A stretch of DNA of 64,000 nucleotides from Raja brachyura (Eukaryota), in assembly GCA_963514005.1 (NCBI GenBank), contig OY740810.1, forward strand, positions 14,508,001-14,572,000. The letters run 5' to 3'. This document shows positions 1 through 64,000 of this stretch, in pieces (the stretch's first letter is position 1; each line of letters starts with the position of its first letter). The notes under the pieces are model-generated. The model was given only the letters and a program-made list of their open reading frames with translations, ran no database searches and was not told where the DNA came from. The position numbers were made by a program, and so were the translations under genes.

Positions 1-89
1 AATGACAATAGAAACAACTACAGGCAGCACAAGTGCATCCACAACAGAAGCTACCACCACCTTCACGACCGCACTACTTAGAGCCACTG
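1..89 (+). CDS. PTS exon, 5'-truncated by window edge (type B: MTIETTTGSTSASTTEATTTFTTALLRAT)
   Basis: Ends at CACTG|GTGAGT donor. Confidence 0.85.
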
Positions 90-3000
90 GTGAGTCCGGT
101 ATGCAAGAGTAATGCAAAATAAATATGTTCCTTACACATCCAGTAAATAAGAATCATTACAGAAGAACAAGTTAACATAGATTGGCCATGTGTATTCCAT
201 GGCATATACTGTTGGCATATCTTCTGTCAAAAACACCGCAGATTTATTTTCCAAAATCTTTAGTCCCTTGAAAACTAATGCGGTCTACTTTCCAGAATAC
301 TTAAGAAAATTATCATGATGATGTACAATAAAGCAAAATTGTAATTCAATACATTTTCTGTCCTAATGACACCAGTCTTTCAATTTATCTGAATCAAAAA
401 TCTCCACCTTTCCAGAAACCACTGTACCATCTACAAGTACAGAGGCAACTGCAACAGCTTCAATCACCACATCAGTTCCCACATCAGCGACAACAGAAAC
501 AACTACAGGCAGCACAAGTGCATCTACAACAGAAGCTACCACCACATTCACGACCACACCACTTACAACCACTGGTGAGTCCGGTATGCCAGAGTAATGC
601 AAAATAAATATATTCCTTACACGTCCAGTAAATACGAATCATTACAGAAGAACAAGTTAACATGGATTGGCCACGTGCGGTCCATGGCTTACACTGTTGC
701 ATATCTTCTGTCAAAAACACCACAGATTTTGTTTCCAAACTCTTTGGTCCCTTGAAAACAAATACTGCCTATTTCCCAGAGCATTCAATAAAATTATCAT
801 GTTGACATAAAAAAAAGCAGAATTGTATTTCAATACAATTTCTGTGCTCATGACACCAGTCTTTAAATTTAACTGAATCAAAAATCTTCACCCTTCCAGA
901 AACCACTGTACCATCTACTACAGAAGCTACTACAACAGCTTCAAGCACCACATCAGTTCCCACATCAATGACAATAGAAACAACTACAGGCAGCACAAGT
1001 GCATCCACAACAGAAGCTACCACCACCTTCACGACCGCACTACTTAGAGCCACTGGTGAGTCCGGTATGCAAGAGTAATGCAAAATAAATATGTTCCTTA
1101 CACATCCAGTAAATAAGAATCATTACAGAAGAACAAGTTAACATAGATTGGCCATGTGTATTCCATGGCATATACTGTTGGCATATCTTCTGTCAAAAAC
1201 ACCGCAGATTTATTTTCCAAAATCTTTAGTCCCTTGAAAACTAATGCGGTCTACTTTCCAGAATACTTAAGAAAATTATCATGCTGATGTACAATAATGC
1301 AAAATTGTAATTCAATACATTTTCTGTCCTAATGACACCAGTCTTTCAATTTATCTGAATCAAAAATCTCCACCTTTCCAGAAACCACTGTACCATCTAC
1401 AAGTACAGAGGCAACTGCAACAGCTTCAATCACCACATCAGTTCCCACATCAGCGACAACAGAAACAACTACAGGCAGCACAAGTGCATCTACAACAGAA
1501 GCTACCACCACCTTCACGACCACACCACTTACAACCACTGGTGAGTCCGGTATGCCAGAGTAATGCAAAATAAATATATTCCTTACACGTCCAGTAAATA
1601 CGAATCATTACAGAAGAACAAGTTAACATGGATTGGCCACGTGCGGTCCATGGCTTACACTGTTGCATATCTTCTGTCAAAAACACCACAGATTTTGTTT
1701 CCAAACTCTTTGGTCCCTTGAAAACAAATACTGCCTATTTCCCAGAGCATTCAATAAAATTATCACGTTGACATAAAAAAAAGCAGAATTGTATTTCAAT
1801 ACAATTTCTGTGCTCATGACACCAGTCTTTAAATTTAACTGAATCAAAAATCTTCACCTTTCCAGAAACCACTGTACCATCTACAAGTACAGAAGCTACT
1901 ACAACAGCTTCAAGCACCACATCAGTTCCAACATCAATGACAATAGAAACAACTACAGGCAGCACAAGTGCATCCACAACAGAAGCTACCACCACCTTCA
2001 CGACCGCACTACTTAGAGCCACTGGTGAGTCCGGTATGCAAGAGTAATGCAAAATAAATATGTTCCTTACACATCCAGTAAATAAGAATCATTACAGAAG
2101 AACAAGTTAACATAGATTGGCCATGTGTATTCCATGGCACATACTGTTGGCATATCTTCTGTCAAAAACACCGCAGATTTATTTTCCAAAATCTTTAGTC
2201 CCTTGAAAACTAATGCGGTCTACTTTCCAGAATACTTAAGAAAATTATCATGCTGATGTACAATAAAGCAAAATTGTAATTCAATACATTTTCTGTCCTA
2301 ATGACACCAGTCTTTCAATTTATCTGAATCAAAAATCTCCACCTTTCCAGAAACCACTGTACCATCTACAAGTACAGAGGCAACTACAACAGCTTCAAGC
2401 ACCACATCAGTTCCCACATCAACGACAACAGAAACAACTACAGGCAGCACAAGAGCATCTACAACAGAAGCTACCACCACATTCATGACCACACCACTTA
2501 CAACCACTGGTGAGTCCAGAATGCTACAGTAAGGGAATATAAATTTGTTCCTTACACATCCAGTGAACAAGAATCATTACAATAGAACAAGTTAACATGG
2601 ATTGCCCATGTGTGTTCCATGGCATATACTATAGCATATCTTCTGTCAAAAACACCACAGATTTTGTTTCCAAACACTTTGGTCTCTTGAAAACAAATGC
2701 GGCCTGCTTCCCAGAGCATTCAAGAAAATTATCACCTTGATATACAAAAAAGCAAAATTGTATTTCAATACATTTTCTGTCCTAATGACACCAGTCTTTC
2801 AATTCATCTGATTCAAAAATCTCCACCTTTCCAGAAACCACTGTACCATCTACAAGTACAGAGGCAACTGCAACAGCTTCAATCACCACATCAGTTCCCA
2901 CATCAGCGACAACAGAAACAACTACAGGCAGCACAAGTGCATCTACAACAGAAGCTACCACCACCTTCACGACCACACCACTTACAACCACTGGTGAGTC

Positions 3001-6000
3001 CGGTATGCCAGAGTAATGCAAAATAAATATATTCCTTACACGTCCAGTAAATACGAATCATTACAGAAGAACAAGTTAACATGGATTGGCCACGTGCGGT
3101 CCATGGCTTACACTGTTGCATATCTTCTGTCAAAAACACCACAGATTTTGTTTCCAAACTCTTTGGTCCCTTGAAAACAAATACTGCCTATTTCCCAGAG
3201 CATTCAATAAAATTATCACGTTGACATAAAAAAAAGCAGAATTGTATTTCAATACAATTTCTGTGCTCATGACACCAGTCTTTAAATTTAACTGAATCAA
3301 AAATCTTCACCTTTCCAGAAACCACTGTACCATCTACAAGTACAGAAGCTACTACAACAGCTTCAAGCACCACATCAGTTCCCACATCAATGACAATAGA
3401 AACAACTACAGGCAGCACAAGTGCATCCACAACAGAAGCTACCACCACCTTCACGACCGCACTACTTAGAGCCACTGGTGAGTCCGGTATGCAAGAGTAA
3501 TGCAAAATAAATATGTTCCTTACACATCCAGTAAATAAGAATCATTACAGAAGAACAAGTTAACATAGATTGGCCATGTGTATTCCATGGCATATACTGT
3601 TGGCATATCTTCTGTCAAAAACACCGCAGATTTATTTTCCAAAATCTTTAGTCCCTTGAAAACTAATGCGGTCTACTTTCCAGAATACTTAAGAATATTA
3701 TCATGCTGATGTACAATAAAGCAAAATTGTAATTCAATACATTTTCTGTCCTAATGACATCAGTCTTTCAATTTATCTGAATCAAAAATCTCCACCTTTC
3801 CAGAAACCACTGTACCATCTACAAGTACAGAGGCAACTGCAACAGCTTCAATCACCACATCAATTCCCACATCAACGACAATAGAAACAACCACAGGCAG
3901 CACAAGTGCATCTACAACAGAAGCTACCACCACCTTCACGACCACACCACTTACAACCACTGGTGAGTCCAGAATGCTACATTAGGGAAAATTATATGTG
4001 TTGCATACACATCCAGTGAACAAGAATCATTAAAATAAAACAAGTTAACATGGATTGGCGAGGTGGTTCCATGGCATATACTGTTGCATATCTTCTGACA
4101 AAAACACCACAGATTTTGTTTCCAAACACTTTGGTCCCTTGAAAACAATTGTGGCCTACTTCGCAGAGCATTCAATACAATTATCACGTTGATAACAAAA
4201 AAAAGCAAAATTGTATTTCAATACATTTTCTGCCCTAATGACACTAGTTTTTCAATTTGCCTGAATCAAAAATCTCCATCTTTCCAGAAACCACATCTAC
4301 AAGTACAGAGGCAACTACAACAGTTTCAAGCACCACATCAGTTCCCACATCAACGACAACAGAAACAACTACAGGCAGCACAAGTGCATCTACAACAGAA
4401 GCTACCACCACCTTCACTACCACACCGATTACAACCACTGGTGAGTCCAGAAAGCTACAGTAATGCAAAAATTAATATGTTCCTTACACATCCCGTGAAT
4501 AACAATGATTACAGTAGAACAAGTTAACACAGATTGGCCATGTGTGTTCCATGAAATATACTGTCACATATCCTCAGTCAAAATCACAACAGATTTTCTT
4601 TCCAAACTCTTTGGTCCCTTTAAAACAAATGCGGCCTATTTCCAGAGTATTCAATAAAATGATCACGTTGATATAAAAAAAAGCAAAATTGTATTTCAAT
4701 ACATTTTCTGCCCCAATGACACCAGTTTTTAAATTTGCCTGAATCAAAAATCTCCACCTTTCCAGAAACCACATCTACAAGTACAGAGGCAACTACAACA
4801 GTTTCAGGCACCACATCAGTTCCCACATCAACGACACCAGAAACAACTACAGGCAGCACAAGTGCATCTACAACAGAAGCTACCACCACCTTCACAACCA
4901 CACCAATTACAACCACTGGTGAGTCCAGAATGCAACATTAGGGAAAATTATATGTGTTGCTTACACATCCAGTGAACAAGAATCATTAAAATAGAAGAAG
5001 TGAACATGGATTGGCCATGTGTGTTCCATGGCATACTGTTGCATATATTCTGTCAAAAACACCACAGATTTTGTTTCCAAATTCTTTGGTTCCTTGAAAA
5101 CAAATGCGGCCTACTTCCCAGAGCATTCAATAAAATTATCACCTTGATATACAAAAAATAGTAAAATTGTATTTCAATACATTTTCTGCCCTAATGACAC
5201 CAGTCTTTAAATTTATCTGATTCAAAAATCTCCACCTTTCCAGAAACCACTGTACCATCTACAAGTACAGAGGCAACTACAACAGTTTCAAGCACCACAT
5301 CAGTTCCCACATCAACAACAACAGAAACAACAACAGGCAGCACAAGTGCATCTGCAACAGAAGCTACCACCACCTTCACGACCACACCACTTACAACCAC
5401 TGGTGAGTCCGGTATGCCAGAGTAATGCAAAATAAATATATTCCTTACACGTCCAGTAAATACGAATCATTACAGAAGAAAAAGTTAACATGGATTGGCC
5501 ACGTGCGGTCCATGGCTTACACTGTTGCATATCTTCTGTCAAAAACACCACAGATTTTGTTTCCAAACTCTTTGGTCCCTTGAAAACAAATACTGCCTAT
5601 TTCCCAGAGCATTCAATAAAATTATCACGTTGACATAAAAAAAAGCAGAATTGTATTTCAATACAATTTCTGTGCTCATGACACCAGTCTTTAAATTTAA
5701 CTGAATCAAAAATCTTCACCTTTCCAGAAACCACTGTACCATCTACAAGTACAGAAGCTACTACAACAGCTTCAAGCACCACATCAGTTCCCACATCAAT
5801 GACAATAGAAACAACTACAGGCAGCACAAGTGCATCCACAACAGAAGCTACCACCACCTTCACGACCGCACTACTTAGAGCCACTGGTGAGTCCGGTATG
5901 CAAGAGTAATGCAAAATAAATATGTTCCTTACACATCCAGTAAATAAGAATCATTACAGAAGAACAAGTTAACATAGATTGGCCATGTGTATTCCATGGC

Positions 6001-9000
6001 ATATACTGTTGGCATATCTTCTGTCAAAAACACCGCAGATTTATTTTCCAAAATCTTTAGTCCCTTGAAAACTAATGCGGTCTACTTTCCAGAATACTTA
6101 AGAAAATTATCATGCTGATGTACAATAAAGCAAAATTGTAATTCAATACATTTTCTGTCCTAATGACACCAGTCTTTCAATTTATCTGAATCAAAAATCT
6201 CCACCTTTCCAGAAACCACTGTACCATCTACAAGTACAGAGGCAACTGCAACAGCTTCAATCACCACATCAGTTCCCACATCAGCGACAACAGAAACAAC
6301 TACAGGCAGCACAAGTGCATCTACAACAGAAGCTACCACCACATTCACGACCACACCACTTACAACCACTGGTGAGTCCGGTATGCCAGAGTAATGCAAA
6401 ATAAATATATTCCTTACACGTCCAGTAAATACGAATCATTACAGAAGAACAAGTTAACATGGATTGGCCACGTGCGGTCCATGGCTTACACTGTTGCATA
6501 TCTTCTGTCAAAAACACCACAGATTTTGTTTCCAAACTCTTTGGTCCCTTGAAAACAAATACTGCCTATTTCCCAGAGTATTCAATAAAATTATCATGTT
6601 GACATAAAAAAAAGCAGAATTGTATTTCAATACAATTTCTGTGCTCATGACACCAGTCTTTAAATTTAACTGAACCAAAAATCTTCACCTTTCCAGAAAC
6701 CACTGTACCATCTACAAGTACAGAAGCTACTACAACAGCTTCAAGCACCACATCAGTTCCCACATCAATGACAATAGAAACAACTACAGGCAGCACAAGT
6801 GCATCCACAACAGAAGCTACCACCACCTTCACGACCGCACTACTTAGAGCCACTGGTGAGTCCGGTATGCAAGAGTAATGCAAAATAAATATGTTCCTTA
6901 CACATCCAGTAAATAAGAATCATTACAGAAGAACAAGTTAACATAGATTGGCCATGTGTATTCCATGGCATATACTGTTGGCATATCTTCTGTCAAAAAC
7001 ACCGCAGATTTATTTTCCAAAATCTTTAGTCCCTTGAAAACTAATGCGGTCTACTTTCCAGAATACTTAAGAATATTATCATGCTGATGTACAATAAAGC
7101 AAAATTGTAATTCAATACATTTTCTGTCCTAATGACATCAGTCTTTCAATTTATCTGAATCAAAAATCTCCACCTTTCCAGAAACCACTGTACCATCTAC
7201 AAGTACAGAGGCAACTACAACAGCTTCAAGCACCACATCAGTTCCCACATCAACGACAACAGAAACAACTACAGGCAGCACAAGAGCATCTACAACAGAA
7301 GCTACCACCACATTCATGACCACACCACTTACAACCACTGGTGAGTCCAGAATGCTACAGTAAGGGAATATAAATTTGTTCCTTACACATCCAGTGAACA
7401 AGAATCATTACAATAGAACAAGTTAACATGGATTGCCCATGTGTGTTCCATGGCATATACTATAGCATATCTTCTGTCAAAAACACCACAGATTTTGTTT
7501 CCAAACACTTTCATCTCTTGAAAACAAATGCGGCCTGCTTCCCAGAGCATTCAAGAAAATTATCACCTTGATATACAAAAAAGCAAAATTGTATTTCAAT
7601 ACATTTTCTGTCCTAATGACACCAGTCTTTCAATTCATCTGATTCAAAAATCTCCACCTTTCCAGAAACCACTGTACCATCTACAAGTACAGAGGCAACT
7701 GCAACAGCTTCAATCACCACATCAGTTCCCACATCAGCGACAACAGAAACAACTACAGGCAGCACAAGTGCATCTACAACAGAAGCTACCACCACCTTCA
7801 CGACCACACCACTTACAACCACTGGTGAGTCCGGTATGCCAGAGTAATGCAAAATAAATATATTCCTTACACGTCCAGTGAACAATAATCATTACAATAG
7901 AACAAGTTAACATAGATTGGCCATGTGTGTTCCGTGGCATATACTATTGCATATTTTCTGTCAAAAACACCACAGATTTTGATTCCAAACACTTTGGCCA
8001 CTTGAAAACAAACGTGGCCGACTTCCCAGAGCATTCCAGAAAATTATCACGTTGATATAAAAAAAAGCAAAATTTTGTTTCAATACATTTTCGGCCATAA
8101 TGACACCAGTCTTTAAATTTATCTGAATCAAAAATATCCACCTTTCCAGAAACCACTGTCCCATCTACAAGTACAGAGGCAACCACAACAGCTTCAAGCA
8201 CCACATCAGTTCCCACATCCACGACAATAGAAACAACTACAGGCAGCACAAGTGCATCTACAAGAGAAGCTACCACCACCTTCACGACCACACCACTCAC
8301 AACCACTGGTGAGCCCGGTATGCAAGAGTAATGCAAAATAAATATGTTCCTTGCACATCCAGTGAATATGAATCATTACAGAAGGACAAGTTAACATAGT
8401 TTGGCCTTGCGTGTTCCATGGAATATACTGTTGGCATATCTTCTGTCAAAAAACACCACAGATATTTTGTACAAATTCTTTGGTCCCTCTAAAACAAATG
8501 CGGTCTACATTCCAGAATATTTAAGAACATTATAATGTTGATACACAAATAAGCAAAATTGCAATTCAATACATTTTCTGCCCTCCTGACTTCTGTCTTT
8601 AAATTTGCCTGAATCAAAAATCTCCACCTTTCCAGAAACCACTGTACCATCTACAAGTACAGAGGCAACTACAACAGCTTCAATCACGACATCAGTTCCC
8701 ACATCAACGACAACAGAAACAACTACAGGCAGCACAAGTGCACCTACAACAGAAGCTACCACCACCTTCACGACCGCACCACTTACAACCACTGGTGAGT
8801 CAAGAATGCTACAGGAAGGCAAAAATAAAGTTGGTTCTCACACATCCAGTGAACAAGAATCATTACAATAGAACAAGTTAACATGGATTGGACATGTGTG
8901 TTCCGTGGCATATACTATTGCATATTTTCTGTCAAAAACACCACAGATTTTGATTCCAAACACTTTGGCCACTTGAAAACAAATCGCGGCCTACTTCCCA

Positions 9001-12000
9001 GAGCATTCTAGAAAATCATCACGTTGATATTAAAAAAAAGCAAAATTTTGTTTCAATACATTTAAGGCCATAATGACACCAGTCTTTAAATTTATCTGAA
9101 TCAAAAATCTCCACCTTTCCAGAAACCACTGTACCATCTACAAGTACAGAGGCAACCACAACAGCTTCAAGCACCACATCAGTTCCCACATCAACATCAA
9201 TAGAAACAACTACAGGCAGCACAAGTGCACCTACAACAGAAGCTACCACCACCTTCACGACCACACCACTTACAACCATCGGTGAGTCCAGAATGCTGCA
9301 GTTAGGCCAAATAAATTCAAAATAAATGTGTTCCTTGCACATCCAGTGTATAATAATCATTACAATAGAACAGGTTAACATGGATTGGCCATGTGTGTTG
9401 CATGGTATATACTGTTCCATATCTTCTGTCAAAAACACCACAGATGTTGTTGCCAAACTCTTTGGTCCCTTTGAAAACAAATGTGGCCTACTGCCCAGAA
9501 TATTCAAGAAAATGATCACGTTGATACAAAATAAATTGTCCTTCAATACAATTTCTACCCTAATGACTTGTGTTTAAATTCACCTGAATCAAAAATCTCC
9601 ACCTTTCCAGAAACCACTATACCATCTACAAGTACAGAGGCAACTGCAACAGCTTCAAGCACCACATCAAGTCAAGTTTTATTCTCACTTGCATATAACG
9701 TGCAGTGAAATTAATTTGCCAGTAGCGGTACAATAAAAAAAGAACACGCAATACACAATAAAAGATTTAACACAAACATCCACCATAGTGGTGGAAGGCA
9801 CAAACTTTGGTCTGTCCTCCTCCATTTTCCCCCGTGATCGTGACCACAACCCTCAGTCCCCACATGCTAGTCCAGAATGCTAGAGTAATGCAAAATAAAT
9901 GTGTTCCTTACACATCCAGTGAATAAGAATCATTACAATAGAACAATTTAACATTGATTGGCCAGAATATTTAAGAAAATTATACAATAAAAAGGCAAAA
10001 TTGTAGTTCAGTACATTTTCTGCCCTAATTACTTCATTTTCTGCCTTAAGGACACATACAAAAAGATGCAAAATTACAATTCAATGAATTACAAGATTCC
10101 AGTCTTTAAATTTACCTGTACCTAACATCTCCACATTTCCAGAAATCAGTGTACCAATAGAATAAGTTAACATGTATTCACCATATATACTCCATGACAA
10201 ATGCTGCTGGCACGTCTTCTGTCAAAAACTGCACTCGCGATGTTTCCAAATTCTTTGTTAACTTGAAAACACATGCGGCCTACTTCCCAGAATTATCAAG
10301 AAAATTATCACGTTGACACAAAAAAATGCAAAATCGTAGTTCAATGTATTTTCTCCCCGAAAGACTCCAGTCTTTAAATTTACTTGAACCTAAAATCTCC
10401 ACCTTTCCAGAAACCACTGTACCATCTACAAGCACAGAAGCAACTACAACAGCTTCAAGCACCACATCGGTTCCCATATCAGCGGCAATAGAAACAACTA
10501 CAGGCAGCTCAAGTGTATCTGCAACAGATGCTACCATCCGCTTCACGTCCACACCACTTACAACCACTGGTGAGTCCATTGTGCCAGAGTAATGCAAAAT
10601 AAATCAGTACCTTGCACATCCAGAGAATAAGAATCATTGCAAATCAAACAAGTTAACATGTGTATGCCATATGACCTATGCTGCTGGCATATCGTCTGTC
10701 AAAAACAGCATTTATGATGTTTCCAAATTATTTTGTCTTGAAAACACATGTGGTCAATAAGAAGCATAATTACTCCAACAACTTAACATGATGCCACATT
10801 ACCCTTTCTAAACATTGTGGACAATAGTTTTCTTTATTTTTTTTTACAACAAACAAATAGGCTCTTTGGCCCACCAAGTCCACGCTTACCATCGATCACG
10901 CATTCACACTGCTATGTTATCCCACATTCTCATCCACTCTCTACACACCCGTGGCAATTTATAAAATCCAATTAATCTACAAACCTGCACATCTTTGGGA
11001 TATGGGAGGAACCGGAGCATTCGAAGGAAACCCACAAAATTGCAGGGAAAAAGTGCGAACTCCATACAGACGGTACCTGAGGTCAGGGTCGAACCCAGGT
11101 CTCTGCACTTTGAGGCAGGAAGTCTGCTTATTGCACCACTGTTCCACCCTATATCTGCAAGTATACTTCCAATTATTTGACCAGACCATTGCATATTTAC
11201 CAGACTTTTCAACCAACTGTCACCTAGGAACACTAAACTGCAATTGCAGCTCAATGTATTTTCGCATGTTACCATCCCATCATTCAACTTGTCTCAACAT
11301 GCAATCTCCCATATTCTAGAAACAACTGAAACATCTTCCACGTCCATTCAAACTTCTACCAGTTTACAGGGATCAAGCTCAGCAACAACAGTGACCTCCA
11401 GTGAAGCAACTAACCCGATGACAGGTAAGAATAAAGTGAAATAGATTGATAGAGAGATTCTGCCAATTGCCGTGGGATTTTTGTCTAGAAGTCACATTTG
11501 TATAAAATCATTAAATATTTTCATGTCATTTAAAAATATACCGACGGTTTACAAATATATAATTCTGGGTCTAACCTGTGCTCTGGCGCTATTAAGCATC
11601 AGCACTAACCATGATCCATTGCGTGTCTCTCCCCCCCTCCCCCCTCCCCAGTCCCCCTGTCCCCCTGGCCCTCCTTCTCCCCCGTCTCCCCCCCCCCCCC
11701 CGCCCTGTCCCCGTCCCTCGTCCCCTTCGCCACCACACTGCCAAATTGGTGGAATGCACTACACAATCGACCCTGATCCGATGTGATCCCTAATTCATTT
11801 AAAAAGCTGAGCCTTATTTTACAGAGAGGGCGGGCTGCCAGTGGGCATATAAACCATTTTGAATGGAACTAAAAGCGGGTTGTTCTGTATGTTTCCCCAG
11901 TAAAATCAATGCATTGTTGGGATTGTAGGAGAATCAGACAAATTGGAACATGACTATTTAGGAAAGTTATTTTTGTTCAATTTGTTCAACTTTTGACATG

Positions 12001-15000
12001 CATATTGCACACCAAGAAAGATCCCCCTTCATTTGTCACCACCTTGATGATTTGTCACCACCTTGAACAAGCTTAAATCTTTAAAGAAAAACAGACACAA
12101 AGTGCTAGAATAACTCAGTGGGTCAAGCAGCATCCCTGGAGAAAATGGTGACGTTTCGGGTCGAGACTCTTTGTCAGACTGATTGTATTAGGGAGAGTGT
12201 AAAAATGTTTAACTTCATTTTGCTTTCCATCTCTTTCAGATATAGTCGAACCCCCGATAGTACCAGAAACGGAAAAACCAATTGAAGTAGTTCCGCAGGA
12301 ACAATTTAACGTCACCTTCAATGTGTTCAATCTGCCATTCACACCAAGTCTCCAAAATCTCAGTTCCCCATTGTACATGATCGAATCAGCGAACATTATT
12401 AATGAGGTAAACATAATATCTATGATTAGGATCGAGAATAATACATTTAATTATACTTTACGTACTAAAATGAAAATTTTAATTTCCAACAGCTGAATAA
12501 TCTGTTTGCCAATAGCAGTCTAAATTCATCATTTTTAAGGTGTCGGTCTGCATCTTTCCGGTAAGAAAATAATTATTTCTTTGAAAATTCCAAGATAACA
12601 TGAATGTAAACCTATATCAATGCTCAAACAGCATGCATTTATTAAATAATACTAAATAGCTAGTCATAGTAAGAAAATTCTACTCTCACTTTCATAGCCT
12701 GGTGTTTGCATGAGTTATGGACTAGTTTATCTACAATAACTGATAAATTATTGTAAATATTATTTTGCATCTAATATACCTGTTACATGTAAGAGTTTCT
12801 TTGTTTTGCTTCAATTGTGGTGGGTATGAAAAATAAACACTCTTTCATTGTCTCGCTTTTACACTATCATGGTCTAGTTTACTTAGAATAATAGATGATT
12901 TGTTGTACTTTTTTTAAAACTAATGTACTTGTAGAAAATAAGAGTGTCATTGTTCTAGTTCGTTTCCCGTGTATGTGCCAAATAAACTCTGAGGAGTTGA
13001 TTCCCTCACGGTATTGTCACAATCGATTTGGATCTTGCTAAGTAGTACTGATATTTCTGATTCAAATACATTTTTTACATTTAAATAACATTAATTTGGG
13101 GCTTCCAAACAAACTCAGACATGCAGGATGTACTCAGCTTTAGAAAGTCCCAATATGTCAGTTGATTTCATCTCCGACCCTCGCCTGGAGTTTATTAGAC
13201 TCAACTCCTAATAAGAGCGCCAAGTATTTTGCTTGAATTTAACCTCCTCAATGTGGTGTCGGATGTGAAATAGGATTAGAAAAGCAAATCTGTCAATGGG
13301 GATTCCATCAATGGCGATCCCCCTGTCAATTGGGATTATAGAGCAACAAATTCAGATGCAAAGGAAAAGATACGTTTCTTGTTAACTTAAATTATTAAGG
13401 TTAATTTAGCTAACGATATTCAATTTTTTAAACATTTCATCAACTTTACTTTGGTTATAAATCATTTTCTGCAATTTTCATTATTTTTAACCATCTTGGG
13501 AGATCTCAGAAATGTACTGTCTTCTGAAACTCACTCACGGAGTTGACAGCCAATATAACTAGAGACAGGACTATGCCTGATGTTAAAGCTTGAGGAGTGT
13601 TTGCTGGGTGGGGCATGTTCACTGTGCTTCTTGAGGCCCCACCATTTTGGCTGATATAGTTTTATGTTTTAGAGATACAATGTGGAAACAGGCCTATCAG
13701 TTCGACAAGTCCATGTCAACTATTATTCATCCATTAAACACTAGTTCTATGTTATCTCAATATTCTCGTCCACTCCCTAAACATTAAGTGCAATTTACAG
13801 AGGTTCTATTACCTACAAATATGCATGAACAACCGGAGGATACCCATGCAGTCACTGAGCGAAAGTACAAACTCCACCCAGACAGCACCGTTGATTAAAC
13901 CCGGATCTCTGGTGTTATGAGGCAGCAGCTCGACCAGCTGCACCACTGTGCCATTCTTTCCCCAGGATTCCTTGGGTCGGGAGATCTGGCAAGTTGGTCA
14001 TTTCGAAGGTAATAGGCAATGACACCAGGCAAGTGAAATGGCCCATCAGGCTCAGGTGCAACTTGTAACATAATTTTATTGAAGAAAAATAATTACATGG
14101 AAAACAGAAAGTGGTGAAAATATTCAGATGGACAGACAACATCTGTCATGACTGAAACAAATCATGACTGAAACGACCTGTTCATTTTACAAATTAATAC
14201 ATTAATTATTTATACAGGAATATATCTTTCTAGCTGTAACAGACATTTAATTATTTGGTATTAGGTTGAAAGGTTTTACGCTGCTCTTTGTCCATTACAG
14301 TCCAGCAAGTGATGGCAATACCAGAGTGGAAGCAATCTGTGTCTTCGAAACCCTTACTTCAGTTGATGAAGTTCAGATTTACCATGAATTTCAGAACAAC
14401 ACCGAAGGCATCACGGCTTTGGGGTCATATTCATTGGATAGCAACAGCCTGTTTGTGAATGGTACATCTTAATATTAATTAAATATCTAGTCAATTGTAT
14501 TAAAACTGCTACCTGATAATATTTCACTTTGTATGTGTTTTCTTACCCAGTGATATAACTATTCTCTTGATTTTGCAGGTTACCATGAAACATCACCGAC
14601 AACCAGTGAGTACCATTTCTAATTCTATATTTCACTAAATTTTCTTTTATAGCGAATATCAACAGTAAATATTCTTTACCAAACATTGAATAAATATTGT
14701 CATATGTCCCCTCCATATTAGTGATGTAGGCTTGGAAACCGTGTGACAATGGAAAGTGGATGAGATGTGACTGTCCCATCAACATCAATAGATTCACCAC
14801 CACTGATGGCCAGACACTCTATCATACTCAATCCAAAATACCCATGGTACAAATTACTATGACATTGGAAATGAAAAGCATTGACAGAGATGGCTAGAGC
14901 TGAGAGTCAGAGATGGCTAGAGCACAGAAGTAGTCTCTTTGGATCACTAATCCAATATTAATCATTTTTATTCTCTCCTCAACCGCATCATCAATGCCCT

Positions 15001-18000
15001 CCCATTGACATATTTACTTGGATAATTTTACAGTGGCCATTTAGCCTAGACCAATACATAATTTATCTATGTATAACACCTTGTCCAATCTTTACACTGA
15101 GAGATAAAAATGATTCGGCAAAAGCAATTTTTTAATTCATTGTTTAATAATTATTCTTAATTTCTTAACAGCAATATCACTAATCCTATATTAATCACAC
15201 TTATTATTCTCCCTTCATTAAAAGTAATTCACATTATTCCCTTCATTATGTATTTGTACACTGTGGATGGCATGATTGTAATCATAGACCGTTAGTGCCT
15301 TGATGGATACAGCACAGAAAATTGCTCTTTCGATCGTAGATTCTGTGCCAATGGCAATCTACCCCTTCATACTAATCCTATACTAATGACATTTTTTATT
15401 CTCCCTTCATCAAAAGTAATTCACATTATTCCCTTCATTATGTATTTGTACACTGTGGATGGCATGATTGTAATCATGTATAGCATTTCCACTAACTGGT
15501 TAGCATGCAACAAAAGCTTTTCACTTTCCCTCGGCACACATGACAAAGAACTAAACTCAAACGCAAACTCAAACATCCTCTTCAACTGCAGCAAGGTCCT
15601 ACCATTGACCTACTTATTTGGGTCATTTTGCAGTGGCCATAGAGCGTAGACCTATACATTATTCATCTATGTGTAACACTCTTTCCCTTCTTCACACCAA
15701 GTGTTAACAATAATTCAACAAAAAGCTTTTTTTTAATTGATTGTTTAATAATTTTACACAATTTCTTAACAGCAATATCACCAACACAGACCACAACTCC
15801 AAATTTGCAACCAAATCCCCTTGATTTTAACGTAACCTTCGTTGCAACTAACTTGACCTCAGCAGCAGATTTACAAGATCCCAATTCAGCATTGTTCAAC
15901 TCGACAGCAAGTGTTATTGTTTTGCAGGTCAGTTGACAAATTACTGATTGATTTAATCAATTCATTACTCATGGTTCAGACAGTCTAATACTCTAACCAT
16001 TGCCTTTTTACAGCTGAACCAACTGTTTCGCAGCAGTAATGTTAACAAAACCTTCTCCAGCTGCAGAGTTCTCTCATTCAGGTAAGGAAAACTAAGATTC
16101 ATCCGGGTCAGTATTTGCATCAACACCACATGCGACCTCAGAAAAGCAAATGTAACTGCAAATGCATCGACATTTCCTAAATGGTAACTCTGCTAGAAAA
16201 ATGGCAAGCTCATATTTAGACTTGTTTTTCCCAAAGATAATTCCCAAATCAATATTTGTGGATTTCTAGGGAGTTTCACAACGTCCATGGTGGTGCATCC
16301 CAAGTACTTCATGTGCCATGGACACAATGATGTGTAGGTTCATGGACATGCAGTGGTGCACCAGAAAATCAGGTGGTGACTTTCAGATTCTAGACAACTC
16401 CCGCATCATGCAGATATTGTGGTTGACTCATGTAAATGTTGCCACCGAGTGCTTGCAAGGTCTGATTTAGCATTGGTTTGAGAGGAAACAGATCCAGGCC
16501 ATGGATTGCAGTGGTGAAAGCCCATCTCTGATGGGCTCTGATGTACTGTTGATTCCCAATATCATGGCTCACCCCATTCCCAATGTATTAATTTGTGTAC
16601 TAAAATAATACCTCAGGAATCAATAATTGCACAGAAGCAGTCTACAGGGGAAATATTTAATTTATTTTGCAAATTGAATGCCATATCCCCGTCTAGAATT
16701 ATTTTTGGCAAATGACATACATATTACGTGCTTGAGTATATAAATATACAATTCCCCAAAGTTTCAATCAATGGTTTCTATTCCCAAACTGTCTGACATC
16801 TTAAGTCAAGCAGATTTACTCAATTACCTCTGCATCTATTCCACAGCCCCTCAGCTGTACAAGGCACCAGAGTGCATGCAAACTGCACCTTCACAAATGA
16901 CTCTGATACCCAGGATGTTAACAGGGTTAGATTGTACCGTGTGTTCAGAGACCTGTCTGAAGGCATCACCACTCTAGGACCATATGCTCTGGATAGTAAC
17001 AGCCTCTACGTGAACGGTATGTATCACTGAAGTTAGGATTTACTTCTGATCAAATTTATTGGATTCGAGTGAACATTCAGAAAATGTCATAATCTATCAA
17101 TTTCCCCTATTTAATGTACACATTTCGCCAGATACATAATTATTCTTTTAATCTTTCAGGTTACAATGAACCATCACCTTCAACAAGTGAGTACTGTTTT
17201 GAATTTGATATTTCACTAAAATATCCTTTTCTTGCAGTGGATAACAACAGTGAATATATTTACCAAACGTTCAATAAATATTGTCAGATGTTGTCTCCCT
17301 ATTAGTGATGTTAACACAGCTGGTGTATGACAATGGAAAGTGGATGAGATGTGACCATCCTATCATCATCAATGTTTTCATCTCCACTGCTGGCCATACA
17401 TTCCATCAGGCTCCACCCAAAATACCAATGTACCAATCTTTGCTTCATTGGAAATGATAATCATAGACCGTTAGTGCCATGATGGATACAGCACCGAAAT
17501 TGGCTCTTTGGATCGTAGATTCTGTGGCAATGGCAATCTACCCCTTTATTCTAATCCTATATTAATCACATTTTTTATTCTCCCTTCATCAAAAGTAATT
17601 CACATTATTCCCTTCATCATGTATTTGTACACTGTGGATGGCATGATTGTAATCATGTATAGCATTTCCACTAACTGGTTAGCATGCAACAAAAGCTTTT
17701 CACTTTACCTCGGTACACATGACAAAGAACTAAACTCAAACGCAAACTCAAACATCCTCTTTAACTGCAGCAAGGTCCTACCATTGACCGACTTATTTGG
17801 GTCATTTTACAGTGGCCACAGAGCTTAGACCTATACATTATTCATCTATGTGTAACACTCTTGCCCTTCTTTACACCAAGTGTTAACAATAATTCAACAA
17901 AAAGCTTTTTTTTAATTAATTGTTTAATAATTTTGCACAATTTCTTAACAGCAATATCACCAACACAGACCACAACTCCAAATTTGCAAACAAATCCCCT

Positions 18001-21000
18001 TAATTTTAACGTGACCTTCGTTGCAACTAACTTGACCTCAGCAGCAGATTTACAAGATCCCAATTCAGCATTGTTCAACTCGACAGCAAGTGTTATTGTT
18101 TTGCAGGTCAGTTGACAAATTACTGATTGATTTAATCAATTCATTACTCACGGTTCAGACAGTCTAATACTCTAACCATTGCCTTTTTACAGCTGAACCA
18201 ACTGTTTCGCAGCAGTAATGTTAACAAAACCTTCTCCAGCTGCAGAGTTCTCTCATTCAGGTAAGGAAAACTAAGATACATCCGGGTCAGTATTTGCATC
18301 AACACCACGTGCAACCTCAGAAAGGCACTTGTAACTGCAAATGCATCAACATTTCCTAAATGGTAACTCTGATAGAAAAATGGCAAGCTCATATTTAGAC
18401 ATGTTTTTCTCAAAGATAATTCCCAAACCAATATTTGTGGATTTCTAAGGAGTTTCACAACGTCCATGGTGGTGCATCCCAAGCCCTTCATGTGCCATGG
18501 ACACAATGATGTGTAGGTTCATGGACATGCAGTGGTGCACCAGAAAATCAGGTGGTGACTTTCAGATTCTAGACAACTCCCGCATCATGCAGATATTGTG
18601 GTTGACTCATGTAAATGTTGCCACCGAGTGCTTGCAAGGTCTGATTTAGCATTGGTTTGAGAGGAAACAGATCCAGGCCATGGATTGCAGTGGTGAAAGC
18701 GCTCTGATGTACTGTTGATTCCCAATATCATGGCTCACCCCATTCCCAATGTATTAATTTGTGTACTAAAATAATACCTCAGGAATCAATAATTGCACAG
18801 AAACAGTCTACAGGGGAAATATTTAATTTATTTTGCAAATTGAATGCCATATCCCCGTCTAGAATTATTTTTGGCAAATGACATACATATTACGTGCTTG
18901 AGTATATAAATATACAATTCCCCAAAGTTTCAATCAATGGTTTCTATTCCCAAACTGTCTGACATCTTAAGTCAAGCAGATTTACTCAATTACCTCTGCA
19001 TCTATTCCACAGCCCCTCAGCTGTACAAGGCACCAGAGTGCATGCAAACTGCACCTTCACAAATGACTCTGATACCCAGGATGTTAACAGGGTTAGATTG
19101 TACCGTGTGTTCAGAGACCTGTCTGAAGGCATCACCACTCTAGGACCATATGCTCTGGATAGTAACAGCCTCTACGTGAACGGTATGTATCACTGAAGTA
19201 GGATTTACTTCTGATCAAATTTATTGGATTCGAGTGAACATTCAGAAAATGTCATAATCTATCAATTTCCCCTATTTAATGTACACATTTCACCAGATAC
19301 ATAATTATTCTTTTAATCTTTCAGGTTACAATGAACCATCACCTTCAACAAGTGAGTACTGTTTTGAATTTGATATTTCACTAAAATATCCTTTTGTTGC
19401 AGTGGATAACAACAGTGAATATATTTACCAAAAAAAACAATAAATATTGTCAGATGTTGTCTCCCTATTAGTGATGTTAACACAGCTGGTGTATGACAAT
19501 GGAAAGTGGATGAGATGTGACCATCCTATCATCATCAATGTTTTCATCTCCACTGCTGGCCATACATTCCATCAGGCTCCACCCAAAATACCAATGTACC
19601 AATCTTTGCTTCATTGGAAATGATAATCATAGACCGTTAGTGCCTTGATGGATACATCACAGAAAATTGCTCTTTCGATCGTAGATTCTGTGTCAATGGC
19701 AATCTACCCCTTCATACTAATCCTATACTAATGACATTTTTTATTCTCCCTTCATCAAAAGTAATTCACATTATTCCCTTCATCATGTATTTGTACACTG
19801 TGGATGGCATGATTGTAATCATGTATAGCATTTCCACTAACTGGTTAGTATGCAACAAAAGCTTTTCACTTTACCTCGGTACACATGACAAAGAACTAAA
19901 CTCCAACGCAAACTCAAACATCCTCTTCAACTGCAGTAAGGTCCTACCATTGACCTACTTATTTGGGTAATTTTACAGTGGCCATAGAGCTTAGACCTAT
20001 CCATTATTCATCTCTGTGTAACACTGTTTCCTTCTTTACACCAAGTGTTAACAATAATTCAACAAAAAGCTTTTTTTATAATTGATTGTTTAATAATTTC
20101 TTAACAGCAATATCACCAACACAGACCACAACTCCAAATTTGCAAACAAATCCCCTTGATTTTAACGTGACCTTCGTTGCAACTAACTTGACCTCAGCAG
20201 CAGATTTACAAGATCCCAATTCAGCATTGTTCAACTCGACAGCAAGTGTTATTGTTTTGCAGGTCAGTTGACAAATTACTGATTGATTTAATCAATTCAT
20301 TACTCACGGTTCAGACAGTCTAATACTCTAACCATTGCCTTTTTACAGCTGAACCAACTGTTTCGCAGCAGTAATGTTAACAAAACCTTCTCCAGCTGCA
20401 GAGTTCTCTCATTCAGGTAAGGAAAACTAAGATACATCCGGGTCAGTATTTGCATCAACACCACGTGCAACCTCAGAAAGGCACTTGTAACTGCAAATGC
20501 ATCAATATTTCCTAAATGGTAACTCTGATAGAAAAATGGCAAGCTCATATTTAGACTTGTTTTTCCCAAAGATAATTCCCAAACCAATATTTGTGGATTT
20601 CTAAGGAGTTTCACAACGTCCATGGTGGTGCATCCCAAGCCCTTCATGTGCCATGAACACAATGATGTGTAGGTTCCTGGACATGCAGTGGTGCACCAGA
20701 AAATCAGGTGGTGACTTTCAGATTCTAGACAACTCCCGCATCATGCAGATATTGTGGTTGACTCATGTAAATGTTGCCACCGAGTGCTTGCAAGGTCTGA
20801 TTTAGCATTGGTTTGAGAGGAAACAGATCCAGGCCATGGATTGCAGTGGTGAAAGCCCATCTCTGATGGGCTCTGATGTACTGTTGATTCCCAATATCAT
20901 GGCTCATCCCATTCCCAATGTATTAATTTGTGTACTAAAATAATACCTCAGGAATCAATAATTGCACAGAAATAGTCTACAGAGGAAATATTTAATTTAT

Positions 21001-24000
21001 TTTGCAAATTGAATGCCATATCCCCGTCTAGAATTATTTTTGGCAAATGACATACATATTACGTGCTTGAGTATATAAATATACAATTCCCCAAAGTTTC
21101 AATCAATGGTTTCTATTCCCAAACTGTCTGACATCTTAAGTCAAGCAGATTTACTCAATTACCTCTGCATCTATTCCACAGCCCCTCAGCTGTACAAGGC
21201 ACCAGAGTGCATGCAAACTGCACCTTCACAAATGACTCTGATACCCAGGATGTTAACAGGGTTAGATTGTACCGTGTGTTCAGAGACCTGTCTGAAGGCA
21301 TCACCACTCTAGGACCATATGCTCTGGATAGTAACAGCCTCTACGTGAACGGTATGTATCACTGAAGTTAGGATTTACTTCTGATCAAATTTATTGGATT
21401 CGAGTGAACATACAGAAAATGTCATAATCTATCAATTTCCCCTATTTAATGTACACATTTCGCCAGATACATAATTATTCTTTTAATCTTTCAGGTTACA
21501 ATGAACCATCACCTTCAACAAGTGAGTACTGTTTTGAATTTGATATTTCACTAAAATATCCTTTTGTTGCAGTGGATAACAACAGTGAATATATTTACCA
21601 AAAAAAACAATAAATATTGTCAGATGTTGTCTTCCTATTAGTGATGTTAACACAGCAGGTGTATGACAATGGAAAGTGGATGAGATGTGACCATCCTATC
21701 ATCATCAATGTTTTCATCTCCACTGCTGGCCATACATTCCATCAGGCTCCACCCAAAATACCAATGTACCAATCTTTGCTTCATTGGAAATGATAATCAT
21801 AGACCGTTAGTGCCTTGATGGATACAGCACAGAAAATTGCTCTTTCGATCGTAGATTCTGTGTCAATGGCAATCTACCCCTTCATACTAATCCTATACTA
21901 ATGGCATTTTTTATTCTCCCTTCATCAAAAGTAATTCACATTATTTCCTTCATCATGTATTTGTACACTGTGGATGGCATGATTGTAATCATGTATAGCA
22001 TTTCCACTAACTGGTTAGTATGCAACAAAAGCTTTTCACTTTACCTCGGTACACATGACAAAGAACTAAACTCAAACGCAAACTCAAACATCCTCTTCAA
22101 CTGCAGTAAGGTCCTACCATTGACCTACTTATTTGGGTCATTTTACAGTGGCCATAGAGCTTAGACCTATACATTATTCATCTATGTGTAACACTCTTGC
22201 CCTTCTTTACACCAAGTGTTAACAATAATTCAACAAAAAGCTTTTTTTATAATTGATTGTTTAATAATTTTGCACAATTTCTTAACAGCAATATCACCAA
22301 CACAGACCACAACTCCAAATTTGCAAACAAATCCCCTTGATTTTAACGTGACCTTCGTTGCAACTAACTTGACCTCAGCAGCAGATTTACAAGATCCCAA
22401 TTCAGCATTGTTCAACTCGACAGCAAGTGTTATTGTTTTGCAGGTCAGTTGACAAATTACTGATTGATTTAATCAATTCATTACTCACGGTTCAGACAGT
22501 CTAATACTCTAACCATTGCCTTTTTACAGCTGAACCAACTGTTTCGCAGCAGTAATGTTAACAAAACCTTCTCCAGCTGCAGAGTTCTCTCATTCAGGTA
22601 AGGAAAACTAAGATACATCCGGGTCAGTATTTGCATCAACACCACGTGCAACCTCAGAAAGGCACTTGTAACTGCAAATGCATCAATATTTCCTAAATGG
22701 TAACTCTGATAGAAAAATGGCAAGCTCATATTTAGACTTGTTTTTCCCAAAGATAATTCCCAAACCAATATTTGTGGATTTCTAAGGAGTTTCACAACGT
22801 CCATGGTGGTGCATCCCAAGCCCTTCATGTGCCATGAACACAATGATGTGTAGGTTCCTGGACATGCAGTGGTGCACCAGAAAATCAGGTGGTGACTTTC
22901 AGATTCTAGACAACTCCCGCATCATGCAGATATTGTGGTTGACTCATGTAAATGTTGCCACCGAGTGCTTGCAAGGTCTGATTTAGCATTGGTTTGAGAG
23001 GAAACAGATCCAGGCCATGGATTGCAGTGGTGAAAGCCCATCTCTGATGGGCTCTGATGTACTGTTGATTCCCAATATCATGGCTCATCCCATTCCCAAT
23101 GTATTAATTTGTGTACTAAAATAATACCTCAGGAATCAATAATTGCACAGAAATAGTCTACAGAGGAAATATTTAATTTATTTTGCAAATTGAATGCCAT
23201 ATCCCCGTCTAGAATTATTTTTGGCAAATGACATACATATTACGTGCTTGAGTATATAAATATACAATTCCCCAAAGTTTCAATCAATGGTTTCTATTCC
23301 CAAACTGTCTGACATCTTAAGTCAAGCAGATTTACTCAATTACCTCTGCATCTATTCCACAGCCCCTCAGCTGTACAAGGCACCAGAGTGCATGCAAACT
23401 GCACCTTCACAAATGACTCTGATACCCAGGATGTTAACAGGGTTAGATTGTACCGTGTGTTCAGAGACCTGTCTGAAGGCATCACCACTCTAGGACCATA
23501 TGCTCTGGATAGTAACAGCCTCTACGTGAACGGTATGTATCACTGAAGTTAGGATTTACTTCTGATCAAATTTATTGGATTCGAGTGAACATACAGAAAA
23601 TGTCATAATCTATCAATTTCCCCTATTTAATGTACACATTTCGCCAGATACATAATTATTCTTTTAATCTTTCAGGTTACAATGAACCATCACCTTCAAC
23701 AAGTGAGTACTGTTTTGAATTTGATATTTCACTAAAATATCCTTTTGTTGCAGTGGATAACAACAGTGAATATATTTACCAAAAAAAACAATAAATATTG
23801 TCAGATGTTGTCTTCCTATTAGTGATGTTAACACAGCAGGTGTATGACAATGGAAAGTGGATGAGATGTGACCATCCTATCATCATCAATGTTTTCATCT
23901 CCACTGCTGGCCATACATTCCATCAGGCTCCACCCAAAATACCAATGTACCAATCTTTGCTTCATTGGAAATGATAATCATAGACCGTTAGTGCCTTGAT

Positions 24001-27000
24001 GGATACAGCACAGAAAATTGCTCTTTCGATCGTAGATTCTGTGTCAATGGCAATCTACCCCTTCATACTAATCCTATACTAATGGCATTTTTTATTCTCC
24101 CTTCATCAAAAGTAATTCACATTATTTCCTTCATCATGTATTTGTACACTGTGGATGGCATGATTGTAATCATGTATAGCATTTCCACTAACTGGTTAGT
24201 ATGCAACAAAAGCTTTTCACTTTACCTCGGTACACATGACAAAGAACTAAACTCAAACGCAAACTCAAACATCCTCTTCAACTGCAGTAAGGTCCTACCA
24301 TTGACCTACTTATTTGGGTCATTTTACAGTGGCCATAGAGCTTAGACCTATACATTATTCATCTATGTGTAACACTCTTGCCCTTCTTTACACCAAGTGT
24401 TAACAATAATTCAACAAAAAGCTTTTTTTATAATTGATTGTTTAATAATTTTGCACAATTTCTTAACAGCAATATCACCAACACAGACCACAACTCCAAA
24501 TTTGCAAACAAATCCCCTTGATTTTAACGTGACCTTCGTTGCAACTAACTTGACCTCAGCAGCAGATTTACAAGATCCCAATTCAGCATTGTTCAACTCG
24601 ACAGCAAGTGTTATTGTTTTGCAGGTCAGTTGACAAATTACTGATTGATTTAATCAATTCATTACTCATGGTTCAGACAGTCTAATACTCTAACCATTGC
24701 CTTTTTACAGCTGAACCAACTGTTTCGCAGCAGTAATGTTAACAAAACCTTCTCCAGCTGCAGAGTTCTCTCATTCAGGTAAGGAAAACTAAGATTCATC
24801 CGGGTCAGTATTTGCATCAACACCACGTGCGACCTCAGAAAGGCACACGTTACTGCAAATGCATCAATATTTCCTAAATGGTAACTCTGATAGAAAAATG
24901 GCAAGCTCATATTTAGACATGTTTTTCTCAAAGATAATTCCCAAACCAATATTTGTGGATTTCTAAGGAGTTTCACAACGTCCATGGTGGTGCATCCCAA
25001 GCCCTTCATGTGCCATGGACACAATGATGTGTAGGTTCATGGACATGCAGTGGTGCACCAGAAAATCAGGTGGTGACTTTCAGATTCTAGACAACTCCCG
25101 CATCATGCAGATATTGTGGTTGACTCATGTAAATGTTGCCACCGAGTGCTTGCAAGGTCTGATTTAGCATTGGTTTGAGAGGAAACAGATCCAGGCCATG
25201 GATTGCAGTGGTGAAAGCCCATCTCTGATGGGCTCTGATGTACTGTTGATTCCCAATATCATGCCTCATCCCATTCCCAATGTATTAATTTGTGTACTAA
25301 AATAGTACCTCAGGAATCAATAATTGCACAGAAACAGTCTACAGAGGAAATATTTAATTTATTTTGCAAATTGAATGCCATATCCCCGTCTACAATTATT
25401 CTGGCAAATGACATACATATTACGTGCTTGAGTATATAAATATACTATTCCCCAACGTTTCAATCAATGGTTTCTATTCCCAAACTGTCTGACATCTTAA
25501 GTCAAGCAGATTTACTCAATTACCTCTGCATCTATTCCACAGCCCCTCAGCTGTACAAGGCACCAGAGTGCATGCAAACTGCACCTTCACAAATGACTCT
25601 GATACCCAGGATGTTAACAGGGTTAGATTGTACCGTGTGTTCAGAGACCTGTCTGCAGGCATCACCACTCTAGGACCATATTCTCTGGATAGTAACAGCC
25701 TCTACGTGAACGGTATGTATCACTGAAGTTAGGATTTACTTCTGATCAAATTTATTGGATTCGAGTGAACGTTCAGAAAATGTCATAATCTATCAATTTA
25801 CCCTATTTAATGTACACATTTCGCCAGATACATAATTATTCTTTTAATCTTTCAGGTTACAATGAACCATCACCTTCAACAAGTGAGTACTGTTTTGAAT
25901 TTGATATTTCACTAAAATATCCTTTTGTTGCAGTGGATAACAGTTGAATATATTTACCAAACGTTCAATAAATATTGTCAGATGTTGTCTCCCTATTAGT
26001 GATGTTAACACAGCAGGTGTATGACAATGGAAAGTGGATGAGATGTGACCATCCTATCATCATCAATGTTTTCATCTCCACTGCTGGCCATACATTCCAT
26101 CAGGCTCCACCCAAAATACCAATGTACCAATCTTTGCTTCATTGGAAATGATAATCATAGACCGTTAGTGCCTTGATGGATACAGCACAGAAAATTGCTC
26201 TTTCGATCGTAGATTCTGTGCCAATGGCAATCTACCCCTTCATACTAATCCTATACTAATGACATTTTTTATTCTCCCTTCATCAAAAGTAATTCACATT
26301 ATTCCCTTCATCATGTATTTGTACACTGTGGATGGCATGATTGTAATCTTGTATAGCATTTCCACTAACTGGTTAGTATGCAACAAAAGCTTTTCACTTT
26401 ACCTCGGTACACATGACAAAGAACTAAACTCCAACGCAAACTCAAACATCCTCTTCAACTGCAGTAAGGTCCTACCATTGACCTACTTATTTGGGTCATT
26501 TTACAGTGGCCATAGAGCTTAGACCTATCCATTATTCATCTCTGTGTAACACTGTTTCCTTCTTTACACCAAGTGTTAACAATAATTCAACAAAAAGCTT
26601 TTTTCATAATTGATTGTTTAATAATTTTGCACAATTTCTTAACAGCAATATCACCAACACAGACCACAACTCCAAATATGCAAACAAATCCCCTTGATTT
26701 TAACGTGACCTTCGTTGCAACTAACTTGACCTCAGCAGCAGATTTACAAGATCCCAATTCAGCATTGTTCAACTCGACAGCAAGTGTTATTGTTTTGCAG
26801 GTCAGTTGACAAATTACTGATTGATTTAATCAATTCATTACTCATGGTTCAGACAGTCTAATACTCTAACCATTGCCTTTTTACAGCTGAACCAACTGTT
26901 TCGCAGCAGTAATGTTAACAAAACCTTCTCCAGCTGCAGAGTTCTCTCATTCAGGTAAGGAAAACTAAGATTCATCCGGGTCAGTATTTGCATCAACACC

Positions 27001-30000
27001 ACGTACAACCTCAGAAAGGCACATGTTACTGCAAATGCATCAATATTTCCTAAATGGTAACTCTGATAGAAAAATGGCAAGCTCATATTTAGACATGTTT
27101 TTCTCAAAGATAATTCCCAAACCAATATTTGTGGATTTCTAAGGAGTTTCACAACGTCCATGGTGGTGCATCCCAAGCCCTTCATGTGCCATGGACACAA
27201 TGATGTGTAGGTTCATGGACATGCAGTGGTGCACCAGAAAATCAGGTGGTGACTTTCAGATTCTAGACAACTCCCGCATCATGCAGATATTGTGGTTGAC
27301 TCATGTAAATGTTGCCACCGAGTGCTTGCAAGGTCTGATTTAGCATTGGTTTGAGAGGAAACAGATCCAGGCCATGGATTGCAGTGGTGAAAGCGCTCTG
27401 ATGTACTGTTGATTCCCAATATCATGGCTCACCCCATTCCCAATGTATTAATTTGTGTACTAAAATAATACCTCAGGAATCAATAATTGCACAGAAATAG
27501 TCTACAGAGGAAATATTTAATTTATTTTGCAAATTGAATGCCATATCCCCGTCTAGAATTATTCTGGCAAATGACATACATATTACGTGCTTGAGTATAT
27601 AAATATACTATTCCCCAACGTTTCAATCAATGGTTTCTATTCCCAAACTGTCTGACATATTAAGTCAAGCAGATTTACTCAATTACCTCTGCATCTTTTC
27701 CACAGCCCCTCAGCTGTACAAGGCACCAGAGTGCATGCAAACTGCACCTTCACAAATGACTCTGATACCCAGGATGTTAACAGGGTTGGATTGTACCGTG
27801 TGTTCAGAGACCTGTCTGGAGGCATCACCACTCTAGGACCATATGCTCTGGATAGTAACAGCCTCTACGTGAACGGTATGTATCACTGAAGTTAGGATTT
27901 ACTTCTGATCAAATTTATTGGATTCGAGTGAACATTCAGAAAATGTCATAATCTATCAATTTCCCCTATTTAATGTACACATTTCGCCAGATACATAATT
28001 ATTCTTTTAATCTTTCAGGTTACAATGAACCATCACCTTCAACAAGTGAGTACTGTTATGAATTTGATATTTCACTAAAATATCCTTTTGTTGCAGTGGA
28101 TAACAACAGTGAATATATTTACCAAACGTTCAATAAATATTGTCAGATGTTGTCTCCCTATTAGTGATGTTAACACATCTGGTGTATGACAATGGAAAGT
28201 GGATGAGATGTGACCATCCTATCATCATCAATGTTTTCATCTCCACTGCTGGCCATACATTCCATCAGGCTCCACCCAAAATACCAATGTACCAATCTTT
28301 GCTTCATTGGAAATGATAATCATAGACCGTTAGTGCCTTGATGGATACAGCACAGAAAATTGCTCTTTCGATCGTAGATTCTGTGCCAATGACAATCTAC
28401 CCCTTCATACTAATCCTATACTAATGACCTTTTTTATTCTCCCTTCATCAAAAGTAATTCACATTATTCCCTTCATCATGTATTTGTACACTGTGGATGG
28501 CATGATTGTAATCATGTATAGCATTTCCACTAACTGGTTAGTATGCAACAAAAGCTTTTCACTTTACCTCGGTACACATGACAAAGAACTAAACTCCAAC
28601 GCAAACTCAAACATCCTCTTCAACTGCAGCAAGGTCCTACCATTGACCTACTTATTTGGGTCATTTTACAGTGGCCACAGAGCTTAGACCTATACATTAT
28701 TCATCTATGTGTAACACTCTTGCCCTTCTTTACACCAAGTGTTAACAATAATTCAACAAAAAACTTTTTTTTAAATTGATTGTTTAATAATTTTGCACAA
28801 TTTCTTAACAGCAATATCACCAACACAGACCACAACTCCAAATTTGCAAACAAATCCCCTTGATTTTAACGTGACCTTCGTTGCAACTAACTTGACCTCA
28901 GCAGCAGATTTACAAGATCCCAATTCAGCATTGTTCAACTCGACAGCAAGTGTTATTGTTTTGCAGGTCAGTTGACAAATTACTGATTGATTTAATCAAT
29001 TCATTACTCATGGTTCAGACAGTCTAATACTCTAACCATTGCCTTTTTACAGCTGAACCAACTGTTTCGAAGCAGTAATGTTAACAAAACCTTCTCCAGC
29101 TGCAGAGTTCTCTCATTCAGGTAAGGAAAACTAAGATTCATCCGGGTCAGTATTTGCATCAACACCACGTGCGACCTCAGAAAGGCACATGTTACTGCAA
29201 ATGCATCAATATTTCCTAAATGGTAACTCTGATAGAAAAATGGCAAGCTCATATTTAGACATGTTTTTCTCAAAGATAATTCCCAAACCAATATTTGCGG
29301 ATTTCTAAGGAGTTTCACAACGTCCATGGTGGTGCATCCCAAGCCCTTCATGTGCCATGGACACAATGATGTGTAGGTTCATGGACATGCAGTGGTGCAC
29401 CAGAAAATCAGGTGGTGACTTTCAGATTCTAGACAACTCCCGCATCATGCAGATATTGTGGTTGACTCATGTAAATGTTGCCACCGAGTGCTTGCAAGGT
29501 CTGATTTAGCATTGGTTTGAGAGGAAACAGATCCAGGCCATGGATTGCAGTGGTGAAAGCCCATCTCTGATGGGCTCTGATGTACTGTTGATTCCCAATA
29601 TCATGCATCATCCCATTCCCAATGTATTAATTTGTGTACTAAAATAGTACCTCAGGAATCAATAATTGCACAGAAATAGTCTACAGAGGAAATATTTAAT
29701 TTATTTTGCAAATTGAATGCCATATCCCCGTCTAGAATTATTCTGGCAAATGACATACATATTACTTGCTTGAGTATATAAATATACTATTCCCTAACGT
29801 TTCAATCAATGGTTTCTATTCCCAAACTGTCTGACATCTTAAGTCAAGCAGATTTACTCAATTACCTCTGCATCTATTCCACAGCCCCTCAGCTGTACAA
29901 GGCACCAGAGTGCATGCAAACTGCACCTTCACAAATGACTCTGATACCCAGGATGTTAACAGGGTTAGATTGTACCGTGTGTTCAGAGACCTGTCTGAAG

Positions 30001-33000
30001 GCATCACCACTCTAGGACCATATTCTCTGGATAGTAACAGCCTCTACGTGAACGGTATGTATCACTGAAGTTAGGATTTACTTCTGATCAAATTTATTGG
30101 ATTCGAGTGAACATTCAGAAAATGTCATAATCTATCAATTTCCCCTATTTAATGTACACATTTCACCAGATACATAATTATTCTTTTAATCTTTCAGGTT
30201 ACAATGAACCATCACCTTCAACAAGTGAGTACTGTTTTGAATTTGATATTTCACTAAAATATCCTTTTGTTGCAGTGGATAACAACAGTGAATATATCTA
30301 CCAAACGTTCAATAAATATTGTCAGATGTTGTCTCCCTATTAGTGATGTTAACACAGCAGGTGTATGACAATGGAAAGTGGATGAGATGTGACTATCCTA
30401 TCATCATCAATGTTTTCATCTCCACTGCTGGCCATACATTCCATCAGGCTCCACCCAAAATACCAATGTACCAATCTTTGCTTCATTGGAAATGATAATC
30501 ATAGACCGTTAGTGCCATGATGGATACAGCACCGAAATTGGCTCTTTGGATCGTAGATTCTGTGCCAATGGCAATCTACCCCTTTATTCTAATCCTATAT
30601 TAATCACATTTTTTATTCTCCCTTCATCAAAAGTAATTCACATTATTCCCTTCATCATGTATTTGTACACTGTGGATGGCATGATTGTAATCATGTATAG
30701 CATTTCCACTAAATGGTTAGCATGCAACAAAAGCTTTTCACTTTACCTCGGTACACATGACAAAGAACTAAACTCCAACGCAAACTCAAACATCCTCTTC
30801 AACTGCAGGAAGGTCCTACCATTGACCTACTTATTTGGGTCATTTTACAGTGGCCATAGAGCTTAGACCTATACATTATTCATCTCTGTGTAACACTCTT
30901 TCCTTCTTTACACCAAGTGTTAACAATAATTCAACAAAAAGCTTTTTTCATAATTGATTGTTTAATAATTTTGCACAATTTCTTAACAGCAATATCACCA
31001 ACACAGACCACAACTCCAAATTTGCAAACAAATCCCCTTGATTTTAATGTGACCTTCGTTGCAACTAACTTGACCTCAGCAGCAGATTTACAAGATCCCA
31101 ATTCAGCATTGTTCAACTCGACAGCAAGTGTTATTGTTTTGCAGGTCAGTTGACAAATTACTGATTGATTTAATCAATTCATTACTCATGGTTCAGACAG
31201 TCTAATACTCTAACCATTGCCTTTTTACAGCTGAACCAACTGTTTCGCAGCAGTAATGTTAACAAAACCTTCTCCAGCTGCAGAGTTCTCTCATTCAGGT
31301 AAGGAAAACTAAGATTCATCCGGGTCAGTATTTGCATCAACACCACGTGCGACCTCAGAAAGGCACATGTTACTGCAAATGCATCAATATTTCCTAAATG
31401 GTAACTCTGATAGAAAAATGGCAAGCTCATATTTAGACATGTTTTTCTCAAAGATAATTCCCAAACCAATATTTGTGGATTTCTAAGGAGTTTCACAACG
31501 TCCATGGTGGTGCATCCCAAGCCCTTCATGTGCCATGGACACAATGATGTGTAGGTTCATGGACATGCAGTGGTGCACCAGAAAATCAGGTGGTGACTTT
31601 CAGATTCTAGACAACTCCCGCATCATGCAGATATTGTGGTTGACTCATGTAAATGTTGCCACCGAGTGCTTGCAAGGTCTGATTTAGCATTGGTTTGAGA
31701 GGAAACAGATCCAGGCCATGGATTGCAGTGGTGAAAGCCCATCTCTGATGGGCTCTGATGTACTGTTGATTCCCAATATCATGCATCATCCCATTCCCAA
31801 TGTATTAATTTGTGTACTAAAATAGTACCTCAGGAATCAATAATTGCACAGAAATAGTCTACAGAGGAAATATTTAATTTATTTTGCAAATTGAATGCCA
31901 TATCCCCGTCTAGAATTATTCTGGCAAATGACATACATATTACTTGCTTGAGTATATAAATATACTATTCCCTAACGTTTCAATCAATGGTTTCTATTCC
32001 CAAACTGTCTGACATCTTAAGTCAAGCAGATTTACTCAATTACCTCTGCATCTATTCCACAGCCCCTCAGCTGGACAAGGCACCAGAGTGCATGCAAACT
32101 GCACCTTCACAAATGACTCTGATACCCAGGATGTTAACAGGGTTAGATTGTACCGTGTGTTCAGAGACCTGTCTGAAGGCATCACCACTCTAGGACCATA
32201 TTCTCTGGATAGTAACAGCCTCTACGTGAACGGTATGTATCACTGAAGTTAGGATTTACTTCTGATCAAATTTATTGGATTCGAGTGAACATTCAGAAAA
32301 TGTCATAATCTATCAATTTCCCCTATTTAATGTACACATTTCACCAGATACATAATTATTCTTTTAATCTTTCAGGTTACAATGAACCATCACCTTCAAC
32401 AAGTGAGTACTGTTTTGAATTTGATATTTCACTAAAATATCCTTTTGTTGCAGTGGATAACAACAGTGAATATATCTACCAAACGTTCAATAAATATTGT
32501 CAGATGTTGTCTCCCTATTAGTGATGTTAACACAGCAGGTGTATGACAATGGAAAGTGGATGAGATGTGACTATCCTATCATCATCAATGTTTTCATCTC
32601 CACTGCTGGCCATACATTCCATCAGGCTCCACCCAAAATACCAATGTACCAATCTTTGCTTCATTGGAAATGATAATCATAGACCGTTAGTGCCATGATG
32701 GATACAGCACCGAAATTGGCTCTTTGGATCGTAGATTCTGTGCCAATGGCAATCTACCCCTTTATTCTAATCCTATATTAATCACATTTTTTATTCTCCC
32801 TTCATCAAAAGTAATTCACATTATTCCCTTCATCATGTATTTGTACACTGTGGATGGCATGATTGTAATCATGTATAGCATTTCCACTAAATGGTTAGCA
32901 TGCAACAAAAGCTTTTCACTTTACCTCGGTACACATGACAAAGAACTAAACTCCAACGCAAACTCAAACATCCTCTTCAACTGCAGGAAGGTCCTACCAT

Positions 33001-36000
33001 TGACCTACTTATTTGGGTCATTTTACAGTGGCCATAGAGCTTAGACCTATACATTATTCATCTCTGTGTAACACTCTTTCCTTCTTTACACCAAGTGTTA
33101 ACAATAATTCAACAAAAAGCTTTTTTCATAATTGATTGTTTAATAATTTTGCACAATTTCTTAACAGCAATATCACCAACACAGACCACAACTCCAAATT
33201 TGCAAACAAATCCCCTTGATTTTAATGTGACCTTCGTTGCAACTAACTTGACCTCAGCAGCAGATTTACAAGATCCCAATTCAGCATTGTTCAACTCGAC
33301 AGCAAGTGTTATTGTTTTGCAGGTCAGTTGACAAATTACTGATTGATTTAATCAATTCATTACTCATGGTTCAGACAGTCTAATACTCTAACCATTGCCT
33401 TTTTACAGCTGAACCAACTGTTTCGCAGCAGTAATGTTAACAAAACCTTCTCCAGCTGCAGAGTTCTCTCATTCAGGTAAGGAAAACTAAGATTCATCCG
33501 GGTCAGTATTTGCATCAACACCACGTGCGACCTCAGAAAGGCACATGTTACTGCAAATGCATCAATATTTCCTAAATGGTAACTCTGATAGAAAAATGGC
33601 AAGCTCATATTTAGACATGTTTTTCTCAAAGATAATTCCCAAACCAATATTTGTGGATTTCTAAGGAGTTTCACAACGTCCATGGTGGTGCATCCCAAGC
33701 CCTTCATGTGCCATGGACACAATGATGTGTAGGTTCATGGACATGCAGTGGTGCACCAGAAAATCAGGTGGTGACTTTCAGATTCTAGACAACTCCCGCA
33801 TCATGCAGATATTGTGGTTGACTCATGTAAATGTTGCCACCGAGTGCTTGCAAGGTCTGATTTAGCATTGGTTTGAGAGGAAACAGATCCAGGCCATGGA
33901 TTGCAGTGGTGAAAGCCCATCTCTGATGGGCTCTGATGTACTGTTGATTCCCAATATCATGCATCATCCCATTCCCAATGTATTAATTTGTGTACTAAAA
34001 TAGTACCTCAGGAATCAATAATTGCACAGAAATAGTCTACAGAGGAAATATTTAATTTATTTTGCAAATTGAATGCCATATCCCCGTCTAGAATTATTCT
34101 GGCAAATGACATACATATTACTTGCTTGAGTATATAAATATACTATTCCCTAACGTTTCAATGAATGGTTTCTATTCCCAAACTGTCTGACATCTTAAGT
34201 CAAGCAGATTTACTCAATTACCTCTGCATCTATTCCACAGCCCCTCAGCTGGACAAGGCACCAGAGTGCATGCAAACTGCACCTTCACAAATGACTCTGA
34301 TACCCAGGATGTTAACAGGGTTAGATTGTACCGTGTGTTCAGAGACCTGTCTGAAGGCATCACCACTCTAGGACCATATTCTCTGGATAGTAACAGCCTC
34401 TACGTGAACGGTATGTATCACTGAAGTTAGGATTTACTTCTGATCAAATTTATTGGATTCGAGTGAACATTCAGAAAATGTCATAATCTATCAATTTCCC
34501 CTATTTAATGTACACATTTCACCAGATACATAATTATTCTTTTAATCTTTCAGGTTACAATGAACCATCACCTTCAACAAGTGAGTACTGTTTTGAATTT
34601 GATATTTCACTAAAATATCCTTTTGTTGCAGTGGATAACAACAGTGAATATATCTACCAAACGTTCAATAAATATTGTCAGATGTTGTCTCCCTATTAGT
34701 GATGTTAACACAGCAGGTGTATGACAATGGAAAGTGGATGAGATGTGACTATCCTATCATCATCAATGTTTTCATCTCCACTGCTGGCCATACATTCCAT
34801 CAGGCTCCACCCAAAATACCAATGTACCAATCTTTGCTTCATTGGAAATGATAATCATAGACCGTTAGTGCCATGATGGATACAGCACCGAAATTGGCTC
34901 TTTGGATCGTAGATTCTGTGCCAATGGCAATCTACCCCTTTATTCTAATCCTATATTAATCACATTTTTTATTCTCCCTTCATCAAAAGTAATTCACATT
35001 ATTCCCTTCATCATGTATTTGTACACTGTGGATGGCATGATTGTAATCATGTATAGCATTTCCACTAAATGGTTAGCATGCAACAAAAGCTTTTCACTTT
35101 ACCTCGGTACACATGACAAAGAACTAAACTCCAACGCAAACTCAAACATCCTCTTCAACTGCAGGAAGGTCCTACCATTGACCTACTTATTTGGGTCATT
35201 TTACAGTGGCCATAGAGCTTAGACCTATACATTATTCATCTCTGTGTAACACTCTTTCCTTCTTTACACCAAGTGTTAACAATAATTCAACAAAAAGCTT
35301 TTTTCATAATTGATTGTTTAATAATTTTGCACAATTTCTTAACAGCAATATCACCAACACAGACCACAACTCCAAATTTGCAAACAAATCCCCTTGATTT
35401 TAATGTGACCTTCGTTGCAACTAACTTGACCTCAGCAGCAGATTTACAAGATCCCAATTCAGCATTGTTCAACTCGACAGCAAGTGTTATTGTTTTGCAG
35501 GTCAGTTGACAAATTACTGATTGATTTAATCAATTCATTACTCATGGTTCAGACAGTCTAATACTCTAACCATTGCCTTTTTACAGCTGAACCAACTGTT
35601 TCGCAGCAGTAATGTTAACAAAACCTTCTCCAGCTGCAGAGTTCTCTCATTCAGGTAAGGAAAACTAAGATTCATCCGGGTCAGTATTTGCATCAACACC
35701 ACGTGCGACCTCAGAAAGGCACATGTTACTGCAAATGCATCAATATTTCCTAAATGGTAACTCTGATAGAAAAATGGCAAGCTCATATTTAGACATGTTT
35801 TTCTCAAAGATAATTCCCAAACCAATATTTGTGGATTTCTAAGGAGTTTCACAACGTCCATGGTGGTGCATCCCAAGCCCTTCATGTGCCATGGACACAA
35901 TGATGTGTAGGTTCATGGACATGCAGTGGTGCACCAGAAAATCAGGTGGTGACTTTCAGATTCTAGACAACTCCCGCATCATGCAGATATTGTGGTTGAC

Positions 36001-39000
36001 TCATGTAAATGTTGCCACCGAGTGCTTGCAAGGTCTGATTTAGCATTGGTTTGAGAGGAAACAGATCCAGGCCATGGATTGCAGTGGTGAAAGCCCATCT
36101 CTGATGGGCTCTGATGTACTGTTGATTCCCAATATCATGCATCATCCCATTCCCAATGTATTAATTTGTGTACTAAAATAGTACCTCAGGAATCAATAAT
36201 TGCACAGAAATAGTCTACAGAGGAAATATTTAATTTATTTTGCAAATTGAATGCCATATCCCCGTCTAGAATTATTCTGGCAAATGACATACATATTACT
36301 TGCTTGAGTATATAAATATACTATTCCCTAACGTTTCAATCAATGGTTTCTATTCCCAAACTGTCTGACATCTTAAGTCAAGCAGATTTACTCAATTACC
36401 TCTGCATCTATTCCACAGCCCCTCAGCTGGACAAGGCACCAGAGTGCATGCAAACTGCACCTTCACAAATGACTCTGATACCCAGGATGTTAACAGGGTT
36501 AGATTGTACCGTGTGTTCAGAGACCTGTCTGAAGGCATCACCACTCTAGGACCATATTCTCTGGATAGTAACAGCCTCTACGTGAACGGTATGTATCACT
36601 GAAGTTAGGATTTACTTCTGATCAAATTTATTGGATTCGAGTGAACATTCAGAAAATGTCATAATCTATCAATTTCCCCTATTTAATGTACACATTTCAC
36701 CAGATACATAATTATTCTTTTAATCTTTCAGGTTACAATGAACCATCACCTTCAACAAGTGAGTACTGTTTTGAATTTGATATTTCACTAAAATATCCTT
36801 TTGTTGCAGTGGATAACAACAGTGAATATATCTACCAAACGTTCAATAAATATTGTCAGATGTTGTCTCCCTATTAGTGATGTTAACACAGCAGGTGTAT
36901 GACAATGGAAAGTGGATGAGATGTGACTATCCTATCATCATCAATGTTTTCATCTCCACTGCTGGCCATACATTCCATCAGGCTCCACCCAAAATACCAA
37001 TGTACCAATCTTTGCTTCATTGGAAATGATAATCATAGACCGTTAGTGCCATGATGGATACAGCACCGAAATTGGCTCTTTGGATCGTAGATTCTGTGCC
37101 AATGGCAATCTACCCCTTTATTCTAATCCTATATTAATCACATTTTTTATTCTCCCTTCATCAAAAGTAATTCACATTATTCCCTTCATCATGTATTTGT
37201 ACACTGTGGATGGCATGATTGTAATCATGTATAGCATTTCCACTAAATGGTTAGCATGCAACAAAAGCTTTTCACTTTACCTCGGTACACATGACAAAGA
37301 ACTAAACTCCAACGCAAACTCAAACATCCTCTTCAACTGCAGGAAGGTCCTACCATTGACCTACTTATTTGGGTCATTTTACAGTGGCCATAGAGCTTAG
37401 ACCTATACATTATTCATCTCTGTGTAACACTCTTTCCTTCTTTACACCAAGTGTTAACAATAATTCAACAAAAAGCTTTTTTCATAATTGATTGTTTAAT
37501 AATTTTGCACAATTTCTTAACAGCAATATCACCAACACAGACCACAACTCCAAATTTGCAAACAAATCCCCTTGATTTTAATGTGACCTTCGTTGCAACT
37601 AACTTGACCTCAGCAGCAGATTTACAAGATCCCAATTCAGCATTGTTCAACTCGACAGCAAGTGTTATTGTTTTGCAGGTCAGTTGACAAATTACTGATT
37701 GATTTAATCAATTCATTACTCATGGTTCAGACAGTCTAATACTCTAACCATTGCCTTTTTACAGCTGAACCAACTGTTTCGCAGCAGTAATGTTAACAAA
37801 ACCTTCTCCAGCTGCAGAGTTCTCTCATTCAGGTAAGGAAAACTAAGATTCATCCGGGTCAGTATTTGCATCAACACCACGTGCGACCTCAGAAAGGCAC
37901 ATGTTACTGCAAATGCATCAATATTTCCTAAATGGTAACTCTGATAGAAAAATGGCAAGCTCATATTTAGACATGTTTTTCTCAAAGATAATTCCCAAAC
38001 CAATATTTGTGGATTTCTAAGGAGTTTCACAACGTCCATGGTGGTGCATCCCAAGCCCTTCATGTGCCATGGACACAATGATGTGTAGGTTCATGGACAT
38101 GCAGTGGTGCACCAGAAAATCAGGTGGTGACTTTCAGATTCTAGACAACTCCCGCATCATGCAGATATTGTGGTTGACTCATGTAAATGTTGCCACCGAG
38201 TGCTTGCAAGGTCTGATTTAGCATTGGTTTGAGAGGAAACAGATCCAGGCCATGGATTGCAGTGGTGAAAGCCCATCTCTGATGGGCTCTGATGTACTGT
38301 TGATTCCCAATATCATGCATCATCCCATTCCCAATGTATTAATTTGTGTACTAAAATAGTACCTCAGGAATCAATAATTGCACAGAAATAGTCTACAGAG
38401 GAAATATTTAATTTATTTTGCAAATTGAATGCCATATCCCCGTCTAGAATTATTCTGGCAAATGACATACATATTACTTGCTTGAGTATATAAATATACT
38501 ATTCCCTAACGTTTCAATCAATGGTTTCTATTCCCAAACTGTCTGACATCTTAAGTCAAGCAGATTTACTCAATTACCTCTGCATCTATTCCACAGCCCC
38601 TCAGCTGGACAAGGCACCAGAGTGCATGCAAACTGCACCTTCACAAATGACTCTGATACCCAGGATGTTAACAGGGTTAGATTGTACCGTGTGTTCAGAG
38701 ACCTGTCTGAAGGCATCACCACTCTAGGACCATATTCTCTGGATAGTAACAGCCTCTACGTGAACGGTATGTATCACTGAAGTTAGGATTTACTTCTGAT
38801 CAAATTTATTGGATTCGAGTGAACATTCAGAAAATGTCATAATCTATCAATTTCCCCTATTTAATGTACACATTTCACCAGATACATAATTATTCTTTTA
38901 ATCTTTCAGGTTACAATGAACCATCACCTTCAACAAGTGAGTACTGTTTTGAATTTGATATTTCACTAAAATATCCTTTTGTTGCAGTGGATAACAACAG

Positions 39001-42000
39001 TGAATATATCTACCAAACGTTCAATAAATATTGTCAGATGTTGTCTCCCTATTAGTGATGTTAACACAGCAGGTGTATGACAATGGAAAGTGGATGAGAT
39101 GTGACTATCCTATCATCATCAATGTTTTCATCTCCACTGCTGGCCATACATTCCATCAGGCTCCACCCAAAATACCAATGTACCAATCTTTGCTTCATTG
39201 GAAATGATAATCATAGACCGTTAGTGCCATGATGGATACAGCACCGAAATTGGCTCTTTGGATCGTAGATTCTGTGCCAATGGCAATCTACCCCTTTATT
39301 CTAATCCTATATTAATCACATTTTTTATTCTCCCTTCATCAAAAGTAATTCACATTATTCCCTTCATCATGTATTTGTACACTGTGGATGGCATGATTGT
39401 AATCATGTATAGCATTTCCACTAAATGGTTAGCATGCAACAAAAGCTTTTCACTTTACCTCGGTACACATGACAAAGAACTAAACTCCAACGCAAACTCA
39501 AACATCCTCTTCAACTGCAGGAAGGTCCTACCATTGACCTACTTATTTGGGTCATTTTACAGTGGCCATAGAGCTTAGACCTATACATTATTCATCTCTG
39601 TGTAACACTCTTTCCTTCTTTACACCAAGTGTTAACAATAATTCAACAAAAAGCTTTTTTCATAATTGATTGTTTAATAATTTTGCACAATTTCTTAACA
39701 GCAATATCACCAACACAGACCACAACTCCAAATTTGCAAACAAATCCCCTTGATTTTAATGTGACCTTCGTTGCAACTAACTTGACCTCAGCAGCAGATT
39801 TACAAGATCCCAATTCAGCATTGTTCAACTCGACAGCAAGTGTTATTGTTTTGCAGGTCAGTTGACAAATTACTGATTGATTTAATCAATTCATTACTCA
39901 TGGTTCAGACAGTCTAATACTCTAACCATTGCCTTTTTACAGCTGAACCAACTGTTTCGCAGCAGTAATGTTAACAAAACCTTCTCCAGCTGCAGAGTTC
40001 TCTCATTCAGGTAAGGAAAACTAAGATTCATCCGGGTCAGTATTTGCATCAACACCACGTGCGACCTCAGAAAGGCACATGTTACTGCAAATGCATCAAT
40101 ATTTCCTAAATGGTAACTCTGATAGAAAAATGGCAAGCTCATATTTAGACATGTTTTTCTCAAAGATAATTCCCAAACCAATATTTGTGGATTTCTAAGG
40201 AGTTTCACAACGTCCATGGTGGTGCATCCCAAGCCCTTCATGTGCCATGGACACAATGATGTGTAGGTTCATGGACATGCAGTGGTGCACCAGAAAATCA
40301 GGTGGTGACTTTCAGATTCTAGACAACTCCCGCATCATGCAGATATTGTGGTTGACTCATGTAAATGTTGCCACCGAGTGCTTGCAAGGTCTGATTTAGC
40401 ATTGGTTTGAGAGGAAACAGATCCAGGCCATGGATTGCAGTGGTGAAAGCCCATCTCTGATGGGCTCTGATGTACTGTTGATTCCCAATATCATGCATCA
40501 TCCCATTCCCAATGTATTAATTTGTGTACTAAAATAGTACCTCAGGAATCAATAATTGCACAGAAATAGTCTACAGAGGAAATATTTAATTTATTTTGCA
40601 AATTGAATGCCATATCCCCGTCTAGAATTATTCTGGCAAATGACATACATATTACTTGCTTGAGTATATAAATATACTATTCCCTAACGTTTCAATGAAT
40701 GGTTTCTATTCCCAAACTGTCTGACATCTTAAGTCAAGCAGATTTACTCAATTACCTCTGCATCTATTCCACAGCCCCTCAGCTGGACAAGGCACCAGAG
40801 TGCATGCAAACTGCACCTTCACAAATGACTCTGATACCCAGGATGTTAACAGGGTTAGATTGTACCGTGTGTTCAGAGACCTGTCTGAAGGCATCACCAC
40901 TCTAGGACCATATTCTCTGGATAGTAACAGCCTCTACGTGAACGGTATGTATCACTGAAGTTAGGATTTACTTCTGATCAAATTTATTGGATTCGAGTGA
41001 ACATTCAGAAAATGTCATAATCTATCAATTTCCCCTATTTAATGTACACATTTCACCAGATACATAATTATTCTTTTAATCTTTCAGGTTACAATGAACC
41101 ATCACCTTCAACAAGTGAGTACTGTTTTGAATTTGATATTTCACTAAAATATCCTTTTGTTGCAGTGGATAACAACAGTGAATATATCTACCAAACGTTC
41201 AATAAATATTGTCAGATGTTGTCTCCCTATTAGTGATGTTAACACAGCAGGTGTATGACAATGGAAAGTGGATGAGATGTGACTATCCTATCATCATCAA
41301 TGTTTTCATCTCCACTGCTGGCCATACATTCCATCAGGCTCCACCCAAAATACCAATGTACCAATCTTTGCTTCATTGGAAATGATAATCATAGACCGTT
41401 AGTGCCATGATGGATACAGCACCGAAATTGGCTCTTTGGATCGTAGATTCTGTGCCAATGGCAATCTACCCCTTTATTCTAATCCTATATTAATCACATT
41501 TTTTATTCTCCCTTCATCAAAAGTAATTCACATTATTCCCTTCATCATGTATTTGTACACTGTGGATGGCATGATTGTAATCATGTATAGCATTTCCACT
41601 AAATGGTTAGCATGCAACAAAAGCTTTTCACTTTACCTCGGTACACATGACAAAGAACTAAACTCCAACGCAAACTCAAACATCCTCTTCAACTGCAGGA
41701 AGGTCCTACCATTGACCTACTTATTTGGGTCATTTTACAGTGGCCACAGAGCTTAGACCTATACATTATTCATCTATGTGTAACACTCTTGCCCTTCTTT
41801 ACACCAAGTGTTAACAATAATTCAACAAAAAACTTTTTTTTAAATTGATTGTTTAATAATTTTGCACAATTTCTTAACAGCAATATCACCAACACAGACC
41901 ACAACTCCAAATTTGCAAACAAATCCCCTTGATTTTAACGTGACCTTCGTTGCAACTAACTTGACCTCAGCAGCAGATTCACAAGATCCCAATTCAGCAT

Positions 42001-45000
42001 TGTTCAACTCGACAGCAAGTGTTATTGTTTTGCAGGTCAGTTGACAAATTACTGATTGATTTAATCAATTCATTACTCATGGTTCAGACAGTCTAATACT
42101 CTAACCATTGCCTTTTTACAGCTGAACCAACTGTTTCGAAGCAGTAATGTTAACAAAACCTTCTCCAGCTGCAGAGTTCTCTCATTCAGGTAAGGAAAAC
42201 TAAGATTCATCCGGGTCAGTATTTGCATCAACACCACGTGCGACCTCAGAAAGGCACATGTTACTGCAAATGCATCAATATTTCCTAAATGGTAACTCTG
42301 ATAGAAAATGGCAAGCTCATATTTAGACATGTTTTTCTCAAAGATAATTCCCAAACCAATATTTGTGGATTTCTAAGGAGTTTCACAACGTCCATGGTGG
42401 TGCATCCCAAGCCCTTCATGTGCCATGGACACAATGATGTGTAGGTTCATGGACATGCAGTGGTGCACCAGAAAATCAGGTGGTGACTTTCAGATTCTAG
42501 ACAACTCCCGCATCATGCAGATATTGTGGTTGACTCATGTAAATGTTGCCACCGAGTGCTTGCAAGGTCTGATTTAGCATTGGTTTGAGAGGAAACAGAT
42601 CCAGGCCATGGATTGCAGTGGTGAAAGCCCATCTCTGATGGGCTCTGATGTACTGTTGATTCCCAATATCATGCATCATCCCATTCCCAATGTATTAATT
42701 TGTGTACTAAAATAGTACCTCAGGAATCAATAATTGCACAGAAATAGTCTACAGAGGAAATATTTAATTTATTTTGCAAATTGAATGCCATATCCCCGTC
42801 TAGAATTATTCTGGCAAATGACATACATATTACTTGCTTGAGTATATAAATATACTATTCCCTAACGTTTCAATCAATGGTTTCTATTCCCAAACTGTCT
42901 GACATCTTAAGTCAAGCAGATTTACTCAATTACCTCTGCATCTATTCCACAGCCCCTCAGCTGTACAAGGCACCAGAGTGCATGCAAACTGCACCTTCAC
43001 AAATGACTCTGATACCCAGGATGTTAACAGGGTTAGATTGTACCGTGTGTTCAGAGACCTGTCTGAAGGCATCACCACTCTAGGACCATATTCTCTGGAT
43101 AGTAACAGCCTCTACGTGAACGGTATGTATCACTGAAGTTAGGATTTACTTCTGATCAAATTTATTGGATTCGAGTGAACATTCAGAAAATGTCATAATC
43201 TATCAATTTCCCCTATTTAATGTACACATTTCACCAGATACATAATTATTCTTTTAATCTTTCAGATTACAATGAACCATCACCTTCAACAAGTGAGTAC
43301 TGTTTTGAATTTGATATTTCACTAAAATATCCTTTTGTTGCAGTGGATAACAACAGTGAATATATCTACCAAACGTTCAATAAATATTGTCAGATGTTGT
43401 CTCCCTATTAGTGATGTTAACACAGCAGGTGTATGACAATGGAAAGTGGATGAGATGTGACTATCCTATCATCATCAATGTTTTCATCTCCACTGCTGGC
43501 CATACATTCCATCAGGCTCCACCCAAAATACCAATGTACCAATCTTTGCTTCATTGGAAATGATAATCATAGACCGTTAGTGCCATGATGGATACAGCAC
43601 CGAAATTGGCTCTTTGGATCGTAGATTCTGTGCCAATGGCAATCTACCCCTTTATTCTAATCCTATACTAATGACATTTTTTATTCTCCCTTCATCAAAA
43701 GTAATTCACATTATTCCCTTCATCATGTATTTGTACACTGTGGATGGCATGATTGTAATCATGTATAGCATTTCCACTAACTGGTTAGTATGCAACAAAA
43801 GCTTTTCACTTTACCTCGGTACACATGACAAAGAACTAAACTCCAACGCAAACTCAAACATCCTCTTCAACTGCAGCAAGGTCCTACCATTGACCTACTT
43901 ATTTGGGTCATTTTACAGTGGCCATAGAGCTTAGACCTATACATTATTCATCTCTGTGTAACACTCTTTCCTTCTTTACACCAAGTGTTAACAATAATTC
44001 AACAAAAAGCTTTTTTTATAATTGATTGTTTAATAATTTTGCACAATTTCTTAACAGCAATATCACCAACACAGACCACAACTCCAAATTTGCAAACAAA
44101 TCCCCTTGATTTTAACGTGACCTTCGTTGCAACTAACTTGACCTCAGCAGCAGATTTACAAGATCCCAATTCAGCATTGTTCAACTCGACAGCAAGTGTT
44201 ATTGTTTTGCAGGTCAGTTGACAAATTACTGATTGATTTAATCAATTCATTACTCATGGTTCAGACAGTCTAATACTCTAACCATTGCCTTTTTACAGCT
44301 GAACCAACTGTTTCGCAGCAGTAATGTTAACAAAACCTTCTCCAGCTGCAGAGTTCTCTCATTCAGGTAAGGAAAACTAAGATTCATCCGGGTCAGTATT
44401 TGCATCAACACCACGTACAACCTCAGAAAGGCACATGTTACTGCAAATGCATCAATATTTCCTCAATGGTAACTCTGATAGAAAAATGGCAAGCTCATAT
44501 TTAGACATGTTTTTCTCAAAGATAATTCCCAAACCAATATTTGTGGATTTCTAAGGAGTTTCACAACGTCCATGGTGGTGCATCCCAAGCCCTTCATGTG
44601 CCATGGACACAATGATGTGTAGGTTCATGGACATGCAGTGGTGCACCAGAAAATCAGGTGGTGACTTTCAGATTCTAGACAACTCCCGCATCATGCAGAT
44701 ATTGTGGTTGACTCATGTAAATGTTGCCACCGAGTGCTTGCAAGGTCTGATTTAGCATTGGTTTGAGAGGAAACAGATCCAGGCCATGGATTGCAGTGGT
44801 GAAAGCCCATCTCTGATGGGCTCTGATGTACTGTTGATTCCCAATATCATGCCTCATCCCATTCCCAATGTATTAATTTGTGTACTAAAATAGTACCTCA
44901 GGAATCAATAATTGCACAGAAATAGTCTACAGAGGAAATATTTAATTTATTTTGCAAATTGAATGCCATATCCCCGTCTAGAATTATTCTGGCAAATGAC

Positions 45001-48000
45001 ATACATATTACTTGCTTGAGTATATAAATATACTATTCCCTAACGTTTCAATCAATGGTTTCTATTCCCAAACTGTCTGACATCTTAAGTCAAGCAGATT
45101 TACTCAATTACCTCTGCATCTATTCCACAGCCCCTCAGCTGTACAAGGCACCAGAGTGCATGCAAACTGCACCTTCACAAATGACTCTGATACCCAGGAT
45201 GTTAACAGGGTTAGATTGTACCGTGTGTTCAGAGACCTGTCTGAAGGCATCACCACTCTAGGACCATATTCTCTGGATAGTAACAGCCTCTACGTGAACG
45301 GTATGTATCACTGAAGTTAGGATTTACTTCTGATCAAATTTATTGGATTCGAGTGAACATTCAGAAAATGTCATAATCTATCAATTTCCCCTATTTAATG
45401 TACACATTTCGCCAGATACATAATTATTCTTTTAATCTTTCAGATTACAATGAACCATCACCTTCAACAAGTGAGTACTGTTTTGAATTTGATATTTCAC
45501 TAAAATATCCTTTTGTTGCAGTGGATAACAACAGTGAATATATCTACCAAACGTTCAATAAATATTGTCAGATGTTGTCTCCCTATTAGTGATGTTAACA
45601 CAGCAGGTGTATGACAATGGAAAGTGGATGAGATGTGACTATCCTATCATCATCAATGTTTTCATCTCCACTGCTGGCCATACATTCCATCAGGCTCCAC
45701 CCAAAATACCAATGTACCAATCTTTGCTTCATTGGAAATGATAATCATAGACCGTTAGTGCCATGATGGATACAGCACCGAAATTGGCTCTTTGGATCGT
45801 AGATTCTGTGCCAATGGCAATCTACCCCTTTATTCTAATCCTATATTAATCACATTTTTTATTCTCCCTTCATCAAAAGTAATTCACATTATTCCCTTCA
45901 TCATGTATTTGTACACTGTGGATGGCATGATTGTAATCATGTATAGCATTTCCACTAACTGGTTAGCATGCAACAAAAGCTTTTCACTTTACCTCGGTAC
46001 ACATGACAAAGAACTAAACTCCAACGCAAACTCAAACATCCTCTTCAACTGCAGTAAGGTCCTACCATTGACCTACTTATTTGGGTCATTTTACAGTGGC
46101 CATAGAGCTTAGACCTATACATTATTCATCTCTGTGTAACACTCTTTCCTTCTTTACACCAAGTGTTAACAATAATTCAACAAAAAAGCTTTTTTCATAA
46201 TTGATTGTTTAATAATTTTGCACAATTTCTTAACAGCAATATCACCAACACAGACCACAACTCCAAATTTGCAAACAAACCCCCTTGATTTTAACGTGAC
46301 CTTCGTTGCAACTAACTTGACCTCAGCAGCAGATTTACAAGATCCCAGTTCAGCATTGTTCAACTCGACAGCAAGTGTTATTGTTTTGCAGGTCAGTTGA
46401 CAAATTACTGATTGATTTAATCAATTCATTACTCATGGTTCAGACAGTCTAATACTCTAACCATTGCCTTTTTACAGCTGAACCAACTGTTTCGCAGCAG
46501 TAATGTTAACAAAACCTTCTCCAGCTGCAGAGTTCTCTCATTCAGGTAAGGAAAACTAAGATTCATCCGGGTCAGTATTTGCATCAACACCACGTGCGAC
46601 CTCAGAAAGGCACATGTTACTGCAAATGCATCAATATTTCCTAAATGGTAACTCTGATAGAAAAATGGCAAGCTCATATTTAGACATGTTTTTCTCAAAG
46701 ATAATTCCCAAACCAATATTTGTGGATTTCTAAGGAGTTTCACAACGTCCATGGTGGTGCATCCCAAGCCCTTCATGTGCCATGGACACAATGATGTGTA
46801 GGTTCATGGACATGCAGTGGTGCACCAGAAAATCAGGTGGTGACTTTCAGATTCTAGACAACTCCCGCATCATGCAGATATTGTGGTTGACTCATGTAAA
46901 TGTTGCCACCGAGTGCTTGCAAGGTCTGATTTAGCATTGGTTTGAGAGGAAACAGATCCAGGCCATGGATTGCAGTGGTGAAAGCGCTCTGATGTACTGT
47001 TGATTCCCAATATCATGGCTCACCCCATTCCCAATGTATTAATTTGTGTACTAAAATAATACCTCAGGAATCAATAATTGCACAGAAATAGTCTACAGAG
47101 GAAATATTTAATTTATTTTGCAAATTGAATGCCATATCCCCGTCTAGAATTATTCTGGCAAATGACATACATATTACTTGCTTGAGTATATAAATATACT
47201 ATTCCCTAACGTTTCAATCAATGGTTTCTATTCCCAAACTGTCTGACATATTAAGTCAAGCAGATTTACTCAATTACCTCTGCATCTATTCCACAGCCCC
47301 TCAGCTGTACAAGGCACCAGAGTGCATGCAAACTGCACCTTCACAAATGACTCTGATACCCAGGATGTTAACAGGGTTAGATTGTACCGTGTGTTCAGAG
47401 ACCTGTCTGAAGGCATCACCACTCTAGGACCATATTCTCTGGATAGTAACAGCCTCTACGTGAACGGTATGTATCACTGAAGTTAGGATTTACTTCTGAT
47501 CAAATTTATTGGATTCGAGTGAACATTCAGAAAATGTCATAATCTATCAATTTCCCCTATTTAATGTACACATTTCGCCAGATACATAATTATTCTTTTA
47601 ATCTTTCAGATTACAATGAACCATCACCTTCAACAAGTGAGTACTGTTTTGAATTTGATATTTCACTAAAATATCCTTTTGTTGCAGTGGATAACAACAG
47701 TGAATATATCTACCAAACGTTCAATAAATATTGTCAGATGTTGTCTCCCTATTAGTGATGTTAACACAGCAGGTGTATGACAATGGAAAGTGGATGAGAT
47801 GTGACTATCCTATCATCATCAATGTTTTCATCTCCACTGCTGGCCATACATTCCATCAGGCTCCACCCAAAATACCAATGTACCAATCTTTGCTTCATTG
47901 GAAATGATAATCATAGACCGTTAGTGCCATGATGGATACAGCACCGAAATTGGCTCTTTGGATCGTAGATTCTGTGCCAATGGCAATCTACCCCTTTATT

Positions 48001-51000
48001 CTAATCCTATACTAATGACATTTTTTATTCTCCCTTCATCAAAAGTAATTCACATTATTCCCTTCATCATGTATTTGTACACTGTGGATGGCATGATTGT
48101 AATCATGTATAGCATTTCCACTAACTGGTTAGCATGCAACAAAAGCTTTTCACTTTACCTCGGTACACATGACAAAGAACTAAACTCCAACGCAAACTCA
48201 AACATCCTCTTCAACTGCAGCAAGGTCCTACCATTGACCTACTTATTTGGGTCATTTTACAGTGGCCATAGAGCTTAGACCTATACATTATTCATCTCTG
48301 TGTAACACTCTTTCCTTCTTTACACCAAGTGTTAACAATAATTCAACAAAAAGCTTTTTTTATAATTGATTGTTTAATAATTTTGCACAATTTCTTAACA
48401 GCAATATCACCAACACAGACCACAACTCCAAATTTGCAAACAAATCCCCTTGATTTTAACGTGACCTTCGTTGCAACTAACTTGACCTCAGCAGCAGATT
48501 TACAAGATCCCAATTCAGCATTGTTCAACTCGACAGCAAGTGTTATTGTTTTGCAGGTCAGTTGACAAATTACTGATTGATTTAATCAATTCATTACTCA
48601 CGGTTCAGACAGTCTAATACTCTAACCATTGCCTTTTTACAGCTGAACCAACTGTTTCGCAGCAGTAATGTTAACAAAACCTTCTCCAGCTGCAGAGTTC
48701 TCTCATTCAGGTAAGGAAAACTAAGATTCATCCGGGTCAGTATTTGCATCAACACCACGTGCGACCTCAGAAAGGCACATGTTACTGCAAATGCATCAAT
48801 ATTTCCTAAATGGTAACTCTGATAGAAAAATGGCAAGCTCATATTTAGACATGTTTTTCTCAAAGATAATTCCCAAACCAATATTTGTGGATTTCTAAGG
48901 AGTTTCACAACGTCCATGGTGGTGCATCCCAAGCCCTTCATGTGCCATGGACACAATGATGTGTAGGTTCATGGACATGCAGTGGTGCACCAGAAAATCA
49001 GGTGGTGACTTTCAGATTCTAGACAACTCCCGCATCACGCAGATATTGTGGTTGACTCATGTAAATGTTGCCACCGAGTGCTTGCAAGGTCTGATTTAGC
49101 ATTGGTTTGAGAGGAAACAGATCCAGGCCATGGATTGCAGTGGTGAAAGCCCATCTCTGATGGGCTCTGATGTACTGTTGATTCCCAATATCATGGCTCA
49201 TCCCATTCCCAATGTATTAATTTGTGTACTAAAATAGTACCTCAGGAATCAATAATTGCACAGAAACAGTCTACAGAGGAAATATTTAATTTATTTTGCA
49301 AATTGAATGCCATATCCCCGTCTACAATTATTCTGGCAAATGACATACATATTACGTGCTTGAGTATATAAATATACTATTCCCCAACGTTTCAATCAAT
49401 GGTTTCTATTCCCAAACTGTCTGACATCTTAAGTCAAGCAGATTTACTCAATTACCTCTGCATCTATTCCACAGCCCCTCAGCTGTACAAGGCACCAGAG
49501 TGCATGCAAACTGCACCTTCACAAATGACTCTGATACCCAGGATGTTAACAGGGTTAGATTGTACCGTGTGTTCAGAGACCTGTCTGAAGGCATCACCAC
49601 TCTAGGACCATATTCTCTGGATAGTAACAGCCTCTACGTGAACGGTATGTATCACTGAAGTTAGGATTTACTTCTGATCAAATTTATTGGATTCGAGTGA
49701 ACGTTCAGAAAATGTCATAATCTATCAATTTCCCCTATTTAATGTACACATTTCGCCAGATACATAATTATTCTTTTAATCTTTCAGGTTACAATGAACC
49801 ATCACCTTCAACAAGTGAGTACTGTTTTGAATTTGATATTTCACTAAAATATCCTTTTGTTGCAGTGGCTAACAGTTGAATATATTTACCAAACGTTCAA
49901 TAAATATTGTCAGATGTTGTCTCCCTATTAGTGATGTTAACACAGCAGGTGTATGACAATGGAAAGTGGATGAGATGTGACCATCCTATCATCATCAATG
50001 TTTTCATCTCCACTGCTGGCCATACATTCCATCAGGCTCCACCCAAAATACCAATGTACCAATCTTTGCTTCATTGGAAATGATAATCATAGACCGTTAG
50101 TGCCTTGATGGATACAGCACAGAAAATTGCTCTTTCGATCGTAGATTCTGTGCCAATGGCAATCTACCCCTTCATACTAATCCTATACTAATGACATTTT
50201 TTATTCTCCCTTCATCAAAAGTAATTCACATTATTCCCTTCATCATGTATTTGTACACTGTGGATGGCATGATTGTAATCATGTATAGCATTTCCACTAA
50301 CTGGTTAGTATGCAACAAAAGCTTTTCACTTTACCTCGGTACACATGACAAAGAACTAAACTCCAACGCAAACTCAAACATCCTCTTCAACTGCAGTAAG
50401 GTCCTACCATTGACCTACTTATTTGGGTCATTTTACAGTGGCCATAGAGCTTAGACCTATACATTATTCATCTCTGTGTAACACTCTTTCCTTCTTTACA
50501 CCAAGTGTTAACAATAATTCAACAAAAAGCTTTTTTTATAATTGATTGTTTAATAATTTTGCACAATTTCTTAACAGCAATATCACCAACACAGACCACA
50601 ACTCCAAATTTGCAAACAAATCCCCTTGATTTTAACGTGACCTTCGTTGCAACTAACTTGACCTCAGCAGCAGATTTACAAGATCCCAATTCAGCATTGT
50701 TCAACTCGACAGCAAGTGTTATTGTTTTGCAGGTCAGTTGACAAATTACTGATTGATTTAATCAATTTATTACTCACGGTTCAGACAGTCTAATACTCTA
50801 ACCATTGCCTTTTTACAGCTGAACCAACTGTTTCGCAGCAGTAATGTTAACAAAACCTTCTCCAGCTGCAGAGTTCTCTCATTCAGGTAAGGAAAACTAA
50901 GATTCATCCGGGTCAGTATTTGCATCAACACCACGTGCGACCTCAGAAAGGCACATGTTACTGCAAATGCATCAACATTTCCGAAATGGTAACTCTGATA

Positions 51001-54000
51001 GAAAAATGGCAAGCTCATATTTAGACATGTTTTTCTCAAAGATAATTCCCAAACCAATATTTGTGGATTTCTAAGGAGTTTCACAACGTCCATGGTGGTG
51101 CATCCCAAGCCCTTCATGTGCCATGGACACAATGATGTGTAGGTTCATGGACATGCAGTGGTGCACCAGAAAATCAGGTGGTGACTTTCAGATTCTAGAC
51201 AACTCCCGCATCATGCAGATATTGTGGTTGCCTCATGTAAATGTTGCCACCGAGTGCTTGCAAGGTCTGATTTAGCATTGGTTTGAGAGGAAACAGATCC
51301 AGGCCATGGATTGCAGTGGTGAAAGCCCATCTCTGATGGGCTCTGATGTACTGTTGATTCCCAATATCATGGCTCATCCCATTCCCAATGTATTAATTTG
51401 TGTACTAAAATAATACCTCAGGAATCAATAATTGCACAGAAATAGTCTACAGAGGAAATATTTAATTTATTTTGCAAATTGAATGCCATATCCCCGTCTA
51501 GAATTATTCTGGCAAATGACATACATATTACGTGCTTGAGTATATAAATATACTATTCCCCAACGTTTCAATCAATGGTTTCTATTCCCAAACTGTCTGA
51601 CATATTAAGTCAAGCAGATTTACTCAATTACCTCTGCATCTATTCCACAGCCCCTCAGCTGTACAAGGCACCAGAGTGCATGCAAACTGCACCTTCACAA
51701 ATGACTCTGATCCCCAGGATGTTAACAGGGTTAGATTGTACCGTGTGTTCAGAGACCTGTCTGAAGGCATCACCACTCTAGGACCATATTCTCTGGATAG
51801 TAACAGCCTCTACGTGAACGGTATGTATCACTGAAGTTAGGATTTACTTCTGATCAAATTTATTGGATTCGAGTGAACATTCAGAAAATGTCATAATCTA
51901 TCAATTTCCCCTATTTAATGTACACATTTCGCCAGATACATAATTATTCTTTTAATCTTTCAGGTTACAATGAACCATCACCTTCAACAAGTGAGTACTG
52001 TTTTGAATTTGATATTTCACTAAAATATCCTTTTGTTGCAGTGGATAACAACAGTGAATATATTTACCAAACGTTCAATAAATATTGTCAGATGTTGTCT
52101 CCCTATTAGTGATGTTACACAGCAGGTGTATGACAATCGAAAGTGGATGAGATGTGACTATCCTATCATCATCAATGTTTTCATCTCCACTGCTGGCCAT
52201 ACATTCCATTAGGCTCCACCCAAAATACCAATGTACCAATCTTTGCTTCATTGGAAATGATAATCATAGATCGTTAGTGCCATGATGGATACAGCACCGA
52301 AATTGGCTCTTTGGATCGTAGATTCTGTGGCAATGGCAATCTACCCCTTTATTCTAATCCTATATTAATCACATTTTTTATTCTCCCTTCATCAAAAGTA
52401 ATTCACATTATTCCCTTCATCATGTATTTGTACACTGTGGATGGCATGATTGTAATCATGTATAGCATTTCCACTAACTGGTTAGCATGCAACAAAAGCT
52501 TTTCACTTTACCTCGGTACACATGACAAAGAACTAAACTCCAACGCAAACTCAAACATCCTCCTCAACTGCAGCAAGGTCCTACCATTGACCTACTTATT
52601 TGGGTCATTTTACAGTGGCCACAGAGCTTAGACCTATACATTATTCATCTCTGTGTAACACTCTTTCCTTCTTTACACCAAGTGTTAACAATAATTCAAC
52701 AAAAAGCTTTTTTTATAATTGATTGTTTAATAATTTTGCACAATTTCTTAACAGCAATATCACCAACACAGACCACAACTCCAAATTTGCAAACAAATCC
52801 CCTTGATTTTAACGTGACCTTCGTTGCAACTAACTTGACCTCAGCAGCAGATTTACAAGATCCCAATTCAGCATTGTTCAACTCGACAGCAAGTGTTATT
52901 GTTTTGCAGGTCAGTTGACAAATTACTGATTGATTTAATCAATTTATTACTCACGGTTCAGACAGTCTAATACTCTAACCATTGCCTTTTTACAGCTGAA
53001 CCAACTGTTTCGCAGCAGTAATGTTAACAAAACCTTCTCCAGCTGCAGAGTTCTCTCATTCAGGTAAGGAAAACTAAGATTCATCCGGGTCAGTATTTGC
53101 ATCAACACCACGTGCGACCTCAGAAAGGCACATGTTACTGCAAATGCATCAACATTTCCGAAATGGTAACTCTGATAGAAAAATGGCAAGCTCATATTTA
53201 GACATGTTTTTCTCAAAGATAATTCCCAAACCAATATTTGTGGATTTCTAAGGAGTTTCACAACGTCCATGGTGGTGCATCCCAAGCCCTTCATGTGCCA
53301 TGGACACAATGATGTGTAGGTTCATGGACATGCAGTGGTGCACCAGAAAATCAGGTGGTGACTTTCAGATTCTAGACAACTCCCGCATCATGCAGATATT
53401 GTGGTTGCCTCATGTAAATGTTGCCACCGAGTGCTTGCAAGGTCTGATTTAGCATTGGTTTGAGAGGAAACAGATCCAGGCCATGGATTGCAGTGGTGAA
53501 AGCCCATCTCTGATGGGCTCTGATGTACTGTTGATTCCCAATATCATGGCTCATCCCATTCCCAATGTATTAATTTGTGTACTAAAATAATACCTCAGGA
53601 ATCAATAATTGCACAGAAATAGTCTACAGAGGAAATATTTAATTTATTTTGCAAATTGAATGCCATATCCCCGTCTAGAATTATTCTGGCAAATGACATA
53701 CATATTACGTGCTTGAGTATATAAATATACTATTCCCCAACGTTTCAATCAATGGTTTCTATTCCCAAACTGTCTGACATATTAAGTCAAGCAGATTTAC
53801 TCAATTACCTCTGCATCTATTCCACAGCCCCTCAGCTGTACAAGGCACCAGAGTGCATGCAAACTGCACCTTCACAAATGACTCTGATCCCCAGGATGTT
53901 AACAGGGTTAGATTGTACCGTGTGTTCAGAGACCTGTCTGAAGGCATCACCACTCTAGGACCATATTCTCTGGATAGTAACAGCCTCTACGTGAACGGTA

Positions 54001-57000
54001 TGTATCACTGAAGTTAGGATTTACTTCTGATCAAATTTATTGGATTCGAGTGAACATTCAGAAAATGTCATAATCTATCAATTTCCCCTATTTAATGTAC
54101 ACATTTCGCCAGATACATAATTATTCTTTTAATCTTTCAGGTTACAATGAACCATCACCTTCAACAAGTGAGTACTGTTTTGAATTTGATATTTCACTAA
54201 AATATCCTTTTGTTGCAGTGGATAACAACAGTGAATATATTTACCAAACGTTCAATAAATATTGTCAGATGTTGTCTCCCTATTAGTGATGTTACACAGC
54301 AGGTGTATGACAATCGAAAGTGGATGAGATGTGACTATCCTATCATCATCAATGTTTTCATCTCCACTGCTGGCCATACATTCCATTAGGCTCCACCCAA
54401 AATACCAATGTACCAATCTTTGCTTCATTGGAAATGATAATCATAGATCGTTAGTGCCATGATGGATACAGCACCGAAATTGGCTCTTTGGATCGTAGAT
54501 TCTGTGGCAATGGCAATCTACCCCTTTATTCTAATCCTATATTAATCACATTTTTTATTCTCCCTTCATCAAAAGTAATTCACATTATTCCCTTCATCAT
54601 GTATTTGTACACTGTGGATGGCATGATTGTAATCATGTATAGCATTTCCACTAACTGGTTAGCATGCAACAAAAGCTTTTCACTTTACCTCGGTACACAT
54701 GACAAAGAACTAAACTCCAACGCAAACTCAAACATCCTCCTCAACTGCAGCAAGGTCCTACCATTGACCTACTTATTTGGGTCATTTTACAGTGGCCACA
54801 GAGCTTAGACCTATACATTATTCATCTCTGTGTAACACTCTTTCCTTCTTTACACCAAGTGTTAACAATAATTCAACAAAAAGCTTTTTTTATAATTGAT
54901 TGTTTAATAATTTTGCACAATTTCTTAACAGCAATATCACCAACACAGACCACAACTCCAAATTTGCAAACAAATCCCCTTGATTTTAACGTGACCTTCG
55001 TTGCAACTAACTTGACCTCAGCAGCAGATTTACAAGATCCCAATTCAGCATTGTTCAACTCGACAGCAAGTGTTATTGTTTTGCAGGTCAGTTGACAAAT
55101 TACTGATTGATTTAATCAATTCATTACTCATGGTTCAGACAGTCTAATACTCTAACCATTGCCTTTTTACAGCTGAACCAACTGTTTCGCAGCAGTAATG
55201 TTAACAAAACCTTCTCCAGCTGCAGAGTTCTCTCATTCAGGTAAGGAAAACTAAGATTCATCCGGGTCAGTATTTGCATCAACACCACGTGCGACCTCAG
55301 AAAGGCACATGTTACTGCAAATGCATCAACATTTCCGAAATGGTAACTCTAGAAAAATGGCAAGCTCATATATAGACATGTTTTTCTCAAAGATAATTCC
55401 CAAACCAATATTTGTGGATTTCTAAGGAGTTTCACAACGTCCATGGTGGTGCATCCCAAGTCCTTCATGTGCCATGGACACAATGATGTGTAGGTTCATG
55501 GACATGCAGTGGTGCACCAGAAAATCAGGTGGTGACTTTCAGATTCTAGACAACTCCCGCATCATGCAGATATTGTGGTTGATTCATGTAAATGTTGCCA
55601 CCGAGTGCTTGCAAGGTCTGATTTAGCATTGGTTTGAGAGGAAACAGATCCAGGCCATGGATTGCAGTGGTGAAAGCCCATCTCTGATGGGCTCTGATGT
55701 ACTGTTGATTCCCAATATCATGGCTCATCCCATTCCCAATGTATTAATTTGTGTACTAAAATAATACCTCAGGAATCAATAATTGCACAGAAATAGTCTA
55801 CAGAGGAAATATTTAATTTATTTTGCAAATTGAATGCCATATCCCCGTCTAGAATTATTCTGGCAAATGACATACATATTACGTGCTTGAGTATATAAAT
55901 ATACTATTCCCCAACGTTTCAATCAATGGTTTCTATTCCCAAACTGTCTGACATATTAAGTCAAGCAGATTTACTCAATTACCTCTGCATCTATTCCACA
56001 GCCCCTCAGCTGTACAAGGCACCAGAGTGCATGCAAACTGCACCTTCACAAATGACTCTGATCCCCAGGATGTTAACAGGGTTAGATTGTACCGTGTGTT
56101 CAGAGACCTGTCTGAAGGCATCACCACTCTAGGACCATATTCTCTGGATAGTAACAGCCTCTACGTGAACGGTATGTATCACTGAAGTTAGGATTTACTT
56201 CTGATCAAATTTATTGGATTCGAGTGAACATTCAGAAAATGTCATAATCTATCAATTTCCCCTATTTAATGTACACATTTCGCCAGATACATAATTATTC
56301 TTTTAATCTTTCAGGTTACAATGAACCATCACCTTCAACAAGTGAGTACTGTTTTGAATTTGATATTTCACTAAAATATCCTTTTGTTGCAGTGGATAAC
56401 AACAGTGAATATATTTACCAAACGTTCAATAAATATTGTCAGATGTTGTCTCCCTATTAGTGATGTTACACAGCAGGTGTATGACAATCGAAAGTGGATG
56501 AGATGTGACTATCCTATCATCATCAATGTTTTCATCTCCACTGCTGGCCATACATTCCATTAGGCTCCACCCAAAATACCAATGTACCAATCTTTGCTTC
56601 ATTGGAAATGATAATCATAGACCGTTAGTGCCATGATGGATACAGCACCGAAATTGGCTCTTTGGATCGTAGATTCTGTGGCAATGGCAATCTACCCCTT
56701 TATTCTAATCCTATATTAATCACATTTTTTATTCTCCCTTCATCAAAAGTAATTCACATTATTCCCTTCATCATGTATTTGTACACTGTGGATGGCATGA
56801 TTGTAATCATGTATAGCATTTCCACTAAATGGTTAGCATGCAACAAAAGCTTTTCACTTTACCTCGGTACACATGACAAAGAACTAAACTCCAACGCAAA
56901 CTCAAACATCCTCTTCAACTGCAGGAAGGTCCTACCATTGACCTACTTATTTGGGTCATTTTACAGTGGCCATAGAGCTTAGACCTATACATTATTCATC

Positions 57001-60000
57001 TCTGTGTAACACTCTTTCCTTCTTTACACCAAGTGTTAACAATAATTCAACAAAAAGCTTTTTTTATAATTGATTGTTTAATAATTTTGCACAATTTCTT
57101 AACAGCAATATCACCAACACAGACCACAACTCCAAATTTGCAAACAAATCCCCTTGATTTTAACGTGACCTTCGTTGCAACTAACTTGACCTCAGCAGCA
57201 GATTTACAAGATCCCAATTCAGCATTGTTCAACTCGACAGCAAGTGTTATTGTTTTGCAGGTCAGTTGACAAATTACTGATTGATTTAATCAATTCATTA
57301 CTCATGGTTCAGACAGTCTAATACTCTAACCATTGCCTTTTTACAGCTGAACCAACTGTTTCGCAGCAGTAATGTTAACAAAACCTTCTCCAGCTGCAGA
57401 GTTCTCTCATTCAGGTAAGGAAAACTAAGATTCATCCGGGTCAGTATTTGCATCAACACCACGTGCGACCTCAGAAAGGCACATGTTACTGCAAATGCAT
57501 CAACATTTCCGAAATGGTAACTCTAGAAAAATGGCAAGCTCATATTTAGACATGTTTTTCTCAAAGATAATTCCCAAACCAATATTTGTGGATTTCTAAG
57601 GAGTTTCACAACGTCCATGGTGGTGCATCCCAAGTCCTTCATGTGCCATGGACACAATGATGTGTAGGTTCATGGACATGCAGTGGTGCACCAGAAAATC
57701 AGGTGGTGACTTTCAGATTCTAGACAACTCCCGCATCATGCAGATATTGTGGTTGATTCATGTAAATGTTGCCACCGAGTGCTTGCAAGGTCTGATTTAG
57801 CATTGGTTTGAGAGGAAACAGATCCAGGCCATGGATTGCAGTGGTGAAAGCCCATCTCTGATGGGCTCTGATGTACTGTTGATTCCCAATATCATGGCTC
57901 ATCCCATTCCCAATGTATTAATTTGTGTACTAAAATAATACCTCAGGAATCAATAATTGCACAGAAATAGTCTACAGAGGAAATATTTAATTTATTTTGC
58001 AAATTGAATGCCATATCCCCGTCTAGAATTATTCTGGCAAATGACATACATATTACGTGCTTGAGTATATAAATATACTATTCCCCAACGTTTCAATCAA
58101 TGGTTTCTATTCCCAAACTGTCTGACATATTAAGTCAAGCAGATTTACTCAATTACCTCTGCATCTATTCCACAGCCCCTCAGCTGTACAAGGCACCAGA
58201 GTGCATGCAAACTGCACCTTCACAAATGACTCTGATCCCCAGGATGTTAACAGGGTTAGATTGTACCGTGTGTTCAGAGACCTGTCTGAAGGCATCACCA
58301 CTCTAGGACCATATTCTCTGGATAGTAACAGCCTCTACGTGAACGGTATGTATCACTGAAGTTAGGATTTACTTCTGATCAAATTTATTGGATTCGAGTG
58401 AACATTCAGAAAATGTCATAATCTATCAATTTCCCCTATTTAATGTACACATTTCGCCAGATACATAATTATTCTTTTAATCTTTCAGGTTACAATGAAC
58501 CATCACCTTCAACAAGTGAGTACTGTTTTGAATTTGATATTTCACTAAAATATCCTTTTGTTGCAGTGGATAACAACAGTGAATATATTTACCAAACGTT
58601 CAATAAATATTGTCAGATGTTGTCTCCCTATTAGTGATGTTACACAGCAGGTGTATGACAATCGAAAGTGGATGAGATGTGACTATCCTATCATCATCAA
58701 TGTTTTCATCTCCACTGCTGGCCATACATTCCATTAGGCTCCACCCAAAATACCAATGTACCAATCTTTGCTTCATTGGAAATGATAATCATAGACCGTT
58801 AGTGCCATGATGGATACAGCACCGAAATTGGCTCTTTGGATCGTAGATTCTGTGGCAATGGCAATCTACCCCTTTATTCTAATCCTATATTAATCACATT
58901 TTTTATTCTCCCTTCATCAAAAGTAATTCACATTATTCCCTTCATCATGTATTTGTACACTGTGGATGGCATGATTGTAATCATGTATAGCATTTCCACT
59001 AACTGGTTAGCATGCAACAAAAGCTTTTCACTTTACCTCGGTCCCCTTGACAAAGAACTAAACTCCAACGCAAACTCAAACATCCTCCTCAACTGCAGCA
59101 AGGTCCTACCATTGACCTACTTATTTGGGTCATTTTACAGTGGCCATAGAGCTTAGACCTATACATTATTCATCTCTGTGTAACACTCTTTCCTTCTTTA
59201 CACCAAGTGTTAACAATAATTCAACAAAAAGCTTTTTTTATAATTGATTGCTTAATAATTTTGCACAATTTCTTAACAGCAATATCACCAACACAGACCA
59301 CAACTCCAAATTTGCAACCAAATCCCCTTGATTTTAACGTGACCTTCGTTGCAACTAACTTGACCTCAGCAGCAGATTTACAAGATCCCAATTCAGCATT
59401 GTTCAACTCGACAGCAAGTGTTATTGTTTTGCAGGTCAGTTGACAAATTACTGATTGATTTAATCAATTCATTACTCATGGTTCAGACAGTCTAATACTC
59501 TAACCATTGCCTTTTTACAGCTGAACCAACTGTTTCGCAGCAGTAATGTTAACAAAACCTTCTCCAGCTGCAGAGTTCTCTCATTCAGGTAAGGAAAACT
59601 AAGATTCATCCGGGTCAGTATTTGCATCAACACCACGTGCGACCTCAGAAAGGCACATGTTACTGCAAATGCATCAACATTTCCGAAATGGTAACTCTGA
59701 TAGAAAAATGGCAAGCTCATATTTAGACATGTTTTTCTCAAAGATAATTCCCAAACCAATATTTGTGGATTTCTAAGGAGTTTCACAACGTCCATGGTGG
59801 TGCATCCCAAGCCCTTCATGTGCCATGGACACAATGATGTGTAGGTTCATGGACATGCAGTGGTGCACCAGAAAATCAGGTGGTGACTTTCAGATTCTAG
59901 ACAACTCCCGCATCATGCAGATATTGTGGTTGACTCATGTAAATGTTGCCACCGAGTGCTTGCAAGGTCTGATTTAGCATTGGTTTGAGAGGAAACAGAT

Positions 60001-63000
60001 CCAGGCCATGGATTGCAGTGGTGAAAGCCCATCTCTGATGGGCTCTGATGTACTGTTGATTCCCAATATCATGGCTCATCCCATTCCCAATGTATTAATT
60101 TGTGTACTAAAATAATACCTCAGGAATCAATAATTGCACAGAAATAGTCTACAGAGGAAATATTTAATTTATTTTGCAAATTGAATGCCATATCCCCGTC
60201 TAGAATTATTCTGGCAAATGACATACATGTTACGTGCTTGAGTATATAAATATACTATTCCCCAACGTTTCAATCAATGGTTTCTATTCCCAAACTGTCT
60301 GACATATTAAGTCAAGCAGATTTACTCAATTACCTCTGCATCTATTCCACAGCCCCTCAGCTGTACAAGGCACCAGAGTGCATGCAAACTGCACCTTCAC
60401 AAATGACTCTGATACCCAGGATGTTAACAGGGTTAGATTGTACCGTGTGTTCAGAGACCTGTCTGAAGGCATCACCACTCTAGGACCATATTCTCTGGAT
60501 AGTAACAGCCTCTACGTGAACGGTATGTATCACTGAAGTTAGGATTTACTTCTGATCAAATTTATTGGATTCGAGTGAACATTCAGAAAATGTCATAATC
60601 TATCAATTTCCCCTATTTAATGTACACATTTCGCCAGATACATAATTATTCTTTTAATCTTTCAGGTTACAATGAACCATCACCTTCAACAAGTGAGTAC
60701 TGTTTTGAATTTGATATTTCACTAAAATATCCTTTTGTTGCAGTGGATAACAACAGTGAATATATTTACCAAACGTTCAATAAATATTGTCAGATGTGGT
60801 CTCCCCATTAGTGATGTTAACGCAGCAGGTGTATAACAATGGAAAGTGGATGAGATGTGACCATCCTATCATCATCAATGTTTTCATCTCCACTGCTGGC
60901 CATACATTCCATCAGGCTCCACCCAAAATACCAATGTACCAATCTTTGCTTCATTGGAAATGATAATCATAGACCGTTAGTGCCATCATGGATACAGCAC
61001 CGAAATTGGCTCTTTGGATCGTAGATTCTGTGGCAATGGCAATCTACCCCTTTATTCTAATCCTATATTAATCACATTTTTTATTCTCCCTTCATCAAAA
61101 GTAATTCACATTATTCCCTTCATCATGCATTTATACACTGTGGATGGCATGATTGTAATCATGTATAGCGTTTCCACTAACTGGTTAGTATGCAACAAAA
61201 GCTTTTCACTTTACCTCGGTACACATGACAAAGAACTAAACTCCAACGCAAACTCAAACATCCTCTTCAACTGCAGCAAGGTCCTACCATTGACCTACTT
61301 ATTTGGGTCATTTTACAGTGGCCACAGAGCTCAGACCTATACATTATTCATCTGTGTGTAACAATCTTGCCCTTCTTTACACCAAGTGTTAACAATAATT
61401 CAACAAAAAACTTTTTTTAAATTGATTGTTTAATAATTTTGCACAATTTCTTAACAGCAATATCACCAACACAGACCACAACTCCAAATTTGCAAACAAA
61501 TCCCCTTGATTTTAACGTGACCTTCGTTGCAACTAACTTGACCACAGCAGCAGATTTACAAGATCCCAATTCAGCATTGTTCAAATCGACAGCAAGTGTT
61601 ATTGTTTTGCAGGTCAGTTGACAAATTACTGATTGATTTAATCAATTCATTACTCATGGTTCAGACAGTCTAATACTCTAACCATTGCCTTTTTACAGCT
61701 GAACCAACTGTTTCGCAGCAGTAATGTTAACAAAACCTTCTCCAGCTGCAGAGTTCTCTCATTCAGGTAAGGAAAACTAAGATTCATCCGGGTCAGTATT
61801 TGCATCAACACCACGTACAACCTCAGAAAGGCACATGTTACTGCAAATGCATCAATATTTCCTAAATGGTAACTCTGATAGAAAAATGGCAAGCTCATAT
61901 TTAGACATGTTTTTCTCAAAGATAATTCCCAAACCAATATTTGTGGATTTCTAAGGAGTTTCACAACGTCCATGGTGGTGCATCCCAAGCCCTTCATGTG
62001 CCATGGACACAATGATGTGTAGGTTCATGGACATGCAGTGGTGCACCAGAAAATCAGGTGGTGACTTTCAGATTCTAGACAACTCCCGCATCATGCAGAT
62101 ATTGTGGTTGACTCATGTAAATGTTGCCACCGAGTGCTTGCAAGGTCTGATTTAGCATTGGTTTGAGAGGAAACAGATCCAGGCCATGGATTGCAGTGGT
62201 GAAAGCCCATCTCTGATGGGCTCTGATGTACTGTTGATTCCCAATATCATGCCTCATCCCATTCCCAATGTATTAATTTGTGTACTAAAATAATACCTCA
62301 GGAATCAATAATTGCACAGAAATAGTCTACAGAGGAAATATTTAATTTATTTTGCAAATTGAATGCCATATCCCCGTCTAGAATTATTCTGGCAAATGAC
62401 ATACATATTACGTGCTTGAGTATATAAATATACTATTCCCCAACGTTTCAATCAATGGTTTCTATTCCCAAACTGTCTGACATATTAAGTCAAGCAGATT
62501 TACTCAATTACCTCTGCATCTATTCCACAGCCCCTCAGCTGTACAAGGCACCAGAGTGCATGCAAACTGCACCTTCACAAATGACTCTGATCCCCAGGAT
62601 GTTAACAGGGTTAGATTGTACCGTGTGTTCAGAGACCTGTCTGAAGGCATCACCACTCTAGGACCATATTCTCTGGATAGTAACAGCCTCTACGTGAACG
62701 GTATGTATCACTGAAGTTAGGATTTACTTCTGATCAAATTTATTGGATTCGAGTGAACATTCAGAAAATGTCATAATCTATCAATTTCCCCTATTTAATG
62801 TACACATTTCGCCAGATACATAATTATTCTTTTAATCTTTCAGGTTACAATGAACCATCACCTTCAACAAGTGAGTACTGTTTTGAATTTGATATTTCAC
62901 TAAAATATCCTTTTGTTGCAGTGGATAACAACAGTGAATATATTTACCAAACGTTCAATAAATATTGTCAGATGTTGTCTCCCTATTAGTGATGTTACAC

Positions 63001-63943
63001 AGCAGGTGTATGACAATGGAAAGTGGATGAGATGTGACTATCCTATCATCATCAATGTTTTCATCTCCACTGCTGGCCATACATTCCATTAGGCTCCACC
63101 CAAAATACCAATGTACCAATCTTTGCTTCATTGGAAATGATAATCATAGACCGTTAGTGCCATGATGGATACAGCACCGAAATTGGCTCTTTGGATCGTA
63201 GATTCTGTGGCAATGGCAATCTACCCCTTTATTCTAATCCTATATTAATCACATTTTTTATTCTCCCTTCATCAAAAGTAATTCACATTATTCCCTTCAT
63301 CATGTATTTGTACACTGTGGATGGCATGATTGTAATCATGTATAGCATTTCCACTAACTGGTTAGTATGCAACAAAAGCTTTTCACTTTACCTCGGTACA
63401 CATGACAAAGAACTAAACTCCAACGCAAACTCAAACATCCTCTTCAACTGCAGCAAGGTCCTACCATTGACCTACTTATTTGGGTCATTTTACAGTGGCC
63501 ATAGAGCTTAGACCTATACATTATTCATCTCTGTGTAACACTCTTTCCTTCTTTACACCAAGTGTTAATAATAATTCAACAAAAAGCTTTTTTTATAATT
63601 GATTGTTTAATAATTTTGCACAATTTCTTAACAGCAATATCACCAACACAGACCACAACTCCAAATTTGCAACCAAATCCCCTTGATTTTAACGTGACCT
63701 TCGTTGCAACTAACTTGACCTCAGCAGCAGATTTACAAGATCCCAATTCAGCATTGTTCAACTCGACAGCAAGTGTTATTGTTTTGCAGGTCAGTTGACA
63801 AATTACTGATTGATTTAATCAATTCATTACTCATGGTTCAGACAGTCTAATACTCTAACCATTGCCTTTTTACAGCTGAACCAACTGTTTCGCAGCAGTA
63901 ATGTTAACAAAACCTTCTCCAGCTGCAGAGTTCTCTCATTCAG
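1..63943 (+). CDS. MUC16: Internal part of a giant multi-exon MUC16/CA125-like mucin: PTS exon array, then 23 complete plus 1 partial SEA modules; 5' and 3' ends lie outside the window
   Basis: Canonical AG/GT-bounded exons join in one frame. The SEA repeat ends ...EGITTLGPY(A/S)LDSNSLYVNG, closely matching the human MUC16 repeat motif GITELGPYTLDRDSLYVNG as I recall it. It has FNVTF..TNL (cf. FTLNFTITNL), a two-Cys loop, and a Thr/Ser-rich domain upstream. Orthology is an inference; read the symbol as MUC16-like. Confidence 0.75.
416..574 (+). CDS. PTS exon, 159 nt, type A (ETTVPSTSTEATATASITTSVPTSATTETTTGSTSASTTEATTTFTTTPLTTT)
   Basis: tttccag acceptor, gtgagt donor, phase 1-1, open frame. 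Confidence 0.9.
900..1055 (+). CDS. PTS exon, 156 nt, type B with in-frame 3-nt deletion
   Basis: AG/GT bounded, phase 1-1. Confidence 0.9.
1382..1540 (+). CDS. PTS exon, 159 nt, type A
   Basis: AG/GT bounded, phase 1-1. Confidence 0.9.
1866..2024 (+). CDS. PTS exon, 159 nt, type B
   Basis: AG/GT bounded, phase 1-1. Confidence 0.9.
2351..2509 (+). CDS. PTS exon, 159 nt, type C (...GSTRAS...FMTTP)
   Basis: AG/GT bounded, phase 1-1. Confidence 0.9.
2835..2993 (+). CDS. PTS exon, 159 nt, type A
   Basis: AG/GT bounded, phase 1-1. Confidence 0.9.
3319..3477 (+). CDS. PTS exon, 159 nt, type B
   Basis: AG/GT bounded, phase 1-1. Confidence 0.9.
3804..3962 (+). CDS. PTS exon, 159 nt
   Basis: AG/GT bounded, phase 1-1. 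Confidence 0.9.
4288..4440 (+). CDS. PTS exon, 153 nt (in-frame 6-nt deletion, lacks VP)
   Basis: AG/GT bounded; lies within ORF 4257-4463. Confidence 0.9.
4766..4918 (+). CDS. PTS exon, 153 nt (same 6-nt deletion)
   Basis: AG/GT bounded; lies within ORF 4735-4941. Confidence 0.9.
5244..5402 (+). CDS. PTS exon, 159 nt
   Basis: AG/GT bounded, phase 1-1. Confidence 0.9.
5728..5886 (+). CDS. PTS exon, 159 nt, type B
   Basis: AG/GT bounded, phase 1-1. Confidence 0.9.
6213..6371 (+). CDS. PTS exon, 159 nt, type A
   Basis: AG/GT bounded, phase 1-1. Confidence 0.9.
6697..6855 (+). CDS. PTS exon, 159 nt, type B
   Basis: AG/GT bounded, phase 1-1. Confidence 0.9.
7182..7340 (+). CDS. PTS exon, 159 nt, type C
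   Basis: AG/GT bounded, phase 1-1. Confidence 0.9.
7666..7824 (+). CDS. PTS exon, 159 nt, type A
   Basis: AG/GT bounded, phase 1-1. Confidence 0.9.
8150..8308 (+). CDS. PTS exon, 159 nt
   Basis: AG acceptor, GTGAGC donor. Confidence 0.88.
8636..8794 (+). CDS. PTS exon, 159 nt
   Basis: AG/GT bounded; lies within ORF 8605-8871. Confidence 0.9.
9123..9281 (+). CDS. PTS exon, 159 nt
   Basis: AG/GT bounded, phase 1-1. Confidence 0.9.
9611..9870 (+). pseudogene. Disrupted PTS exon copy (insertion, plus deletion of the 3' half and donor)
   Basis: Normal acceptor and first ~59 nt are present, then ~183 nt of foreign sequence. The exon resumes briefly (TCAGTCCCCACAT, 9853-9865), then jumps to intron sequence with no GTGAG donor. 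Confidence 0.8.
9667..9852 (-). mobile_element. Short 3' fragment of a non-LTR retroelement (LINE-type tail) inserted antisense
   Basis: The minus strand ends AATAAAACTTGACTTGA, a poly(A)-signal-like motif plus short tandem-repeat tail typical of fish LINE 3' ends. It interrupts an otherwise regular unit. Family not determined. Confidence 0.6.
10143..10155 (+). pseudogene. 13-nt relic of a PTS exon (acceptor retained, remainder deleted)
   Basis: catttccag|AAATCAGTGTACC is followed directly by mid-intron sequence AATAGAATAAGTTAACATG. Confidence 0.65.
10411..10569 (+). CDS. Last, most divergent PTS array exon, 159 nt
   Basis: AG/GT bounded; ETTVPSTSTEATTTASSTTSVPISAAIETTTGSSSVSATDATIRFTSTPLTTT. 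Confidence 0.88.
10855..11143 (-). mobile_element. tRNA-derived SINE, V-SINE/HE1-like
   Basis: Minus strand has a tRNA-like head (CAGTGGTGCA...) with B-box GGGTTCGACCC at 11086-11096. It also has the V-domain-like GTGGGTTTCC...GCTCCGGTTCCTCCCA..CCAAAGATGTGCAGGT and a CR1-like tail GGGCCAAAGAGCCT. Confidence 0.8.
11320..11424 (+). CDS. Unique 105-nt Ser/Thr-rich linker exon (ETTETSSTSIQTSTSLQGSSSATTVTSSEATNPMT)
   Basis: ttctag acceptor, G|GTAAGA donor, phase 1-1. Confidence 0.85.
11627..11730. repeat. C-rich low-complexity intronic tract
   Basis: Many runs of 4-13 C; produces the spurious poly-Pro ORFs. Confidence 0.8.
12093..12182 (-). mobile_element. Fragment of an elasmobranch-type interspersed repeat (probably Penelope-like/retrozyme-related) with a degenerate hammerhead-like motif
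   Basis: Minus strand reads TCAGT-CTGACAA-A-GAGTC-TC-GACCC-GAAAC-GTCA...GATGCTGCTTGACCCACTGAGTTATTCTAGCAC. Family assignment is from recalled similarity, not a search. Confidence 0.5.
12240..14605 (+). CDS. Divergent first SEA module; exons 12240-12406, 12493-12560, 14301-14461, 14579-14605 (423 nt, 141 aa)
   Basis: DIVEPPIVPETEKPIEVVPQEQFNVTFNVFNLPFTPSLQNLSSPLYMIESANIINE|LNNLFANSSLNSSFLRCRSASFR|PASDGNTRVEAICVFETLTSVDEVQIYHEFQNNTEGITALGSYSLDSNSLFVNG|YHETSPTT. Same exon phases (1-0-2-1-1) as the array units. Confidence 0.88.
13668..13952 (-). mobile_element. Second V-SINE/HE1-like SINE, internally deleted and more decayed
   Basis: Minus strand head GGCACAGTGGTGCAGCTGGTCGAGCTGCTGCCTCA...CCGGGTTTAATC and tail ...AGGCCTGTTTCCACATTGTATCTCTAAA; homologous to 10855-11143. 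Confidence 0.75.
15773..17186 (+). CDS. SEA repeat 1; exons 15773-15927, 16014-16081, 16847-17016, 17160-17186 (140 aa)
   Basis: TISPTQTTTPNLQPNPLDFNVTFVATNLTSAADLQDPNSALFNSTASVIVLQ|LNQLFRSSNVNKTFSSCRVLSFS|PSAVQGTRVHANCTFTNDSDTQDVNRVRLYRVFRDLSEGITTLGPYALDSNSLYVNG|YNEPSPST; all introns GT-AG. Confidence 0.92.
17485..17830 (-). mobile_element. Old SINE-tail relic in the inter-module intron, present in every unit
   Basis: GATACAGCACCGAAATTGGCTCTTTGG and CATTTTACAGTGGCCA resemble the corresponding parts of the SINE copies at 13668-13952 and 10855-11143. Confidence 0.4.
17591..17753 (+). mobile_element. LINE-type 3'-end fragment nested in the inter-module intron, co-amplified in every unit
   Basis: Ends ...GCTTTTCACTTTACCTCGGTACACATGACAAAGAACTAAACTCAAACGCAAACTCAAAC, a degenerate (AAACTC)n tail. 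Absent from the homologous intron at ~14965-14985. Confidence 0.6.
17952..19351 (+). CDS. SEA repeat 2; exons 17952-18106, 18193-18260, 19013-19182, 19325-19351
   Basis: Same exon sizes and splice sites; D>N in exon A. Confidence 0.92.
20108..21521 (+). CDS. SEA repeat 3; exons 20108-20262, 20349-20416, 21182-21351, 21495-21521
   Basis: Same exon sizes and splice sites. Confidence 0.92.
22289..23702 (+). CDS. SEA repeat 4; exons 22289-22443, 22530-22597, 23363-23532, 23676-23702
   Basis: Same exon sizes and splice sites. Confidence 0.92.
24470..25882 (+). CDS. SEA repeat 5; exons 24470-24624, 24711-24778, 25543-25712, 25856-25882
   Basis: Same exon sizes and splice sites; SEG>SAG. Confidence 0.92.
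26646..28045 (+). CDS. SEA repeat 6; exons 26646-26800, 26887-26954, 27706-27875, 28019-28045
   Basis: Same exon sizes and splice sites; L>M, R>G, E>G. Confidence 0.92.
28812..30224 (+). CDS. SEA repeat 7; exons 28812-28966, 29053-29120, 29885-30054, 30198-30224
   Basis: Same exon sizes and splice sites. Confidence 0.92.
30990..32402 (+). CDS. SEA repeat 8; exons 30990-31144, 31231-31298, 32063-32232, 32376-32402
   Basis: Same exon sizes and splice sites; V>G in Cys loop. Confidence 0.92.
33168..34580 (+). CDS. SEA repeat 9; exons 33168-33322, 33409-33476, 34241-34410, 34554-34580
   Basis: Same exon sizes and splice sites; V>G. Confidence 0.92.
35346..36758 (+). CDS. SEA repeat 10; exons 35346-35500, 35587-35654, 36419-36588, 36732-36758
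   Basis: Same exon sizes and splice sites; V>G. Confidence 0.92.
37524..38936 (+). CDS. SEA repeat 11; exons 37524-37678, 37765-37832, 38597-38766, 38910-38936
   Basis: Same exon sizes and splice sites; V>G. Confidence 0.92.
39702..41114 (+). CDS. SEA repeat 12; exons 39702-39856, 39943-40010, 40775-40944, 41088-41114
   Basis: Same exon sizes and splice sites; V>G. Confidence 0.92.
41881..43292 (+). CDS. SEA repeat 13; exons 41881-42035, 42122-42189, 42953-43122, 43266-43292
   Basis: Same exon sizes and splice sites; L>S, VNG>VND. Confidence 0.92.
44058..45470 (+). CDS. SEA repeat 14; exons 44058-44212, 44299-44366, 45131-45300, 45444-45470
   Basis: Same exon sizes and splice sites; VNG>VND. 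Confidence 0.92.
46237..47636 (+). CDS. SEA repeat 15; exons 46237-46391, 46478-46545, 47297-47466, 47610-47636
   Basis: Same exon sizes and splice sites; N>S, VNG>VND. Confidence 0.92.
48402..49814 (+). CDS. SEA repeat 16; exons 48402-48556, 48643-48710, 49475-49644, 49788-49814
   Basis: Same exon sizes and splice sites. Confidence 0.92.
50578..51990 (+). CDS. SEA repeat 17; exons 50578-50732, 50819-50886, 51651-51820, 51964-51990
   Basis: Same exon sizes and splice sites; DTQ>DPQ. Confidence 0.92.
52755..54167 (+). CDS. SEA repeat 18; exons 52755-52909, 52996-53063, 53828-53997, 54141-54167
   Basis: Same exon sizes and splice sites; DTQ>DPQ. Confidence 0.92.
54932..56341 (+). CDS. SEA repeat 19; exons 54932-55086, 55173-55240, 56002-56171, 56315-56341
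   Basis: Same exon sizes and splice sites; DTQ>DPQ. Confidence 0.92.
57106..58515 (+). CDS. SEA repeat 20; exons 57106-57260, 57347-57414, 58176-58345, 58489-58515
   Basis: Same exon sizes and splice sites; DTQ>DPQ. Confidence 0.92.
59280..60692 (+). CDS. SEA repeat 21; exons 59280-59434, 59521-59588, 60353-60522, 60666-60692
   Basis: Same exon sizes and splice sites; QPN variant. Confidence 0.92.
61458..62870 (+). CDS. SEA repeat 22; exons 61458-61612, 61699-61766, 62531-62700, 62844-62870
   Basis: Same exon sizes and splice sites; S>T, FNST>FKST, DTQ>DPQ. Confidence 0.92.
63635..63943 (+). CDS. SEA repeat 23 (partial); exons 63635-63789, 63876-63943
   Basis: Same exon sizes and splice sites; cut by window edge. 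Confidence 0.9.
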
Positions 63944-64000
63944 GTAAGGAAAACTAAGATTCATCCGGGTCAGTATTTGCATCAACACCACGTGCGACCT

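Follow-up and report, generated by a model that had tools for sequence, protein, structure and literature searches.

The homogenised 2.18-kb array analysed here is very probably the SEA region of a skate MUC16, one of two tandem copies; in human, MUC16 is known as the ovarian-cancer marker CA125. The predicted product, a type I membrane mucin, would have ~20,000 residues and likely coats wet epithelia. The window, that is the whole 64,000-nucleotide stretch of DNA under analysis, corresponds to positions 14,508,001-14,572,000 of contig C32 (OY740810.1), plus strand, and the assembly searched comprises 2.70 Gb. Coordinates marked 'ext' are C32 positions minus 14,508,000 and extend the window numbering beyond both ends. 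We refer to the gene containing the array as gene A and to its upstream neighbour as gene B.

Exons, splicing and extent of gene A

The window holds the following features.

1..9669, + strand: 3' end of the PTS array with 484-bp period, one Thr/Ser-rich exon of 153-159 nt (phase 1 at both ends) per unit
From 9611, + strand: truncated PTS exon within the 3' end of the 484-bp array
10411..10569, + strand: last PTS repeat exon, 159 nt
11320..11424, + strand: Ser/Thr-rich linker exon, 105 nt, joining the PTS and SEA regions
12240..14605, + strand: first, diverged SEA unit, with exons 12240-12406, 12493-12560, 14301-14461 and 14579-14605
15279..64000, + strand: homogenised 2.18-kb SEA array, of which the window includes 22 complete units and a partial one
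15773..15927, + strand: unit 1 exon A of 155 nt; codes the Thr/Pro linker plus SEA positions 3-33
16014..16081, + strand: unit 1 exon B of 68 nt; codes SEA positions 37-58 with the first Cys
16847..17016, + strand: unit 1 exon C of 170 nt; codes SEA positions 63-106 with the second Cys and the MUC16-type motif
17160..17186, + strand: unit 1 exon D, 27 nt, short linker

Self-alignment revealed a period of ~2,177 bp from position 15279 to the window end, with 97-99% identity, 23 exon-A starts and 22 complete units. All 22 complete units carry exons of 155, 68, 170 and 27 nt, each flanked by AG and GT and free of stops, that together give 420 nt or 140 codons, as a preliminary description of this DNA had proposed; the 23rd unit consists of exons A and B only and ends at 63943. 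The diverged first unit (167/68/161/27 nt) is in frame with the last Thr/Ser exons upstream and with unit 1 downstream, and 24 SEA units touch the window (12240-63943), in agreement with the earlier count of at least 24 SEA domains. The MUC16-type motif quoted at that time is complete in 14/22 units and shows one-residue variants in the other 8/22, with A replacing S in five and D replacing the last G in three. The longest open stretch in any frame of a unit is 117 codons, so that the gene would escape an ORF track.

Taken in order, the exons A to C cover successive parts of the Pfam SEA domain, at the positions listed above, which bears out the proposed SEA identity; each of these exons alone falls below the Pfam cut-off, and five of six window exons were matched. 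A whole-genome Pfam SEA search returned no repeat exons, since these are too short for the cut-off, and found only the last SEA domain and four places on C3 (C3:135,223; 355,066; 5,771,647; 6,245,597). The latter are four near-identical copies of another SEA-domain gene of non-MUC16 type. Exon C matched exclusively MUC16 chains in the PDB (3/3, best E 7.5e-8). Two Cys with 18 residues between them were present in all seven repeat-type units examined, and every repeat holds six N-glycosylation sequons.

Splicing was assessed in contigs of run X1, a public run from a relative that is RNA by guess and counts as one line of evidence. These contigs contain seven GT..AG joints corresponding to all seven predicted introns in 12200-17300, including the joints after all four exons of the first SEA unit, as well as eight further GT..AG joints among late SEA exons, amounting to 15 in total. 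Junctions of the SEA region, as predicted earlier, are thus spliced in one run of a relative; the seven joints of 12200-17300 were not seen in runs X2 and X4.

Downstream, the homogenised array reaches ext 91,025, 27 kb past the window, and comprises 35 units, followed by 11 diverged SEA units, so that gene A has 47 SEA domains overall. A second copy of the first-unit SEA type, mid-array at ext 91,475, and the remains of a decayed exon A at ext 98,555 point to an older block duplication. LINE-like fragments of ~6 kb occupy the exon B-C intron of the last SEA (L006:6100-10000, L007:1-2000). Transmembrane (TM) and cytoplasmic tail exons, which the preliminary description had suggested looking for downstream, follow at ext 128,647-128,759 (64.6 kb past the window) and, with the stop codon, at ext 131,700-131,789 (67.7 kb past it). 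The predicted tail has ~30 residues with two tyrosines, and TM and tail align with MUC16 tails.

Upstream, the 484-bp PTS array reaches 130 kb beyond the window. Among 265 acceptor matches, 260 correspond to intact, stop-free phase-1 exons of 150-159 nt, which encode 13,533 residues (51% Thr, 18% Ser) and would be spliced to the SEA region, in the PTS-to-SEA order described earlier. The array also shows a two-unit higher-order period of ~960 bp, and a 4.7-kb LTR retroelement lies inside one PTS exon (ext -87,154 to -82,308; 206-bp ends 99% identical). The best signal-exon candidate, at ext -133,323, matches the signal exon of the paralogue in length, phase and donor. If all exons are used, gene A would span 265 kb and ~450 exons, a count that assumes linker exons in some diverged SEA units, and encode ~20,200 residues. 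Titin has fewer exons, 363.

The protein architecture that we infer from this layout would lead from the signal exon through a ~13,500-residue, O-glycosylated Thr/Ser stalk to a SEA rod with 47 domains, followed by a single membrane span and a ~30-residue tail. By analogy with the CA125 C-loop, the Cys pair of each repeat likely forms a disulfide. Shedding of the outer part likely takes place in or close to the membrane-proximal SEA, where Gly-Ser-Ile stands at the place of the MUC1-type cleavage loop. The product likely forms a thick protective sugar coat on wet epithelia, in analogy to MUC16, which parts of PMC3431878, PMC10829539 and PMC10875768 describe as a type I membrane mucin with an O-glycosylated stalk, SEA rod, anchor, short tail and shedding from the surface.

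The large share of intact PTS exons, the presence of a single good signal-exon candidate upstream of them and the fact that relatives' models connect PTS repeats with SEA repeats all argue against the PTS and SEA arrays being two transcription units, or being subject to exon skipping so heavy that the actual protein is much shorter. We consider this alternative unlikely, even though the joints examined in run X1 are those of the SEA region and RefSeq gives relatives much shorter models, with 3,584 aa in the closest one. Some skipping must occur, because one PTS exon is split by the LTR element and another is truncated. Every PTS exon and every four-exon SEA unit is in phase 1 at both ends, and gain, loss or skipping of such symmetric modules preserves the frame; the LTR-bearing exon would be tolerated through exon skipping.

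Homogenisation, coding constraint and the tandem paralogue

Divergence between units increases from 1.1% for neighbours to ~5% across the array, a rise with distance that is the pattern of unequal crossing-over, and both the PTS and the SEA arrays likely expand and contract through this process. In another skate the 140-aa period recurs 13 times in succession, and separate homogenised SEA arrays exist in lungfish, paddlefish, bichir and frog. The expansion is ongoing concerted evolution that the other skate shares, and no one-off event. Of the recent, lineage-specific expansion claimed earlier, the array itself is real; it is larger than described, with 47 SEA domains, and not unique to this skate.

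The smooth increase of divergence and the absence of N gaps from the array make it quite improbable that a real array had its copy number inflated through assembly error, despite six unit pairs that are identical over their full length and only 29 distinct sequences among 34 units. Collapsed unit contigs of run X4 have a depth of ~160-170, compared to 6-7 on unique DNA, which gives a weak hint of ~25 copies in a relative.

The SEA units are under purifying selection. Across 34 near-identical units of 420 nt (one of the 35, at 417 nt, was excluded), there were no exonic indels, compared to ~4.5 expected from the introns, and the variant codons comprised 15 synonymous and 23 non-synonymous ones (omega ~0.48, p 0.023).

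Immediately upstream, in the same orientation, lies gene B (ext -311,271 to -182,305; C32:14,196,729-14,325,695). It has a signal exon, a single long PTS-like exon and, in units of mixed period, at least 38 matches to SEA exon C, and it ends in a last SEA, a TM exon and a tail. Genome-wide, all 83 exon-C matches fall inside genes A and B. In the C-terminal tree, each of the two genes pairs with its own Callorhinchus gene (support 95/96 and 90/79), suggesting that the duplication likely predates the split between chimaeras and sharks/rays.

Orthology to MUC16

Orthology to MUC16 is supported by synteny, PDB matches and the SEA tree. On C32, DOT1L (10.87 Mb) and OAZ (11.02 Mb) are followed by the two mucins (14.20-14.64 Mb), two ACTL9-like genes (14.69 Mb), ZAP70 (15.01 Mb), ADAMTS (15.27 Mb) and a long-tailed MYO1 (myosin I; 15.39 Mb). 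The order on chicken chromosome 28 is DOT1L, OAZ, MUC16, ACTL9, ZAP70, ADAMTS10 and MYO1F, with ACTL9 directly 3' of MUC16 (SNP table within PMC4558091), and all seven skate markers follow it, with a weak match for OAZ (OAZ1; E 0.002) and with ADAMTS10 and MYO1F named by position only. ZAP70 was called by PDB matches of 4e-47 against 9e-39 for SYK. The ACTL9-like genes are intronless and stand in tandem directly 3' of the mucin (L012:4387-5652 and L012:8674-9909). At a distance of 50 kb beyond the tail, an actin-like gene without introns shows 100% identity to a Rajidae cluster representative, and its best tetrapod matches carry the name ACTL9. NDUFA7 and RPS28 also reside on C32, at a distance of 10 Mb, and therefore support the linkage group only and not the local order. 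MUC16, ADAMTS10 and MYO1F are placed at 19p13.2 in a part of PMC8220141.

The nearest relative of gene A is its direct orthologue in Amblyraja radiata, XP_032902718.1 (mucin-16-like), with 90% identity in the SEA core, 89% in TM and tail, and the same 140-aa period. Together with the Rajidae match of the actin-like gene, this identifies the source as a rajid skate, in line with the cartilaginous fish suspected from the letters alone. The Amblyraja protein contains 23 Pfam SEA stretches and gave a best PDB match to MUC16 at 1e-19, followed by the mouse Muc16-type chain 1ivz at 3e-14, with the next family at 0.007; no MUC1 chain was found among its six PDB matches (E up to 10).

For the SEA tree, we took up to five domains each from 24 proteins and from both skate genes, 103 SEA domains in total; its outgroups were MUC1-like only, MUC13, MUC3/17, IMPG and perlecan being left out. 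This phylogeny, of the kind proposed earlier, placed the skate repeats with those of lungfish, ray-finned fish, frog, reptiles and mammals in a clade of 69 rows (support 100/99), which stands apart from MUC1-like and lamprey domains, and both MUC16 SEA subtypes were present in the skate gene. Scores of the repeat SEAs were 163-214 with the MUC16 repeats of amniotes, compared to 28-63 with MUC1 SEAs. An AU test did not reject a grouping of chondrichthyan repeats with MUC1-like SEAs (p 0.105). The C-terminal tree comprised rows with a full C-terminus, 60 of 174 proteins, and two long rows were dropped in a rerun; here, the MUC1 branch attached unstably, once beside the chondrichthyan genes with a support of 97. 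TM and tail alone do not separate MUC16 from MUC1-like proteins, as two of the latter score 98-99 and mammalian MUC16 91-99. A split of MUC1 from the rest (97/99) was considered as evidence of MUC16 monophyly and rejected, since with no further outgroup and an unstable attachment it shows only that MUC1-like rows group together.

Against orthology stand the AU result, the unstable MUC1 branch and the choice of outgroups; synteny carries the orthology claim. The 7/7 marker order largely refutes a MUC1-related origin and, along with the repeat scores and the two SEA subtypes, makes it very unlikely that this is a multi-SEA mucin of another family, MUC1-related or independently expanded, that resembles MUC16 by convergence or shared ancestry. 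The AU value and the MUC1 attachment speak for such a mucin, as does an axolotl protein named mucin-1 with 13 SEA domains, showing that many SEAs are not unique to MUC16. Hardly credible is a macrosatellite without coding function or a satellite amplified from a dead gene, for although the copies are 95-100% alike, and their open frames could derive from one recent unit, the 34 units have neither stops nor exonic indels and a low omega, joints are spliced in X1 (where intron-less joints make a non-RNA origin unlikely), the 3' end is intact and orthologues exist in all chondrichthyans searched.

The array very probably belongs to a MUC16, as the preliminary description had suggested in proposing an orthologue or close relative, with the difference that the gene is one of two tandem co-orthologues instead of a single one. 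Together, synteny and the SEA tree place a full MUC16 in the jawed-vertebrate ancestor, the age claimed at the outset, with a root that is probably older.

Deeper history and comparison with known systems

Two lamprey proteins, XP_061407377.1 (mucin-2-like) and XP_061435159.1 (mucin-5AC-like), resemble the skate gene in having many SEA domains (up to 15), a Gly-Ser-type last SEA and a MUC16-type TM and tail. Their best PDB match is MUC16 (E 2e-5, compared to 0.5 for MUC1), which the Atlas also ranks higher; unlike those of the skate, their repeats lie outside the jawed-vertebrate repeat clade of the SEA tree. The MUC16 family is probably older than jawed vertebrates and includes lampreys. Among the 30 representatives looked up, no teleost was named with a MUC16-type tail; two proteins of teleosts, each with 8-9 weakly matching stretches, may represent divergent multi-SEA mucins. 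MUC1 of amphibians and gecko has 13, 8 and 2 SEA domains, so that MUC1 is also multi-SEA outside mammals; MUC1 and MUC16 may be old paralogues.

In skate, sawfish, chimaera, bichir, paddlefish, lungfish, two frogs and lamprey, the SEA subtype with the Gly-Ser motif occupies the last position; in turtle, lizard and the mammalian models that contain it, it comes second-last. It is missing from three of six mammalian models in the tree work, perhaps skipped by the models. This subtype groups with support 91/55, not starred, and SEAs in last position are firmly not one clade (p 1e-65). A group of frog-penultimate and amniote-last SEAs reached an SH-aLRT of 90 in a quick tree and was rejected, being absent from the careful tree (p 0.52). 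Compared to the GSVVV autocleavage motif of MUC1, the last skate SEA has Gly-Ser-Ile-Lys-Cys and that of the paralogue Gly-Ser-Val-Lys-Val, similar and not identical, and the second-last SEA of turtle has the full GSVVV. In keeping with this order, the human DSVLV domain is second from the membrane (PMC3431878, in part). The simplest reading would be a swap of the last two SEA domains, or an insertion, in the amniote stem. A broader reading, in which MUC16 is ancestral from lampreys on, the skate gene is one ~450-exon unit, the Gly-Ser SEA was ancestrally last and amniotes swapped it, is tentative, with a chance that we put a little short of even. The ancestral last SEA would then have been MUC1-like and next to the membrane, and the amniote swap, if true, would explain why the decayed DSVLV of human MUC16 sits one domain off the membrane.

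The skate gene joins a known family, as mucin-16-like genes of sharks and rays are already in RefSeq, and to the specialist the result is for this reason more useful than surprising. In addition to Amblyraja, RefSeq mucin-16-like models exist in Pristis, Hypanus, Mobula, Chiloscyllium, Carcharodon, Heterodontus and Callorhinchus (XP_007897134.1), and the name is also given in bichir, sturgeon, paddlefish and lungfish. The earlier expectation that annotation pipelines lose such a locus was therefore too strong, with mucin-16-like entries in at least 13 chondrichthyan species, and held insofar as the models have far fewer repeats: the automatically named chondrichthyan models that correspond to gene A have at most 23 SEA domains and a short PTS part. 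A published orthology test for the chondrichthyan proteins did not turn up in the literature searched. Our full-text search of openly accessible papers, judged by the entries listed, yielded none that deals with MUC16 of lampreys or cartilaginous fish, and nothing on the synteny, the ~450-exon layout, the lamprey relatives or the amniote swap of the last two SEAs. In its accessible parts, PMC4948705 does not mention MUC16, and those of PMC7712407, PMC9578598 and PMC3680472 hold nothing bearing on the MUC16 question. According to parts of PMC1552070, Muc16 is present in chicken and transmembrane mucins are largely missing in fish; PMC4046138, likewise in part, derives MUC16 from agrin and calls its many SEAs unique among mammalian mucins. 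What is added here are the orthology test and the full gene size, together with a tandem paralogue, a lead to lampreys and the altered order of SEA domains.

Human MUC16/CA125 (PDB 7sa9, 8gkl, 8vm1; parts of PMC3431878 and PMC10829539) has the same succession of PTS, tandem SEA, TM and short tail as the skate gene, and the repeats of both share two Cys, separated by 19 residues in human and other mammals compared to 18 in skate, and the C-terminal motif. The human repeat has 156 aa and five exons, as opposed to 140 aa and four exons in skate; since MUC16 periods range from 122 to 156 aa in mammals and are 137 aa in frog and lungfish, we do not treat the human values as family-defining. Gene A has 47 SEA domains, whereas human MUC16 has 19 repeats; its Gly-Ser-type SEA is last instead of second-last as in amniotes, and two MUC16-type genes stand in tandem, unlike in human. 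The PTS part is encoded by ~260 one-repeat exons in skate and by nine exons in human MUC16. Muc13 carries a single SEA domain. Chicken Muc13 belongs to a different family and, like the skate gene, encodes its PTS part with one repeat per exon, a design proposed there as ancestral (PMC1552070, in part) that skate shows in a MUC16 with ~260 such exons. Short-read annotation loses much of such genes, the best model of a related skate having ~1/6 of the predicted length. The order of SEA subtypes from skate to amniotes offers a history of the MUC16 cleavage site that can be tested.
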